In this document: one piece after another, positions 1 through 64,000 of the stretch
Position numbering within the stretch: the stretch's first letter is position 1
Layout of the letters: each line of letters begins with the position of its first letter
Program-made: the position numbers and the translations under genes
Notes under the pieces: generated by a model
Seen by the model: the letters and a program-made list of their open reading frames with translations, nothing else
Database searches by the model: none
What the model was told of the DNA's origin: nothing
Assembly: GCA_035702405.1 (NCBI GenBank)
Contig: DASSQR010000096.1
Location: 2,037-66,036, forward strand
From: Gallionella sp.
GTDB lineage: Bacteria; Pseudomonadota; Gammaproteobacteria; Burkholderiales; Gallionellaceae
Direction: 5' to 3'
DNA length: 64,000 nt

Positions 1-1
1 T

Positions 2-1297
2 GCCAACACACTTCCCAAGGAACTCCTGGCGCCGCCGTCTTTTTTGCGTGACCAACTGGCGGGACAAGCCCGGAACAAGGAAGAAGCCCCCGTGACGGGC
101 ACGGCTGCAGCCGGTGAAGGAAAGGAGAATGCCGCGCCGCCGACTGAACAGCAGACCACTGCCGCACTGACCAGCCAGCTCCCGGTGACTACACCAGCGG
201 CGCCCCAGATCCAGCCCGCGCCGCAATTCATACCGGCTGAGCAGGCGGTGGTACAGGACACGGTTTCCGGTGGCCTGATTACTACAGGGCTGGTTGCCGG
301 ACAAACATATCCCTATTCGTTTGACCTTGCCATGGCACGAACGGAATCGAATACCTTTACCTCGCGCGCCGGTGCTCCGGCCAGCACCTCCGCTTTCGGC
401 TCCAGCGAAGCCTGGCGGGTACAGGGTAGCATTACCATCATCGATCCAGCCAGGCTGCAGCAGGACAAGGAAGTATTCTTTGCGCCGCTGGTGGTAGATC
501 GCACGCCGGCGCTGACTTTCCTCACCAGTGCGCTCAGTTACAGCGGGTCGTCTGATTTCCATCCGAATACGACGGGCACGAATTGCAGTTTTCGGGATTG
601 CATTGGTCCGGCGGTTGGAACCGTCAATTTCACGTGGTCCAAGACGGCCGCGGTGGATACCGGTTCCACCGCCGCGGGTAACCTCAGCTGGGGCCGCTAT
701 ACCATGTCCGCTACCGAAAATGTTGTGAGCGGGACCTATGCGGGACAATCCAACAGCCGCACCACATATGAACACTGGGCCACCGGCGATCCGGTCAATT
801 TTGCCGCATTGCCGACCTCGGGCATCTATTCGTATACCTGGGTGGGCGGCACCCGGCCAACTGACCAGAATGGCAATGTGGGGGCCATGGCCAATGGCGG
901 AACGATCGGCATCACCTTTACCGGCGCCGGCAGCGCAGATATGAGTCTGGTTGGTGCCGCGTGGGCCATGCCTAGCGGCAACAGCTATACCTTGAACATT
1001 TCTCCTCCCATACCCGTCAGGATCGTGCAAGCGCCTTATGCCGCCACAACTGCGGGATGGAGCGATACCGGTACCCGGACTTTCATCAGCCCGGTTACCG
1101 GGGCGACCGTGACCGGGGCGATTCCCGGTACGGTCACTTGCGCCGGACCGACCTGTCCGGGCGGCGTTACCGCGACGGTTTCTCCCATGCTGTTCGGTGC
1201 CAGTGGGACCGGACTGGCAGCCGGGATTGCCACCGGGCCGGCGAGCAGCGTCGCGGGCGGAGAACGGACGGCTTCCGTGCAGGTATATAAACGTTGA
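2..1297 (+). CDS. Secreted FecR-family/TbpB-like beta-barrel protein, 5' truncated by the window edge (putative type XI secretion cargo 1)
   Basis: Frame is open from nt 2 (ANTLPKELLAPPSFLRDQLAG...). Pro/Ala/Thr/Gln linker, then Gly/Thr-rich beta-strand domain with WGRY and GTRPT motifs shared with paralogs at 2730 and 6058. FecR domain presumed upstream of the window. Confidence 0.7.
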   Translation, partial: ANTLPKELLAPPSFLRDQLAGQARNKEEAPVTGTAAAGEGKENAAPPTEQQTTAALTSQLPVTTPAAPQIQPAPQFIPAEQAVVQDTVSGGLITTGLVAGQTYPYSFDLAMARTESNTFTSRAGAPASTSAFGSSEAWRVQGSITIIDPARLQQDKEVFFAPLVVDRTPALTFLTSALSYSGSSDFHPNTTGTNCSFRDCIGPAVGTVNFTWSKTAAVDTGSTAAGNLSWGRYTMSATENVVSGTYAGQSNSRTTYEHWATGDPVNFAALPTSGIYSYTWVGGTRPTDQNGNVGAMANGGTIGITFTGAGSADMSLVGAAWAMPSGNSYTLNISPPIPVRIVQAPYAATTAGWSDTGTRTFISPVTGATVTGAIPGTVTCAGPTCPGGVTATVSPMLFGASGTGLAAGIATGPASSVAGGERTASVQVYKR

Positions 1298-1306
1298 GCC
1301 AAACCC

Positions 1307-1342
1307 GTAATTTGTAGCGACACCAGTAATTTGTAAGCGACA
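1307..1342 (+). repeat. Direct repeat GTAATTTGTA(A)GCGACA x2 upstream of SLAM-like gene 1
   Basis: GTAATTTGTAGCGACA at 1307-1322 and GTAATTTGTAAGCGACA at 1326-1342. Confidence 0.7.
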
Positions 1343-1384
1343 ACACCCAAAAATTCAATGTCTTTGCTCTAAAGAGGAAAGTAG

Positions 1385-2713
1385 ATGCATAGTATTGGCA
1401 GGGGACTTGGTTTGGTTGTACTGCTGCTGTTTTCGGGAAACGCCCTGACGGGGACGGACAGTCTGCTGGCGCAGGCGGACAAGCTGCTCAGGGCCGGCAA
1501 GGCACAGGAAGCGTATGCATTGCTGGAACCGCTTCAGGCCGAACGCGCCGGGGATCCAAATTATGACTACCTGCTCGGCGCCGCGGCGCTGGATAGCAGC
1601 AAACCCAACAAGGCGGTCTTCGCCCTGGAGCGCGTGCTGGCAGTCAACCCGGAACATGTACCGGCACGCATCGAAATCGCGCGGGCCTATTTTGCGACCG
1701 GCGAAACGGTGGCCGCGCAGCAGGAATTCGAAACGGTACGGAAATATAATCCCCCCAGGGAAATCAATGAGGCGATCGGGAAATACCTCGATGCCATTGA
1801 GCAGGCACGCGCGATGGAACGCACTTCGGTGCAAGGTTATCTCGAAGCTGCGGCGGGATCCGACAGCAATGTGAACAGCGCGACGGCGAGCAATCAGGTC
1901 GCGATTCCCGCCTTTGGCGGTTTCATCGCAACCTTGAACGCGATCGGCATGAAGCTGCGGGACACTTTCTACCGGGTGACGGGCGGCTTCAACGCGCGTC
2001 GTCCATTTACCCCGGAATGGGCGATGTTCGGCGGCGCGAACTATAACCGGCGCTTCAATTCCACCCAGACTACATTCGATACGGGCGTGCTGGATGGCAA
2101 TCTCGGCATCAATCTCATCAAGGGCGCCGACAGTTACTCGCTGGCCTTGCAGGGTCAGAGCTTTGACCTGGACAACAGCTGTTATCGTCTTGCCAACGGA
2201 CTGACCGCACAGTGGCTGCGCAACCTGGACAAGAACAGCCAGGCCAGTGTCTATTTTCAATACAGCGACTTGCATTATCCGGGACAGGACGTGCGTGACG
2301 CCCGGCGCTATATTGCAGGAGTGGCCTATGCGCATGCACTGGGGGGCAAGTACAGTCCCGTCATTTATGCAGGCGCCTACGGCGGGCAGGAACGGGAGCG
2401 GCGCAGCGATGTGCCTTATTTGGGGCACAAGCCCTATGGTCTGCGCGCGGGCGGTGAGCTGAAACTCGCACCTCAGGCAACTCTGTTCGGATCGGCCAGC
2501 ATCGAGTGGCGCGATTACCACGGACAGGATCCGTTATTCCAGGTGACCCGCAAGGATACCCAAGCCGTCCTGACGGCAGGCGTAGGCTATGTTCCCGCCA
2601 AAAACTGGACGATCACTCCCAGCATCAGCCTGACCCGCAACCGTTCCAATATCGTGATTGACGATTACAACCGTGCGGTGTTCGGTGTAACCGTGCGCCG
2701 TGATCTTGACTAG
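1385..2713 (+). CDS. SLAM/DUF560-like outer-membrane protein (TPR + beta-barrel), putative type XI secretion translocon 1
   Basis: Signal peptide, N-terminal TPR (ALERVLAVNPEHVPARIEIARAY), G.DSNVN motif, amphipathic beta strands, RNRSNI..DYNR C-terminal motif. Adjacent to TbpB-barrel-like genes. Confidence 0.8.
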   Translation: MHSIGRGLGLVVLLLFSGNALTGTDSLLAQADKLLRAGKAQEAYALLEPLQAERAGDPNYDYLLGAAALDSSKPNKAVFALERVLAVNPEHVPARIEIARAYFATGETVAAQQEFETVRKYNPPREINEAIGKYLDAIEQARAMERTSVQGYLEAAAGSDSNVNSATASNQVAIPAFGGFIATLNAIGMKLRDTFYRVTGGFNARRPFTPEWAMFGGANYNRRFNSTQTTFDTGVLDGNLGINLIKGADSYSLALQGQSFDLDNSCYRLANGLTAQWLRNLDKNSQASVYFQYSDLHYPGQDVRDARRYIAGVAYAHALGGKYSPVIYAGAYGGQERERRSDVPYLGHKPYGLRAGGELKLAPQATLFGSASIEWRDYHGQDPLFQVTRKDTQAVLTAGVGYVPAKNWTITPSISLTRNRSNIVIDDYNRAVFGVTVRRDLD

Positions 2714-2729
2714 CACAAGGAAAGACAAC

Positions 2730-4496
2730 ATGGTCCTGCGGCGGCATTCTGGTTTGCGACTCTGGATGCTCTTGCTGGCCATGGCGGTTCTAGCCTTTCC
2801 CTTGACCGGGTACTGCGCGGCCGCGGGGCGGGTTGAATTTGCGATTGGCAAGGTGACGGCGGTTGCTGCGAATGGTGCTCAGCGCCCGCTTAAAAAAGAT
2901 TCTGAGATTTATGGCGGCGATACCGTCAACACCGGCGTCGAAGCGCGCGCGCAGATAAGTTTCAGCGACGGCGGCTACGTCTCATTGCAGCCCGGCACGC
3001 AGTTCCGGGTGGACGATTATCACTATGCGGACAGGACCGACGGCAGCGAGAGAGGATTCTTCAGCCTGCTGAAGGGTGGCCTGAGAACGATTACCGGTGC
3101 GATCGGGCACTTTAATCGCGACCGCTACAAACTCACGACGCCATTGGCGGTTATCGGTATCCGCGGCACTGCCTACAACGCGGCACTGGGCGATGGCTTG
3201 GTCGTGAGCGTGGCCGACGGCAGCATCAGCCTGAGCAACAACGGCGGCATGCTGATTCTGGAACGAGGTCAGTCGGCCTTCGTCTCAGACGCGAACACCG
3301 CGCCTCAACTAACGTTCAAGAAGGCAGCTACACCGCCCGCGGCGGCAGGCGGTGGTGGCGCAACGGCAGGACAGGATGCGCCATACGCGCAAGGCGACTG
3401 CATCGGAACCTGCGGCGGCGGGGGGCTGCGTCTGATTCTCGCCAGTACCTTGTCCGGCATTGGTGGAAACAATGCAAGCCCGGGCACTACACCGGGCACC
3501 ACGCCGGGAACTACACCGGGTACGACACCGGGTACGACACCGGGTACGACACCGGGTACGACACCGGGTACGACACCGGGTACGACACCGGGTACGACAC
3601 CGGGTACGACACCGGGTACGACACCGGGAACTACACCGGGAACTACACCGGGAACTACACCGGGAACTACACCGGGAACTACACCGGGCGGCATTGATCC
3701 CGTTCCCGGCATTCCGCTGCAATTGTCGGGGGTGACCGCCGTGTTTGCCAGTTCGGCGCTGGTCACGCCGCGGGTCGGGGAAGACCGTGGTGGCGTGGCC
3801 ACATTCAATGGCGCGGGGGCGGAAACGTCATATGTGCAGCAGGCGTTCGGTCTGCCCATCGCGTCGCTTGATTTGAGTAAGGCGGTACGGGACACAAGCG
3901 TGAACAACGGCATCCCGGCATCCGGCAATGATGGCACAATCGCATGGGGGCGCTACTATGGGACCATCAGCGTGACGGAAAACAGTGGCTCTTCGACGGC
4001 GACATTCAGCGACTTCCAGGGGTTGCATACAGTGGCAGGAATTCCGACCGCGCCGATGCCGACCTCCGGCTCGGCGCATTTCAATCTGACGGGGGCGACC
4101 AGGCCGACCATCGACACGGGCAGTTTTGCCCCGGGGAGGGTCACGGACGGGGGGCTCGACGTGTTCTTCGGTGCCATTCCTTCCCTGTCCGGGCAGTTGC
4201 ATATGACCGTCGGGCCGGCCAGCCAGAATCTTGCCTTGAGTTTCAGCACCGGTCCGGCAACCGGTACTTCGGTTACAGCAACGGAATGGCGTGGTCCTGC
4301 GGGCACCGCGCCACTGACCGGGACGATCTGCAACGCAAGTTGCTCTTCCGCATCGGTTGCGTTGTTTTTTGCCGGCCCGAACGCTGCCCGGGCGGGGATG
4401 ACTTATTCGGTCAGTACCAATGGCTCGAGCACGGCGGGTGGCACCCTCTTCGGCGCGGCCGTATTTACAAATACCGGGACGCCGGCAATCCGTTAA
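2730..4496 (+). CDS. Secreted FecR-domain protein with PGTT repeat linker and TbpB-like C-terminal barrel (cargo 2)
   Basis: ATG 2730 after AAGGA. Signal peptide, FecR motifs (GD.V.TG, FSDGG.V.LQP, LLKGGLR.ITG, IGIRGT), 17x PGTT, then barrel region with AWGRYYG and GATRPT. Confidence 0.8.
   Translation: MVLRRHSGLRLWMLLLAMAVLAFPLTGYCAAAGRVEFAIGKVTAVAANGAQRPLKKDSEIYGGDTVNTGVEARAQISFSDGGYVSLQPGTQFRVDDYHYADRTDGSERGFFSLLKGGLRTITGAIGHFNRDRYKLTTPLAVIGIRGTAYNAALGDGLVVSVADGSISLSNNGGMLILERGQSAFVSDANTAPQLTFKKAATPPAAAGGGGATAGQDAPYAQGDCIGTCGGGGLRLILASTLSGIGGNNASPGTTPGTTPGTTPGTTPGTTPGTTPGTTPGTTPGTTPGTTPGTTPGTTPGTTPGTTPGTTPGTTPGTTPGGIDPVPGIPLQLSGVTAVFASSALVTPRVGEDRGGVATFNGAGAETSYVQQAFGLPIASLDLSKAVRDTSVNNGIPASGNDGTIAWGRYYGTISVTENSGSSTATFSDFQGLHTVAGIPTAPMPTSGSAHFNLTGATRPTIDTGSFAPGRVTDGGLDVFFGAIPSLSGQLHMTVGPASQNLALSFSTGPATGTSVTATEWRGPAGTAPLTGTICNASCSSASVALFFAGPNAARAGMTYSVSTNGSSTAGGTLFGAAVFTNTGTPAIR
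3480..3683 (+). repeat. In-frame 12-bp tandem repeat, 17 units encoding (PGTT)17
   Basis: Units 4-12 are CCGGGTACGACA, units 3 and 13-17 are CCGGGAACTACA, units 1-2 are variants. Confidence 0.95.
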
Positions 4497-4710
4497 CTGT
4501 CGCCTAATCACCTGCATGCATCCCAAGGGCAGATTGCATCCGAGTGGGCCATTGAATAGGCCTTTTGTCCGCTGCAAATTCTTCAACCTGATGATAATAC
4601 GTAATATTATTGTTTTCCGGTGTTGCGCGATAAGAACTTGTTTGCCATACTTTCTTGGCTCGCTACAACATTCGACGGACTTAGTACTTTACTGACTAAA
4701 GGGGAAGTAA

Positions 4711-6039
4711 ATGAACAGTATCGGTAAATGTTTTGCCATGTTCGCCTTTTTGCTGATTTCAGGGAACGCTCTGGCAGCGGGCGACAGCCTGCTAGTCAAT
4801 GCTGACACGTTGCTCAAGAGCGGTAAAGCGCAAGAAGCCTATGAGTTGCTGGTGCCGCACCAGTCCGAGCGCGCCGGCGATCAGAACTATGACTATCTGC
4901 TGGGTGTCGCAGCGTTGGATAGCGGCAAGCCAAATGAGGCGGTGTTCGCACTGGAGCGCGTGCTGGCCGTCAACCCCAATCACTTGCAGGCGCGTGCCGA
5001 GATCGCCAGGGCTTATTTTGCGGCGGGTGAAACGGCAAATTCAAAGCGTGAATTTGAAACTGTCCAAAAACAGAATCCCCGTGGAGAGGTAAGGGTGGCC
5101 ATCGAAAAATACCTTGAGGCCATCGAGCAGGCTCGCGCCGGCCAGCGCACGACGGCAACGGGTTATCTGGAGGCAGCGGTGGGTTCGGACAGTAACGTGA
5201 ATAGTGCAACCGCCAGCAACCAGATTGCCATTCCATTTTTTGGCGGCGCCATTGCGACGCTGAATGCTACCGGGGTCAAATTACGTGACAGTTTTGCCAA
5301 TGTGGCTGGCGGCCTTTTCGTGCGGCATCCCTTTAACCCCGAGTGGGCCGCATTCGGCGGAGCGAGCTTCAATCAACGCTTGAACTCCACGCAGACAGCA
5401 TTCGATACAACCGGGCTGGATGGCAATTTTGGCCTCAATTTACTCAAAGGAAGCGACAGCTATTCAATCGCATTGCAGGCGCAAGGTTTTGACCTCGACT
5501 ATCACAGCTTTCGCGTTGCCAAGGGGGCGACGGCGCAGTGGCTACATACCTTGGGCAGCAGCAGTCAGTTTAGCGCCTACGTCCAGTATGCCGACCTGCA
5601 TTATCCCGGTCAGGATATTCGGGATGCCCAACGTTATGTCGTGGGTGCTGCCTACGCACGCGCTCTCGTGGCCGAGTCCGCCCCGGTCGTTTATGTCGGC
5701 GCCTATGCCGGCGAAGAACGGGAGCGCAGGGCAGGTGTACCCTATCTGGGGCATAAACCTTATGGACTGAGAGCCGGCGGCGAGATGAAAATCAATCCGA
5801 AGGCAACGTTGTTTGGTTCCGTGAGCGCCGAGTGGCGCCGCTATAACGGCCCCGATCCCTTGTTTTTGGTGACTCGCAAGGATACCCAAGCCGATCTCGT
5901 CATGGGAATCGGTTATGTCCCGGTCAAAAAATGGACAATCACGCCCAGCCTGAGTCTCACCAGAAACCGTTCCAACGTGGTCATCAGTGACTACAACCGG
6001 GCGATATTCAGCGTGAGTGTTCGTCGCGACTTCAACTAG
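4711..6039 (+). CDS. SLAM/DUF560-like outer-membrane protein, putative type XI secretion translocon 2
   Basis: Clear paralog of 1385-2713: same 442-aa length and shared motifs (YDYLLG, ALERVL, GSDSNVNSAT, YLGHKPYGLRAGGE, RNRSN). Confidence 0.8.
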   Translation: MNSIGKCFAMFAFLLISGNALAAGDSLLVNADTLLKSGKAQEAYELLVPHQSERAGDQNYDYLLGVAALDSGKPNEAVFALERVLAVNPNHLQARAEIARAYFAAGETANSKREFETVQKQNPRGEVRVAIEKYLEAIEQARAGQRTTATGYLEAAVGSDSNVNSATASNQIAIPFFGGAIATLNATGVKLRDSFANVAGGLFVRHPFNPEWAAFGGASFNQRLNSTQTAFDTTGLDGNFGLNLLKGSDSYSIALQAQGFDLDYHSFRVAKGATAQWLHTLGSSSQFSAYVQYADLHYPGQDIRDAQRYVVGAAYARALVAESAPVVYVGAYAGEERERRAGVPYLGHKPYGLRAGGEMKINPKATLFGSVSAEWRRYNGPDPLFLVTRKDTQADLVMGIGYVPVKKWTITPSLSLTRNRSNVVISDYNRAIFSVSVRRDFN

Positions 6040-6057
6040 CAAAGAGGAGAAAACGCC

Positions 6058-7518
6058 ATGTTCTCTCAACAGCATTTATTCGTGCTTTGCCGGACAACGG
6101 CGCTGGCCATGGTTCTTGCCGTTTTTCCTTTGACGGGCTATTGCGTCGCTGCAGGCAAAGTAGAATTTGTGGCTGGCAACGTGATGGCCGTGGCTGCGGA
6201 TGGCAGCCAGCGGCCCCTGGTCAAAGGCGCCGAGATCAATGCGGGTGAAGCCATTCACACCGCCACCGGCGCGCGTGCCCAGGTTCGTTTCACCGATGGC
6301 GGCTTTGTTTCGTTGCAGCCGGACACTCAATTCAGGGTGGACGAGTACCATTACGAAAACAGGACGGATGGCAAGGAGAAAGGACTTTTCAGTCTGTTAA
6401 AGGGCGGGCTGAGAGCCATTACAGGTCTGATCGGTCGTGTCAACCGTGACAATTACAAGGTTGCCACACCGCTGGCTACCATCGGAATTCGCGGGACCGG
6501 CTATAACGCTGTCCTGAATGAGGAACTGCAAGTCAGTGTAGCGGAAGGCGTCGTCAGCCTGACCAACAAGGGCGGAGTGCTGACCCTTTCCCAAGGACAG
6601 TCAGCGCTTGTGACTGATGTCAATACCATCCCAAAGCTCATATTCGAGAAACCGTCAACGCCGCCAGCCGGGATGACAGGAACTACAACGCCTTCGCCCG
6701 TGACCGAGCAGTTTGTGGCAGGCGCGTGCACGACATGTGCCAACACCGGTTTGCCCTCAAGTGTTACAGGCGGGTTGACGGTGATCACTGGGGTGGCGGC
6801 GGTCGGGACTAGCATAATGCCCGCGGGAGGATTAGGTGCCGACTATCCCGGTACAGTGACGTTCAATACCGCAGGTACCGAAGTTTCGTACAAGACTGCT
6901 GGCGGGACGTTGATCGATTTGGCCGCAGCAACGCTGGATACGAGTACCAATAATGGTATCCCGGCAGCCGGCTATGACGGCACGATCGCATGGGGGCGTT
7001 TTTATGGCGCGATCACGCAAGGACTTCAGATTTTAAATTTTAACGCCAACCAAGGGATGCATACGGTGGTGGGGATTCCAACTCCAACCCTGCCGGCTAG
7101 CGGCGTGGCGACGTACACGCTGGCAGGTGCGACGCGGCCAACCCTCAGTACCGGAGCATGGACACCCGGAGTCGTGACAGGCGGTTCGATGGCAATAACT
7201 TTCGGTGCTGTGCCGTTCATTGAGCCAAGCTCACTGGTGTTCACCATGAATGGTAGTACCTTTACCCTTCATTTCTCTGGCTCATTTACTGGAAACAGCT
7301 TCATCCTCAACAATTTCGCAACTACCTATGCTCTGACTAATGCACCCGCCACGGGCGCTCCTGCTACCCCTTGTAACCCGGCCAGTTGCATGGCAACCGT
7401 GGGTGGCTTCATCGCGGGGGGCAATGCCAGCCGGGCCGGCATAATTTACGGCATCAACGGAGGAGCTATACCAGCCGGAGCGCACGTTGACGGTACCGCG
7501 GTGTTTAGTCGCCTATAG
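6058..7518 (+). CDS. Secreted FecR-domain protein with TbpB-like C-terminal barrel (cargo 3)
   Basis: Paralog of 2730-4496: FPLTGYC signal region, FecR motifs, IGIRGT, short P/T linker, AWGRFYG, GATRPT. Confidence 0.8.
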   Translation: MFSQQHLFVLCRTTALAMVLAVFPLTGYCVAAGKVEFVAGNVMAVAADGSQRPLVKGAEINAGEAIHTATGARAQVRFTDGGFVSLQPDTQFRVDEYHYENRTDGKEKGLFSLLKGGLRAITGLIGRVNRDNYKVATPLATIGIRGTGYNAVLNEELQVSVAEGVVSLTNKGGVLTLSQGQSALVTDVNTIPKLIFEKPSTPPAGMTGTTTPSPVTEQFVAGACTTCANTGLPSSVTGGLTVITGVAAVGTSIMPAGGLGADYPGTVTFNTAGTEVSYKTAGGTLIDLAAATLDTSTNNGIPAAGYDGTIAWGRFYGAITQGLQILNFNANQGMHTVVGIPTPTLPASGVATYTLAGATRPTLSTGAWTPGVVTGGSMAITFGAVPFIEPSSLVFTMNGSTFTLHFSGSFTGNSFILNNFATTYALTNAPATGAPATPCNPASCMATVGGFIAGGNASRAGIIYGINGGAIPAGAHVDGTAVFSRL

Positions 7519-7560
7519 TTTGGAAGAAAAAAGGCCACAGCACGGATACTGCAGCTACAA

Positions 7561-7590
7561 TAAAATAGCCCGCATTTGCGGGCTATTTTA
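7561..7590. terminator. Bidirectional rho-independent terminator
   Basis: Perfect inverted repeat TAAAATAGCCCGCA-TT-TGCGGGCTATTTTA between convergent genes. Confidence 0.85.
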
Positions 7591-7618
7591 TTGGCGTAAG
7601 CAGGCGATGCTTAACAGA

Positions 7619-9022
<1,404 letters not shown>

Positions 9023-9077
9023 TTACGCGAATCAGGGGTATTCCTGCTCAAGAAGTCTCCGAGAGTCGCGCAGCAGA

Positions 9078-10163
9078 CTATGGGAGACTTCTTTCGATGA
9101 TGGCGCCGCCGAGGCATACCTCTCCATCGTAGACCACCCCCGATTGTCCCGGCGTGACCGCCCATTGCGGCTGGTCGAACGCGACTTCGCAGCCGTCGGC
9201 AGAAAGGTGGGTGACGCGGCACGGCGCATCGGTCTGGCGATAGCGCGTCTTGGCGGCGTACGGGTGGTCGAGCTGCGGCGCAATGCTGCTGATCCAGTGG
9301 CTGTCCAGTGCGGAGAGGTGCGTCGCGAGCAGCGCGGGATGGTCGTGTCCCTGCACCACGATCAGCCGGTTGTTGGCTATGTCCTTGCCGGCCACGAACC
9401 ACGGTTCGCCCGAGGAATCGCTGGCGCCGCCGATGCCCAGTCCCTGGCGCTGCCCGATGGTGTAAAACGACAGTCCCATGTGGCGGCCGACGGTCTTGCC
9501 TTCTGGAGTGCACATATCACCGGGCTGTGCGGGCAAATAGCGATTCAGAAATTCACGGAATGGCCGCTCGCCGATGAAACAGATGCCGGTGCTGTCTTTT
9601 TTCGCGTAATTGGACAGACCATGTTGTTCGGCAATCGCACGCACCTGCGACTTCAGCATCTGGCCGAGCGGGAACATGGCCTTTGACAGTTGCGCCTGAT
9701 TCAGGCGATGCAGGAAATAGCTCTGGTCCTTGCTGTCGTCGCGCGCCTTGAGCAACCGGAACCGGCCGTCCACTTCGCGCACCTGGGCATAGTGGCCGGT
9801 CGCGATGAGGTCGGCGCCCATCCTGATGGCATGATCGAGGAATGCCTTGAACTTGATTTCCGAGTTGCACAGGATGTCCGGGTTGGGCGTGCGTCCGGCT
9901 TGGTATTCGCGCAGGAAATAGCTGAACACGCGTTCCTTGTATTCCTTTGCGAAATTCACCGCCTCGATCGGGATGCCAATGGTATCGGCCACGGATACCG
10001 CATCGAGCAAGTCCTGGCGCGACGAGCAATATTCGCTGTTGTCGTCGTCTTCCCAGTTTTTCATGAACAGGCCGATCACGTCGTAGCCTTGCTGCTTCAG
10101 AAGCAGGGCCGTGACCGATGAATCCACCCCGCCGGACATGCCGACGACTACCCGTTTAGTCAT
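9078..10163 (-). CDS. mnmA: tRNA 2-thiouridine(34) synthase
   Basis: [49 protein letters not shown]. Confidence 0.97.
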
Positions 10164-10602
10164 AGTCAGTCAGGATTTCCAGCGGGTAGCGCTTGCCGGC
10201 AAGGTAATCCTCGACGCAGCGCAAAATCAGCGGGCTGCGATGTTTGGCCTGGTTCGCGCGAATCTCGTCCGGTGTCAGCCAGACTGCCTGCAGAATACCG
10301 TCATCCAGCTTGCGGCCGGGTTCATGGCCGGTGATCTCGCCCGTGAACGCAAAGCGCAAATAAGTGACGCCCGCTTCGACAGAATGCCAGCGGTAGATAC
10401 CAAGCAGGTGCTGCGGGACGAAGTGATAGGCGGTTTCTTCCAGCGCTTCGCGCGCAGCCGCGGCTAACAGTGATTCGTTGGCTTCGAGATGTCCGGCGGG
10501 TTGATTGAAGCGGATGCCTTGCGAGGTTTCTTCTTCCACCAGCAAAAATTTGCCGTCGCGTTCGATGACGGCGGCGACGGTGACGTTGGGTTTCCAGATC
10601 AT
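10156..10602 (-). CDS. nudJ: NUDIX hydrolase (NudJ-like)
   Basis: WKPNVTVA start, Nudix box [26 protein letters not shown]. Adjacent to mnmA. Confidence 0.85.
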
Positions 10603-10761
10603 GTTTACATTGCAGCCAAGGGTAAATTCGGTGCGCCGCATCAGATGCAGAGGGCAAAGTGCAGCGCGAGAGGGCGAATTATACGCGTGTCGAGTTCCAG
10701 ATGAAAAATCGGAGCCCGCACGGATGGAGCCGCAGCGGAAAAAAACGGAACGACAGAAAAT

Positions 10762-10790
10762 AAAAAAGGCAGGGTTGCCCCTGCCTTTTT
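10762..10790 (-). terminator. Rho-independent terminator
   Basis: AAAAAAGGCAGGG-TTGC-CCCTGCCTTTTT just downstream of the 10804-11037 gene. Confidence 0.8.
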
Positions 10791-10803
10791 ATTGAAGCTG
10801 GTA

Positions 10804-11037
10804 TTACTTAGCGGCTGGGGCAGCAGCAGGAGCAGCAGCTTCTTCTTTCTTAGCCTTCTTTGCTTTCTTGGCCTTCTTTGCCTTCTTGGCAGGCTTTGCT
10901 TCTTCCTTAGCAGGAGCAGCAGCAGCCGGAGCGGCAGCAGCAGGAGCAGCAGCAGGAGCAGCAGCTTCAGCAGCAACAGCGGAGAAGGAAGCAGCAGCGA
11001 AAACAGCAGCGATCAGGGCGGACAACAGTTTGCTCAT
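10804..11037 (-). CDS. Small exported Ala/Pro/Lys-rich low-complexity protein
   Basis: GGAG RBS, SPI-type signal peptide (FSAVA/AE), AAAP and AKK repeats, GCT-rich codons, own terminator. Confidence 0.8.
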   Translation of the reverse strand: MSKLLSALIAAVFAAASFSAVAAEAAAPAAAPAAAAPAAAAPAKEEAKPAKKAKKAKKAKKAKKEEAAAPAAAPAAK

Positions 11038-11151
11038 TTGGGACTCCTAAAATTTTAGTAAGTTAAAATATATTTTACGACACACTACCGTGTCGCAGCC
11101 TAAAACGTACGGCACGGATATTCGGTTGACACTGCGTTGCGATTTTATTTG

Positions 11152-11238
11152 TGGTGCCGGGGGAGGGACTCGAACCCTCACGCCCTCTCAGGCACCGGAT
11201 TTTGAGTCCGGCACGTCTACCAGTTCCATCACCCCGGC
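11152..11238 (-). tRNA. tRNA-Leu (CAA)
   Basis: Reverse complement GCCGGGGTGATGGAACTGGTAGAC...CTCAAAA...GGTTCGAGTCC...GGCACCA; long variable arm, encoded CCA. Confidence 0.95.
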
Positions 11239-11318
11239 GAGAATGAAGGCGCGCATTATCCATGAAACGACGCGTTGCATCAACTACAATCCCGACTTTG
11301 TAACCCTCCATGTTGTTC

Positions 11319-12344
11319 ATGCGTACCGACGAATTTGATTTTGACCTGCCCGAGGCCCTGATTGCGCAGCATCCGCCGGCGCGGCGCGGTGCGAGCCGCC
11401 TGCTGCATGTGGCGGGCACGGCGTTGGAAGACTGCCACTTTGCCGATCTGGTGAAGCTCGTCCGCCCCAATGATTTACTGGTATTGAACGATACCCGCGT
11501 GCTCAAGGCGCGCCTGTTTGGCGTCAAGGAAAGCGGCGGACGGGTGGAGGTGCTGGTCGAGCGGGTGCTGAACGACCATGAGGTACTGGCGCAAGTGCGT
11601 GCGAGTAAAGCGCCCAAGGCAGGCAGCCGCCTGCTGCTGGCGGACTCGCTGGCAGTTGAGATGGTGGGGCGTGCGGAAGACTTCTTCCATTTGCGCTTCT
11701 TAACTGACGAGAATGTATTGGAGCTGCTTGAACGCTACGGCAGGCTGCCGCTGCCTCCCTACATCACCCATGCGGCCGAGGCCGAGGATGAAGAGCGCTA
11801 CCAGACCGTGTTCGCGCGCGAAGCCGGTGCCGTGGCGGCACCGACCGCCGGCCTGCATTTCGATGAAACGATGTTGCAGACCTTGCGTGATCAGGGGGTG
11901 CGTATCGCCTATGTCACGTTGCATGTTGGCGCCGGTACCTTCCAGCCTGTGCGCGCGGAGCATATCCACGAACATTCCATGCACAGCGAATGCTACGAGA
12001 TTCCGCAGGCGACAGTGGATGCGATCGCACGAGCGCGCGCAGCGGGCGGGCGTGTCGTGGCGGTGGGTACGACCAGCTTGCGTGCGCTTGAAAGTGCCGC
12101 CCAATCGGGAACGCTGCAGGCCGGTATGGGCGAGACCAGGATTTTCATCACGCCGGGTTATTGCTTTAACGTGGTGGAGGTGCTGCTGACCAACTTCCAT
12201 CTGCCACGCTCCACCCTGCTGATGCTGGTGTGCGCGTTCGGCGGCATGGCCGAGATGCTCGCGGCATATCGCCATGCAGTGGAACAGAAATATCGTTTCT
12301 TCAGTTATGGCGATGCGATGCTGATTGAACGCCGGCAGGTGTGA
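11319..12344 (+). CDS. queA: S-adenosylmethionine:tRNA ribosyltransferase-isomerase
   Basis: [64 protein letters not shown]. Confidence 0.97.
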
Positions 12345-12399
12345 AAACCGTCGCGCGAATCTGGTAGCATTGAGAACAATTATCACGCAAGGAAACGGC

Positions 12400-12819
12400 A
12401 TGGAACCTTATATCCTCTGGTTTTTGCTGGCGCTGGCATTGCTCATCGCGGAAATGGCGAGCGGCACGTTTTACATGCTGGTACTTGCTGGCGCCATGTG
12501 TGTTGGCGGATTGGCCGCACTGATCGGGTTTGGCGAGCCGCTGCAGCTCACGTTCGGGGCGATTGCGGGCGTCGCCGGAATCTGGTGGCTGCATCGCTGG
12601 AAGGGGGCGCGCGCGGTTCAAGCGGATCAGGCCAACCCGGATTTCGGCCAGCCGGTGCAGGTGTTGAACTGGCGGGAAGATGGGACCGCACGCGTTTATT
12701 ACCGCGGTGCGGAGTGGGACGCAGAACCGGAAACCGCCGATACCCCGCATGCCGGCACCCTGTATATCAAGGCCATGCGCGGGTCGAAACTGATCGTGTC
12801 GCAGCACAAACCGCAATAA
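12400..12819 (+). CDS. NfeD-like membrane protein
   Basis: Hydrophobic N-terminus (LIAEMASGTFY), OB-like GRV.YRGAEW; directly precedes an SPFH gene. Confidence 0.85.
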   Translation: MEPYILWFLLALALLIAEMASGTFYMLVLAGAMCVGGLAALIGFGEPLQLTFGAIAGVAGIWWLHRWKGARAVQADQANPDFGQPVQVLNWREDGTARVYYRGAEWDAEPETADTPHAGTLYIKAMRGSKLIVSQHKPQ

Positions 12820-12835
12820 CTCAAGGGAGAAAGCC

Positions 12836-13741
12836 ATGGAAATCGGAGTGTTCATCCTGATTGCCGCAATTATCTTCGTGATCACCGCGCTCAAAGTGGT
12901 GCCGCAGCAAAATGCCTGGATCCTCGAGCGGCTGGGGCGCTTTCACGCGGTGCTGGCACCGGGGCTCAACATCGTGGTGCCGTTCATCGACCGCGTTGCC
13001 TACAAGCACTCGCTGAAAGAAGTGCCGATGGATGTGCCAAGCCAGATTTGCATCACAAAAGATAATACCCAATTGCAGGTGGACGGCATCCTGTATTACC
13101 AGGTCACCGATCCCAAACAGGCTTCCTACGGCGCCAGCGATTACGTGTTCGCCATTACCCAGCTCGCACAAACCACGCTGCGCTCGGTCGTCGGCAAAAT
13201 GGAACTGGACAAGACCTTCGAAGAGCGCGACGACATCAACCGCTCCGTCGTGTCGGCGCTGGACGAGGCTGCGTTGAGCTGGGGCGTGAAAGTGCTGCGT
13301 TACGAGATCAAGGACCTGACGCCGCCCAAGGAAATCCTGCACGCGATGCAGGCGCAGATCACAGCCGAGCGCGAAAAGCGCGCGGTGATCGCTACGTCCG
13401 AAGGCAAGCAGCAGGAACAGATCAACCTCGCCAACGGCGCGCGCCAGGCCGCGATCGCCAAGTCGGAAGGCGAAAAGCAGGCTGCAATCAACAACGCGCA
13501 GGGTCAGGCCGAAGCAATCAAGGCCGTGGCCGACGCGACTTCGCAGGCGATCCGCATGGTGGCGAATGCGATCGAAGCCCCCGGCGGCATGAACGCGGTC
13601 AACCTCAAGGTCGCGGAAAAATATGTCGAAGCCTTCGCCAACGTCGCCAAGCAGGGCAATACTGTGATCCTGCCCGGCAACCTCGCCGACATGGGTGGGC
13701 TCGTCGCGACGGCGATGAGCATTGTGAAGGCGCAGAAGTAG
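12836..13741 (+). CDS. SPFH/stomatin-like (slipin, QmcA-like) protein
   Basis: VVPQQNAWILERLG, ITKDN, LAQTTLRSVVG, WGVKVLRYEIKD, AEREKRA. Confidence 0.92.
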   Translation: MEIGVFILIAAIIFVITALKVVPQQNAWILERLGRFHAVLAPGLNIVVPFIDRVAYKHSLKEVPMDVPSQICITKDNTQLQVDGILYYQVTDPKQASYGASDYVFAITQLAQTTLRSVVGKMELDKTFEERDDINRSVVSALDEAALSWGVKVLRYEIKDLTPPKEILHAMQAQITAEREKRAVIATSEGKQQEQINLANGARQAAIAKSEGEKQAAINNAQGQAEAIKAVADATSQAIRMVANAIEAPGGMNAVNLKVAEKYVEAFANVAKQGNTVILPGNLADMGGLVATAMSIVKAQK

Positions 13742-13746
13742 GCTGG

Positions 13747-13774
13747 AGGTCCGTAATGTCCCAGAAGCCGGCAT
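13747..13774 (+). other. 28-bp imperfect palindrome, possible recombination site (left)
   Basis: AGGTCCGTAAT-GTCCCA-GAAGCCGGCAT; 17/28 identical to 14572-14599 in direct orientation. Confidence 0.4.
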
Positions 13775-13837
13775 CATTGGGTTAACTCCAATTTGGCTTG
13801 GTTACGCTGTTACCCAATCACCTTTTGCTAAGAGTTT

Positions 13838-14539
13838 ATGGCTCATCAGGTTAGGCCCCTAGATTCATTCGTTGAACTTGTCCAGCCGTTGATCGGTCTT
13901 CCGGTCGCACGTCCTTGGAAGGGATACGGTTCTACTATTTTTTTGGAGCTTGGCGAGCTACAGCTCCTTGAGTCAATGAGGCGGCATCACCAGCGGGGCC
14001 AAGCGTGCATCTCGGTTGACTGGGACTGGCGCGTTGAGAGCGGGGCGTCCATCCTGTATGGCAGTTCATGTAGCCGGCCCGATATAAATAAGGGGATTGC
14101 CACGCTTCTAGATGCCAAGATCGAGAGCCTGTCTCTTGCTGGAGAGGTTCCAGAGTTGGTCATTCATTTCTCGAACGGGCATTGCCTTCGTTCGATGTCC
14201 ATGGTTAAAGGTGGACCCGAATGGACCATTAGGCTTGATCAAAATAGCTGGATGTCGATCAAGGATGGTGAGTTGACTGTGGGTGATGGCACATCCGATT
14301 TCACAGAACTAGAGAGCGAACCGTTTGCACTGGAGACCAGGACTGCGTTGCGCTGGGGTGTTTCACGTGCCGAACCAACTGGAGGACAATGTAGAGACTG
14401 CCCTTGGTTTGTTTATATAGATGGGGATGCCAACTTGCTTGACTACGGCGTTTGCGTGGAGAGTGCCAGTCCGTTCGACGGCCGTGCCGTCAATGTAAAG
14501 AGTGGGTGTTCGGCCTTCAAGCCCGCTGATAACAATTAG
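13838..14539 (+). CDS. Hypothetical accessory protein with C-terminal four-Cys motif (DUF3027-like)
   Basis: More AT-rich codons than its neighbours. C-terminus CRDCPWF...DYGVC...SPFDGRAV...GCSAF resembles the DUF3027 pattern as I recall it. Confidence 0.65.
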   Translation: MAHQVRPLDSFVELVQPLIGLPVARPWKGYGSTIFLELGELQLLESMRRHHQRGQACISVDWDWRVESGASILYGSSCSRPDINKGIATLLDAKIESLSLAGEVPELVIHFSNGHCLRSMSMVKGGPEWTIRLDQNSWMSIKDGELTVGDGTSDFTELESEPFALETRTALRWGVSRAEPTGGQCRDCPWFVYIDGDANLLDYGVCVESASPFDGRAVNVKSGCSAFKPADNN

Positions 14540-14571
14540 CATCAGGTCGTGTCTGTTTTCGCGAAGCTGGA

Positions 14572-14599
14572 ATGTCGTTTATGGGCACGCAGCCGACAG
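14572..14599 (+). other. 28-bp imperfect palindrome, possible recombination site (right)
   Basis: ATGTCGTTTAT-GGGCAC-GCAGCCGACAG, with TGTCG/CGACA dyad. Confidence 0.4.
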
Positions 14600-14645
14600 T
14601 TCTTAGCCCTCCCATGGTGGATGAAGTGGTGATGGAGGTATTACC

Positions 14646-15233
14646 TTGAATTTCCTGGCGCACGCTCTGCTCGCGGGCGATGCTCCGGCGCTGATCGTCG
14701 GCGGAGTGGTGGGCGACTGGATCAAGGGGCCTTTGCCCGCCGGCTTGCCAGCGGATCTGGCGCGTGGGGTGGCGCTGCACCGGGCCATCGATCACCACGC
14801 GGAATCACACCCGGCCTTTTGCCTGAGCCGTTCTCGCATTTCCCCCGCGCGTCGTCGTTACGCCGGTGTGCTGGTGGATGTGTTCTACGATCACTTGCTG
14901 GCACGAGACTGGGATGCTTTGCATCCGCAGCCGCTGGAGGAATTCTGTACTGGCGTCTATGGCTTCATCGACGACCGGATGGGCGAGCTTCCCGCGTTAG
15001 CGCATCCCGCGCTAACGCTGATGGCACGCGAGGACTGGCTGTCGAGTTACGCTGAAGTCGAAGGTGTCGCGGACGTGCTGGCGCGCATGTCGCGCAGGGC
15101 GCGGCAACCCAATCCGCTGTTGCATGGCGAGCAGGAGTTCCTTGCCGATGCAGAGGGATTCGCGGGCGATTTCCAGGTATGGCTGGCTGACACAAAAATG
15201 TTCTGCCAGCAGTGGCGGGCAGCTATCAGGTAA
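14646..15233 (+). CDS. acpH: Acyl carrier protein phosphodiesterase (AcpH/DUF479)
   Basis: TTG start after GGAGGT; MNFLAH, G..GDWIKG, LHRAID, DVFYDHLLA. Confidence 0.88.
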   Translation: MNFLAHALLAGDAPALIVGGVVGDWIKGPLPAGLPADLARGVALHRAIDHHAESHPAFCLSRSRISPARRRYAGVLVDVFYDHLLARDWDALHPQPLEEFCTGVYGFIDDRMGELPALAHPALTLMAREDWLSSYAEVEGVADVLARMSRRARQPNPLLHGEQEFLADAEGFAGDFQVWLADTKMFCQQWRAAIR

Positions 15234-16361
<1,128 letters not shown>

Positions 16362-16394
16362 CGCCGGCTTTGACAGTCATATAGCATCCTGCGC

Positions 16395-16748
16395 ATGTCC
16401 TGTTGCCGCCACATTTCGCGTGTACTGCTGCTGATTGTCACCCTGACGATCATGTCGCCGCATTTCGCCTGGGAAGCGATGGCGCCGGATGCGCACCATG
16501 ACGCCGGCAACAGCAACCTGGTGCTGGTCGATGCGCAGGATCATGAAACCAGCCACCCGAGCTTCGACCATCACGACGAGCATGCCTGCAGCGGCCACAT
16601 GTTCAGCCACCTGCCGGCGCAGATTTCCGGCGCCTTGGAGCCTTCCGTGATTGCGGCCGCGGATGTCTTTACCCACTTTGACGAAGCGCCGGTGCCATCC
16701 CGCGTGCCCGCTTTGCTCGAACGTCCCCCTCGCTTCCGCCTCGCCTGA
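16395..16748 (+). CDS. Small His-rich exported protein upstream of metal efflux operon (CzcI-like position)
   Basis: Hydrophobic N-terminus, HHDEHACSGHMFSH, C-terminal LLERPPR motif typical of such leader proteins. Confidence 0.65.
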   Translation: MSCCRHISRVLLLIVTLTIMSPHFAWEAMAPDAHHDAGNSNLVLVDAQDHETSHPSFDHHDEHACSGHMFSHLPAQISGALEPSVIAAADVFTHFDEAPVPSRVPALLERPPRFRLA

Positions 16749-16843
16749 CCGGCGGGACGCATTCCCTCAAACTGTTTTGACACCGTGCATCCGCACGGTC
16801 GCGTCCCGTCGCTTCCCTATGGTTTTAACCCACGAGGATGTCG

Positions 16844-18061
16844 ATGCGGAAACTATTTCTTGCAGTAGCGCTGCTCGCGGCTGGTGTCAGCGCGGCGGCG
16901 GGCGAATTACTGACTGAGGCGCAGAGCGTGCGGCAGGGGCTGGCACGCCCCGAAGTTGCCGAACTGGCCAACAGCACCGTTGGCGAGGCTGAGGCCAATG
17001 CCATTGAAGCCGGCCTATGGGCCAATCCGACCCTGGAGTACCTGCATGACCGCACCCGAGGCGTGCCCGGAACCTCCGAACAAATCTGGCAGGTCAATCA
17101 GCCCTTGGACGTCGCCGGCCGGCGCGGTCTCAAAGGCGAAGCCGGCGCGCGCCGCACCGATGCGGTACGGGCGGGAAATGCCGGCCAGCGTGCCGAACTG
17201 GCTGCCGCCATCAAGCGGCGCTATTACGAGGTGCTGCTGAAACAGGAGGTGGCACGCAGCACCGAATCCTGGCTGCAGCAGCTTGGCCGGGCCGAGCATA
17301 TCTTCACGCTCCTGCAACAGGCGGGTGAGGTCTCCGGTTACGACCGTCGCCGGCTCGCGCGCGAGCGGCAGCTGGCCCAAGCCAGGCTCGCCATCGAACG
17401 CGGTGAACTGGTGCTGGCGCGCGAGCGTCTGGCGGCCTTGACGGGTGTGCCCGATGACCCTTCCCCTGGCGTGGCTGGCGCGCTCTTGCCGCCCGCACCG
17501 CCGCAGCTAGACGCGGTGCTCGCCCGGCTGGCCGAGCAGCCTGTGCTGCGCGAACTGGCATTCAAGGCGGATGCCGCCGTACTTGAAGGCAAAGCCGCAG
17601 CCCGCGGCTGGCTGCCGGAAGTGACTGCGGGCATTGGCACGAAGCAAATCAGCGACGGTGTCGCCCGGGGTAGCGGACCTCTGGTGTCGCTGTCCGTGCC
17701 GCTGCCGCTGTTTGACCACCAGCAGGGCGCCCGGCACCGGGCGGCGGCACAAGAACAAGGAGCGCGAGCCGACTACCAGCTCACACTTGCCAGGTTTACG
17801 GGCGAGGCGCGCGGTTTGCACCGGCAACTCGAACACCTGATTGCCGCGGCCACCGCTTATCGCCGCGACGCAGTAGTGTCATCCGGCGACCTCGTGCGCA
17901 TTGCCGAAGCCGCCTATCAGGCCGGCGAATCCACGCTGCTGGAATTGCTCGATGCCTACAAGGGCGCGCTGGAGACCGAGACGACGGCGCTCGACCTCGA
18001 ATGGAAAGCGCGCCAGGCGTGCATTGAATTTGACCTGCTGACCGGGAGTATCCCCGAATGA
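16844..18061 (+). CDS. TolC/CzcC-family outer-membrane efflux protein
   Basis: Signal peptide, WANPTL, LSVPLPLFD, AYQAGESTLLELLDA. Confidence 0.88.
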   Translation: MRKLFLAVALLAAGVSAAAGELLTEAQSVRQGLARPEVAELANSTVGEAEANAIEAGLWANPTLEYLHDRTRGVPGTSEQIWQVNQPLDVAGRRGLKGEAGARRTDAVRAGNAGQRAELAAAIKRRYYEVLLKQEVARSTESWLQQLGRAEHIFTLLQQAGEVSGYDRRRLARERQLAQARLAIERGELVLARERLAALTGVPDDPSPGVAGALLPPAPPQLDAVLARLAEQPVLRELAFKADAAVLEGKAAARGWLPEVTAGIGTKQISDGVARGSGPLVSLSVPLPLFDHQQGARHRAAAQEQGARADYQLTLARFTGEARGLHRQLEHLIAAATAYRRDAVVSSGDLVRIAEAAYQAGESTLLELLDAYKGALETETTALDLEWKARQACIEFDLLTGSIPE

Positions 18062-19632
18062 AAATCAAGAATATTACTTTATTGCATCTGCTGTGGCTGT
18101 CTCTCGTTCTAGGGCTGCCCGGCTGCGGCGGCCACGACGCCGGGGGCAAGGACGAACACGGCAAGCACGCCGACAAGACCGGCGAGGCGCATGCTTTGGA
18201 GGGTGAAAAAATCACTGTGTTTACTTCCACCACTGAACTGTTCCTCGAAGCGCTGCCGCTGGTGCGCGGCCAGGCAACGACCGTCGCCGCGCATTTCACC
18301 CGGCTGGCGGATTTCAAACCGATTACCGCGGGCGCAGTGGACGTGCTCCTGAGCGGCGGGAATGCGCCGGAAGAGCGCTTTGCGGTAGTTGCGCCGGCGG
18401 AACCAGGTATCTACCAGCCGGTGGTGACGCCGCGCCAGGTCGGCGAACGCAGTCTGACGCTGGTGTTGCATACGCCGGAAGGCGAAGTGCGGCACGACGC
18501 CGGGTTGATTCGCGTGTATGCATCCGCGGCTGAAGCAGCGGATGCTCCGGAACATCACGCCGAGGGCATCGTCTTTACCAAGGAGCAGCAATGGAAGGTC
18601 GATTTCGCCACCGCTGAAGCCATCAAGGGCGTGGCACGAGCGTCGGTAGCGGGTAACGGAACGCTGCGCGGCAGGTACGATGGGGACGCGCAACTGGCGG
18701 CGCCCGTGACCGGTCAGGTGAATGCGGCCGGCAGCTTCCCTCACATCGGCATGCGCGTAAAGCGGGGCCAGGTGCTCGCGTATCTGGCGCCGCGGCTGGG
18801 CGGGGATGTGGATTATGCCGCGCTGGAAGTGGCCGTGACCAAGGCACGCATTGTCTACGCGCAGGCACAGCGTGAGCGCGAGCGTATGGAATTACTGTTC
18901 GCGCAGGAAGCGGTCGCGGAAAAACGCAAGCTGGCCGCGCAGGCCGCCGAACAGGTCGCAGCCGCAGACCTTGATGCCGCGACGCGGCGCCTCGGCCAAT
19001 ATGGCGGCAGTCGCGGCGGCGGCATGCCGATTCGGTCGCCGATTGACGGCGTGCTCGCGGATGTGAAAGCGGCGCCCGGCGGCTATGTGCAGGAAGGCAT
19101 GCCGCTGTTCCATATCGCCGATACGCGCAACCTGTGGCTGGAAGTGCAAATTCCGGAAAGCGAGGCGGCGCAACTTGGCACGCCCGGTGGGGTCTGGTTC
19201 GCCGTCGATGGCCGCGAAAAACCGTATGAATTCGAGGTGGGCAAAAATGCCCGCCTGATTGCAGTCGGCGGCGCGGTCGATGCCACTACCCGAACGGTGC
19301 CGGTGATTTTCGAGTTCGCCAATCCGGACCAGACCTTGCGTCTCGGACAACTGGTCAAGGCGCATGTGCGCGCCGCGGCGGAAGCGCGGGAGGCCGTGTT
19401 GGTACCGGCCACGGCGCTGCAGGACGAAAACGGGATGGCGGTCGTGTACGTGCAGATCGGCGGCGATTCGTTCGAGCGCCGCATCGTCACTCCCGGCGTG
19501 CGCGACGGCGCAATGGTGGAAATCCGCAACGGTCTCGATGCGGGCCAGCGCGTGGTGTCGAAAGGCGCCTATCTGATTCGCCTGTCGACCGCGAAGGCCG
19601 GTGCCTCCGGTCATGCAGGACACGCTCACTGA
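18058..19632 (+). CDS. RND membrane-fusion protein (CzcB/CusB-like) with extra N-terminal domain
   Basis: Lipobox-like LPGC, His-rich patches, IRSPIDGV, VQEGMPLFHIAD, VDATTRTV, GQRVV..GA, C-terminal GHAGHAH. Confidence 0.88.
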   Translation: MKIKNITLLHLLWLSLVLGLPGCGGHDAGGKDEHGKHADKTGEAHALEGEKITVFTSTTELFLEALPLVRGQATTVAAHFTRLADFKPITAGAVDVLLSGGNAPEERFAVVAPAEPGIYQPVVTPRQVGERSLTLVLHTPEGEVRHDAGLIRVYASAAEAADAPEHHAEGIVFTKEQQWKVDFATAEAIKGVARASVAGNGTLRGRYDGDAQLAAPVTGQVNAAGSFPHIGMRVKRGQVLAYLAPRLGGDVDYAALEVAVTKARIVYAQAQRERERMELLFAQEAVAEKRKLAAQAAEQVAAADLDAATRRLGQYGGSRGGGMPIRSPIDGVLADVKAAPGGYVQEGMPLFHIADTRNLWLEVQIPESEAAQLGTPGGVWFAVDGREKPYEFEVGKNARLIAVGGAVDATTRTVPVIFEFANPDQTLRLGQLVKAHVRAAAEAREAVLVPATALQDENGMAVVYVQIGGDSFERRIVTPGVRDGAMVEIRNGLDAGQRVVSKGAYLIRLSTAKAGASGHAGHAH

Positions 19633-19640
19633 GGTCCGCC

Positions 19641-22600
19641 ATGATTGGAAATATCATTCGGTGGTCGCTGCGCAATCGGTTGTTCGTCGTGCTCGGCGCG
19701 ATAGCCATGCTGGTCTGGGGCGGTTACGAGGCAACACGCACGGCGGTCGATGTTTTCCCCGACCTGACCGCGCCAACCGTCACCGTTGCCACCGAGGCGC
19801 CAAGCATGGCGCCGACCGACGTGGAAACACTCGTTACCGTTCCGGTTGAAACGGCGCTCAACGGCGCACCGGGCGTGCGCCGGGTGCGCTCGGCAACGAA
19901 AGTCGGCCTGTCCACGGTTATCGTCGAGTTTGCGTGGGGAACCGACCCCTACCTCGCGCGGCAAATCGTCACCGAAAAGCTGCAACTGGCAAGAGCCGCA
20001 TTGCCACCCGGTGTCGACGCGCCGGTGATGGCGCCGGCCGCCTCGCTGATGGGTGAAATCATGTTCATCGCGCTGACCTCGGAAACCGCCGGACAACATT
20101 CGACCGTCGCGCTCAAGAACGCGGCCGACCAGGTGTTGCGCAAGCGGCTGCTGGCCGTGCCCGGTGTCGCCGAAATTCTGCCCATCGGCGGTGACTTGCA
20201 GCAGTTTCAGGTGACACTTAAACCCGAGCGGCTGGCCGCTTACGGGCTGACCATCGGCGAAGCTGTGAAAGCGGTGGCGGGCGCCAACCGCAATGCCGCC
20301 GCCGGTTACTATGGCGAGGGCGGGCAGGAATATCTGATTCGAGGTATCGGCCGGATTGGCACGGTTGAGGATATCGCCGAGGCAGTGGTGGCGCTGAAAA
20401 ACGGCCAGCCGGTGCTGATCCGGCACATCGCGGACGTGGCGCTAGGCACCGCGGTCAAGCGCGGCATCGGTTCCGCCAACGGCAAGCCGGCAGTGGTTCT
20501 TGGCATCCAGCGCCAACCGGCGGCCAATACGCTTGAACTCACGCGCGCACTCGACGCGGCCATGGCCGACATCCAGAAGTCGCTGCCGGCCGGGATGAAA
20601 ATCGAGAATCGTTTGTTCCGTCAGGCGGACTTCATCGAGACTGCCACCAACAACCTGCTGGCAGCGCTGCGCGACGGCGCGATTCTGGTGGTGGCGATTG
20701 TGTTCGTGTTCCTGCTGTCGGCGCGCTCGACGGCCATTACCCTGGTGGCACTACCGTTGTCGCTGGTCGCGGCGGTTCTCGTGCTGAAAGCGCTGGGCGC
20801 GACCATCAATACCATGACGCTGGGGGGCATGGCGATTGCGCTGGGCGCACTGGTCGACGATGCCATCGTGGTCGTGGAAAACGTGGTGCGCCGTTTGCGC
20901 GAGAACCAGGCCAAACCCGAAGGGCGGCGCGAGTCCGGGCTGCACGTCATTTACCTGGCGGCGCGCGAAATCCAGGGATCCATCGTGTTCGCGACGCTCA
21001 TCATCATGCTGGTGTGCCTGCCGCTGTTCTTCCTGTCGGGAATCGAGGGGCGGCTGATGGTGCCACTGGGGCTGGCCTACGTGATTTCTCTGTTTGCCTC
21101 GCTGCTGGTGTCGATCACCGTGACGCCGGTGCTCGCGTCGCTGTTTCTTGCCAATTCCGGCGAGATTCGGCGTGAGCACGAGTCGGCTCTCCTGCAATGG
21201 CTGCGCGCAATCTATCGCCGCGTTCTCGCGGCGACTCTGACGCGCTGGAAAGTCATCTCCGCCATCAGCGGCGGCCTGTTCCTTGCGGCGCTGCTCGGGC
21301 TCGGTCTGGCCGGGCAGGCTTTTCTGCCGGACTTCAACGAGGGCACCCTGACGGTCAGTGCCGAGACCATTCCGGGCACGGCACTGGCAGAATCGGCGGC
21401 ACTCGGGCAGATGGTGGAGGAAGTCCTGCTGACTTATCCGGAAGTGGTCGCGACCGCGCGCCGCACCGGACGTTCGCCACTCGATCCGCATGCACTCGAC
21501 GTACATCAATCGGAGATTGAGGTCAGCCTGAAAATGGGCGAGCGCAGCAAGGAGGAGTTGCTCGCGGCGATGCGTGCCGATTTTGCGATGTTGCCCGGCA
21601 TCCAGGTGGTCGTGGGGCAGCCGATTTCCCATCGCATCGACCACATGTTATCCGGCAGCCGCGCCAATATCGCGGTGAAGATATTCGGCAACGACTTGCA
21701 GGAATTGCGCACGCTCGCGCAGCAGGTGAAGGGTGTGATGGCGCAGGTGGACGGTGCGGTCGATGTGCAGCCAGAGCAACAAACGGAAATACCGTTCCTC
21801 ACCATCAAATACCGGCGCGATGCGCTGGCACGCTACGGGCTGTCGGCGAACGAGGTGTCGGAAAGCATCGAAACGGCGTTCAACGGGCTGAGCGTGGCAA
21901 AGGTGACGCAGGGCCAGGCCGTGTTCGACCTCGTGGTTTGCTATGATCCGTCGGCGCGCAGCAGTCTTGACGCCATCCGCGAGGCCCTGATTACCACGCC
22001 TCAGGGGGCGCAGGTGCCGTTGTCCGCTCTGGCCGACATTCGAAACGACCGCGGTCCGTATTTCATCAACCGCGAGAACGTGCAGCGCAAAATCGTGGTG
22101 ATGGCCAACGTCGCGGGGCGCGACCTGAAGAGCGTGGTGAATGACATGCGCGCCCGGGTGGCGCGGGAAATCAGATTGCCGGCAGGTTATCACATCGAGT
22201 TTGGCGGCCAGTTCGAAAGCGCCGAGGAAGCGTCCCGCACGCTGCTCCTGCTCGGTGCTGCGGTCATCGCGGGCATTTTTCTGCTGCTCTTTGTCGCGTT
22301 CCACTCCGCGCGCGATGCGTTCCTGGTGATGCTCAATCTGCCGCTCGCGATCATCGGCGGCGTGGCGGGAGTGTATGCCGCAGGTGGCGTGATTACCATT
22401 GCGTCGATCGTCGGTTTCATTACCCTGTTCGGCATCGCCACGCGCAACGGCGTGATGATGATTTCGCACATTCATCATCTGGTCGAGCGCGATGAAGTCG
22501 CGGATGTGTACGAAGCGGTGCGGCGCGGCGCAGAGGAACGGCTGGTGCCGATCCTGATGACGGCGCTGGCGGCGGGGCTCGCGCTGATCCCGCTTGCGCT

Positions 22601-22784
22601 CGCGGGTGGCCAGCCGGGCTCGGAGATCCAGGCCCCGATGGCGGTCGTGATCCTGTGCGGCCTGGTGTCCTCGACGCTGCTCAATATGCTGATCGTGCCC
22701 GCGTTATACTTGCGTTTCGGCGCGGTCCGGCAGGCATGTGATGCCGGTCCATCACCCGCGGTGACCCGCAATTGCGCCGAATAA
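19641..22784 (+). CDS. Heavy-metal efflux RND permease (CusA/CzcA family)
   Basis: 1047 aa; VDVFPDL, RQADFI, GGMAIALGALVDDAIVVVEN, FLPDFNEG, GIATRNG, ERLVPILMTA. Confidence 0.93.
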   Translation: MIGNIIRWSLRNRLFVVLGAIAMLVWGGYEATRTAVDVFPDLTAPTVTVATEAPSMAPTDVETLVTVPVETALNGAPGVRRVRSATKVGLSTVIVEFAWGTDPYLARQIVTEKLQLARAALPPGVDAPVMAPAASLMGEIMFIALTSETAGQHSTVALKNAADQVLRKRLLAVPGVAEILPIGGDLQQFQVTLKPERLAAYGLTIGEAVKAVAGANRNAAAGYYGEGGQEYLIRGIGRIGTVEDIAEAVVALKNGQPVLIRHIADVALGTAVKRGIGSANGKPAVVLGIQRQPAANTLELTRALDAAMADIQKSLPAGMKIENRLFRQADFIETATNNLLAALRDGAILVVAIVFVFLLSARSTAITLVALPLSLVAAVLVLKALGATINTMTLGGMAIALGALVDDAIVVVENVVRRLRENQAKPEGRRESGLHVIYLAAREIQGSIVFATLIIMLVCLPLFFLSGIEGRLMVPLGLAYVISLFASLLVSITVTPVLASLFLANSGEIRREHESALLQWLRAIYRRVLAATLTRWKVISAISGGLFLAALLGLGLAGQAFLPDFNEGTLTVSAETIPGTALAESAALGQMVEEVLLTYPEVVATARRTGRSPLDPHALDVHQSEIEVSLKMGERSKEELLAAMRADFAMLPGIQVVVGQPISHRIDHMLSGSRANIAVKIFGNDLQELRTLAQQVKGVMAQVDGAVDVQPEQQTEIPFLTIKYRRDALARYGLSANEVSESIETAFNGLSVAKVTQGQAVFDLVVCYDPSARSSLDAIREALITTPQGAQVPLSALADIRNDRGPYFINRENVQRKIVVMANVAGRDLKSVVNDMRARVAREIRLPAGYHIEFGGQFESAEEASRTLLLLGAAVIAGIFLLLFVAFHSARDAFLVMLNLPLAIIGGVAGVYAAGGVITIASIVGFITLFGIATRNGVMMISHIHHLVERDEVADVYEAVRRGAEERLVPILMTALAAGLALIPLALAGGQPGSEIQAPMAVVILCGLVSSTLLNMLIVPALYLRFGAVRQACDAGPSPAVTRNCAE

Positions 22785-22798
22785 TGAAGGGAAATGAA

Positions 22799-23449
22799 AT
22801 GGGAAGTTGCTGTAACAACAAGGCCTGCGGGCTGGAGACGCTTCGGAATCGCCAAAGCTCCACGCTCAAGATCGTGCTCGCGATCAACGCCATCATGTTC
22901 GTGGTCGAACTGACAGCCGGGCTGATTGGTGGTTCGGTTTCGCTGGTGGCGGATTCGCTGGACATGCTGGGCGATGCGCTGGTGTACGGATTCAGTATTT
23001 ACGTTGTGGCGCGCGGCGCGAGAATGAAGGCCAGGGCGGCCTTGTTCAAGGGCGGCATCATGGCGGCGTTTGGCCTGTTCGTCCTCGGGCAGGCAATTTA
23101 CAAGATCATTTTTCCGCAGCCGCCGATCGTCGAGATTATCGGCACCATTGGACTGCTGGCGCTTGCCACGAACGGCATCTGTTTTGGTTTGCTCTGGCGG
23201 CATCGGGCCGATGACATCAACATGAGTTCGGTCTGGCTGTGTTCCCGCAACGACATTATCGCGAACGTCTCGGTATTGTTCGCCGCCGCCGGAGTCTGGC
23301 TGACCAGATCGGCCTGGCCGGACATTATGGTCGGTCTTGCACTCGCCGTGCTCTTTTTCCGGTCGGCGCTGTTCGTATTGCGCGAAGCGATTGCCGCGCT
23401 TCGCGCAAATGACCCCGGAATTCCGGGAGGAGGTAGTGTCCCGGAGTGA
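22799..23449 (+). CDS. Cation diffusion facilitator-like Co/Zn/Cd transporter (short form)
   Basis: SLVADSLDMLGDA, SVWLCSRND, WPDIMVG; Cys-rich N-terminus MGSCCNNKAC. Confidence 0.85.
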   Translation: MGSCCNNKACGLETLRNRQSSTLKIVLAINAIMFVVELTAGLIGGSVSLVADSLDMLGDALVYGFSIYVVARGARMKARAALFKGGIMAAFGLFVLGQAIYKIIFPQPPIVEIIGTIGLLALATNGICFGLLWRHRADDINMSSVWLCSRNDIIANVSVLFAAAGVWLTRSAWPDIMVGLALAVLFFRSALFVLREAIAALRANDPGIPGGGSVPE

Positions 23450-23498
23450 AAGGCATACGACAAAGTGTTAATATCCGTGCCTTTTTAGCGGTATTGCA

Positions 23499-24155
23499 AT
23501 GAACAGACGCTACGATTTGATCGTGTTCGATTGGGATGGCACGGTGATGGATTCGACCGCGGTGATCGCGGGCTCGATCCAGGCTGCGTGCCGCGATCTC
23601 GGGATGCCGGTGCCGAATGACGCCACTGCGCGGCATGTGATCGGCCTCGGCCTGCAGCAGGCTTTGCGCTACGCGGTGCCCGCGCTGCCCGAGGAACTGA
23701 TGCCGGAAATGGTCGCGCGTTATCGTCATCACTTCCTGTCCCAGGACCAAGCCATTCCGTTGTTTGACCAGGCGCGCGAGACCATCATGGAACTGCACGA
23801 CGCGGGCTACTGGCTGGGCGTGGCGACCGGCAAGAACCGCGCGGGGCTCGATCGTGCGCTGGAATCTACCGGCATGAAAAAATATTTCCATGCCACGCGC
23901 ACTGCGGATCAGACCTTTTCCAAACCGCACCCCGCGATGCTGTTTGAACTGATGGACGAACTGGCGGTCTCTCCGGAGCGCACCCTGATGGTGGGCGATA
24001 CCACGCATGACGTGCAGCTCGCGCAGAATGCCAATGTGGATGTGGTCGCGATCGGACACGGCGCGCATCCGCCGGAACAGCTGCAGGAACTGAAACCGCT
24101 CGCACTGGTGGGCGATTTTGCGCAATTGCGCGCGTGGCTCAGAACACATAGTTAA
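23499..24155 (+). CDS. HAD-IA family hydrolase (phosphoglycolate phosphatase-like)
   Basis: FDWDGTVMDS, VATGK, SKPHP, MVGDTTHD. Confidence 0.9.
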   Translation: MNRRYDLIVFDWDGTVMDSTAVIAGSIQAACRDLGMPVPNDATARHVIGLGLQQALRYAVPALPEELMPEMVARYRHHFLSQDQAIPLFDQARETIMELHDAGYWLGVATGKNRAGLDRALESTGMKKYFHATRTADQTFSKPHPAMLFELMDELAVSPERTLMVGDTTHDVQLAQNANVDVVAIGHGAHPPEQLQELKPLALVGDFAQLRAWLRTHS

Positions 24156-24175
24156 CCGTTAACAAAGGAAAAGAA

Positions 24176-25123
24176 ATGGCGGAACAAGACAACAACTGGG
24201 AACGCGGCGTGCTGGAAAAAGTAGCGATGGCTGCCGTTCAGGAACAACGTCGCGCGCGGCAATGGAACATTTTCTTCAAGACACTGACCTTCGTATTCAT
24301 CTTCCTGGTGCTGTTTGCGTCGCTGGGCTGGTTCGAGAAGAAAGAACCGGTGCTGGGCGGCGGCAAGCATACCGCTCTGGTGGACATGCAGGGTGTGATT
24401 GCTCCCGATAGTCCCGCCGGTTCCGACAACCTGATTCCGAGCCTGCAGGCGGCATTCAAGGACGGTGCAACGCAGGGCGTGGTCCTGCGGATCAACAGTC
24501 CCGGCGGCAGCCCGGTGCAGGCCGGTAAAATCAATGACGAGATTCATCGCTTGCGCGCGAAGTATCCCAACATTCCGCTGTATGTCGTGGTCGAGGACGT
24601 GTGTGCGTCCGGCGGTTATTACGTCGCGGCTGCGGCCGACAAGATCTTCGTGGACAAGGCCAGCCTGATTGGTTCCATCGGGGTGCTGATGGATGGCTTC
24701 GGTTTCACCGGCACGATGGAAAAATTCGGCGTGGAGCGCCGCCTGATTACGGCCGGCGCCAACAAGGGATTCCTCGACCCGTTCTCGCCCTCCAATCCGG
24801 AGCAGCAGGCGTATGCGAAGCAGATGATCGCGCAGATTCATCAGCAGTTTATCCAGACGGTGAGGGAAGGACGCGGCAAGCGCCTGAAGGAAACGCCGGA
24901 TACCTTCAGCGGCCTGGTGTGGAACGGCCAGACTGGCGTGGAGATGGGATTGGCCGATGGTTATGGCAGCGTGGAATCGGTCGCGCGGGACGTGATCAAG
25001 GCCGAGACCATCGTCGACTTTACCGTCAAGGAAGGTCTTGCTGATCGTCTGGCCAAACGCTTCGGCGCCGGGGTTGCGAGCGCGATCGGTTTTTCTGCGC
25101 AGGGCGGCGTTACGCTCAGATAA
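24176..25123 (+). CDS. S49 family peptidase (SppA-like)
   Basis: LRINSPGGSPV, CASGGYY, GSIGV. Confidence 0.92.
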   Translation: MAEQDNNWERGVLEKVAMAAVQEQRRARQWNIFFKTLTFVFIFLVLFASLGWFEKKEPVLGGGKHTALVDMQGVIAPDSPAGSDNLIPSLQAAFKDGATQGVVLRINSPGGSPVQAGKINDEIHRLRAKYPNIPLYVVVEDVCASGGYYVAAAADKIFVDKASLIGSIGVLMDGFGFTGTMEKFGVERRLITAGANKGFLDPFSPSNPEQQAYAKQMIAQIHQQFIQTVREGRGKRLKETPDTFSGLVWNGQTGVEMGLADGYGSVESVARDVIKAETIVDFTVKEGLADRLAKRFGAGVASAIGFSAQGGVTLR

Positions 25124-25141
25124 ACTTCTTGTTTGCTGATT

Positions 25142-25265
25142 CGTCATTCCCGCGAAGGCGGGAATCCAGCAGGCAAAAACTCCGCGAAGGCGGACAAGGC
25201 CACGGTTTTGTCCTGCTGTGCGGAATTATTCAATCAACTGGATTCCCGCCTTCGCGGGAATGACG
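25142..25265. repeat. REPIN-like doublet of CGTC-tagged palindromes (dRS3-like)
   Basis: CGTCATTCCCGCGAAGGCGGGAATCCAG at 25142-25169 and its inverted copy at 25238-25265, between convergent genes. Confidence 0.88.
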
Positions 25266-25267
25266 GA

Positions 25268-27301
<2,034 letters not shown>

Positions 27302-27302
27302 T

Positions 27303-27493
27303 ACGGGCACCTCCATAAATTTGCTTTTGCGGGCGAATCGCGGCGTCACGTGTTGGCTCCGACTAACCTGAAGGTAAGTCTCGCCGCAACTTCGTTGTCG
27401 CTCGTTCCTCGTCTATCATTCGATATGCCTCGTCGTTCGCTGCGCGGCTCCTTGCGCTTCACTCCGCAAAAGCAAATTTCTGAAGGCGCCCGT
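27303..27493. mobile_element. MITE-like element with ~30-bp terminal inverted repeats and ERIC-like core
   Basis: ACGGGCACCTCCATAAATTTGCTTTTGCGG at 27303 versus CCGCAAAAGCAAATTTCTGAAGGCGCCCGT ending 27493. Core TCCTCGTCTATC..GATATGCCTCGTCG is shared with 57363-57509. Confidence 0.8.
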
Positions 27494-27496
27494 CGT

Positions 27497-28126
27497 TTAA
27501 CGCAGCAGTGGTTGCAGGGCCTTCAGCACATTGCGCATCAGTTGCGGTTGTGCGGCTTCATTCGGATGCAGGTTGTCGGCCTGGAATTGGTCGGGTTTGA
27601 CCCCCTCCAGCAGGAACGGCAGCAGGCTGAGACGATATTTTTTTGCGAGCCGCGGATACAGGTTATGGAATTGCGTGATGTACGGCTCGCCGTAGTTCGG
27701 CGGTAGCTTCATGCCGACCAGCACGATTTGCGCGTTCGCTTTCTGGATATTCTCGATGAGAGCGGTCATGTTGGCTTCGACACTGCTGATGCTGTAACCG
27801 CGCAGGCCGTCATTCGCACCCAGTTCCAGAATCACGATGGCAGGGCGGTATTGTTGCAGAGCGCTGGCAATACGCTCGCGCCCGCCCAGGGTGGTTTCAC
27901 CGCTGATGCTCGCATTCACAATGTGATATTTTGCGCCGGTACGCAGCAGTTGCTGCTGCAGCAGGTTTACCCAGCTTTTTTCTCGGTCGATGCCGTATCC
28001 GGCTGATAGACTGTCGCCGAATACCAGGATGTTTTTGGCCGCGTGCGCGGGCGCAGGCTGCCACACGGCGGTCGCCAGCAAGAAAATCAACATGAGCGGC
28101 AATTTTGCCAAGGATGAATTCTTCAT
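27497..28126 (-). CDS. tesA: Arylesterase/acyl-CoA thioesterase I (SGNH)
   Basis: Signal peptide, GDSLSAGYG, NASISGETT, ELGANDGLRG, DNLHP. Confidence 0.9.
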   Translation of the reverse strand: MKNSSLAKLPLMLIFLLATAVWQPAPAHAAKNILVFGDSLSAGYGIDREKSWVNLLQQQLLRTGAKYHIVNASISGETTLGGRERIASALQQYRPAIVILELGANDGLRGYSISSVEANMTALIENIQKANAQIVLVGMKLPPNYGEPYITQFHNLYPRLAKKYRLSLLPFLLEGVKPDQFQADNLHPNEAAQPQLMRNVLKALQPLLR

Positions 28127-28790
28127 GACAGTGATTGTGCAGGCGGTTGAATTGAGTAAGCAAGTGTTAAGCGGCGCGCAGCCGCTGTCAATTTTGCACG
28201 AGGTCAATTTTGCCGTTGATGCAGGCGCCAGCGTGGCGATTCTGGGCGCTTCCGGTTCCGGCAAGTCCACCTTGCTTGGCTTGCTCGCCGGGCTGGATGT
28301 GCCGACGAGCGGCAACGTGCTGCTCAACGGCAATGACCTGTTCGCGCTGGACGAGGACGGGCGCGCCCGATTGCGCGGCGAACTGGCCGGCTTCGTGTTC
28401 CAGTCATTCCAGTTGTTGCCGGCGCTGAATGCGCTGGAAAACGTGATGCTGCCGCTGGAGCTGCGCGGCGTGGTCGATGCGCGCGAACGCGCGATGGGAT
28501 CGCTGCGCCAAGTCGGCCTGCGTGAACGTGCGCATCATCTGCCCAAACATCTGTCCGGTGGCGAGCAGCAGCGCGTCGCGCTGGCACGCGCATTCGTCAC
28601 CCAGCCGAAAATCCTGTTCGCCGACGAACCCACCGGCAATCTCGACGCCGCTACCGGCGCGCAGGTGATTGAGCTGATGCTGGAACTCAATCGCGCGCTG
28701 GGCACGACGCTGATCCTGGTTACGCATGACGCCGCATTGGCCGGTCGCTGTGGCCGGCAGTTGCATCTTGCCGCGGGGCGGATGGCATGA
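28125..28790 (+). CDS. ABC transporter ATP-binding protein (YbbA-like)
   Basis: Walker A GASGSGKST, LSGGEQQRV, ADEPTGNLD; divergent from tesA as in E. coli. Confidence 0.92.
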   Translation: MTVIVQAVELSKQVLSGAQPLSILHEVNFAVDAGASVAILGASGSGKSTLLGLLAGLDVPTSGNVLLNGNDLFALDEDGRARLRGELAGFVFQSFQLLPALNALENVMLPLELRGVVDARERAMGSLRQVGLRERAHHLPKHLSGGEQQRVALARAFVTQPKILFADEPTGNLDAATGAQVIELMLELNRALGTTLILVTHDAALAGRCGRQLHLAAGRMA

Positions 28791-28813
28791 AGGTGCTTTA
28801 TCATGGCGTTGGA

Positions 28814-28877
28814 TTTTGTCCGCGCTTTGCGCGGATTCGTTCAATCAACTGGATTCCGGCCTGCGCCGGAATGACGG
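28814..28877. repeat. Single CGTC-tagged palindromic arm with internal segment
   Basis: Palindrome CTGGATTCCGGCCTGCGCCGGAATGACGG at 28849-28877; whole segment is a near-identical direct repeat of 29242-29305. Confidence 0.88.
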
Positions 28878-28895
28878 AACGCGGCGAGCAGTGAG

Positions 28896-29186
28896 ATGAA
28901 CAAGCAACCCTGCGTCTATCTGCTCGCAAGCAAACGTAATGGTACGTTGTATGTCGGTGTGACGTCGGATTTGATCAAACGAATCTGGGAACACAAGAAT
29001 CATGTCACCGAAGGGTTCACCAGTAAGTATGGTGTGGATCGGCTGGTCTGGTATGAGATGCATGAAACGATGGAGTCTGCTATTCAACGAGAAAAGGCGG
29101 TCAAGGAATGGCAGCGGGCATGAAAGGTGCACATCATTGAGCAAACCAATCCGAACTGGGATGACCTCTATGGAACCCTATTATGA
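28896..29186 (+). pseudogene. GIY-YIG nuclease family protein interrupted by an in-frame TGA
   Basis: VYLLAS..GTLYVGVTSDL..R..EH, SAIQREK; TGA at 29121-29123 where W is expected; the homologous tail KVHIIEQTNPNWDDLY continues in frame to 29186. Confidence 0.85.
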
Positions 29187-29187
29187 T

Positions 29188-29305
29188 CCGTCATTCCGGC
29201 GCAGGCCGGAATCCAGCGGTTTTATTGAAAATGCCGTTGAGTCTTGTCCGCGCTTTGCGCGGATTTGTTCAATCAACTGGATTCCGGCCTGCGCCGGAAT
29301 GACGG
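29188..29305. repeat. REPIN-like doublet of CGTC-tagged palindromes
   Basis: CCGTCATTCCGGCGCAGGCCGGAATCCAG at 29188-29216 and its exact inverted copy at 29277-29305. Confidence 0.9.
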
Positions 29306-29312
29306 TTGTTTC

Positions 29313-31784
29313 ATGAACCTGCTCCGCCTCTCCTTCAACCTTCTCCGCCGCGACTGGCGCGCGGGCGAATGGCGCGTGCTGCTGCTGGCGCTGTTGCTGG
29401 CGGTGGGCAGCCTGAGCACGGTCGAGCTGTTTGGCGACCGGGTGCGGCTCGCGTTGCAGCAGCAGGCACAAAGCCTGATCGGGGCGGATCTGCGCATTAC
29501 TTCGACGCGGCCGCTGCCGGATTCTTATGCGGCTGCGGCCAAAGCGCTCGGTCTGCGCACCGTCACCAGCCTGACCTTTCCGAGCATGGTGTTGTTCCGC
29601 GAGCAGACTTTGCTGAGTGAGATTCAGACCGCTGAACCGGGCTATCCGCTGCGCGGCAAGATTGTCATCAACGACGGCTATGAGCATGTGGCGACCGCGA
29701 TTCCGGCGCCCGGTACGATCTGGGCTGACGAGCGGCTGTCGCGGCGGCTGGGGGTGGCGCTGGGCGATACGGTCGAGATCGGCAAGCAGCGCTTCGTGGT
29801 GTCGGCCTATATCGTGAAGGACATCGATCAGGCCATCGGCTTTGCGAGTTTTGCGCCGAAGGTGATGATGAACGCGCAAGACTTGGTGGCGACCGGCTTG
29901 CAGCAGGAAGGCAGCCGCATCAGTTACCGCCTGATGATTGCCGGTGACGCGGCGCAAGTTGCGAGGTTGCGCGACCAGTTGAAAAACCGGCTGTCCGGCA
30001 GCGAGAAACTGGAAGACGTACGCGATGCGCGGCCCGAGATTCGCACTACGCTGGAGCGCGCCGAGCACTTCCTCGGGCTGGCTGCACTGACCGCCGCGAT
30101 TCTCGCCGGTGCGGCCATGGCGCTGGCCGCGCGCCGGTTCGTGCAGCGCCACCTGGATGGCTGCGCAGTGATGCGCTGCCTGGGCGCGCAACAGGGCCAG
30201 GTGCTGCGCCTGTTTCTGTACCAGTATCTGTTGCTGGGCGTTGTTGCGGTATTGCTCGGTTGCGGGCTGGGATATGTCACGCAGGCGGTGCTGGTGAATT
30301 TCCTAGCGGCGCTACGCAGTGCGGGGTTGCCGCAGCCAAGTGTATTACCGTTGTTGAAGGCGGCGGCGAGCGGTTTTGCGCTGCTGTTCGGGTTTGCCTT
30401 CCTGCCGCTGTTGCAGCTGCGCAAGGTGTCGCCGCTGCGCGTCTTACGCCGCGAGATGGGTAACCCTCCGGCCAGCGCCGCCCTGGCTTACGGTGTCGCC
30501 GTGTTAGTGTTGGCGGGGCTGTTCTTGTGGCAGGCGGATTCGACCAGACTGGGGCTGACGATGCTGGGCGGACTGCTCGCCGGGATGGTGGTATTTGCCG
30601 GCGTCGCGTGGCTGCTGCTGCATGGCCTCGCGCGTTATGCCATGCGTTCGGCCTCTTACTGGCGGCACGCGTTTGCCAATCTGGCACGGCACGGGCGCAC
30701 CAATGCGATGCAGATCGTTGCGCTCAGCCTGGGCGGCATGGCGCTGTTGATGCTGACGCTGGTGCGCGCCGACCTGTTGCGCGGCTGGTACGACAAGCTG
30801 CCGCCGGATACGCCGAACCGTTTCGTGGTGAATATCCAGCCGGACCAGAGGCGGGCCGTGGAGGAATTCTTTGTACGCCGCGCAATGCCACCGCCCCAAC
30901 TGTTGCCGATGGTGCGCGGCCGGCTGGTCGCGCTCAATGACCGACCCATCACCGGCGACAGCTATCCCGATCAGCGTGCGCGCGCATTAGTCGAGCGCGA
31001 ATTCAATTTGTCCTGGGCGGAGCAGATGCCGGCGTGGAACGAACTGGTGCAGGGCAAATGGTGGAGTGCGGGAGCGAAAGCGGAGCTGTCGGTCGAGGAG
31101 GGTATTGCAAGTACGCTGGGCATCCGCCTCGGCGATGTGCTCACCTACGATGTCGCGGGCAGCCGCTTCTCCGCGCGCGTGACCAGTCTGCGCAAGGTGC
31201 AGTGGGACTCGATGCGCGTGAATTTTTTCGTCATCGCCACGCCGGCATTGCTGCAGGATTATCCGGCCAGCTATCTCTGCAGCTTTTATCTGCCGCCGGG
31301 GCAGGTGCGTGTGGGCGACCAGTTGGCGCTGGAATTCCCCAATCTGCTGGTGATCGATACCGGGGCGGTCATCGCGCAGGTGCGCAACATCATGGACCAG
31401 GTCGCGCAGACGATGAGCGTAGTATTTCTGTTCACTTTGTTCTCCGGGTTTGCGGTGCTGTATGCCGCACTACTGGCGACACAGGACGAGCGCATCCACG
31501 AGGCGGCGATCCTGCGCACCCTCGGCGCGGTTAGCGGTTATCTGCGCCGTCTGCACCTGAGCGAATTTGCCGCGCTGGGTTTGCTGAGCGGTTTGTTCTC
31601 GGCGGCCGGCGCCGTGCTGCTGGGCTGGGTGCTTGCGCGCTTCGTGCTGGAAATCCCGTATCAGCCAAGCTTCGCCATCTGGCTGATCGGCGGTCTGGGC
31701 GGGATGGCGGTGGTGATGCTGGCCGGATGGCTGGGCACACGCCGCCTGATGCAGCTGCCGCCACTGGTGATCCTGCGCGAATAG
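29313..31784 (+). CDS. ABC transporter permease (YbbP/FtsX-like)
   Basis: RRDWRAGE, IGADLRI, GYPLRG, MRCLGA, PNRFVVNIQP, EAAILRTLGA. Start set at MNLLRL; the upstream ORF extension lies within the repeat. Confidence 0.9.
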   Translation: MNLLRLSFNLLRRDWRAGEWRVLLLALLLAVGSLSTVELFGDRVRLALQQQAQSLIGADLRITSTRPLPDSYAAAAKALGLRTVTSLTFPSMVLFREQTLLSEIQTAEPGYPLRGKIVINDGYEHVATAIPAPGTIWADERLSRRLGVALGDTVEIGKQRFVVSAYIVKDIDQAIGFASFAPKVMMNAQDLVATGLQQEGSRISYRLMIAGDAAQVARLRDQLKNRLSGSEKLEDVRDARPEIRTTLERAEHFLGLAALTAAILAGAAMALAARRFVQRHLDGCAVMRCLGAQQGQVLRLFLYQYLLLGVVAVLLGCGLGYVTQAVLVNFLAALRSAGLPQPSVLPLLKAAASGFALLFGFAFLPLLQLRKVSPLRVLRREMGNPPASAALAYGVAVLVLAGLFLWQADSTRLGLTMLGGLLAGMVVFAGVAWLLLHGLARYAMRSASYWRHAFANLARHGRTNAMQIVALSLGGMALLMLTLVRADLLRGWYDKLPPDTPNRFVVNIQPDQRRAVEEFFVRRAMPPPQLLPMVRGRLVALNDRPITGDSYPDQRARALVEREFNLSWAEQMPAWNELVQGKWWSAGAKAELSVEEGIASTLGIRLGDVLTYDVAGSRFSARVTSLRKVQWDSMRVNFFVIATPALLQDYPASYLCSFYLPPGQVRVGDQLALEFPNLLVIDTGAVIAQVRNIMDQVAQTMSVVFLFTLFSGFAVLYAALLATQDERIHEAAILRTLGAVSGYLRRLHLSEFAALGLLSGLFSAAGAVLLGWVLARFVLEIPYQPSFAIWLIGGLGGMAVVMLAGWLGTRRLMQLPPLVILRE

Positions 31785-31823
31785 TTGCAACGCCGCTTCA
31801 GGTTGAGGGAACCCCCAGGTTGG

Positions 31824-31839
31824 TGATAGAATGCCGGCC
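31824..31839 (+). promoter_or_regulatory. Putative extended -10 promoter with GC-rich discriminator for rpsB-tsf
   Basis: TG-A-TAGAAT followed by GCCGGCC, ~150 nt upstream of rpsB (leader length compatible with an S2 autoregulatory leader). Confidence 0.55.
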
Positions 31840-31985
31840 GCTTCTGGATAGGCTAGGAGCAAATTTCCCGCTCGCGCAAGTCAGGGTGCTTACCGGAAAG
31901 TGCCAGAGATCGTTTGATTTTTGGATGTTTCCGTTATGAGTCAAGCTGGCGAGCGGTAGTTTATAACCCTCACATTGGAGTAATT

Positions 31986-32708
31986 ATGGCTGTAACTATG
32001 CGTCAAATGCTCGAGGCTGGTGTGCACTTCGGTCACCAGACCCGTTTCTGGAATCCCAAGATGGCTCCGTACATCTTCGGTCACCGCAACAAGATTCATA
32101 TCATCAACCTGGAAAAGACCGTCGCGCTGTTCGCCGAAGCGGAGAACTTCGTGCGCAAGCTGACCGCGAAAAAAGGCACCATCCTGTTCGTCGGTACCAA
32201 GCGCCAGGCACGTGAAATCGTCCAGGAAGAAGCCGTGCGCGCCGGCTCGCCGTTCGTCAACTATCGCTGGCTGGGCGGTATGCTGACCAACCACAAGACC
32301 GTGCAACTGTCCATCAAGCGTCTGCGCGAGCTGGAACAGATGACAGCCGAAGGCGCATCCGAAAACGTTTCCAAGAAAGAAGCGTTGATGATGAAGCGCG
32401 AACTGGAAAAGCTGAATCGCAGCCTGGGTGGCATCAAGGATATGCAAGGTCTACCCGCGGCACTGTTCGTGATCGACGTCGGCTACCAGAAGGGTGCCAT
32501 CGTTGAAGCGCAGAAGCTGGGCATCCCGGTGATCGGCGTGGTTGATACCAACAATTCCCCGCTGGGCGTGGACTACGTCATTCCGGGTAACGACGACTCC
32601 AGCCAGGCGATCCGCCTGTATGCACGCGGTATCGCTGATGCGGTGCTGGAAGGTCGCGCACAAGCTCTGAACGAACTCGTCGAGCAAGTGGCTGAACAAG
32701 CAGCCTGA
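31986..32708 (+). CDS. rpsB: 30S ribosomal protein S2
   Basis: [41 protein letters not shown]. Confidence 0.98.
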
Positions 32709-32725
32709 GTTTCACCCGGGCGCGT

Positions 32726-32749
32726 AAAGGGGCGCAAGCCCCTTTTTTT
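32726..32749 (+). terminator. Intra-operon terminator-like hairpin between rpsB and tsf
   Basis: AAAGGGGC-GCAA-GCCCCTTTTTTT. Confidence 0.75.
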
Positions 32750-32772
32750 ATAAGTATTTTCAGGAGTTGATG

Positions 32773-33672
32773 ATGGCAGAAATTACTGCAAGCATGGTTA
32801 AGGAACTGCGCGAGGCGACCGGTCTCGGCATGATGGAATGCAAGAAAGCATTGGTTGAATCCAATGGTGATTTCAAGGTGGCGGAAGAGCAGTTGCGCAT
32901 CAAGAGCGGCGCGAAAGCCAGCAAGGCCTCCACTCGCGTGACGGCTGAAGGTGCGGTCAGTACCTTCATCGCCGCAGACGGCAAGACCGGTGCCATCGTG
33001 GAAGTGAACTGCGAAACCGACTTCGTGGCAAAGAACGAAGACTTCGTGGCCTTCGCCAAGAGCGTCGCCGAAACCGTGGCCAAGAATGATCCGGCTGATG
33101 TTGCTGCTTTGTCCGATGCGGCCATCGCTTCCGGTGCTGGCAGTGTGGAAGAAGTCCGCAAGGCGCTGGTGATGAAGCTCGGCGAAAACATTTCCGTGCG
33201 CCGTTTCGCGCGCTATGTGTCCGCTTCCGGCAAGCTGGCCAGCTACCTGCACGGCAGCAAGATCGGCGTACTGCTGGACTATACCGGCGGCGACGATGCC
33301 ATGGGCCGCGACATCTGTATGCACATCGCAGCGAGCAAGCCGAAGTCGGTTGATGCGTCCGGCGTGAACCCGGAAGACATCGCGACCGAACGCCGTATCG
33401 CGATCGAGAAGGCGCGTGAAAGCGGCAAGCCCGAAGCGATGCTGGACAAGATCGCCGAAGGGACCGTGCAGAAGTTCCTGAAGGAAGTGACGCTGCTGGG
33501 CCAGGTGTTCGTCAAGGCCGAAGACGGTAAGCAGACCATCGAGCAATTGCTGAAGAGCAAGGGTGCATCGGTCACTGCGTTCCAGATGTACATCGTGGGT
33601 GAAGGCATCGAGAAGAAGACCGAAGACTACGCCGCCGCGGTGGCTGCCACGATCGCTGCAGCACAGGGTTGA
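32773..33672 (+). CDS. tsf: Elongation factor Ts
   Basis: [37 protein letters not shown]. Confidence 0.98.
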
Positions 33673-33677
33673 TCGTC

Positions 33678-34397
33678 ATGAGCGCACCCGTCTACAAACG
33701 CATTCTGCTCAAGCTCAGCGGCGAAGCCCTCATGGGCGAGGACAGCTACGGCATTAATCGCACCGTGGTTGAGCGCATCGTTGCCGAGATTGCGGAAGTG
33801 ATTGGGATGGGAGTGCAGGTCGCAATCGTGATCGGCGGCGGCAATATCTTCCGCGGCGTGGCTCCGGCCGCGGCGGGGATGGATCGCGCAACCGCCGATT
33901 ACATGGGCATGCTCGCCACCGTGATGAACTCGATGGCGCTGCAGGATGCGATGAAACGCGCGGGGCTGGATTGCCGCGTGCAGTCCGCATTGAGCCTGGA
34001 GCAGGTGGCCGAACCGTTCATTCGCGGCAAGGCCCTGCGTTATCTGGAAGACGGCAAGGTGGTGATTTTTGCGGCCGGCATCGGCAGCCCGTTCTTCACC
34101 ACCGATACCGCCGCCGCGTTGCGCGGCGTGGAAATGTCCGCCGACGTGGTGATCAAGGCCACCAAAGTGGACGGAATTTATACCGCGGATCCGAAAAAGG
34201 ACCCGCATGCGATCCGCTACCAGAGCCTGAGCTTTGACGAAGCGATCAGCAAGAATCTTCAGGTGATGGACGCGACGGCGCTGACGTTGTGCCGCGACCA
34301 GAAGCTGCCGATTATCGTATTCAGCATCTTCAAGGCAGGCGCGTTGAAACGCGTGGTGCTGGGTGAAGGCGAAGGCACGTTGGTGCGTGTGAATTAA
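33678..34397 (+). CDS. pyrH: UMP kinase
   Basis: [39 protein letters not shown]. Confidence 0.98.
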
Positions 34398-34409
34398 CAG
34401 GGGGAGTTT

Positions 34410-34967
34410 ATGATTGCCGAAATTAGAAAAACGACCGAACACAAGATGCAAAAGTCCCTGGAGGCGCTGAAGGCGGACTTGGGCAAGGTGCGCACGGGAC
34501 GTGCGCATACCGGTTTGCTGGATCATGTGATGGTGGACTACTACGGCAATCCGACCCCGATCAACCAGGTGTCCAATATCACGCTGGTCGACGCGCGCAC
34601 CATCGGTGTACAACCGTATGAAAAGAACATGGTCGGCCCGGTGGAACGCGCGATTCGCGATTCCGATCTGGGTCTGAATCCGGCCTCCCAAGGCGAGCTG
34701 ATCCGGGTGCCGATGCCGATGCTGACCGAAGAACGCCGCCGCGATCTGATCAAGGTGGTCCGGTCCGAAGGCGAAAACGCCAAAGTGGCCGTGCGCAATA
34801 TTCGCCGCGATGCCAACAATCACCTCAAGGAAGCGCTCAAGAACAAGGAGATTGCCGAGGACGAAGAGCGCCGCACGCAGGACGACGTGCAAAAGCTGAC
34901 GGATCGCTTTGTCGCCGAAATCGACAAGATGCTGGCCGCCAAAGAAGCCGATCTGATGGCGGTCTGA
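34410..34967 (+). CDS. frr: Ribosome recycling factor
   Basis: RTGRA, YYGNPTP, LGLNP, LTEERR, VRNIRRD. Confidence 0.98.
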
Positions 34968-34977
34968 ACAGAGGAAA

Positions 34978-35053
34978 CAGGATTCAGAATGCAGGATTCG
35001 GCTAGAATGGCCGCCATTACTTGATCCTGAATCCCGCATCCTGAATCCTGAAT
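34978..35053. repeat. Heptamer-based (ATCCTGA) inverted repeat between frr and uppS
   Basis: CAGGATTCAGAATGCAGGATTC at 34978-34999 pairs with GAATCCCGCATCCTGAATCCTG at 35029-35050 (2 mismatches in 22). Confidence 0.8.
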
Positions 35054-35830
35054 ATGGCGTTAATCCCAAGCTCTACCCGCAGCATTCCCGAGACCCTTGC
35101 TGTGCCGCGCCATATCGCCATCATCATGGATGGCAACGGACGCTGGGCGAAACAGCGCTTCATGCCGCGCGTCATGGGGCACCAGCGCGGCGTCGAGGCG
35201 TTGCGGGAAATCGTGAGAACCTGCCGTGATCTGGGGGTCGAATACCTCACCGTGTTTGCCTTCAGCAGCGAAAACTGGCGGCGACCGGCCGATGAAGTTT
35301 CCTTCCTGATGTCGCTGTTCCTGAAAATGCTGGAACGCGAAGTTGCCCGGCTGCATGAAAAAAATATCCGGCTGAAAATCATCGGCGACCGCAGCCGTTT
35401 CGACGAGCCGTTGCGGCAGGCGATGCAGGATGCCGAGCAGCTAACGGCCGGTAACACGGGCTTGACGCTGACCATCGCAGCCAATTACGGCGGCCGCTGG
35501 GATGTAATGCAGGCGGTGCATGCACTCCTGAAAGATCAGCCGCAACTCGCCCAGACTTTCGGCGAGGAGGATTTGCAGCCTTACCTGGCGCTGGGTGACA
35601 CGCCCGAGCCGGATCTGTTCATTCGTACCGGCGGCGAACAGCGCATCAGTAACTTCCTGCTGTGGCAGCTCGCTTATACCGAACTTTATTTCACCGACAC
35701 GCTGTGGCCCGCATTTAATCGCGAACAGTTGCTGGCCGCGATCGATTCGTTCCGGAAACGCGAGCGCCGTTTCGGTCGTACCAGCGAGCAGGTACAAGAC
35801 AAGGCCGCAAAAGGAGGACAGGGTGCTTAA
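35054..35830 (+). CDS. uppS: Undecaprenyl diphosphate synthase
   Basis: HIAIIMDGNGRWA, FAFSSENWRRP, NYGGR, IRTGGEQRISNFLLWQ. Confidence 0.97.
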   Translation: MALIPSSTRSIPETLAVPRHIAIIMDGNGRWAKQRFMPRVMGHQRGVEALREIVRTCRDLGVEYLTVFAFSSENWRRPADEVSFLMSLFLKMLEREVARLHEKNIRLKIIGDRSRFDEPLRQAMQDAEQLTAGNTGLTLTIAANYGGRWDVMQAVHALLKDQPQLAQTFGEEDLQPYLALGDTPEPDLFIRTGGEQRISNFLLWQLAYTELYFTDTLWPAFNREQLLAAIDSFRKRERRFGRTSEQVQDKAAKGGQGA

Positions 35831-36653
35831 AACCCGGGTGCTCACCGCACTGATTTTGTTCGGGCTGCTTCTGGTAGCCCTGTTTGTGCTGCCGACCGTG
35901 GGGTGGTCCATCTTGGTGCTGGTGGTGATCATGCAGGGCGCGGTCGAGTGGGCGCGCCTGTCAGGCATGAGAGGCCGGCAGGCGAGCCTTTACTGGGTTG
36001 TGATCCTGCTGTCGATGCTGGCACTGCTGTGGCTTGATGCCAATACCACTGCCACCCAGCAAGTGTATTTCCATATGCCGGTTTATCTCGTTTCCGCGCT
36101 CCTGTGGCTGATCATTGCGCCGACCTGGCTGATGATCGGCTGGAAGATCGATCAGCCGGTCCTGATGGCTGCGACCGGTTGGGCAGTGCTGGTTCCGACC
36201 GGGCTCGCGATGCTGGATCTGCGTGCGACGCCGCCGATGCCATGGGTGCTGCTCGCAGTGATGGGGCTGGTCTGGGTCGCGGACATCAGCGCTTACTTTG
36301 CCGGGCGCAGATTCGGCACACACAAACTGGCGCCCGAGATCAGCCCCGGTAAAACCTGGGAAGGTGTCGGCGGGGCGATTATCGGGGTAACGATTTATAT
36401 CTTGCTGGTGTGGCGGTTCAACCCGGCCTTCCTTCCGCGCGAAGCGCTGCCGGGATTGCTGCTGGCATCCTGGTGGTGGGTGTGCCTCGCGGTGATCGGC
36501 GACCTGTTCGAGTCTGCGATCAAACGGCAGGCCGGCGTCAAAGATAGCGGGGCTCTGCTGCCCGGTCACGGCGGATTGCTCGATCGCATCGATGCATTGA
36601 CCTCAACCTTGCCGCTCGCCGCCCTGGCCATGCTGTTGCAGAAACTGGCCTAG
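35823..36653 (+). CDS. cdsA: Phosphatidate cytidylyltransferase
   Basis: GTG start LKTRVLT; DISAYFAG, ISPGKTWEG, GDLFES.IKR..GVKDSG..LPGHGG.LDR.D. Confidence 0.95.
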   Translation: MLKTRVLTALILFGLLLVALFVLPTVGWSILVLVVIMQGAVEWARLSGMRGRQASLYWVVILLSMLALLWLDANTTATQQVYFHMPVYLVSALLWLIIAPTWLMIGWKIDQPVLMAATGWAVLVPTGLAMLDLRATPPMPWVLLAVMGLVWVADISAYFAGRRFGTHKLAPEISPGKTWEGVGGAIIGVTIYILLVWRFNPAFLPREALPGLLLASWWWVCLAVIGDLFESAIKRQAGVKDSGALLPGHGGLLDRIDALTSTLPLAALAMLLQKLA

Positions 36654-36656
36654 ACG

Positions 36657-37838
36657 ATGCAGCAATTAACTGTTCTTGGCTCTACCGGGAGTATTGGCTG
36701 CAGCACACTGGATGTGGTTGCACGCCATCCGGACAAATTCAGGATCGCCGCGCTGACTGCGAACCGGCAGGTCGATTCATTATTTCGCCAATGCCGCCAG
36801 TTCCAGCCGCGCTATGCGGTGCTGCAGGATGAAGAAAGCGCCGGCCGGTTGCGCACGCTGATTCGTGACGCCGGGCTTGATACCGAGGTGCTGAGCGGTG
36901 CGGAGGCGCTTGAACAGGTTGCCGTGCTGCCGGCGGTCGACGCGGTGATGGCGGCGATCGTCGGCGCGGCCGGCCTGCGTCCCACCATCGCGGCAGCGCG
37001 CGCGGGCAAGAAAATTCTGTTGGCCAACAAGGAGACTCTGGTGGTGGCCGGCAGCGTGTTCATGGATGCGGTACACGCGAGCGGCTCGGCACTGCTGCCG
37101 ATCGACAGCGAACACAACGCGATCTTTCAGTCGCTGCCGCGTGGCTATGATGGTAATCTGGCGCGCAACGGTGTGCGGCGGATTTTGCTGACGGCATCGG
37201 GCGGGCCGTTCCGCAATACCCCGCTGAGCGAGTTGCAGCATGTCACGCCGGAACAGGCCTGCGCGCACCCGAACTGGGTGATGGGGCGCAAGATTTCGGT
37301 GGATTCGGCCACCATGATGAACAAAGGACTGGAAGTCATCGAGGCACACTGGCTGTTCAACGCCAGTGCTGACGATATCCAGGTAGTGGTGCATCCGCAG
37401 AGCGTGATTCATTCCCTGGTCGAATACGTGGATGGCTCGATGATGGCACAGCTCGGCAATCCCGACATGCGTACGCCGATTGCCTACGGGCTCGCTTATC
37501 CGGAACGGATCGATGCGGGTGTGGGCGCGCTGGATTTGTGCAAGGTGGCCACCATGACTTTCACCGAACCCGACTTTGAGCGCTTTCCCTGCCTCGCGTT
37601 GGCCTATCAGGCACTGCGCGCGGCCGGTACGGCTCCGGCGGTGCTGAATGCCGCCAATGAAGAGGCGGTGGCGGCATTCCTCGATAGACAGATTCCCTTC
37701 CTGTCCATTCCGCGCGTGATTGCGGCGGCGCTGGACGCGCTGCCGGTCCGCCAGGTCGGCAATCTCGATGATGTGCTGGAAGCGGACGCGGCGGCGCGAG
37801 CGCAAGCGCGGCAACAGATTCGCGAGCTGTCCCGATGA
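36657..37838 (+). CDS. dxr: 1-deoxy-D-xylulose 5-phosphate reductoisomerase
   Basis: [47 protein letters not shown]. Confidence 0.97.
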
Positions 37839-39214
37839 TGACCCTGGGCGCCTTTATCGTCGCAATCGCGCTCCTGGTGCTGTTCCACGAGTTTGGACAC
37901 TATCTGGTCGCGCGCAGCTGCGGCGTGAAAGTGCAGCGTTTTTCGCTCGGCTTTGGCAAGGTGATCTATCGCCGGCGCTTCGCCCGTAATATTTTCGGCC
38001 GGCCCGCCGACCGCGATACCGAATGGGTGATTTCCGCTATTCCGCTGGGCGGTTACGTCAAGATGCTCGATGAGCGCGAGGGCGAGGTAGCGCCTGAAGA
38101 TCTGAAATACGCTTTCAATCGCCAACACGTGCTGAAGCGCATCGCGATCATCCTGGCCGGGCCATTCTCGAACTTTTTGTTGGCGATCCTGCTGTACTGG
38201 TTCCTGTTCGTGCACGGCATGCCCGGCGTAAAGCCGATACTGGGTAATGTGCCGGCCGGTTCGCCGGCCGCAGTAGCACAGATGCAGGCGGGTGAAACCA
38301 TCCTCAGTATCGACGGCGAGGTGATTCCGAGCTGGCAGGATTTGCGCTGGAAGTTGCTGGACCTTGCGCTGCAGCATGGCGAGGTCAAGATTGAGGCGCG
38401 CAGCGCCAGTGGTGTGCCATTGCAGCATGTACTGGACTTGCGAAACCTGGAAGCAAAGGATCTGGATGGAGAGTTTCTTGCCAAACTCGGCCTGAACCTT
38501 TACCAGCCCACCATCAGACCGGTCATCGGCAAGGTGATTGAGGGCGGGTTGGCGCAACGCGCGGGTTTGCAGGAAGGTGATGTAATCATGCGTGCAAACG
38601 GAAAGACCGTGCAGCGCTGGGAAGAAGTGGTAGAAGTCGTGCGCACCCACCCCGATCAAACAGTACAGCTCGATATTCAGCGCGGCGTCATGACGTTGAA
38701 CGTGACCGTGGTACCGCAGGCGGCAATGGAAAATGGCAAGATCATCGGCAAGATCGGTGCAGCGCCGCTGATCGACAAAGCCGTCTGGCAGGCATTGGCC
38801 ACCGAGGTGAGCTACTCGCCCGGCGCAGCGTTGATGCAGTCGCTACGCAAGACTTGGGAAACCTCAGTGGTCAGCCTGAAAATGCTGGGTAAGATGGTGG
38901 TGGGGCAAGTGTCGGTGAGGAATCTGAGTGGTCCGATCACCATCGCCGACTATGCCGGGCAATCCGCCGCGATGGGGCTGGTGGCTTATCTGGGATTCCT
39001 GGCCCTGATCAGCATCAGCCTCGGGGTGCTGAATTTGCTGCCCATCCCCTTATTGGATGGCGGGCACTTGCTGTATTATGTCGCCGAATTGGTTAAGGGA
39101 ACTCCGGTCTCTGAACAGGCGTGGGAGATTGGCCAGAAAATCGGCATCGCTTTGCTCGGCGCGTTGATGTTCTTCGCCATATATAACGACATTAATCGCC
39201 TTATCTCTGGGTAA
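37835..39214 (+). CDS. rseP: RIP metalloprotease RseP
   Basis: HEFGH, AGPFSN, two PDZ-like regions, NLLPIP.LDGG. Confidence 0.96.
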
Positions 39215-39217
39215 AAA

Positions 39218-41494
39218 ATGAAATTGAATAAAATTGCAGGGCTGATTTCCCTGCTTTGCATGTCTTCTGCTTGGGCGTTTGAACCGTTTACCATTAAAGA
39301 TATTCGCGTTGAAGGTATTCAACGGACCGAGCCTGGCACAGTATTCAGTTATCTGCCGGTCAAAGTGGGCGACACGATGGACGACCAGCAGGCAGTGGCT
39401 TCGATTCGTGCCCTGTATTCCACCGGTTTTTTCAAGGATGTGCGCCTGGAAGTCGAGCAGGGTGTGCTGATCGTGCAGGTGCGTGAACGCCCCTCGATCG
39501 CCAGCATTGAAATCAACGGCGTGAAGGATATTCCCAAGGACCAGCTCAAGGACAGCTTGAAGATGGTCGGATTGGCCGAGGCGCGAATTTTTGACAAAGG
39601 CGTGCTGGACAAGGCGGTCCAGGAATTGAAACGCCAGTATGTGGCGCGCGGCAAGTACAACGTGAACGTTACGTCCACCGTTACCGAGCTTGAACGGAAC
39701 CGGGTCGGGGTCGCGTTCAATGTGGTGGAAGGGGAAGTTTCCAAGATCAAGGAAATCAACATCATCGGCAACCGCGCTTATCCGGAAAGCGAATTGCGCG
39801 GCATGATGAAACTCAGCACGCCGGATTGGCTGAGCTGGTTCACCAAGAATGATCAGTATTCCAAGCAGAAACTGTCGGCCGACCTGGAAACCGTCCGTTC
39901 CTTCTACATGGACAATGGATTCCTGGAGTTCCGCATCGACTCCACGCAGGTCTCCCTGTCGCCGGACAAGAAGGATGTATTTATCACCGTCAATTTGAAC
40001 GAAGGCGAGAAATATACCGTTGGCAAGGTGGAGATTTCGGGCAATACGCTGGTTCCGAAACCTGAGATCGAAAAGCTGATCGAGGTGAAGCCGGGGCAGC
40101 CATTCTCGCGTGCAGCGCTGACCGACACCAGCAAGAAAATCGGCGAGCGGCTGGGTGAAGAAGGCTACGCCTTTGCCAACATGAATGCGATCCCTGACAT
40201 TAACAAGGCGAAGCACGAGGTGTCGTTCAACTTCATGATCGACCCGGGGCAGCGCGTGTATGTGCGCCGCATCAACATCGCGGGCAATACCAAGACTCGC
40301 GACGAAGTGATTCGGCGCGAATTCCGTCAGGTTGAAGGCGCCTGGTTCGATTCCGGGAAAATCACCAAGTCGAAGCAGCGCGTCGACAAGCTCGACTACT
40401 TCGAAGAAGTGAATGTCGAAACGCAACCGGTTCAGGGCACTGCCGACCAGATGGATGTGACCGTTACGGTCAAGGAAAAATCTACCGGCAATATCTCGGC
40501 CGGTGCGGGCTTTACCAATGGTGAAGGGATCGTGTTGTCGGGCAGCGTGACGCAAACCAACGTGTTTGGCAGCGGCAATCACGTCTCCGTGCAGCTCAAC
40601 ACCAGCAAGATCAATCAGGTCTATGCCTTCTCCTATACCAACCCGTATTACACCGATGACGGGGTAAGCCGCGGCTTCGATATCTACAAGCGTAATACCG
40701 ATTCGACCAGTACCCTGGTCAGCCAGTATACCTCCCACACTCTCGGCGGTGCCATCCGCTTCGGGGTGCCGATCGGTGAGGACACGGGAATCAGCTACGG
40801 CCTGTCGTTTGAACGCACGCAGCTCGGACTGCTGGCTGGCAGCCCGGTCAGCCTGCTTAATTACGTCCAGACCTTCGGTTCGAGCAATACGACCGTGCTG
40901 GGGTCGGTGGGCTGGGGCCGCGATAGCCGCGACAGCGCGATCTACACTACCTCGGGCACCGTGCAGCATGCCAACGCGGAAGTGGCCCTGCCCGTGTTCG
41001 ATATGCGCTACTACAAGCTGAACTATCAGCACCAGTGGTTCTATCCGGTAAGCAACGATTTCACGCTGATGCTGAACGGCGAGGCCGGCGTGGCCGGTGG
41101 TTATGGCGGCAAGCCGATGCCGTTCTTCAAGAATTTCTATGCCGGCGGTACCGGTTCGGTCCGCGGTTATGAGCCCAACTCGCTCGGTCCGCGCGATGCG
41201 ACCGGTGCCGTGCTGGGTGGTACCCGCCGGATCGTCGGTGGGGCTGAACTGTTGATGCCAGTACCAGGTATGGGCAAGGACAAGTCGGTCCGTCTTTCCG
41301 GATTCTTCGATGCCGGCGGGATATACGGGAAAGGCGATCAGCCGGGCAGCAAGGGCTTGCGTTATTCGGTGGGCGCGGCACTGACCTGGATTTCCCCGAT
41401 GGGGCCGCTGAAATTCAGCTATGCTATCCCGCTCAAGAAAGATCCGGTGGATAAGTTGCAGAAGTTCCAGTTCACCATTGGCTCGATGTTTTGA
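39218..41494 (+). CDS. bamA: Outer membrane protein assembly factor BamA
   Basis: IRVEGIQR POTRA, GNTKTRDEVIRRE, FYAGG..SVRGY, C-terminal FQFTIGSMF. Confidence 0.97.
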   Translation: MKLNKIAGLISLLCMSSAWAFEPFTIKDIRVEGIQRTEPGTVFSYLPVKVGDTMDDQQAVASIRALYSTGFFKDVRLEVEQGVLIVQVRERPSIASIEINGVKDIPKDQLKDSLKMVGLAEARIFDKGVLDKAVQELKRQYVARGKYNVNVTSTVTELERNRVGVAFNVVEGEVSKIKEINIIGNRAYPESELRGMMKLSTPDWLSWFTKNDQYSKQKLSADLETVRSFYMDNGFLEFRIDSTQVSLSPDKKDVFITVNLNEGEKYTVGKVEISGNTLVPKPEIEKLIEVKPGQPFSRAALTDTSKKIGERLGEEGYAFANMNAIPDINKAKHEVSFNFMIDPGQRVYVRRINIAGNTKTRDEVIRREFRQVEGAWFDSGKITKSKQRVDKLDYFEEVNVETQPVQGTADQMDVTVTVKEKSTGNISAGAGFTNGEGIVLSGSVTQTNVFGSGNHVSVQLNTSKINQVYAFSYTNPYYTDDGVSRGFDIYKRNTDSTSTLVSQYTSHTLGGAIRFGVPIGEDTGISYGLSFERTQLGLLAGSPVSLLNYVQTFGSSNTTVLGSVGWGRDSRDSAIYTTSGTVQHANAEVALPVFDMRYYKLNYQHQWFYPVSNDFTLMLNGEAGVAGGYGGKPMPFFKNFYAGGTGSVRGYEPNSLGPRDATGAVLGGTRRIVGGAELLMPVPGMGKDKSVRLSGFFDAGGIYGKGDQPGSKGLRYSVGAALTWISPMGPLKFSYAIPLKKDPVDKLQKFQFTIGSMF

Positions 41495-41569
41495 TTAAAC
41501 TACTGTCTTATGGCCGGGGCTGGATGATCCAGATGGACCCGGCCGGTGGTTGTGATGCATAAGGAGTAA

Positions 41570-42103
41570 ATGATGAAAGCAACGGTAAAAGCAGGTCTGC
41601 TCGCACTCTTGTTAGGCGCGGGAGTGGTGCAGGCCGCGGACTTCAAGGTAGGAGTGGTGGACACCGAACGGGTGCTGCGCGAATCCCAGCCGGCGATCAG
41701 GGCGGAAAAGAAAATTGAAAAGGAATTTTCCGGCCGCGATCAGGAGATCAAGAAAATGGCAAAGCAGGCAAAGGACCTGCAGGCCATGCTTGAAAAAGAG
41801 GGGCCCACGCTTTCGGATGCCAATCATCGCAACAAGGAGCGCGAACTGACCGCGCTGAACGTGAACTTGCAGCGCATGCAGCGCGAGTTCCGCGAAGACC
41901 TGAACCTGCGCAAGAATGAAGAACTGGCCATCGTGCTGGAACAGGCCAACAAGGCAATTCAGGCCATTGCCGAAACGGAAAAATATGACCTGATCCTGCA
42001 GGAAGCGGTCTATCGCAACCCCAAGATCGACATTACCGACAAGGTCATCAAGTACCTCGAAAAGCCGGAAGCCAAAGCAGCTGACAAGGCCGAAGGCAAA
42101 TAA
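41570..42103 (+). CDS. skp: Skp/OmpH periplasmic chaperone
   Basis: Signal peptide, KVGVVD, coiled coil, YDLIL, IDITDKVI; located between bamA and lpxD. Confidence 0.93.
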   Translation: MMKATVKAGLLALLLGAGVVQAADFKVGVVDTERVLRESQPAIRAEKKIEKEFSGRDQEIKKMAKQAKDLQAMLEKEGPTLSDANHRNKERELTALNVNLQRMQREFREDLNLRKNEELAIVLEQANKAIQAIAETEKYDLILQEAVYRNPKIDITDKVIKYLEKPEAKAADKAEGK

Positions 42104-42115
42104 CCAGCACACCGG

Positions 42116-43159
42116 ATGAACATGTCGTATCGATTGGCTGACCTCGCGGCTCGGCTTGGCGGGCGCGTGCTGGGAGATGGCGAGGTTTGCGTCAGCCAGG
42201 TTGCCACCCTCGAAAAAGCGCAGGCGCAGCACATCAGCTTCCTCGCCAACAGCAAGTATCGCGGGCAGCTGGCTACCACATTGGCCGGCGCCGTAATCGT
42301 CGGTCCCGCTGATGCGGACGCGACAGCGCTGCCGCGAATCGTTTCGAACAATCCCTACGCTGATTTTGCGCGGGTTTCTGCGTTGCTCAATCCGTTGCCG
42401 GCGGTCAGGCCGGGCATTCAGCCCGGGGCTGTGATCGGGGCAGGCGTGCAGATCGATCCAACCGCGAGCGTTGCGGCCACTGCGGTGATCGGCGACGGCG
42501 CCAAGATCGGTGCGCACAGCGTGATCGGTGAAGGCTGCAGTATCGGTGCGAATGCGGTGATCGGCAGCCATGTCCGATTGTACCCACGGGTAGCGATTTA
42601 CCACGACTGCGTGATCGGCGATAACCTGATCGCGCATTCCGGCGCGGTCATCGGCGCGGACGGGTTCGGCTTTGCGTGGGACGAGGGCCGCTGGCTCAAG
42701 ATTCCGCAGATCGGCCGGGTGGTCATCGGCAACGATGTCGAAATCGGCGCCAATACCACCATCGACCGCGGCGCGCTGGACGATACCGTGATCGAAGACG
42801 GCGTCAAACTGGACAACCAGATCCAGATCGCGCATAACGTGCGCATCGGCGCCTATACCGCGATTGCCGGCTGCGTCGGCATTGCAGGCAGTGCCACCAT
42901 CGGACGCTATTGCCGTATCGGCGGCAGCGCCGGCATTCTTGGGCATCTGCAGATTGCGGATCATGTCGAGATCGCCGCATTTTCGCTGATCGGCAAATCG
43001 ATTCGCGAAGCAGGTTCCTATGCCGCGATTTTTCCGTTCAGCAAGACCGACGAGTGGCGCAAGAATGCCGTGCACCTGCGCCATCTCGACGATATGGCGA
43101 AACGTCTTAAAACATTGGAACAAGAACTGGAGTCGTTAAAACGACAAACAGGGAAATAA
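42116..43159 (+). CDS. lpxD: UDP-3-O-acylglucosamine N-acyltransferase
   Basis: Hexapeptide repeats, [30 protein letters not shown]. Confidence 0.96.
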
Positions 43160-43178
43160 GAAAGCAAGGAAAAGATTG

Positions 43179-43628
43179 ATGAGCACCACCATGGACATCC
43201 ACGCAATTCTCGAACACCTGCCGCACCGTTATCCATTCCTGCTGGTGGATCGCGTGCTGGCGATCGAGCCGGGCAAGAACATTACCGCCCTCAAGAATGT
43301 CACGATCAATGAGCCATTCTTCCCCGGCCATTATCCGCACCATCCGGTGATGCCGGGGGTGCTGATCATCGAAGCGATGGCGCAGGTGGCCGCATTGCTG
43401 TCGTTCAAATCGATGGACAGCAAGCCGGACGAGAAAACGGTGTATTACTTTGCCGGGATCGACGGTGCGCGGTTCAAGCGCCCGGTCAGCCCGGGCGACC
43501 AGCTGATCATCAAGGTCGCCTTGACCCGCAGCATGCGCGGCCTGTTCAAGTTCACTGCCCAAGCGGAAGTGGACGGGCAACTTGCCGCCGAAGCGGAATT
43601 GATGTGCACCATGAAAACGGTGGCATGA
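43179..43628 (+). CDS. fabZ: 3-hydroxyacyl-ACP dehydratase
   Basis: [35 protein letters not shown]. Confidence 0.97.
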
Positions 43629-44398
43629 TGATACACCCGACCGCCATCGTTCACCCGAATGCCAAACTCGCCGACGATGTCGAGGTCGGCGCGTATTCCA
43701 CGATCGGCGAGCATGTCGAGATCGGCGCCGGTACGGTGATCGGTCCGCATGTGGTGATCAACGGTCATACCCGGATCGGCCGGCACAACCGCATCTTCCA
43801 GTTCTGTTCGCTGGGTGAAATCCCGCAGGACAAGAAATATGCGAATGAGCCGACGCGGCTGGAAATCGGCGACCACAATACCATCCGCGAATTCTGCACC
43901 TTCAATCTCGGCACGGCCCAGGATGCGGGCGTGACCCGCATTGGCAATCACAACTGGATCATGGCTTACGTGCATCTGGCGCATGATTGCCAGATCGGCA
44001 GTCACACCACCTTTGCGAACAACGCCCAGCTGGCCGGACACGTCGAGGTTGGCGATTACGCGATCCTGGGGGGGTTCACTGTGGTGCATCAGTTCGTCAA
44101 GATCGGGGCACACATCATCACTGGCATGGGCACAATCCTGTTGCAGGATGTGCCACCTTATGTGCTCGCGTCCGGCAATCCATCGGTCCCGCATGGCATC
44201 AATGCAGAAGGGTTGAAGCGGCGTGGTTTTTCCAGCGCGTCAATCATGGCGGTCAAGCGCGCATACAAGACATTGTATAGATCCGGTCTGAGTCTTGAGG
44301 AAGCCAGGGCATCAATTCGCGCCCAGGCGATGGAACAGCCCGAGCTGCAACGGTTGGCAGATTTTCTCGAACAAACCCAGCGCGGCATTATTCGCTGA
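43625..44398 (+). CDS. lpxA: UDP-N-acetylglucosamine O-acyltransferase
   Basis: IHPTAIV, PQDKKY, IREF, HLAHDC, VHQF. Confidence 0.97.
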
Positions 44399-44407
44399 TC
44401 ATTCGCC

Positions 44408-45559
44408 ATGCCGAAACAACCAGTGGTCATCGGTATTGTCGCGGGTGAAGCTTCGGGCGATCTGCTCGGCAGTTATTTGATTGCTGCCCTCAAGGCGGTG
44501 CGGCCCGACTTGAAGTTTGTCGGCATTGGCGGACCGCGGATGCAGACGGCCGGTATGGAGATACTGTTTCCGGCAGAAAAACTTGCGGTGAATGGCTATG
44601 TCGAAGCGCTGCGCCATTATCGCGAAATCATCGGCATTCGCAACGACCTGAAGAAGTATCTGCTGGCTAATCGGCCCGCATTGTTCATTGGCGTGGATGC
44701 GCCGGACTTCAACCTCGATCTCGAGCTAGCGCTCAAGCGGCGCGGCATTCCGACCATTCATTACGTCAGTCCTTCGATCTGGGCCTGGCGCGGCGAGCGC
44801 ATCAAGAAGATCAAGCGCGCCGTATCGCACATGCTCGCATTGTTCCCGCACGAACCCGGAATCTACCAGCAGGCCGGGGTACCGGTCGATTATGTCGGTC
44901 ACCCGCTCGCGGACCTGTTTCCCGAGCAACCGGATCGCGAGAAGATGCGCGAGACCATGAAGATTCCGGCGACTGCCAAGGTATTTGCGTTGCTGCCCGG
45001 CAGCCGCCAGAGCGAAGTCAGGCAGCTGGCTCACACTTATATCCAGACCGCCATGCTGATCCTGAAGCAGCATCCGGATGCTCGGTTCCTCGTGCCGCTG
45101 GCGACCCGCGAAACTCGCACTATTTTTGAGCAGGCGCTCTATCACTGCGATGCCGAGCAACTGCCGTTCACCCTGCTGTTCGGTCATGCCCATGATGCGA
45201 TGATTGCAGCCGATGGTGTCCTGGTGGCTTCGGGAACGGCCACGCTGGAGTGCGCGCTGCTCAAGCGCCCGATGGTGATTACCTACCGCCTGCCGCCGCT
45301 GTCTTGGCGGCTGATGAAGCGCAAGAGTTACCTGCCGTACGTCGGGTTGCCCAATATCCTGTGCGGACGCTTTGTGGTGCCGGAACTACTGCAGGATGAT
45401 GCCACGCCGGAAAATCTCGCGCAGGCACTGCTCAATCTGGTTCACGACAAGGATGCGGTGATGCAACTGGAACAGACCTTTACCGCATTGCACCAGACGC
45501 TGCGGCAGAATACTTCGCAGAAAGCGGCAGCGGCGATCCTGCCGTATCTGCCAAGCTAA
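44408..45559 (+). CDS. lpxB: Lipid-A-disaccharide synthase
   Basis: AGEASGDLLG, DAPDFN, YVSPSIWAWR, LLPGSR, SGTATLE, LPNIL. Confidence 0.97.
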   Translation: MPKQPVVIGIVAGEASGDLLGSYLIAALKAVRPDLKFVGIGGPRMQTAGMEILFPAEKLAVNGYVEALRHYREIIGIRNDLKKYLLANRPALFIGVDAPDFNLDLELALKRRGIPTIHYVSPSIWAWRGERIKKIKRAVSHMLALFPHEPGIYQQAGVPVDYVGHPLADLFPEQPDREKMRETMKIPATAKVFALLPGSRQSEVRQLAHTYIQTAMLILKQHPDARFLVPLATRETRTIFEQALYHCDAEQLPFTLLFGHAHDAMIAADGVLVASGTATLECALLKRPMVITYRLPPLSWRLMKRKSYLPYVGLPNILCGRFVVPELLQDDATPENLAQALLNLVHDKDAVMQLEQTFTALHQTLRQNTSQKAAAAILPYLPS

Positions 45560-45560
45560 A

Positions 45561-45583
45561 AACCCTCTCTCCCGCTTGCGGGA
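45561..45583. repeat. Truncated CCCTCTCCC-type palindromic repeat
   Basis: AACCCTCTCTCCCGCTTGCGGGA matches the inverse of the repeat at 47399-47434. Confidence 0.6.
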
Positions 45584-45679
45584 TAACCAGCGACTTGGCG
45601 GCTTTGCCGCCTGGTCGAATGGCTAGTAGTTTTATCAGAGGGCAGCCGACAGGCTGGCAGAAGATTAGAGGAGAGAAAA

Positions 45680-46261
45680 ATTACACAAACAACCATCCTG
45701 ATTTGCGGCGTCGATGAAGCCGGGCGTGGCCCGCTGGCCGGACCGGTGAGCGCAGCCGCAGTGATCCTCGATCCGATGAAGCCGATCGAAGGGCTGGCCG
45801 ATTCCAAAAAACTTTCCGAGCTGCAGCGCGACCGGCTCGCGCCCATTATTCGCGAGCGCGCACTCGCCTGGGCGGTGGCTTTCGCCGAAGTCGAGGAAAT
45901 CGACCGGATCAATATCTTTCAGGCCACGTTGCTCGCGATGCGTCGCGCGGTGGCAGCATTGCCGATGCAGCCGCAGCAGGTGCTAGTGGATGGCCTGCAT
46001 TGCCCGGACACTGGTATCCCCAGCCAGGCGATCGTGCAGGGCGATAGCAAAGTCGAAGCGATTTCCGCAGCATCGATTCTGGCGAAAACTGCGCGCGACG
46101 CCTTGATGCTGCAGCTGCACGCACAATACCCGCACTACGGTTTCGCGTCTCACAAAGGCTATCCTACCTCCGCACATTTTGAGGCATTGCGCGTTCACGG
46201 TGTCTCGGCGGTGCACCGCAAGAGTTTCAAACCGGTGCGCGATCTGTTGGTGAAAGAGTAA
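45680..46261 (+). CDS. rnhB: Ribonuclease HII (probable non-canonical ATT start)
   Basis: [24 protein letters not shown]...I.AASILAK, HKGYPT. No in-frame ATG/GTG/TTG between the stop at 45584-45586 and the catalytic motif. GAGGAG at 45668-45673 sits 6 nt before ATT 45680. The start position is inferred. Confidence 0.88.
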
Positions 46262-46411
46262 CCGCCTGAACTGGTACGTGCACGGTGCCCGGCGCACCAC
46301 AAGGTTCGTTGTTTGCCTTCGATCCGGTATTCCCATGATGGCAGCCACGTAGAAGATCGGGTGACTTTTCGGTATCGTATCTGGCTGTTATCAACCAACT
46401 AGTAAACAACC

Positions 46412-46867
46412 ATGGCTTTATTCCAGCTGCTCCATTTGCTCGCTGCCCTGATCTGGGTCGGCGGCATGTTTTTCGCCTACGTCGTGCTGCGTCCGGCGGC
46501 AGTGCAAATACTCGAACCGCCGCAGCGGCTCCGTTTATGGCACTCCGTCTTCACGCGCTTTTTCGTATGGGTCTGGAGCGCGATCGTGGTATTGCTGGTC
46601 ACCGGGTTCTACCTGATCTACCTCTTCGGTGGCATGGGTCATGCGCCGCGTCATGTTCATATCATGCTGACACTGGGGATCGTGATGATCGCAATCTTCG
46701 TCTACGTGTTCCGTGGCTGCTACGTCCCGCTGGGTCAGTATGTCTCGCAGCAGCGCTGGGAAGACGCCGGCCAGATGCTGGGTCGGATCCGCAAACTGGT
46801 TGCGGCAAACCTGACCCTTGGCCTGACGACCGTTGCGGTGGCGACCATTGGCAGATTCTGGGGTTAA
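46412..46867 (+). CDS. CopD/DUF2269-like four-TM membrane protein
   Basis: HLLAALIWVGGMFF motif and four hydrophobic segments. Confidence 0.75.
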   Translation: MALFQLLHLLAALIWVGGMFFAYVVLRPAAVQILEPPQRLRLWHSVFTRFFVWVWSAIVVLLVTGFYLIYLFGGMGHAPRHVHIMLTLGIVMIAIFVYVFRGCYVPLGQYVSQQRWEDAGQMLGRIRKLVAANLTLGLTTVAVATIGRFWG

Positions 46868-46888
46868 TTGCATCAACAGGAGTGGATT

Positions 46889-47137
46889 ATGAATGCGGGC
46901 AGGATTTTCAGTATCACAATTTTTGCGCTGGCAGGCTTGCTGGTTGGCTATGCCATTTTCGGCCGATGGGGTGGGGAGTACGTCAGCCTGAAGGTGCTGT
47001 TTTCGTTTGACGGAAATCCGTTCCAGAAGGCCTTCCGTATGATCTCGGGTATCGATGACATGCGCGACAAAGTCTTGCTCTGCAGCGCGATCGGCGCGGT
47101 TGTGGGCGCATTCACACCTTGGCGGCAGAAAACCTGA
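46889..47137 (+). CDS. Small hypothetical membrane protein
   Basis: GGAG RBS, two hydrophobic segments, normal codon usage. Confidence 0.65.
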   Translation: MNAGRIFSITIFALAGLLVGYAIFGRWGGEYVSLKVLFSFDGNPFQKAFRMISGIDDMRDKVLLCSAIGAVVGAFTPWRQKT

Positions 47138-47364
47138 CCGGGTAAACCGGTGAGCGGTGGCTGGACCAATGGTGACCAGTCGATTGCCAGGTCGTCACCC
47201 GCCCGCGCCGCAGCGACTAGACGCGGAGTGCTTCGTATTCGGATATCCGCTACGTGGAGCCGCTGATGGCGGAGGACGAGGCGGCTGGTAAATTACTTCA
47301 ACAAGTATTATGGGGTGGCGAAGTAGTCCGCGGTCTTGGGTGGCGCAGTGAGTACCCTCTCTCC

Positions 47365-47434
47365 AACTCTCTCCCGGAGGGAGAGAGGGCAATAAATTCC
47401 CTCTCCCGCAAGCGGGAGAGGGTTAGGGAGAGGG
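47365..47434. repeat. Inverted doublet of CCCTCTCCC-type hairpin repeats
   Basis: CCCTCTCTCCAACTCTCTCCCGGAGGGAGAGAGGG ... CCCTCTCCCGCAAGCGGGAGAGGGTTAGGGAGAGGG between convergent genes. Confidence 0.8.
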
Positions 47435-47441
47435 CTGATAG

Positions 47442-48038
47442 CTACTCGCCCAGCTTCATCCGCCGCACGTAGTGGCAGGTATAGCCGTGCGGGTGCTTGA
47501 CCAGATATTTCTGGTGATATTCCTCGGCGCGGTAGAACTCCTTGAACGGCACCACCTCGGTGACTATTCTGGCGTGCCAGTCGCCGGAAGCATCCACGGT
47601 GCGGATGACTTCCCAGGCAGTGCGCCGCTGTTCCTCGTCCACGTAGAAAATCGCGGAACGGTATTGCGAGCCGACATCATTGCCTTGCCGGTCGAGCGTG
47701 GTCGGGTCGTGCATGCGGAAAAATTCGAACAGCAGGTGGCGGTAGCTGAGCTGCTGCGGATCGAACACGATTTTCAGCGATTCGGCATGGCCGGTGCGGC
47801 CGGTCTTTACCTGCTCGTAGGTGGCGTCCGGTGTGTCGCCGCCGGTGTAGCCGACCTCGGTCGAAATCACGCCGGGAATCTGGCGCACCAGCTCTTCCAT
47901 GCCCCAGAAGCAGCCGCCAGAGAGGTAGGTGGTCTGTGATCGGATATTATCGTTTGCGGTCACGGTAGCTCCTTTCGGTTGGGCGGAGGTGGCTGCTGCG
48001 AAAAGGGTCAGCAGCAGGAACACGATGAGGCGGTGCAT
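47442..48038 (-). CDS. msrA: Peptide-methionine (S)-S-oxide reductase with signal peptide
   Basis: [40 protein letters not shown]; N-terminal SPI-type leader. Confidence 0.93.
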
Positions 48039-48103
48039 GTTAGCGTTATATCTGGTTTGCCGGTAGCTTCGGGCCGTTGTTCAAAACGAATCTTTCCTGA
48101 ACG

Positions 48104-48538
48104 TTACGGATTCTCGGCCGCGCGTTTGAGCGCTTCATTCATCGCAATGAAGCCTTGTCTGGTGGTGCCGTCCAGTGAGCGCCTGAAAAGGGGCACAAGG
48201 ATCCCGGTGAAGATTTCTCCCTGCCGGAAGGTGACCCCGACGCCGGGCCTGCTCTCCAGCAGGAAATAATGCTCGCCATCAAACAGGCCGGGAAGGAGGA
48301 GTTTTCCTTTCCAGCGCAGTTCGCGGTTCGGTTCTGCCGCGAGCACCTTCGGCCGGAACAGCATGCCGTTTGCGCCGGGTGGCTGGATGAATACCTTCAG
48401 CGATTGCCCTATCCCGGGGATGCCTTCGATGGAAGGGATAAACGGGTTCCAGTGGGAATGGGAGGGGAAATCGACGAGCAGCGACCAGACCCGCTCGGCG
48501 GGGGCTTCAATTTCGATCTGGGTTTCGAGTTTGTGCAT
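48104..48538 (-). CDS. SRPBCC (START-like) family protein
   Basis: IEIEAPAERVWSLLVDF..WNPF, FDGEH.F, GF.AMNEALK. Confidence 0.85.
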   Translation of the reverse strand: MHKLETQIEIEAPAERVWSLLVDFPSHSHWNPFIPSIEGIPGIGQSLKVFIQPPGANGMLFRPKVLAAEPNRELRWKGKLLLPGLFDGEHYFLLESRPGVGVTFRQGEIFTGILVPLFRRSLDGTTRQGFIAMNEALKRAAENP

Positions 48539-48719
48539 GATGGTGAGCTGTGTTTAAAGTAAGCGCAATCGCAGTGCGTGGAATTCTTCCTCGGCTCCAG
48601 ATGAGCGTATTGCTATGAGTATTCAAAGCTCGGCTTGTAGCCTTTCATCTCTGTCGCCTTGTCATGCTGCTCCTAGCTTTTGGACTGAAGCATACAGTTT
48701 CCATAGACCTTATCTTGTT

Positions 48720-49298
48720 CTAAGTAACGCATATGCTGACCTCGACATGCTTGCCGGTGCTCATAAATTTGATTCCAAGGTAATGATCGTCTTTGCCTGG
48801 TTCGGTCCGAGTAAATGATTTTTTATACTGAAGTACGGGCATTGATCTAAGCGCATTTTGCTCTTCACTATTTCCCATGGGATCACCCTTTTCAAGGCGA
48901 GAGTCAGTTGCGATTTCGGCAAGCAGAGTGGAGTAGTCTGAGGGAGAAAGCTCAATTCTTGAATATGAGCAGTAATCTCCATGGAAGTCTGGATAAGAGG
49001 CACTCTTTGCAACGACGTTAGACGATTTTGGCGGCTCTCTGAGGGTAACTTCCTTAAACTCGGAAAGAAAGAAACCATCATTTGGATAGATAGCGGTATA
49101 GGTCGAGTACGTGAGAAAAATGAATAGCCCCAGGTACGTGCCATATTTTGCTCGGATACCCCACTTGATTTGATCCTGTCGTCCTGGGGTGGCGAGTCGC
49201 GTGAGGTATTCAGCCAGTTTTCCGAGCAAAAAAACAATAGCCAGCACTGGAAGCAGAACCAGCAGAAGGCCAAATGCGACAAAACCTAAGAAGTCCAT
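48720..49298 (-). CDS. Hypothetical AT-rich membrane-anchored protein
   Basis: 192-aa ORF with two N-terminal hydrophobic segments; composition differs from neighbours; no motif recognised. Confidence 0.6.
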   Translation of the reverse strand: MDFLGFVAFGLLLVLLPVLAIVFLLGKLAEYLTRLATPGRQDQIKWGIRAKYGTYLGLFIFLTYSTYTAIYPNDGFFLSEFKEVTLREPPKSSNVVAKSASYPDFHGDYCSYSRIELSPSDYSTLLAEIATDSRLEKGDPMGNSEEQNALRSMPVLQYKKSFTRTEPGKDDHYLGIKFMSTGKHVEVSICVT

Positions 49299-49373
49299 TT
49301 ATGTGATATTGCGTTGAATAATTCGGTGTCGGCCTACTCGCCCGTTTGTGGCTGCGGCCGCTAGCATTTGCGA

Positions 49374-49399
49374 GCTTAACTTCGCTGCGCGAAGTTAGC
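49374..49399. repeat. Hairpin/palindrome downstream of smpB
   Basis: GCTTAACTTCGC-TGC-GCGAAGTTAGC. Confidence 0.6.
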
Positions 49400-49423
49400 C
49401 TGCGCCGCAAGCGCGCTGCCTGA

Positions 49424-49873
49424 CTATCGGCGTTCCTTTTTCATGGCCTGTGCCGCCTCACGCTTGGCGTCCTTTTCCTTCTCCGTTGCGCGCTTGTCGT
49501 GCTGCTTTTTGCCCTTGGCCAGGCCGACATCCAGTTTGACGCGGCCGTTTTTGTAGTGCATGTCGAGCGGCATCAGGGTGTAGCCGGCGCGTTGCGCCTT
49601 GCCGATGATCTTGTCGATTTCTTCCTTGTGCAGCAGCAGCTTGCGGGTGCGCACCGGGTCGGGGTGGATGTGGGTGGAAGCGTTCTGCAGCGGGCTGATG
49701 TGGGAACCGAACAGGTAGAGTGCGCCGTCTTTCACCGTGACGTAGGCTTCCTTGAGCTGCACGCGGCCGGCGCGGATGGCCTTGACTTCCCAGCCTTCGA
49801 GCATGAGGCCGGCTTCGTATTTATCCTCGATGAAGTAGTCGTGATAGGCTTTTTTATTCTGGATGATGCTCAT
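49424..49873 (-). CDS. smpB: SsrA-binding protein
   Basis: [37 protein letters not shown]. Confidence 0.97.
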
Positions 49874-49876
49874 TGT

Positions 49877-50147
49877 GAACCTCTGATTAAGCCCGGCATG
49901 ACCGCGCACTCGCCTTTGCGGGATGGGATGCAAGGAAGGCGACAACGCGAATGGTCATTCCCTTCGCTAGGAGCCTGACGCCGCAGACCGCCCGCAAAGG
50001 CAGTGCCCATGCGGGTTGCGCAAAATTTGTGCGTCTGCGTTGCCGCTCGCCTTGCGAATATGCTGTGGCTATTCGACGCGGCTTGCTTCCGGCATCCATC
50101 ACAAATTTGGCAGCAACGCGGTTCATGGCGGGTTTAATTAGAGGTTC
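49877..50147. mobile_element. MITE-like element with ~31-bp terminal inverted repeats and two inverted ERIC-like cores
   Basis: GAACCTCTGATTAAGCCCGGCATGACCGCG at 49877 versus CGCGGTTCATGGCGGGTTTAATTAGAGGTTC ending 50147; internal GCAAGG..hairpin..TGACGCCGCAG and inverted GCAACGCAG/GAATA-TATTC core. Confidence 0.75.
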
Positions 50148-50323
50148 CTAGTGAGTTTTGCGGTGTGTTCGGCTATTCTACCAGCCTTTGGAATTGCAGC
50201 AGGGCTGAAGGCGGTACTTTTGGAGCTGGTTCCGGACGGCAAACACCGCACCGGGCAATGGCAGGAAGGCGGTGTAGATCCTGCGGTTCAGGCAACAACA
50301 TATCGCAGACAGGGCAGATTGGA

Positions 50324-50764
50324 ATGGCGTTAGTAGAAAAATCAGTGTTGGTCGCGCATAGCGCAGACCAGATGTTCAACCTGGTGGACCGCGTGGAGGA
50401 ATACCCGCAGTTCCTGCCCTGGTGCGGCGGTGCGAATGTCAAGCTGCTGGAGGATGGCTCGACGGTGCACGCTACGGTGCATATCAATTATCACCACATC
50501 AAGCAGCATTTCACCACCGAAAACGTGCGCATGGCGCCGCACCAGATCGACATGACGTTGCAGGAGGGGCCGTTCAAACAACTTGACGGTCACTGGCGAT
50601 TTATCCCGTTGGGCGATTCAGCCTGTAAAATAGAGTTCCGCCTGCACTACGAGTTTTCCAGCAAGCTGCTGGAAAAGCTGGTTGGGCCGGTGTTTCATTT
50701 CATCACCAATAGTTTTGTGGATGCTTTCATCCACCGTGCAGATAAAATTTATACGAATTCATGA
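50324..50764 (+). CDS. ratA: Ribosome association toxin RatA/PasT (SRPBCC/Coq10-like)
   Basis: LVAHSADQMFNLVD.VEEYPQFLPWC, GPFKQLDG.W.F; conserved smpB-ratA-rnfH context. Confidence 0.9.
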   Translation: MALVEKSVLVAHSADQMFNLVDRVEEYPQFLPWCGGANVKLLEDGSTVHATVHINYHHIKQHFTTENVRMAPHQIDMTLQEGPFKQLDGHWRFIPLGDSACKIEFRLHYEFSSKLLEKLVGPVFHFITNSFVDAFIHRADKIYTNS

Positions 50765-51072
50765 GCGAAAAAATCAATATCGAAGTGATCTATGCGCTGC
50801 CCCACGAGCAAAAACTGCTGAAGCAGCAACTGCCGGCGGGGACGACTCTGCTCCAGGCGGTTCAGGCCAGCGGTGTGCTGGAACGGTATCCCGAGCTCGA
50901 CCCGGCTACGGCCAAGTTCGGTATCTTCGGCAAGCTGGCCAAGGCCGATACCGTGTTGCGCGACAAGGATCGCATTGAAATCTACCGTCCACTGATCGCC
51001 GATCCCAAGGAAGTGCGCCGCAAGCGCGCCGAAGAAGGCAAAGTGATGAAGAAGGGCGGCGGCGAGGTTTGA
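50761..51072 (+). CDS. rnfH: RnfH/RatB ubiquitin-like protein
   Basis: IEVIYALP, GIFGK, DRIEIYRPLIADPKE.RR. Confidence 0.9.
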   Translation: MSEKINIEVIYALPHEQKLLKQQLPAGTTLLQAVQASGVLERYPELDPATAKFGIFGKLAKADTVLRDKDRIEIYRPLIADPKEVRRKRAEEGKVMKKGGGEV

Positions 51073-51151
51073 AGACCTTCCGTCAATCTGCTCTGCAGGT
51101 GGCTTGCGGCGTCACGAGATCGAATTTCCGGTTCGGGATGGTGGGACGCTG

Positions 51152-52060
51152 ATGCTGAATTACGACCTGCATTGCCATTCCAGTACTTCCGATGGCACGC
51201 TGACTCCAACCGAGGTGGTGCGGCGCGCGGCTGCGCGCGGGGTGAAGGTATTGGCCCTGACCGACCATGATGATGTGGACGGGCTGGCCGAGGGGCGCGC
51301 CGCGGCCGAACAGCACGGCATGATCTTCGTTGACGCGGTGGAGATTTCCGTATCGTGGCGCAGCCATACGCTGCACATCGTCGGCCTGGGGATCGATCCG
51401 ACGTATCCTCCCTTGGTTGCCGGTCTGCAATCCTTGCGCGCCGGGCGTGGCGAACGCGCGCAGCGCATGGCCGATTCTTTGGCCAAAGCCGGCATTGGTG
51501 GGGTGCTGCAAGGCGCGTACCGCTATGCGGAAAACCCCAATATGATCGGCCGCACGCACTTTGCGCGCTACCTCGTCGAGGCCGGGCACAGCAAGGACGT
51601 GAAGGGTGTCTTCAGCCGTTATCTGGTTAAGGGCAAGCCGGGCTATGTGTCGCATCAATGGGCGGCGCTCGCGGATGCGGTCGGCTGGATTCGCGGCAGC
51701 GGCGGCATCGCGGTGCTGGCGCATCCCGGCCGCTACATGACCGGGCGCCACCACATGGGCAAGCACACCATGCACGAATTGCTGGTCGAGTTCGTCGCAT
51801 GCGGCGGGCAGGCGCTCGAAGTGGTCACGGGTAGTCACACGCCGGAACAGTATGCCGAGTTTGCGCGCTACGCCGATGAGTTCGATTTGCTCGCATCGTG
51901 CGGCTCGGATTTTCATGGTCCTGCAGAGAGTTACCGGGACCTCGGGCGCATGCCCGATCTGCCGCTCAGCTGCCGGCCGGTGTGGGAGGAGCGGCAAGAC
52001 GGATTTGTGCTCAAGACACATCACTCGCCCTCGCCCAGACCGGTTTCTTCACACGCGTGA
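51152..52060 (+). CDS. PHP-domain protein (YciV/TrpH-like)
   Basis: DLHCHSSTSDG, ALTDHD, HIVGLG, VLAHP, GSDFHG. Confidence 0.9.
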   Translation: MLNYDLHCHSSTSDGTLTPTEVVRRAAARGVKVLALTDHDDVDGLAEGRAAAEQHGMIFVDAVEISVSWRSHTLHIVGLGIDPTYPPLVAGLQSLRAGRGERAQRMADSLAKAGIGGVLQGAYRYAENPNMIGRTHFARYLVEAGHSKDVKGVFSRYLVKGKPGYVSHQWAALADAVGWIRGSGGIAVLAHPGRYMTGRHHMGKHTMHELLVEFVACGGQALEVVTGSHTPEQYAEFARYADEFDLLASCGSDFHGPAESYRDLGRMPDLPLSCRPVWEERQDGFVLKTHHSPSPRPVSSHA

Positions 52061-52102
52061 GAAGACGCGTCAGTGCGCTTGAAGGTAAAATATTTATAGT
52101 CT

Positions 52103-52726
52103 ATGGCACAGTTCTTTACGATTCATCCCGATAATCCCAACGCCCGCCTGATTCGCCAGGCAGCGGCGATGCTGCGCGACGGCGGCATTGTGGTGTACCC
52201 TACCGATACCTGCTACGCGCTGGGCTGCCATCTGGACGACAAGGATGCGGTGATGCGCATCCGGCAGATTCGCAAGCTGGACGAGCAGCACCACTTCACG
52301 CTGATGTGCCGGGACTTGTCGGAGATTTCGCGTTACGCGCGCGTGGACAATACCAAGTTCCGTCTGCTGAAAGCGAACACGCCGGGCAATTACACCTTCA
52401 TTCTGGAGGCGACCAAGGAGGTGCCGCGCCGGTTGCAGCATCCGAAGCGCAGCACCATCGGCATCCGGGTTCCGGATCATCCGGTGGCGCTCGCGCTGCT
52501 CGAAGAAATGGGCGAACCGATTCTGAGTTCCACGCTGATTTTGCCGGATGCCGAATGGCCTCTGACGGATCCGGAGCGTATCCGCGAGTTGCTGGAGAAA
52601 CAGGTCGAACTGGTCATCGACGGCGGCGCGGTCGGGCTGGACTTCAGCACGGTGATCGATCTGACCGGCGAGGCGCCCGTGTTGCTGCGGCAGGGCAAGG
52701 GTGATGCTGCTCCATTTGGGATTTAA
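52103..52726 (+). CDS. SUA5/YciO family protein
   Basis: IHPDNP, VYPTDTCYALGC, TIGIRVPDH, STVIDL. Confidence 0.92.
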   Translation: MAQFFTIHPDNPNARLIRQAAAMLRDGGIVVYPTDTCYALGCHLDDKDAVMRIRQIRKLDEQHHFTLMCRDLSEISRYARVDNTKFRLLKANTPGNYTFILEATKEVPRRLQHPKRSTIGIRVPDHPVALALLEEMGEPILSSTLILPDAEWPLTDPERIRELLEKQVELVIDGGAVGLDFSTVIDLTGEAPVLLRQGKGDAAPFGI

Positions 52727-52733
52727 TTAATAA

Positions 52734-53381
52734 ATGCATATCGATCAGTTCATTCAGACCGTGACACTCGGGGCGATCCCGATCCTGTTTGCCATCACGC
52801 TGCACGAGGCGGCGCACGGCTACGTGGCGCGCCATTTCGGCGATATGACGGCTTACCAACAGGGGCGCATCAGCTTGAACCCGTTGCGCCATATCGATCC
52901 GGTCGGCACGGTCTTGCTGCCGCTTCTGACGTTGCTGCTGGGTGGGTTGCTGTTCGGCTGGGCCAAGCCGGTGCCGGTCAATTTCAGTGCGTTGCGCCAC
53001 CCCAAAAAGGACATGCTCTGGGTGGCGTTGGCCGGGCCCGCTTCAAATCTGGTGATGGCCTTGGGCTGGGCGCTGCTTTATAAAGTGACCTGGTGGTTTC
53101 CGGAAAACTATTATGCTGAGCCGATGCTGGGAATGGCGAGCATGGGGATACAGATCAATATCGTGCTGATGGTGTTGAACCTGCTGCCGCTGCCGCCGCT
53201 GGACGGTGGCCGGGTTGCGGTCAGTTTGCTGCCGCCGCGGCAGGCCTACAAGTTGTCAAGGATCGAGCCTTATGGAATGTTCATCCTGATCTTCCTGGCG
53301 GTTACGCCGCTGTTGGGTTTGATTCTGTCTCCGCTGGTTGCGCTGGTGGAAAGATTGATTACGTTGTTATTTGGAATTTGA
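52734..53381 (+). CDS. Site-2 protease family (M50) protein
   Basis: LHEAAHG, GWAKPVPV, AGPASN, NLLPLPPLDGG. Confidence 0.92.
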   Translation: MHIDQFIQTVTLGAIPILFAITLHEAAHGYVARHFGDMTAYQQGRISLNPLRHIDPVGTVLLPLLTLLLGGLLFGWAKPVPVNFSALRHPKKDMLWVALAGPASNLVMALGWALLYKVTWWFPENYYAEPMLGMASMGIQINIVLMVLNLLPLPPLDGGRVAVSLLPPRQAYKLSRIEPYGMFILIFLAVTPLLGLILSPLVALVERLITLLFGI

Positions 53382-53388
53382 GGAATCC

Positions 53389-54591
53389 ATGTTTGCTGAT
53401 CGAGTGTTGTCGGGAATGCGTCCCACCGGAAATTTGCATCTGGGGCATTACCATGGCGTGTTGAAAAACTGGGTGCGGATGCAGCACGAGTACGAATGCC
53501 TGTTCTTCGTGGCCGACTGGCACGCGCTGACCACGCACTACGATACTCCCGAAGTCATCGAACAAAGCGTCTGGGACATGGTGATCGACTGGCTTGCCGC
53601 CGGGGTTGATCCGGCTCACGCGACCCTGTTTATTCAATCGAAGGTGCCGGAGCACGCCGAGCTGCATCTGCTGCTGTCGATGATCACGCCCTTGGGCTGG
53701 CTGGAGCGGGTGCCCACCTACAAGGATCAGCAGGAGAAACTGACCGAGAAGGACTTGAGCACTTACGGATTTCTCGGCTATCCGCTGCTGCAGAGCGCGG
53801 ACATCCTGATCTATCGTGCTACCCAAGTGCCTGTCGGCGAGGATCAGGTACCGCACATCGAATTCACCCGCGAGATTGCGCGCCGCTTCAATCACCTGTA
53901 CGGCCGCGAGCCCGGCTTCGAGGAAAAGGCCCTGGCCGCAGTGAAGAAGCTCGGCAGCAAGAAGGCCCGGCTGTATGCAGAACTGCGTACACGATTTCAG
54001 GAACAGGGCGATGACGAAGCGCTGGAATCCGCCAAGGCGCTGCTTGATGAACAGCAGAACCTGAGCCTGGGTGACCGCGAGCGTCTGTTCGGCTACCTCG
54101 AAGGCACCGGCAAGATGATTTTGTCAGAGCCGCAATCGATGCTGACCGCGGCCTCGCGGATGCCGGGGCTGGATGGTCAGAAGATGTCGAAGTCGTATCA
54201 CAACGTGATAACGCTGCGCGAAGACGAAACCAGCCTGGGCAAGAAGGTCCGCACCATGCCAACCGATCCGGCACGCATTCGTCGCAGTGACCCCGGCACG
54301 CCCGAGAAATGCCCGGTCTGGCCCCTGCATCTGGTGTATTCCAGCGACGACACCCGGCAATGGGTGCAGCGCGGCTGCACCACGGCGGGCATCGGCTGTA
54401 TCGAATGCAAGCAGCCAGTCATCGATGCCATGCTGACCGAACTGCGCCCGATGCGGGAACGTGCGCAACTGTACCTGGACGACCCGGCGCTGGTGCGCAA
54501 CATCATCGCGGACGGCTGTGAAAAGGCACGCAAGCTGGCGAGCGAAACGATGCGCGACGTGCGCGAGGCGATGGGGCTGAGTTACTCGTAA
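53389..54591 (+). CDS. trpS: Tryptophan--tRNA ligase
   Basis: SGMRPTGNLHLGH (HIGH-like), YPLLQSADIL, VPVGEDQ, KMSKS. Confidence 0.97.
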   Translation: MFADRVLSGMRPTGNLHLGHYHGVLKNWVRMQHEYECLFFVADWHALTTHYDTPEVIEQSVWDMVIDWLAAGVDPAHATLFIQSKVPEHAELHLLLSMITPLGWLERVPTYKDQQEKLTEKDLSTYGFLGYPLLQSADILIYRATQVPVGEDQVPHIEFTREIARRFNHLYGREPGFEEKALAAVKKLGSKKARLYAELRTRFQEQGDDEALESAKALLDEQQNLSLGDRERLFGYLEGTGKMILSEPQSMLTAASRMPGLDGQKMSKSYHNVITLREDETSLGKKVRTMPTDPARIRRSDPGTPEKCPVWPLHLVYSSDDTRQWVQRGCTTAGIGCIECKQPVIDAMLTELRPMRERAQLYLDDPALVRNIIADGCEKARKLASETMRDVREAMGLSYS

Positions 54592-54597
54592 ACGGCA

Positions 54598-54743
54598 TAG
54601 TGGGTGTTGAAAAGCGTCGCGAGCGATGACAGAACAAGGCGCGAAAGGGCGAAAAAGCGGAGTTTACACGAGAGTAAATGAGCATTTTGAGCCCTTGAGC
54701 AACGCCGTTATGTCGAGCGCAGTAGTTTTTCAGCATCCCATTA
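54598..54743. mobile_element. MITE-like element with TGTTGAAAA-type termini and ERIC-like core
   Basis: TAGTGGGTGTTGAAAAGCGTCGCGAG...CAAGGCGC...GAGTTTAC-ACGAGA-GTAAATGAGC...GCAACGCCG...CGCAGTAGTTTTTCAGCATCCCATTA; collinear with the reverse complement of 57363-57509. Confidence 0.75.
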
Positions 54744-54762
54744 GGCATATAAGGAGAAGTGG

Positions 54763-55017
54763 GTGCTTCACTATCTGGTTACAACATTCCGTACTCCCGA
54801 ATTTCAGCCATCTGTCATCGATGAGCACTATGCATTCCTTGATCATTTGAGACAACAGGGGAAGCTCGAACTGGCGGGGCCGTTTACGGATAAGTCCGGT
54901 GGGGCTTACTTGCTTAAGGCTGCGAATCTGGAAGAGGCGAAAGCATTGGCTTTCAGCGACCCGGTGCATATAACGAAATCTTCGATCGTTACGGTTTACG
55001 AATGGAATGCAAAGTGA
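54763..55017 (+). CDS. YciI family protein
   Basis: GTG start after AAGGAG; HYAFLD.L...GKLELAGPF..KSGG, DP. More AT-rich than neighbours. Confidence 0.8.
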   Translation: MLHYLVTTFRTPEFQPSVIDEHYAFLDHLRQQGKLELAGPFTDKSGGAYLLKAANLEEAKALAFSDPVHITKSSIVTVYEWNAK

Positions 55018-55060
55018 CCAGATTGCATGACTCTGTGTTCAAGCGTGTCCTCTTGGCTCC

Positions 55061-55870
55061 ATGATGAACGACACCCAAGTTCAACCTGTTGCCTATGCGC
55101 GCATTCACGGCGAGCCGCTGCTTGAACTGCCGCAGGACTTGTATATTCCGCCGGATGCGCTCGAACTCGTTCTGGAGAATTTCCAGGGGCCACTGGATTT
55201 ATTGCTGTACCTGATTCGCCGGCACAATCTCGACGTGCTCGACATTCCGATGGCGGAACTGACCCGCCAGTACATGGGCTATATCGAGATGATGCAGCAG
55301 CATCGGCTGGAGCTGGCGGCGGAATATCTGCTGATGGCGGCGGTGCTGATCGAGATCAAATCGCGCATGCTGCTGCCGCGTCTGCCAAAAGTCAGCGAAG
55401 AAGAGGGCGCCGACCCGCGTGCCGAGTTGATGCGCCGTCTGCTCGAATACGAACAGATGAAGCTGGCCGCGCAGAAACTCAACGAACTGCCGCAGGCCGG
55501 ACGCGATTTCGAGATCGTGCAGGTGCTGATCGAACGCACCGTGCAGGAACGCCTGCCACAGGTCGGCGTGGAAGACTTGCGCCAGGCCTGGCTGAGCCTC
55601 CTGGCGCGCGCGCGGCTGAACAAGCACCACAAGGTGCGGCGCGAACAGCTGTCGGTGCGCGAGCAGATGACGCATGTGCTGCGCTGCCTGCAGGGTGGTG
55701 AATACGTTCCTTTCGAACAGCTGTTTGACCTGGACGATGGGGTGCCGAAGCTGGTGGTCACTTTCATTGCCATTCTCGAACTGGCCAAGGAATACCTGGT
55801 GGAAATCCAGCAAAGCGAAACATTGGGGAATATCTATGTCCGGACTAGCCGAGCCATTACCGCTGAGTGA
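55061..55870 (+). CDS. scpA: Segregation and condensation protein A
   Basis: [49 protein letters not shown]. Confidence 0.95.
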
Positions 55871-56555
55871 GGTTGATTCAGCCGCTGCCGATTCTCTTGC
55901 GCCCGTTTGCGCAGAGCCGTCCAACGACAGCCTTGAGGTGCTTGCGCAACCAGCGATGACGGGTGGCGGGGAACTGGCGGTCACGGATTTGTTCGCAAGA
56001 GAACTGAATACCGCGGAATTCAAGCGCGTGCTGGAAACCGCGCTGCTGACCACCGCCGAACCGTTGCCGCTGAACGAGCTGAAGCGACTCAGCGACGTGC
56101 CGTTGGATAATCGCCAGTTGGAAACCTTGCTGGAAGAGCTGGCGCGGGAGTGGCAGGGCCGTGGCGTCGAGCTGGCGCGCGTGGCAAGCGGCTGGCGTTT
56201 CCGCGCCCGGCCGGAAATGCAGACGTATCTCGATCGGCTCAATCCCCAAAAGCCGCCGCGCTACTCGCGCGCGGTGCTCGAAACGCTGGCGATCATCGCC
56301 TACCGCCAGCCTGTCACGCGCGGGGACATCGAAGAGATTCGTGGCGTGGCGGTATCTTCACAAATCCTCAAGACGCTGGAAGCGCGCGGGTGGGTGGAAG
56401 TGGTCGGCACGCGCGAAGCACCCGGAAAACCGGAACTTTTTGCGACCACCAAACAAATGCTCGATGACTTGAATCTGCGTGCGTTGAATGAGTTGCCGCC
56501 ACTGGAAGAAATCGGCGCGTTGTTGGACCAGGAATCTGGCGACGGTACGGCTTAA
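55836..56555 (+). CDS. scpB: Segregation and condensation protein B
   Basis: [47 protein letters not shown]. Confidence 0.95.
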
Positions 56556-56588
56556 GACGCACAATTGGGCGCCCCTATACACCATTAG

Positions 56589-57365
56589 ATGAAGTTCATT
56601 CAGTCACGCGACAATCCGTTTTACAAGGAACTCGTCAAGCTCAGCGGTTCGGCGCGCCAACGCAGCAAGGCCAACCAGACTTTGCTGGACGGCGCGCATT
56701 TGCTTGCGGCCTATCTTGACAGTGGTCACACCCCCCGCCACATTCTGCTGAACGCCGCTGCGTTGAGGAGTGATGAAGTTGCCGCGTTGCTTAAAAGGGC
56801 AGGCGGCATTCCGGTCACGCAACTGGATGAAAAGTTGTTTGCGGAACTGACCGAGCTGAAGACACCCACCGGAATTCTCACCCTGATCGATCTGCCGCAG
56901 GTTCAGCCGGTGATGGCACAAACCCGTTTCGCGCTGTTGCTGGAAGACATCCAGGATCCGGGTAATCTCGGTTCGATATTGCGCTCGGCCGCGGCCGCGG
57001 GATGCGATGCCGTATTCCTGTCGGCCGGCTGTGCCGACGCCTGGTCGCCGAAAGTGCTGCGAGCGGCGATGGGCGGGCATTTTGTGCTGCAGGTATACGA
57101 GCGGCAAGACTTGTTGCAGGTTGCGCAGGCTTTTCCCGGCAACCTGTTGGCGACCAGCCTGCAAGCGACGCACAGCCTGTACGAATGCGACCTGCGCGGC
57201 AAGCTGGCATTCCTGATTGGCAACGAAGGGGCGGGGCTGTCCGCCGAATTGCTGTCCCGGGCGACACGAAAAATTACCATCCCGATGCCCGGCAAAATCG
57301 AATCGCTGAATGCCGCGGCCGCGACCGCGATTTGTTTGTTCGAGGCGGTGCGGCAACGCCGCTAG
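56589..57365 (+). CDS. TrmH/SpoU family RNA methyltransferase
   Basis: LEDIQDPGNLGSILRSA, GNEGAG, IPMPG.IESLNAAAA. Confidence 0.93.
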   Translation: MKFIQSRDNPFYKELVKLSGSARQRSKANQTLLDGAHLLAAYLDSGHTPRHILLNAAALRSDEVAALLKRAGGIPVTQLDEKLFAELTELKTPTGILTLIDLPQVQPVMAQTRFALLLEDIQDPGNLGSILRSAAAAGCDAVFLSAGCADAWSPKVLRAAMGGHFVLQVYERQDLLQVAQAFPGNLLATSLQATHSLYECDLRGKLAFLIGNEGAGLSAELLSRATRKITIPMPGKIESLNAAAATAICLFEAVRQRR

Positions 57366-57509
57366 CAGGCCGTTGAAAAACTACTGCGGCAGCCATCTGC
57401 TGCGTTGCGTGGTACTCGCTTCCTCGTCTATCTACCAGATATGTCTCGTCGCTCCGTTCCGTGCGCCTTGCAGCTGGCTGTCCTCGCTACGTTTTTCAAC
57501 AGCCTGCCA
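57363..57509. mobile_element. MITE-like element with CAGGCYGTTGAAAAAC terminal inverted repeats and ERIC-like core
   Basis: TAGCAGGCCGTTGAAAAAC ... GTTTTTCAACAGCCTGCCA; the left end coincides with the TAG stop of the TrmH gene. Confidence 0.82.
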
Positions 57510-57615
57510 AGCTGGTGCTGTCCTTGTTTGAGCCTGCAAAAAACTGCGGACAGCCGCACCGTTCGGGGATAGAATGCCCATGACCTGAGTAGAAATCCAT
57601 CTCTTGGAGGATACC

Positions 57616-60393
57616 GTGAGCGACTCAAGTAAAGCCAGGAAACAGGTTTTTGCGTTTGAAGAAGGTGACGGGAAAAACAAGAAACTGCTCGGCGGCAAAG
57701 GTGCCAACCTTTGTGAGATGACGCAGATCGGGCTGAATGTGCCGCCCGGTTTTGTCATCAGCACGGAAGCCTGCCTCGATTTTCTCGCCGCGCGACACGA
57801 TGGCCTGCCGAAAGATCTGCTCGATCAGATTCACGCCCAGATGAAGGCGCTTGAGCTGAAAACCGGCAAACGTTTCGGCGATGCCCATGACCCGTTGCTG
57901 GTGTCGGTGCGTTCCGGTTCGGCGATGTCGATGCCGGGCATGATGGACACCATCCTCAATCTCGGCCTGAACAGCCAGACCCTGGCCGGCCTGATCGAAC
58001 AGACTGGCGATCCCCGCTTCGGCTATGACACCTATCGCCGTTTTATTCAGCTGTTCGGCAAAATTGCCCTCGGGGTGCCCGAGGAGCGTTTCAATGAAGC
58101 CCTGAACGCCGTCAAGCAGAAACGCGGCATCAAGGAAGACCTCGCGCTCACGACCGACGACCTCAAGGAGGTGTGCGAGCGCTTCCTGCGCGTGGTGCAG
58201 GAGCAGACCGGCAAGCCGTTTCCGGAAGACCCGTACGAACAGCTCGACCTGTCGGTCAAGGCGGTATTCGGATCGTGGATGGGCAAGCGCGCGGTCGATT
58301 ACCGCCGCGAATTCCGCATCACGCCGGAGATGGCCAACGGCACGGCGGTGAGTATTTGCACCATGGTGTTCGGCAATCGCGGCGATGATTCCGCCACCGG
58401 CGTCGGTTTCACGCGCAATCCCGCTACGGGCGAAAACCTGCTGTATGGCGAATACCTGGTCAATGCGCAGGGCGAGGATGTGGTCGCGGGTATCCGTACG
58501 CCCAAGCCGGTCGACTACATGGAAAAGGAAATGCCCAGCCTGTACCGGCAGCTGCAGGAGTTGCGGCACAAGCTGGAAAACCACTACCACGAAGTACAGG
58601 ATTTCGAGTTCACCATCGAGAAAAACACGCTGTACTGTTTACAGACGCGCAACGGCAAGATGAATACCACCGCGATGGTGCGCACCTCGATAGAGATGGA
58701 AAAGGAGGGCCTGATTTCGCGCAAGCAGGCCTTGCTGCGCATCGCTCCGGAAAGCCTGGTGCAGATGCTCTATCCGCGGCTCGATCCTAAGGCCAGTGCG
58801 GAACCGCTGGCCAAGGGGCTGCCGGCATCGCCGGGTGCGGCCTCCGGTCATGCAATTTTTGATGCCGACCGCGCCGAAGAGCAGGGCAAGGCCGGCAAGT
58901 CCGTCATTCTGGTGCGCGAAGAGACCAAACCGGAAGATATCCACGGGTTCTTTGCGTCGCGCGCCATTCTGACCAGCCGCGGCGGCAAGACCTCGCATGC
59001 GGCCGTGGTTGCGCGCGGGATGGGCAAGCCTTGTGTGGCAGGTGCCGAGGGGATCGAGGTCAACGTGACGCTCCGCCAGGCAACAATCGGCGAGACGGTG
59101 ATTCACGAAGGCGACATCATCACCGTCGATGGTACCTCGGGCGGGGTCTATCTGGGCATGGTGCCGACCATCGAGGCCGAAATCACCCAGGAGCTGCATA
59201 CGCTGCTGGATTGGGCCGACAACGAGGCAAAACTGGCCGTGATGGCCAACGCCGACACGCCCGAGGACGCAAAACGCGCGTTGCAGTATGGCGCCAAGGG
59301 AATCGGATTGTGCCGGACCGAACGCATGTTCAATGCGATGGATCGCCTGCCCATCGTGCTGGAAATGATCATCGCCGACGATCTGGAGCAGCGGCAGAAG
59401 GCGCTCGACCGCCTGTTACCCATCCAGCGTTCGGATTTCAAGAGCCTGCTGCAAACCATGGCGGGCCTGCCGGTGACGATTCGCCTGCTCGACCCGCCGA
59501 TCCACGAATTTCTGCCGTCGGAGCGGCAGCTGATCCGGGAGCTCGACGAACTGCAGCATCTGTACAAGACGGTCAGCGGCATGGAAATCCTGGACAACAC
59601 GCTGGCGATCCTGTCCGATGCCGTGCTGACACCCGAGGCGGTCAATCTGGTCAGGCAGAACACGTTCAACCTGCATATCGTCGAGCTGGCGATCAGTAAA
59701 AAACAGACGATCCTGAAGAAAGTGCGGGCATTGCAGGAGGTCAACCCGATGCTCGGGCATCGCGGCGTGCGGCTCGGCGTCACGTTCCCGGAAATCTATA
59801 TCATGCAGATTCGCGCGCTGGCCGAGGCCACCGCCGAATGCATCAAGGAAGGCCTGGACGTGCGTCCCGAAATCATGGTGCCTCAGGTCTGTACCTCGGC
59901 GGAACTGCGCTTCGTCAAACGCTATTTGGACAAGACCGTGGCAGAGGTCGAACAGAGCCGCGGCGTCAAACTGAACCTGAAGTTTGGCACCATGATCGAG
60001 GTGGTTCGCGCCTGCATGCGGGCGGACAGCTTTGCCCAGGAAGTTGAATTCTTCTCGTTCGGCACGAATGACCTGACACAGGCGACCTTCTCGTTTTCAC
60101 GCGAAGACGCCGAAAACAAGTTCCTGCCGGACTATAACGAAAAGGACGTGCTGCATGACAATCCCTTCGAGATGCTCGATATTCAGGGCGTCGGCCGCCT
60201 GATGAAACTGGCGATTGAAGGCGGCCGCAGCGTCCGGCCGGAACTGAAAGTCGGCATTTGCGGCGAGCATGGCGGGCATCCGCGTTCGGTCATTTTCTGC
60301 CACCAGATCGGGCTGAATTACGTATCGTGTTCGGCGCCGCGCGTGCCGATCGCCCGGCTGGCCGCAGCTCACGCCAAACTGAGCGAAAGCTGA
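57616..60393 (+). CDS. ppdK: Pyruvate, phosphate dikinase
   Basis: LGGKGANL, VSVRSG..SMPGMMDTILNLG, phospho-His GGKTSHAAVVARG, GLCRTE.MF, GICGEHGG. GTG start after GGAGG. Confidence 0.96.
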   Translation: MSDSSKARKQVFAFEEGDGKNKKLLGGKGANLCEMTQIGLNVPPGFVISTEACLDFLAARHDGLPKDLLDQIHAQMKALELKTGKRFGDAHDPLLVSVRSGSAMSMPGMMDTILNLGLNSQTLAGLIEQTGDPRFGYDTYRRFIQLFGKIALGVPEERFNEALNAVKQKRGIKEDLALTTDDLKEVCERFLRVVQEQTGKPFPEDPYEQLDLSVKAVFGSWMGKRAVDYRREFRITPEMANGTAVSICTMVFGNRGDDSATGVGFTRNPATGENLLYGEYLVNAQGEDVVAGIRTPKPVDYMEKEMPSLYRQLQELRHKLENHYHEVQDFEFTIEKNTLYCLQTRNGKMNTTAMVRTSIEMEKEGLISRKQALLRIAPESLVQMLYPRLDPKASAEPLAKGLPASPGAASGHAIFDADRAEEQGKAGKSVILVREETKPEDIHGFFASRAILTSRGGKTSHAAVVARGMGKPCVAGAEGIEVNVTLRQATIGETVIHEGDIITVDGTSGGVYLGMVPTIEAEITQELHTLLDWADNEAKLAVMANADTPEDAKRALQYGAKGIGLCRTERMFNAMDRLPIVLEMIIADDLEQRQKALDRLLPIQRSDFKSLLQTMAGLPVTIRLLDPPIHEFLPSERQLIRELDELQHLYKTVSGMEILDNTLAILSDAVLTPEAVNLVRQNTFNLHIVELAISKKQTILKKVRALQEVNPMLGHRGVRLGVTFPEIYIMQIRALAEATAECIKEGLDVRPEIMVPQVCTSAELRFVKRYLDKTVAEVEQSRGVKLNLKFGTMIEVVRACMRADSFAQEVEFFSFGTNDLTQATFSFSREDAENKFLPDYNEKDVLHDNPFEMLDIQGVGRLMKLAIEGGRSVRPELKVGICGEHGGHPRSVIFCHQIGLNYVSCSAPRVPIARLAAAHAKLSES

Positions 60394-60462
60394 GTTTCGC
60401 CTGCCATCAACGGCTTCGACGCGCGCCGGCGTGGTTGTGCGCCCAAGTGCGCGTTAAAGTCC

Positions 60463-60496
60463 TTGACCAATAAGTCAATTTCGCTATAATGCGCGC
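60463..60496 (+). promoter_or_regulatory. Putative sigma70 promoter of the rpsF operon
   Basis: TTGACC-16 nt-TATAAT followed by the GCGCGC discriminator. Confidence 0.65.
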
Positions 60497-60578
60497 CCCT
60501 GTAGAACCGATGGTCGGTTCTCGACCTTGCTCCACCGCTACGCATGGCGGGGGGCGTTAACAACCACAAGGAGTTTTA

Positions 60579-60956
60579 ATGCGCCATTACGAAATCGTAT
60601 TTATCGTGCATCCCGATCAAAGCGAGCAAGTGCCTGCAATGATCGAGCGTTATCGCACTCTGGTAACTTCCCAAAGCGGTCAGATCCACCGTCTGGAAGA
60701 CTGGGGTCGCCGCCAGCTGGCTTACCCGATCCAGAAGATCCACAAGGCACACTATGTGCTGATGAATATCGAATGCAACCAGGAAACACTGGACGAGCTG
60801 GAACATGCGTTCCGCTTCAATGACGCGGTGCTGCGCCATCTGACGGTCAAGACCAAGGCTGCTGTCACCGAGCCGTCGGCAATGATGAAGGAAGAAAAAT
60901 CCCGTTCCGTGCCGACTGAAAGTGCCGCACCTGCCGCAGAAGCGGCTGCTGCCTGA
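60579..60956 (+). CDS. rpsF: 30S ribosomal protein S6
   Basis: [36 protein letters not shown]. Confidence 0.98.
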
Positions 60957-61033
60957 TCATTGACGCATCGCCGGATCGCGTGGCTCTCGCTATCGCAACC
61001 GGTTTGCATTAAACGATATTTATTTTGGAATAA
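60957..61033 (+). pseudogene. Possible eroded priB remnant at the usual priB position
   Basis: Only 86 nt lie between rpsF and rpsR. TTGCAT-TAAACGATATTTATTTTGGAATAA loosely reads LH-N-DI-F-LE-stop with frameshifts. Weak. Confidence 0.3.
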
Positions 61034-61042
61034 GGAAACATC

Positions 61043-61318
61043 ATGGCTCGTCCATCAGACAAAAAGAAAGATGACAAGAACAAGCGTTCTTCCCGCAACA
61101 ATCTGTTCAAGCGCCGCAAGTTCTGCCGCTTCACTGCCGAGAAGATCGCCGAAGTGGATTACAAGGATATCAATATCCTCAAGGAGTTCATCTCCGAAAA
61201 TGGCAAGCTGATTCCGGCTCGCATTACCGGCACCAAGGCGCGCTATCAGCGCCAATTGAGCGTTGCCGTGAAGCGTGCGCGTTTCCTGGCTTTGCTGCCA
61301 TACACTGATTTGCACTAA
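61043..61318 (+). CDS. rpsR: 30S ribosomal protein S18
   Basis: [35 protein letters not shown]. Confidence 0.98.
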
Positions 61319-61329
61319 GGAGTGAAGTC

Positions 61330-61779
61330 ATGCAAGTAATTTTGATGGAAAAAGTGACTAACGTCGGTCAACTGGGTGACGTGGTCAAGGTCAAGAACGG
61401 CTACGCCCGCAATTTCCTGATCCCGCAAGGCAAGGCCAAGCGTGCTACAGCTGCCAATATGGCGGAATTCGAAGCGCGTCGCGTCGAGATCGAGGCAGCG
61501 GACAAGGCCAAGCTGGCTGACGCTCAGGCGCGTGGCGAGAAGCTCGCTGGCGTGACCGTGCAGATCGTGCAAAAAGCGGGCGTGGACGGCAAGCTGTTCG
61601 GCTCCGTCAACAATGCCGACATCGCTGCTGCGCTGTTGGCTCAGGGCTTCGAGGTGGAAAAGGCACAAGTGCGTATGCCGACAGGTCATCTCAAGCAAAT
61701 CGGCGATTATCCGGTCAGCATTGCGCTGCATACCGATGTGGTGGTGGATATTACCGTTTCGGTGCTTGGCGAACAGTAA
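61330..61779 (+). CDS. rplI: 50S ribosomal protein L9
   Basis: [29 protein letters not shown]. Confidence 0.98.
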
Positions 61780-61803
61780 TTCGCACGGTATTCACACAAA
61801 CAG

Positions 61804-61829
61804 AAAAGGACTGGAGACAGTCCTTTTTT
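61804..61829 (+). terminator. Rho-independent terminator
   Basis: AAAAGGACTG-GAGA-CAGTCCTTTTTT after rplI. Confidence 0.85.
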
Positions 61830-61900
61830 GTTTTCTATCTCTGGTTTGTGTGACAAGGTAAAATGCCAGTCCCAGCTCTGTTTTTATTCTGATTTAATCC

Positions 61901-63283
61901 ATGCAAAACTTTCCTGTTCAGGATGCACAAATCGACCAGATCAAATTGCCGCCTCATTCGGTCGAGGCAGAACAGTCGGTGCTTGGTGGTTTGCTGCTCG
62001 AATCCAGCGCGTTGGACAAAGTTGGCGACCTGATCACTGAGGAAGATTTTTATCGTCAGGAACATCGGCTGATTTACCGGCAAATTGTGCGGCTGAGCGA
62101 ACAGGCCAAACCGGTGGATGTGATTACCGTCGCGGAAGCGCTGGAAATTGCCGGTGAGCTGGAAAGGGTGGGCGGTTTGCCCTATCTGGGCAGCCTCGCG
62201 CAGAACGTGCCGTCTGCCGCGAATATCCGGCGCTATGGCGAAATCGTGCGCGAGCGCTCCATCATGCGCAAGCTGGTGGAGGTGGGCTCGGATATCGCCG
62301 GCAGCGCCTACAATCCGGCGGGGCGAGATGCCGCGCAGCTGCTCGACGAGGCGGAAAGCAAAGTGTTCGAGATTGCCGAGGCGGGTTCGAGGGGTAAGCA
62401 GGGATTCTTCCCGATGCCACCGCTGCTGACGCAGGTGGTGGAGCGCATCGAGACCCTTTACAGCCGCGATAATCACAGCGACGTGACCGGTGTTGCCACG
62501 GGTTTTACCGATCTGGATCGCATGACCTCCGGGCTTCAGCCAGGGGATTTGATCATCGTGGCCGGGCGTCCCAGTATGGGCAAGACGGCATTCTCCATCA
62601 ATATCGCCGAAAATATTGCGCTGGACAGCAACAAGCCGGTGGCGATTTTCAGTATGGAAATGGGAGCCGCCCAGCTGGCGATGCGTATGCTGGGCTCGGT
62701 CGGCAAACTCAACCAGCATGATCTGCGTACGGGGCGGCTGCAGGATGACGATTGGGGGCGATTGACCCATGCGTTGGGCAGGCTTAATGACGCGCCGATC
62801 TATATCGACGAGAGTGCTGCGCTGTCGGCCCTTGAGCTCCGCGCCCGGTCGCGCCGTCTGCATCGTCAGAACAATGGGCTCGGGCTGATCGTGGTGGATT
62901 ACCTGCAGCTGATGAGTTCCAATGCGGGCAAGAATAGCGAAAATCGCGCCACCGAAATTTCGGAAATGTCGCGCTCCCTGAAGGCGCTGGCCAAGGAATT
63001 GCACGTGCCGCTGATTGCGCTTTCGCAGCTGAATCGCAGCCTGGAGCAGCGCCCCAACAAGCGGCCGGTGATGTCGGACCTGCGGGAATCCGGCGCCATC
63101 GAGCAGGACGCCGACCTGATTCTGTTCATCTATCGCGATGAGGTGTACAACAGCGATTCGCCCGATAAAGGCAAGGCGGAAATCATCATCGGCAAACAGC
63201 GTAACGGCCCGATCGGCAAAGTCGAGCTGGCTTTTCGCGGCGAGTACACCCGTTTCGAAAATCTGGCCATGGGCGGCTATTGA
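61901..63283 (+). CDS. dnaB: Replicative DNA helicase
   Basis: PPHSVEAEQSVLG, AGRPSMGKT, FSMEM, VVDYLQL, LSQLNR, SDLRESGAIEQDAD, KQRNGP. No intein evident (460 aa). Confidence 0.98.
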   Translation: MQNFPVQDAQIDQIKLPPHSVEAEQSVLGGLLLESSALDKVGDLITEEDFYRQEHRLIYRQIVRLSEQAKPVDVITVAEALEIAGELERVGGLPYLGSLAQNVPSAANIRRYGEIVRERSIMRKLVEVGSDIAGSAYNPAGRDAAQLLDEAESKVFEIAEAGSRGKQGFFPMPPLLTQVVERIETLYSRDNHSDVTGVATGFTDLDRMTSGLQPGDLIIVAGRPSMGKTAFSINIAENIALDSNKPVAIFSMEMGAAQLAMRMLGSVGKLNQHDLRTGRLQDDDWGRLTHALGRLNDAPIYIDESAALSALELRARSRRLHRQNNGLGLIVVDYLQLMSSNAGKNSENRATEISEMSRSLKALAKELHVPLIALSQLNRSLEQRPNKRPVMSDLRESGAIEQDADLILFIYRDEVYNSDSPDKGKAEIIIGKQRNGPIGKVELAFRGEYTRFENLAMGGY

Positions 63284-63356
63284 TTTTGCAGAGCTTTTGT
63301 TTGATGTGCGATTCTGTTTGCGGAGCGCAGAGCTTTTGCATATAATGCTCGTCTTT

Positions 63357-63433
63357 AGGCGCGTAGCTCAGCTGGTTAGAGCACTACCTTGACATGGTAG
63401 GGGTCGTTGGTTCGAGTCCAATCGTGCCTACCA
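63357..63433 (+). tRNA. tRNA-Val (GAC)
   Basis: AGGCGCGTAGCTCAGCTGGTTAGAGC...TTGACAT...GGTTCGAGTCC...GCCTACCA. Confidence 0.95.
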
Positions 63434-63463
63434 ATTCGTTCCGGTCGCTGTGGCGGTCGTGAG

Positions 63464-63489
63464 AAAAAGCCGCGTCGAGCGGCTTTTTT
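63464..63489 (+). terminator. Rho-independent terminator
   Basis: AAAAAGCCGC-GTCGA-GCGGCTTTTTT after tRNA-Val. Confidence 0.8.

Positions 63490-64000: not shown

Follow-up and report, generated by a model that had tools for sequence, protein, structure and literature searches.

Four intergenic spacers in the window (the whole 64,000-nucleotide stretch of DNA analysed here) share a palindromic layout and parts of their sequence, raising the question of what they are and how they came to share some parts and not others. The original prediction described them as MITE-like, multi-copy elements with three types of terminus, each abutting a start or stop codon. All four are real long imperfect palindromes that fold into a single long hairpin on both strands (minimum free energy z -3.1 to -8.9 against dinucleotide shuffles), and all three terminus types were recovered in the window. 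It is likely that they are non-autonomous MITEs of IS5 type, mobilised in trans, with E1, E3 and E4 belonging to a mosaic superfamily. The elements are:

27303 to 27493, no strand assigned: E1, a class-B MITE in its long form, 191 bp (covariance model 81 bits, E=5.8e-20)
49877 to 50147, no strand assigned: E2, a 271-bp composite with inverted repeats of ~30 nt (GAACCTCTGATTAAGCCCGG...), its predicted fold containing two internal hairpins
54598 to 54743, minus strand: E3, with the termini and arms of class A and a centre of another kind (a TTTAC-loop-GTAAA hairpin)
57363 to 57509, plus strand: E4, a class-A MITE, CTAG followed by CAGGCCGTTGAAAAAC...GTTTTTCAACAGCCTG (covariance model 135 bits)
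27407 to 27432, plus strand: conserved centre of E1, CCTCGTCTATC-ATTC-GATATGCCTCG
57422 to 57448, plus strand: conserved centre of E4, CCTCGTCTATC-TACCA-GATATGTCTCG

E1, E3 and E4 are members of one widespread superfamily of ~145-bp palindromes, and the covariance model also matches E3 over its full length on the minus strand (31 bits, E=2.6e-6). The predicted common core of E1 and E4 was borne out by local alignment of their interiors (z=10.6, a score reached by 0 of 500 shuffles); the centre they have in common is non-palindromic, CCTCGYCTATC-loop-GATATGYCTCG. The subterminal sequence said to be common to E3 and E4 reaches further than proposed, into termini and arms: the reverse complement of E3 is 65-76% identical to E4 in the termini, 55% in the arms and 31% in the centre, and GCGTTGC and GCGCCTTG occupy matching positions in the two. 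The common layout claimed for all four elements holds for E1, E3 and E4 in the covariance model and is weak for E2, which may be only loosely tied to the superfamily as a larger composite. The covariance model match to E2 is limited to 49883-50028 (18 bits, E≈0.01), pairwise alignments of E2 with the other elements were not significant, and nhmmer found nothing between them at E<=10.

BLAST and the covariance model together identified 63 copies with at least six terminus types in this 3.0-Mb genome, a draft in 128 contigs, over which the copies are scattered singly. The E4 class accounts for ~33-35 copies (E4 itself has 24 near-full-length BLAST copies) and the E1 class for ~17-20, most of them without a 45-nt insert carried by E1; the E3 type has three full-length copies and four further loci matched in part by BLAST. 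E2 has one copy here and up to 13 in genomes of the same genus or family, where its middle part is variable. Beyond this genome, the core pattern was found at no fewer than 117 loci in many genera, and 26 of 251 sampled Pseudomonadota genomes were matched by the covariance model at E<=1e-6. Sites without copies were found in relatives: the E1 site is empty in at least nine same-genus genomes, in most of which the stop and start codons lie a few bases apart, the E2 site is empty in ~20 same-genus genomes, and E3 and the YCII-domain ORF that comes after it are both missing from four relatives. Conversely, more than ten elements of relatives face empty sites in this genome.

The surroundings of the elements showed the predicted contact with gene ends in every case, on both sides for E1. 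The features concerned are:

27303 to 27332, no strand assigned: left terminal inverted repeat of E1, from sequence reading
27464 to 27493, no strand assigned: right terminal inverted repeat of E1, from an inverted-repeat search
27353 to 27397, no strand assigned: 45-nt insert in E1, missing from most class-B copies
25268 to 27301, minus strand: DUF255/thioredoxin-domain (YyaL-like) gene downstream of E1 (Pfam PF03190, 2.7e-73)
27497 to 28333, minus strand: gene for a GDSL lipase (TesA-like), upstream of E1 (Pfam PF13472)
49424 to 49873, minus strand: smpB (Pfam PF01668), of which E2 is now the leader

E1, whose 30-nt arms are 90% complementary in the inverted-repeat search, lies 3 nt past the lipase TAA and 1 nt ahead of the DUF255 ATG, between minus-strand genes. 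Its insert corresponds to element positions 51-95, which most copies skip in BLAST; the same insert is present in the copies on contigs C108, C76 and C53 and stands alone at C127:17520. E2 lies between the smpB ATG (49873-49871, minus strand), 3 nt away, and a conserved promoter-like block. E3 begins 6 nt past the trpS TAA, and the TAG stop of a SpoU-methylase gene is formed by the first 3 nt of E4. In a GC-rich, tightly packed genome the targets that tolerate insertion would be mostly stop codons and TGATG stop/start overlaps, which would explain why the elements sit where they do.

The ends of the elements point to their mobility. Full insertion sequences in same-genus genomes have the inverted repeats GGGCACCTCTAAAAAT (L194 and L199) and GGGAAACGCTGATT (L185), each identical to one class of MITE terminus in 15 of 16 bases, and are flanked by TTAA or CTAG duplications; the left terminus of E1, GGGCACCTC-A-AAAT, matches the L194/L199 repeat. 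The transposases of these sequences match NF033581 of the IS5 family at 289-348 bits. That MITE ends correspond to real insertion-sequence ends, as predicted, holds for two terminus classes. Searches for a partner of class A (the E3 and E4 termini) or of E2 found none. The proposed swapping of ends between IS families was not upheld: every partner found carries an IS5-family transposase (NF033581, IS5_4, where the ends match, and NF033579, IS5_2, in a looser IS903-like partner), so that the terminus classes represent different members of one family. Similar IS5-family ends have been published for ISPsy19 (GAGGGTGTAGACAAAAT) and MITEPsy1 (GGAAGGTCTGAAAAAGCC), with the target CTAG/YTAA (PMC3189936).

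Target duplications are likewise IS5-like (YTAR, TNA or 4 bp). Of 17 class-B copies, 7 have flanks that agree at three or more of four bases, where permutation gives 1.9 (0 of 2000 permutations were as high), and 14 of 19 copies of the Accumulibacter class carry TNA as a 3-nt repeat (p=0.003). YTAR occurs at both flanks of class A, where a permutation test over 33 copies from this genome and related loci was marginal (p≈0.05). The flanks of E1 and E4 are degenerate. At TGATG overlaps on C95 and C60 the element is bracketed by a TGAT duplication. We propose that IS5-family transposases acting in trans would mobilise the elements, with YTAR, TNA or another 4-bp target being duplicated in the process. 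A match to PF01609 (DDE_Tnp_1, IS4/IS5-type) was present in 27 of the 41 genomes searched within the genus, and none was found in this draft assembly, where transposase copies may be missing at contig breaks; given that result, the 63 copies here are probably stranded.

The termini may also bear on translation. Termini of the GGGCACCTC type present an outward GAGG a few bases ahead of the downstream ATG, and many copies of classes B and C have a GAGG-N5-9-ATG junction, for example where GAGGTGCCC abuts TGATG on C60, C125, C25, C108 and C95. In E1, CACCTCC at 27308-27314 of the left repeat corresponds to GGAGGTG on the minus strand and precedes the ATG at 27301-27299 by 6 nt, and the E2 terminus contains an AGAGG that precedes the smpB ATG by 7 nt. 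From this sequence geometry alone, termini of the form ...CCTC/GAGG... probably keep the interrupted operon translatable through an outward Shine-Dalgarno-like GAGG. The minus-strand fold of E1 pairs the GGAGGTG within the terminal stem, and such a paired GAGG could be released when a ribosome terminates translation of the upstream gene.

Each element can be described as three nested zones: ~16 terminal bases that would copy the inverted repeat of one particular IS5-family insertion sequence, arms that base-pair together and covary, and a strand-asymmetric centre of ~60 nt around a putative small TATC/GATA hairpin. In the alignment, the outer two thirds form a covarying stem. Its cells are paired in 89% of cases, whereas shuffles reach 67% and slid controls 30-52%. 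Pairing in helix 3 (columns 36-52/131-147) amounts to 93%, and 10 of its 12 pairs show double changes. The conserved centre is strand-asymmetric with no pairing predicted, and is rich in pyrimidines on either side of its loop. The external sample was chosen by its central 22 nt, so that part of that motif's conservation follows from the selection, and without the selected columns the gradient is modest (mean pairwise distance 0.57 in termini, 0.47 in outer arms and 0.39 in inner arms).

The zones reassort in many combinations, making the family a mosaic and bearing out the predicted modularity, with one centre accompanied by unrelated termini and one terminus type by unrelated centres. Among 84 diverse copies, the termini fell into 34 clusters, the arms into 8 and the centres into 2, in 45 combinations, and 231 pairs had centres less than 12% apart and termini more than 55% apart; E4 and a copy on C62, for example, are 86% identical in the centre and 35% in the termini. 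The alternative is a single MITE family that diverged gradually without exchange of modules, its termini changing fastest as they tracked fast-changing transposases and its centre slowest. The steady climb of conservation from ends to centre, the weak positive correlation between zones (Mantel r 0.15-0.27) and the 'class C' copies, intermediates that bridge classes A and B, would all fit such a history. We nevertheless consider it quite unlikely, since E3 combines the termini and arms of E4 with an unalignable centre of the same length (its 31% identity is at chance level), and a copy on C86 joins the arms of one subfamily (C95-like, 79%) to the centre of another (class-B-like, 78%). Some pairs with centres less than 12% apart even have termini that match different insertion sequences at 15 of 16 bases each, a state that point mutation would reach only by making ~10 changes on both arms in a coordinated way. 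The mosaicism probably arose when copies recombined or when templates were switched between them.

Other readings question the transposon origin itself or its importance. That the conserved part is chiefly a functional RNA or DNA module of the host, with transposition secondary, is unlikely as a whole, whether the module served as a terminator acting in both directions, a stabiliser of 3' ends, a target of RNase III/E or a nucleoid-protein binding site. Covariation reaching well past the IS5 inverted repeat into helix 3, the resemblance of A-tract, GC-rich stem and T-tract to a bidirectional intrinsic terminator, the strand-specific constraint suggested by the pyrimidine-rich centre and the processing of Correia and ERIC elements by RNases (review PMC10969869) speak for it, but a simple terminator scan calls none of the elements, there is no Rfam match, and orientation relative to transcription is not robustly biased (two analyses disagree, 41:13 versus ~33:37, the latter summed over categories). 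Close relatives also lack copies at orthologous sites, implying that no individual copy is essential. Palindromy, stems that vary in sequence while keeping their pairing, and copies such as E1 and E2 without a clear target duplication could also suggest REP/REPIN-type repeats moved by RAYT (Y1), or structure-recognised sites like integron attC, rather than derivatives of DDE transposons. This is extremely improbable given the statistically supported duplications, termini that equal IS5 inverted repeats, a length of ~145 bp instead of ~35 bp, and copies that occur singly, not in arrays or doublets.

The core had been called ERIC-like, and we consider it very unlikely that these elements are diverged ERIC (IRU/MITEEc1) carrying the same RNA-structural core and mRNA-stability effect beyond enterobacteria and vibrios. 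The architecture is alike (a ~130-150 bp palindrome, TA-containing flanks, and GCAAGG-like and CAACGC-like words flanking a central hairpin), and the ERIC consensus aligns locally with E2 (z=3.5-4.6) and with an Accumulibacter-class element (z=3.9); because dinucleotide shuffles do not preserve palindromy, however, a z≈4 for a pair of GC-rich palindromes counts for little. E1, E3 and E4 gave no significant pairwise score against the consensus, the central ERIC repeat GTGAATCCCCAGGAGCTTAC...GTAAGTGACTGGGGTGAGCG is absent from the elements, and profile and covariance searches showed no connection. An HMM of 15 ERIC copies from E. coli found nothing at E<1 in this genome, its 35 weak matches in 788 kb of related loci all fell outside the elements, and the superfamily HMM and covariance model found nothing in ERIC loci. 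A position 'outside the known ERIC host range' accordingly loses its meaning.

As IS5-type MITEs, these elements closely resemble MITEPsy1 and ISPsy2, and ISPsy19 (IS5 family, Pseudomonas syringae; PMC3189936), MITEPsy1 being likewise a short non-coding element with ends that copy an IS5-family inverted repeat composed of a G-rich and an A-rich block, a CTAG/YTAA target, a 3-4-bp duplication and mobilisation in trans. MITEPsy1 is 100 bp long with one terminus type in essentially one species complex, whereas the present elements are ~145 bp long and combine a conserved centre with 34 or more terminus clusters in many genera. The Chunjie MITE found in Geobacter uraniireducens (Chen et al. 2008), as presented in a review (PMC10969869), is also among the closest systems. 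ERIC of the Enterobacteriaceae is a similar intergenic imperfect palindrome of ~127 bp, transcribed with neighbouring genes and found near gene ends with TA-containing flanks, but it differs in its central repeat, shows no homology by HMM or covariance model, and is placed under IS630 by ISfinder as cited in PMC11602168, as opposed to the IS5 type of the present elements. The Correia sequence did not align significantly to E1, E3 or E4, and its one higher score was with E2 (z=4.1). Correia/NEMIS and NIMEs of Neisseria and BIMEs of E. coli are likewise palindromic intergenic repeats able to carry regulatory signals, and NIMEs and BIMEs, like the present family, are mosaics of reusable modules; their units lie side by side, whereas here termini, arms and centre are nested within one another.

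The four stretches are genuine elements of a 3.0-Mb draft genome (58% GC, 128 contigs): all are long imperfect palindromes, the arms of E1 were found by a repeat search, and RNA folds of both strands of E1 to E4 gave z-scores of -3.1 to -8.9 against dinucleotide shuffles. Length is 141-147 bp except in E1 (191 bp) and E2 (271 bp), GC content is 55-61%, and the elements are dispersed singly. As the original prediction held, each of the four abuts a start or stop codon:

27303-27493 (E1): has the stop codon (TAA) of a GDSL-lipase gene on one side and the start codon (ATG) of a DUF255/YyaL-like gene on the other
49877-50147 (E2): flanked by the ATG of smpB and a strongly conserved promoter-like block
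54598-54743 (E3): directly after trpS
57363-57509 (E4): takes in the TAG stop codon of a gene for a SpoU-type methylase

The common core proposed for E1 and E4 was borne out, their interiors aligning at z = 10.6 with a score that none of 500 shuffles reached. The subterminal sequence proposed for E3 and E4 was also recovered when the reverse complement of E3 was compared with E4 column by column: termini were 65-76% identical and arms 55%, GCGTTGC and GCGCCTTG standing at matching positions in the two elements, and identity in the 52-nt centre was 31%, which is the chance level. The interiors of E3 and E2 gave no alignment with the interiors of the other elements. A covariance model built from 84 diverse copies of the superfamily scored 135 bits against E4, 81 bits against E1, and 31 bits against E3 (E=2.6e-6, minus strand, full length). 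The layout once attributed to all four elements extends to E1, E3 and E4; for E2 the match was weak (18 bits, E≈0.01) and covered the first 146 nt only. Whole-genome BLAST gave 57 matches for the E4 family, 24 of them near full length (~145 bp, 84-96% identical), about 20 copies of the E1 family, most of which are missing E1 positions 51-95, and seven additional matches for E3 at six loci. E2 is single-copy in this genome and is found in up to 13 copies in genomes of the same genus or family, where its middle part varies. E1 owes its long form to a 45-nt insert (27353-27397), which sits at the same position in copies on contigs C108, C76 and C53 and in Sideroxydans, and an insert of this type is also present at C127:17520-17559; longer inserts in Gallionella copies are bounded by the same GTGTTGG...CCGCAAC ends.

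Several neighboring features were observed in the window. To the right of E2, a block of ~40 nt (50148-50190, GTGAGTTTTGCGGTGTGTTCGGCTATTCTACCAGCCT) is ~95% conserved across the genus, far above the flanking coding DNA; the TAGAAT on its minus strand is likely the -10 box for smpB, and the block may also be the start of a RatA-like gene. A small YCII-domain ORF (54763-55017) forms with E3 a ~500-bp insertion between trpS and the next gene that was absent in four same-genus genomes. Between E4 and a pyruvate phosphate dikinase gene lies a sigma-70-like promoter (57547-57575, CGGACA-17-TAGAAT), the TAGAAT of which is conserved in a relative without E4. Palindromic repeats at 25142-25265 and 28836-29305 (CGTCATTCC(C/G)GCG.AGGC(G/C)GGAATCCAG) lie on either side of a small gene that is itself set between ABC-transporter genes; we take them to be closely similar to the dRS3/RS-type repeats of Neisseria. 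At 3456-3719 a 12-nt tandem repeat (CCGGGTACGACA-like, ~15-20 units) falls in a coding region and would read as a P-G-T-T repeat if translated.

A scaffold of ~145 bp is common to all copies of the superfamily, and the outermost bases fall into many classes, including the following and others besides:

Class A (E3, E4): YTAR, then CAGGGTGTTGAAAAAC
Class B (E1): GGGCACCTCTATAAAT
Class C (intermediate copies): GAAAACCTC..., GGACACCTC... and GTCATCGTTA...
Accumulibacter class: TNA, then GAGGTTGTGAATAAATC
Nitrosomonas class: TA, then GGGAAACGCTGATTAAT

The central motif of the scaffold, CCTCGYCTAYC-N3-8-GRTATGYCTCG, is present 50 times in this genome and at no fewer than 117 loci in the species-representative collection. 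The matches listed came from Gallionella, Sideroxydans and Ferrigenium, from Nitrosomonas, from Rhodocyclaceae and Accumulibacter, from Burkholderiales, and, within the Gammaproteobacteria, from Porticoccaceae, Halothiobacillus, Guyparkeria and Thiotrichales; they also included a few metagenome-assembled genomes labelled Geobacter, Nitrospirae or Bdellovibrio, where binning errors are possible. The covariance model, which was trained on motif-bearing copies and does not require the exact motif, found 63 copies in this genome, about 50 of which have the motif, and in a sample of the phylum it matched 26 of 251 genomes and 18 of 147 genera (E<=1e-6). Our literature search found no description of this MITE family.

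Comparison of termini, arms and centre in the superfamily alignment indicated that the copies are mosaics. Identities in these three zones were 35%, 62% and 86% between E4 and a copy on contig C62, and 65%, 55% and 31% between E4 and reverse-complemented E3, while a copy on C86 has arms like those of a C95 copy (79%) and a centre like that of class B (78%). When all sequences were clustered at 30% distance there were 34 terminus, 8 arm and 2 centre clusters, in 45 combinations, and zone-to-zone correlation was weak (Mantel r 0.15-0.27); centres less than 12% apart were joined to termini more than 55% apart in 231 pairs, and the converse was seen in 16. Because the external sample was chosen on the central 22 nt, the extreme conservation seen in that motif is in part a product of the sampling. 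With these columns left out, mean pairwise distance fell from 0.57 for the termini to 0.47 for the outer arms and 0.39 for the inner arms, a gradient of conservation toward the centre that is real but modest. The modularity that was originally envisaged is well founded, in that zones occur in different combinations in the E3, C62 and C86 comparisons, and we describe the family as a nested, mosaic MITE superfamily that is real and somewhat unusual. A mini-palindrome of ~56 nt (TGACCAGCGACTTGGCTGGCG...GCCAGCTTAGTCGAATGGCCA) was also seen nested at one fixed position (GCTCCG^...TCCGTGCGCC) in at least seven superfamily copies (C12:70140-70211, C94, two on C43, C87, C52 and C71) and by itself at C87:15022 and C40:6816, and could represent a mobile unit of even smaller size.

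The elements have the properties expected of MITEs: they are small, non-coding and multi-copy (63), have terminal inverted repeats, and show presence/absence polymorphism at orthologous sites. Empty sites were found in relatives, the E1 site being unoccupied in at least nine same-genus genomes, in most of which the stop and start are a few bases apart, and the E2 site being empty in about 20; in the other direction, more than 10 elements of relatives have an orthologous site that is empty in this genome. At the smpB-upstream site of two relatives (G102 and G114, loci L173 and L174), orthologous to 49874-49876, there is a different, 183-bp palindromic element with ends ATTCCAATCCAATTTC..., which is an independent second insertion at the E2 site. 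Permutation tests supported target-site duplication. Flanks of class B matched at three or more of four bases in 7 of 17 copies, compared to 1.9 expected (0 of 2000 permutations as high), a 3-nt TNA repeat was present in 14 of 19 copies of the Accumulibacter class (p=0.003), TA stood on both sides of 13 of 14 Nitrosomonas-class copies, and YTAR on both sides of class A was marginal (p≈0.05). The flanks of the window copies E1 and E4 are degenerate.

No parental insertion sequence (IS) was found within this genome, where PF01609 had no match and class-A end pairs 1.3-3 kb apart enclose ordinary genes; PF01609 was present in 27 of 41 searched genomes of the genus. Matching the termini to ISs in those relatives succeeded for two classes, GGGCACCTC (that of E1) and GGGAAACGCTGA, which agree at 15 of 16 bases with the inverted repeats of the full ISs L194, L199 and L185. 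The repeat of L194 and L205 (both in G089) and of L199 (G087) is GGGCACCTCTAAAAAT... next to TTAA, that of L185 is GGAAACGCTGATT... next to CTAG, and the IS903-like L196 (GGCGTTGTTGAATAAATC) bears a looser likeness to the class-A and Accumulibacter-class ends; their flanks are TTAA, CTAG or CTAA. The partner transposases are all of the IS5 family (NF033581, 289-368 bits; NF033579, 278 bits), so the proposal that the ends were drawn from different IS families has to be replaced by one in which the classes match different members of a single family. No partner for class A (CAGGGTGTTGAAAAAC) or for E2 (GAACCTCTGATTAAGCC) was present in any fetched locus. The covariance model had no match in 21 IS loci, indicating that the MITE interior was not derived from those ISs.

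The position of the elements against start and stop codons follows from their targets, as the YTAR, TNA and TGAT-type sequences contain or overlap stop codons. In two class-B/C copies, on C95 and C60, there is a perfect TGAT...TGAT (ATCA...ATCA) duplication, at a site that must originally have been a stop/start overlap, TGATG. With an element inserted there, the upstream stop would be kept by the left target copy and the downstream ATG by the right. In the TGAT-duplicating classes the right terminus has the sequence GAGG(T/C)NYYC up to the TGATG, placing GAGG ~7 nt ahead of the ATG (examples are on C25, C60, C95, C108 and C125, with many external copies); the junction of E1 is GGAGGTGCCCGTAATG, and that of E2 ahead of smpB is AGAGGTTCACAATG. 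In the predicted fold of the transcribed strand the Shine-Dalgarno-like sequence of E1 is paired with the opposite terminus, which starts 3 nt past the upstream stop codon. We infer that GAGG termini may supply a ribosome-binding site, and that a terminating ribosome would free it, suggesting a simple way in which a transposon inside an operon could spare the downstream gene from silencing.

RNAalifold paired the termini and arms and left the inner core unpaired, save for a small central hairpin (TATC/GATA plus two flanking pairs). At the predicted pairs 89% of cells were paired, compared with 67% in shuffles (0 of 500 as high) and 30-52% with the partner slid, and 661 cells were changed on both sides, compared with 222 in shuffles. 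Helix 3, which lies 20-40 nt inward of the ends, beyond any IS5 inverted repeat, was 93% paired and had double changes in 10 of 12 pairs. Pyrimidines dominate the centre to either side of its loop, so that it is strand-asymmetric and not palindromic, and over ~60 nt it has the layout GCGTTGCGCGGTRCTCGCT-CCTCGCCTATC-loop-GATATGTCTCG...GCGCCTTGC. Orientation relative to transcription was 41 reverse to 13 forward by crude ORF calls and ~33:37 under stricter rules using adjacent start and stop codons, two analyses that disagree. In an Rfam search of the window two tRNAs alone reached gathering score and the elements were unmatched; E4 at E<=10 gave nothing beyond a chance IRES match. A simple promoter/terminator scan made no calls on the elements, as its loop limit leaves out long hairpins.

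The usual view of bacterial MITEs is of filler that is specific to a genus and framed by two inverted repeats. In a large survey, 97% of them fell into clusters confined to one genus (PMC11602168). The pattern here is reversed, with an interior common to many Pseudomonadota genera and ends that differ, matching different IS5-family elements. We put forward, tentatively and as a rather unlikely combination, that the centre itself is a putative functional module, selected across Pseudomonadota and moving between MITE chassis with the ends of many IS5-family transposons, and that classes whose GAGG faces outward are adapted for insertion into TGATG overlaps and for restoring translational coupling. 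As such a module the centre might bind a host factor or a transposition factor, or it might be an RNA element. A functional centre would explain why one scaffold has been repeatedly re-equipped with new ends, and would offer a tractable system for learning what a MITE needs besides inverted repeats. The elements cause spurious ORFs and shifted start-codon calls in Gallionellaceae genomes and in many metagenome-assembled genomes, and masking or annotation is advisable.

The resemblance to ERIC in the original prediction did not survive comparison with a reference of 15 ERIC copies from one E. coli chromosome. The ERIC HMM was unmatched in this genome, none of its 35 weak matches in 788 kb of related loci fell inside an element, and the superfamily HMM and covariance model had no match in ERIC loci. 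Homology to the ERIC/IRU consensus, including its central 44-nt inverted repeat, went undetected by HMM and covariance model in both directions, and we rejected membership in that family. In pairwise alignment E2 reached z=3.5-4.6 and one Accumulibacter-class copy z=3.9, values given little weight because the shuffles do not preserve palindromy; E1, E3 and E4 were not significant. Correia/NEMIS elements are characterized by a 26-nt inverted repeat (TATAGTGGATTAACAAAAACCGGTACGG), TA duplication and an IHF site. Homology of E1, E3 and E4 to them was likewise rejected, as pairwise scores against a Correia consensus were not significant, in what is a weak test. The Betaproteobacterial repeat element (BRE) of Bordetella is, as described, a ~90-bp unit of 69% GC often found in tandem arrays (VNTR; Hot et al., 2011; PMC3110155). 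By that description alone, our elements differ in size (~145 bp), GC (55-61%) and their single dispersal, and identity with BRE is unlikely. The closest parallels in style are ISPsy19 and MITEPsy1/ISPsy2 (PMC3189936), which have IS5-family ends of the same kind and a CTAG/YTAA target.

Follow-up and report, generated by a model that had tools for sequence, protein, structure and literature searches.

The locus described here raises the question of whether a stand-alone nuclease gene and the tagged palindromes on either side of it form one system. In the window, the whole 64,000-nucleotide stretch of Gallionella sp. DNA that was analysed, a GIY-YIG gene (ssn; 28896–29186, + strand) lies between the genes of a ybbA-ybbP pair. 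The ybbA-like ABC transporter ATPase gene (28125–28790, + strand), ending in a TGA codon at 28788–28790, forms the left border of the insertion and the ybbP-like FtsX-family permease gene (29313–31784, + strand) forms the right border. These labels agree with the Pfam matches to ABC_tran (E=5.5e-33) for the former and to FtsX (E=2.3e-20) and MacB_PCD for the latter. The intervening reading frame matches PF01541 (GIY-YIG; E=4.5e-17) when its internal TGA is read through. The spacing of ybbA and ybbP is 522 nt in the window genome versus 5–52 nt in seven congeners, in which the junction is empty. The ssn block is therefore an insertion. The original prediction went further, proposing that the GIY-YIG family may be the cognate enzyme that spreads or processes CGTC-tagged, dRS3-like palindromes; the cognate relationship is borne out below, although the system is not a new one and the spreading of the repeats is at most a tentative role.

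The palindromic arm noted upstream of the gene (R1, CCGTCATTCCGGCGCAGGCCGGAATCCAG; 28849–28877, − strand) does end 18 nt before the ATG. Downstream, a complete doublet (29188–29305) is present as proposed, although the gap after the ssn stop codon (29184–29186) is better given as 1–2 nt. Its first arm (L2, CCGTCATTCCGGCGCAGGCCGGAATCCAG; 29188–29216, + strand) is separated by a 60 nt spacer (29217–29276), with a small internal hairpin, TCCGCGC-TTT-GCGCGGA, at about 29247–29263, from its outer arm (R2; 29277–29305, − strand), which is 100% complementary to 29188–29216 and ends 7 nt before the permease ATG. The CGTC tags of both gene-adjacent arms, R1 and L2, point at ssn. Of the upstream doublet a spacer remnant (28803–28848) is left next to R1, and is a direct repeat of 29231–29276. 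The near-identical direct repeats noticed earlier have 93% identity and are slightly longer than first described, at 28803–28877 and 29231–29305. The inverted arms around ssn extend over 43 nt and are 86% complementary, and arm R1 can form an intra-arm hairpin of 8 bp as single-stranded DNA (−8.9 kcal/mol).

A second, nuclease-free doublet lies at 25142–25265, between convergent sppA-like and yyaL-like genes, with arms at 25142–25169 and 25238–25265 that are 100% complementary. It had been regarded as a copy of the doublet at ssn. It is present, but its stem subtype is ATTCCCGC whereas that of the ssn-flanking arms is ATTCCGGC. Both of its arms are CGTCATTCCCGCGAAGGCGGGAATCCAG, an exact match to the published NTS consensus, and it folds with an energy of −49.6 kcal/mol (z=−9.9). 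The general pattern GTCATTCC-N10-GGAATC has 5 matches in the window, compared with 0.04 expected from shuffled sequence.

The published consensus is that of Chenal et al. (2025; Nat Commun 16:2388, PMC11893778), who found that the protein SsnA of Neisseria meningitidis (NMB0047/NMV_0044, CDD cd10448, 94 aa) binds the NTS hairpin as single-stranded DNA and cuts just upstream of it. Residues Y6, Y17 and E64 were mutated in that study, and the enzyme is reported to have lost its activity when the palindrome was altered with the hairpin preserved. The paper already describes both the NTS-ssnA-NTS architecture and the analogy with RAYT and REP. Since this pairing was published in 2025, the window locus is a further example of it rather than a discovery. 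The locus is very probably a decaying copy of the Ssn/NTS module. On its sequence features, the window gene is a member of the Ssn family of single-domain GIY-YIG nucleases, flanked by cognate NTS/SRM hairpins.

The resemblance to the characterised system is close. The GIY-YIG domain occupies residues 5–77 of the window protein and is the only domain found in it by Pfam, while the NCBIfam search gave no family name and only a weak, sub-threshold match to a group I intron endonuclease model. The protein is, like SsnA, about 95 aa long, and Y7, Y18 and E65, which are invariant in the three paralogs of this genome, have the same spacing of 11 and 47 residues as the Tyr/Tyr/Glu set of the meningococcal enzyme. 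The window genome has the same 28-nt CGTC-tagged hairpin containing dRS3, in tens of further copies, and the same NTS-ssn-NTS layout. With a profile made from the three paralogs, full-length homologs (E 1e-35 to 1e-45) are recovered from 19 of the 61 genomes of one genus (g56). This genus, in which the neisserial DNA uptake sequence ATGCCGTCTGAA reaches 392 copies, is presumably Neisseria, as judged from DNA-uptake-sequence counts only. Eight of these homologs are 56–62% identical to the window protein over the full length (E 1e-37 to 1e-39), and all are in NTS arrays. The position of an arm directly past the stop codon is shared with four of the eight Neisseria-like loci (L151–L154), where an arm begins 7 nt past the end of the protein match.

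There are also differences. Compared with the NTS consensus CGTCATTCCCGCGMAVGCGGGAATCYRG, the gene-adjacent arms of the window carry one compensatory change of a stem pair (ATTCCGG...CCGGAAT). The number of arms in the host, an environmental lineage, is about 90 and not in the hundreds. In the Gallionellaceae-like clade ssn stands between two full doublets, and the tags are therefore inward in the arms nearest the gene; most other phyla have single arms with the tags outward. The window copy, in addition, has lost one outer arm and is a pseudogene.

The lesion in the pseudogene is an in-frame TGA at 29121–29123, read from one assembly, which replaces Trp75 of the 96 codons; both paralogs (C11 and C118), to which the window gene is 80% and 67% identical, have Trp. 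With its frame interrupted in this way the window copy is classed, from its sequence, as a pseudogene member of the Ssn family and is most likely inactive. Recoding of the codon, through readthrough or decoding as Trp so that the nuclease is expressed at a low and regulated level, is very improbable. The same Trp75 TGA does occur independently in the copy of a Neisseria-like genome (G426:C19), and in the window gene 20 further codons follow in an open frame, with the conserved C-terminal motif IIEQTNPNWDDLY among them, before a normal stop is reached. However, the Trp codon is one transition away from TGA, so that by our estimate the recurrence would arise by chance in roughly 1 in 10 to 1 in 30 cases. 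The neighbouring ATPase gene and ssn itself both terminate in TGA. The other disrupted copies that were examined have stops elsewhere (K33, Y7, Y44, W71 and V26/R27), and the ortholog in the closest relative (G014) has TGG at this codon. Programmed recoding at Trp75 is rejected on these last two grounds.

It could also be that a nuclease gene simply landed in an intergenic hot spot rich in repeats and is functionally unconnected with the palindromes. Intergenic DNA does generally accumulate REP-like repeats, and the ybbA-ybbP junction is a hot spot for insertions, with unrelated cassettes present there in congeners. CGTC arms are absent from all of these other cassettes at the junction, though, and the association of nuclease and repeat extends far beyond it. 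Among 80 homologous loci from many phyla, 66 have a tagged hairpin no more than 150 nt from the gene. The density of tagged hairpins is 5.19 per kb in this vicinity and 0.096 per kb in the remaining flanks, a 54-fold enrichment. Across the order the repeat is carried by 49 of 66 Ssn-positive genomes but by only 67 of 334 Ssn-negative ones (OR 11.5, p=4e-17). Protein identity and stem subtype vary together (r=−0.24, equalled in none of 2000 permutations). Within the genome, all three copies of the Ssn subfamily (on the window contig C96, C11 and C118) are bracketed by arms, and inward-tag pairs of arms within 400 nt occur twice genome-wide, both times around ssn (C96 and C118). Together with the published binding and cleavage of NTS by SsnA (PMC11893778), these observations uphold the cognate relationship. 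Coincidence, contradicted by the enrichment, the arm-free cassettes and the restriction of inward-tag pairs to ssn, is scarcely credible.

The repeat family is well represented in this genome. There are 43 strict NTS copies, about 90 perfect hairpins that belong to the family and carry a tag, and 33 REPIN-like doublets with the tags outward. Of the 415 perfect hairpins whose stem is 8 bp or longer, 96 have the [CT]GTC tag, against a median of 2 per tag. Stem subtypes include ATTCCGGC, ATACCGGC, ATTCCCGC and ACTCCCGC/ATGCCCGC, and the three paralogs, in three genomic contexts, each have a distinct one. The C11 and C118 paralogs are intact and have the same hairpin-flanked arrangement as the window copy.

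The hairpins are close to the CGTC-tagged REPs of Di Nocera et al. (BMC Genomics 2013;14:522, PMC3733652), whose family CGTC-1 corresponds to the neisserial dRS3/NIME repeats. They share with these REPs the CGTC (or TGTC) tag, the 8-bp stem, the mostly dimeric inverted organisation and the location after genes and between convergent genes, and they flank no RAYT. The CGTC REPs were said in 2013 to 'lack a dedicated transposase', the Ssn partner being unknown at that time (PMC3733652). The likeness to RAYT/REPIN systems, or REPtrons, lies in a single small nuclease gene with inverted hairpin repeats on its flanks, in the many nuclease-free inverted doublets that fold into long hairpins, which is a resemblance of architecture only, and in the matching of repeat subtype to enzyme paralog. 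The chemistry differs, the window enzyme being of the hydrolytic GIY-YIG type whereas RAYT is a covalent HUH/Y1 enzyme. The tag is CGTC or TGTC in place of the GTAG head of RAYT/REPIN. The arms of an Ssn/NTS doublet are also substrates on opposite strands. Ssn is likened to RAYT by architecture and not by transposition chemistry. A RAYT was considered as the mobiliser in this genome and rejected, since a CGTC arm adjoins none of the four loci with Y1_Tnp (RAYT-like) matches (C8, C54, C35 and C74); the nearest arm is at least 2.9 kb away or there is none on the contig. In this genome the original prediction is accordingly not undercut by a RAYT that explains the repeats.

The closest relative, G014, dates the insertion. 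Its orthologous ybbA-ybbP site is filled with an intact ssn and a full upstream doublet, and alignment to it shows that the upstream doublet of the window has lost its outer L arm and some 21 nt of its spacer. This alignment indicates that a doublet-ssn-doublet block entered the junction before the window genome and G014 split, and that afterwards the window genome lost the outer arm of its upstream doublet; at Trp75 it has TGA in place of the TGG kept in G014. No target-site duplication or defined target is recognisable at the insert in the congener and G014 comparison. In other congeners the junction holds a RAYT-like gene with GTAG palindromes (G024), a DUF559 endonuclease with its own palindromes, or a toxin-antitoxin cassette. 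The gene ssn is present in 14 of 40 congeners, and 7 of the 19 copies in the genus (37%) are disrupted. The intact insert in G014 alongside empty sites in other congeners, the alternative cassettes at the junction and the disruption of 7 of 19 copies are new observations.

The patchy distribution, frequent decay and insertion between genes of an operon recall GIY-YIG homing endonucleases of the I-TevI type, with which the window protein shares the catalytic core. It has no separate DNA-binding domain in its 96 codons, however, and the recognition sequence of Ssn is a dispersed repeat. Homing endonucleases cut a long duplex homing site, whereas the characterised relatives of the window protein cut only single-stranded DNA at a hairpin.

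By analogy with the assayed homologs, an Ssn protein would bind the NTS hairpin only on single-stranded DNA, and only on the strand reading CGTC-stem-loop-stem-C, and would hydrolyse that strand a few nucleotides to the 5' side of the CGTC tag. At the window locus three cuts are predicted. Two would fall in the minus strand, one immediately to the right of 28877, in the gap that separates arm R1 from the start codon of ssn, and one immediately to the right of 29305, ahead of the permease start codon. The third would fall in the plus strand immediately to the left of 29189, where ssn has its stop codon. The activity and cut sites are in this case extrapolated from enzymes 56–62% identical to the window protein. 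The C11 and C118 paralogs could serve in trans for all of the genome's arms, which number roughly 90 and include the 33 doublet pairs. Since the arms at the window gene have a stem variant and the meningococcal enzyme needs its own palindrome, specificity must differ between the paralogs.

When single-stranded, the downstream doublet (29184–29308) folds with its two arms paired to each other in a single long hairpin (−55.6 kcal/mol, z=−13.5). The individual NTS hairpins that Ssn needs would be hidden in such a structure.

Beyond binding and cleavage, Ssn may spread the repeats, a role raised by Chenal et al. (2025) in their Discussion (PMC11893778). The NTS-ssn-NTS unit would then be autonomous and the nuclease-free doublets its non-autonomous, REPIN-like partners, with movement proceeding through nicks made by the nuclease in single-stranded DNA and then through host replication, repair or recombination. 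This would add a role to a decaying Ssn/NTS module and is compatible with it, but is put forward tentatively. It is favoured by the nature of the ssn cassette as an insertion, filled in G014 and empty in seven congeners, and by the doublet at 25142, which is without a counterpart in congeners: in the 29 loci examined, the region downstream of sppA contained no CGTC arm. The comparison at this doublet is of presence and absence only, because the synteny downstream of sppA is variable and the DNA too diverged; two loci (L203 and L206) keep the sppA-yyaL arrangement with spacers of only 27 and 17 nt. The occurrence of three paralogs in three contexts, each with its own stem subtype, the covariation of subtype with nuclease, the REPIN-like folding of the 33 outward-tag doublets and the occupation of the same junction elsewhere by a RAYT accompanied by GTAG REPs or by a DUF559 gene with palindromes of its own point in the same direction. 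Presence in 14 of 40 congeners with 7 of 19 copies disrupted is the pattern that selfish genes usually show over their life cycle.

Several observations count against such a role. GIY-YIG enzymes, as is well established, form no covalent 5'- or 3'-phosphotyrosine link with DNA, unlike HUH/Y1 transposases, and being hydrolytic they therefore cannot carry out strand transfer alone. In a doublet one arm is a substrate on one strand and the second arm on the other, whereas both ends of IS200/IS605 elements are on one strand. The ybbA-ybbP insert has no visible target-site duplication or defined target, and the case includes no near-identical recent copies. Ssn is missing from 18 of the 44 genomes of the order that have at least 10 repeat copies, including a congener with 26 (G002). 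Homologous recombination between repeats could also yield the insertion polymorphism. That the cassettes are mobile elements of a kind of their own, with border hairpins nicked by a single-stranded DNA nuclease, the unit copied or moved by the host and the solo doublets non-autonomous, is similarly doubtful. The solo doublets may arise, for example, by recombination between the doublets flanking ssn.

A function for the host is another tentative reading. The module would restrict or modulate incoming or exposed single-stranded DNA bearing NTS, in transformation, conjugation or infection by single-stranded DNA phage, the repeats would mark regions of the chromosome, and the window copy would be a redundant paralog left to decay. 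This is consistent with the transformation assays in N. meningitidis, in which NTS-bearing single-stranded DNA was restricted or modulated (PMC11893778), with the genome-level co-occurrence of repeat and nuclease, and with the retention of two intact paralogs while the window copy decays. However, the disruption of 37% of the copies in the genus and the lack of the gene in 26 of 40 congeners argue against strong selection at the level of the host, and there are repeat-rich genomes that have no nuclease.

The pairing of Ssn with CGTC REPs answers the question, open since 2013, of which enzyme goes with these repeats. For whether Ssn moves its repeats, the present locus provides comparative material: an insertion dated by comparison, whose ortholog is intact and whose site is empty in congeners, genes that decay at a high rate within a single genus, three paralogs with their own repeat subtypes in one genome, and a junction that alternately holds Ssn, RAYT and DUF559 cassettes. 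If the cassettes are mobile elements, this alternation would point to a wider class of elements made up of a small nuclease and its own hairpin, with a common preference for such junctions. The intact paralogs, with their distinct hairpin variants, would be candidates for the set of sequence-specific, single-stranded DNA-cutting enzymes that was proposed in 2025 (PMC11893778).

The nuclease gene ssn, a small GIY-YIG gene, lies at 28896-29186 on the forward strand (PF01541, E = 4.5e-17 with the internal TGA read through). As originally predicted, it sits between genes for an ABC ATPase (ABC_tran, E = 5.5e-33, ending with the stop codon 28788-28790) and a permease (FtsX/MacB_PCD; start 29313). 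The repeat search likewise bore out the predicted repeats around it. A single CGTC-tagged hairpin, here called an arm, is present on the reverse strand at 28849-28877, reading CCGTCATTCCGGCGCAGGCCGGAATCCAG, with 18 nt between the arm end and the ssn ATG. A doublet, two inverted arms around a spacer, begins 1-2 nt past the ssn stop codon (29188-29216 and 29277-29305, a perfect inverted pair). The direct repeats 28803-28877 and 29231-29305 are 93% identical, and a doublet without a nuclease gene is found at 25142-25169 and 25238-25265. The window has 5 matches to GTCATTCC-N10-GGAATC, where shuffled sequences predict 0.04.

In seven congeners, out of 40 relatives, only 5-52 nt separate the ATPase stop codon from the permease ATG. 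These are the empty ybbA-ybbP junctions that the original prediction had suggested looking for, and the 522-nt block seen here is therefore an insertion. The closest relative by permease identity, G014, has the order ATPase, full doublet, intact ssn, second doublet, 1270-aa Mrr/ResIII/helicase gene and permease (L179). In the genome studied here, the upstream doublet is shorter than in G014 by its outer arm and 21 nt, and ssn carries a nonsense codon that the G014 copy lacks. The junction (28791-29312; L092-L121 in relatives) is an insertion hot spot in the genus. Other congeners carry a RAYT-like Y1_Tnp gene between GTAG palindromes with 81 nt of the permease 5' end duplicated (G024, L113), a DUF559 endonuclease between CCCCTCGCCCGTTTACGGGAGAGGGG inverted repeats, its own palindromes (G016, L096), a ParE toxin and antitoxin (G019, L120), a YcgR-like PilZ gene (G023, L094) or an uncharacterised 176-aa gene (G017, L098); none of these five cassettes contains CGTC arms. 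None of the 29 congener loci examined has a counterpart of the doublet at 25142 on the downstream side of sppA, and in two loci retaining the sppA-yyaL arrangement the spacer is 17-27 nt. Synteny of sppA and the yyaL-like gene is often broken in congeners. The spacer downstream of sppA in several congeners (loci L182, L183 and L189) has GTAG-type REP-like palindromes, e.g. GTAGGTCGGGTTAGCG..., and the corresponding window stretch, 25124-25267, carries the CGTC doublet.

The in-frame TGA of the window ssn, at 29121-29123 on the forward strand, is codon 75. It is read from the sequence as ordinary decay, because the stops of other disrupted copies lie elsewhere (K33, Y7, Y44, W71 and V26/R27 in those examined) and the G014 ortholog has TGG at this codon; recoding of TGA at Trp75 was rejected on these grounds. 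A TGA at Trp75 is also present in an ssn pseudogene (L159, G426:C19:5300-6300) from the inferred Neisseria genus described below, which is judged a coincidence since other pseudogenes are broken elsewhere. Of 40 other genomes of the genus, 14 carry ssn. A stop codon or split frame disrupts 7 of the 19 copies in the genus, far more than across the order, where 7 of 95 sampled matches contain a stop.

The 3.0-Mb assembly (128 contigs) contains 43 copies of the strict motif, the genomic count that the original prediction had left to be made, and none of a reversed control pattern. Of the 415 perfect hairpins (stem of 8 bp or longer), 96 have a CGTC or TGTC tag, the median across all 4-mer tags being 2. 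Compensatory changes preserve the stem pairing (ATTCC/GGAAT, ATACC/GGTAT, ACTCC/GGAGT and ATGCC/GGCAT). The arms form 33 doublets with outward tags and 36 solo arms; there are only two inward-tag arm pairs within 400 nt, each around a GIY-YIG gene (contigs C96, of which the window is positions 2037-66036, and C118). As ssDNA, the doublet is predicted to fold into a single long hairpin (-55.6 kcal/mol, z = -13.5) and the lone arm into an 8-bp hairpin. Two additional doublet types have no adjoining nuclease gene: hetero-doublets of ACTCCCGC/ATGCCCGC (spacers 19-21 nt, 8 copies), and ATACCCGC, ATACCGGC or ACTCCCGC with ATTCCGGG (spacers 39-42 nt, 6 copies). Examples are at C39:23380-23440, C76:44968-45027 and C43:33220-33302.

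A PF01541 search of the genome identified six small GIY-YIG genes and one 620-aa match, taken as UvrC. Three of the six form one subfamily, namely the window ssn and its intact paralogs on contigs C11 and C118, to which it aligns at 80% and 67% identity. All three have a tag-inward arm ending 18-25 nt before the ATG and, after the stop codon, an arm or arm remnant, a spacer and a further arm. Both intact paralogs have Trp at the position of the window TGA. The other three small genes (C39:36388-36603, C124:16122-16337 and C104:8153-8362; Ssn-profile E values of 3e-9 to 8e-7) belong to another subfamily, and no CGTC arm lies closer than about 2 kb to them. The C11 paralog, in the region C11:6300-7450, lies between open frames of 580 aa and 893 aa, by eye methyltransferase-like and helicase/res-like, respectively. 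A complete doublet (C11:7219-7337) falls within the 580-aa stop-to-stop frame and may therefore be an in-frame repeat insertion in coding sequence.

The original prediction was that this nuclease family may be the cognate enzyme of the repeats, to be checked by testing homologs for enrichment of flanking copies and the repeat sequence for covariation with the nuclease. A detector of tag plus perfect hairpin was run on the loci, with 3 kb on either side, of 80 close homologs (64-83% identity) from Gallionellaceae, other Proteobacteria, Chloroflexota, NC10, Nitrospirae and other groups. Of the 80 loci, 66 have a tagged hairpin no more than 150 nt from the gene, and 31 have one on each side. Hairpin density is 5.19 per kb near the gene and falls to 0.096 per kb over the remaining flanks. 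Most phyla have single arms beside the gene, tags outward; Gallionellaceae loci have full doublets on either side, and the gene-proximal arms therefore point inward. Covariation was found between protein identity and the sequence of the stem closest to the gene (r = -0.24, 0 of 2000 permutations), shared ancestry being uncontrolled. Across the order, the repeat is present in 49 of 66 Ssn-positive and 67 of 334 Ssn-negative genomes (OR 11.5, p = 4e-17), with at least 10 copies in 26 and 18 of these groups, respectively (OR 11.4, p = 5e-12).

The enzyme-repeat pairing was thus rightly predicted, but it is already known and not novel. In Neisseria meningitidis the 28-nt NTS (CGTCATTCCCGCGMAVGCGGGAATCYRG), which includes dRS3, is spatially linked to the 94-aa GIY-YIG gene ssnA (cd10448), a linkage seen across phyla, with an Ssn-related motif near 71% of homologs and on both sides in 42% (Chenal et al. 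2025, PMC11893778). SsnA binds NTS only as ssDNA and on one strand only, and cuts a few nt upstream, an activity reported to modulate transformation in N. meningitidis (PMC11893778). The doublet at 25142 matches the NTS consensus exactly, and the arms beside the window ssn differ from it by one compensatory stem pair. The catalytic Tyr/Tyr/Glu spacing is also common to both systems, Y7, Y18 and E65 of the three paralogs being spaced as the Y6, Y17 and E64 mutated by Chenal et al. (PMC11893778). Of 401 genomes of the order scanned for the repeat, candidates were examined for the neisserial uptake sequence, with up to 392 copies in genomes of one genus, by inference Neisseria, and 0 in the Gallionella genome. 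Full-length matches to the paralog profile occur in 19 of 61 genomes of that genus (E = 1e-35 to 1e-45). Eight homologs there, 56-62% identical to the window protein, sit within dense NTS arrays, and at four of these loci, as at the window copy, an arm begins 7 nt past where the protein match ends.

Ssn relatives cleave ssDNA 5' of the tag in a hairpin-specific and strand-specific manner (PMC11893778). By homology, the intact C11 and C118 paralogs would have the same activity, with predicted cut sites in the window next to 28877, 29189 and 29305. CGTC REPs, of which dRS3 is classed as CGTC-1, were described as lacking 'a dedicated transposase' (Di Nocera et al. 2013, PMC3733652), and NTS-ssnA-NTS has been likened to IS elements and REP-associated transposases (PMC11893778, Discussion); a search for later work on Ssn mobility found none. 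Spreading of the repeats by Ssn is opposed by a chemistry that is hydrolytic, without a covalent intermediate, by the two arms being substrates on opposite strands, by target duplication not being seen, and by the repeat-rich genomes without the nuclease, which from the counts of at least 10 copies are therefore 18 of 44. A possible role of Ssn in spreading its CGTC repeats, though less likely than not, is favoured by the insertion polymorphism, the matching of each paralog to a repeat subtype, the patchy distribution and frequent decay of ssn, and the parallel with the RAYT and DUF559 cassettes that occupy this junction in congeners.
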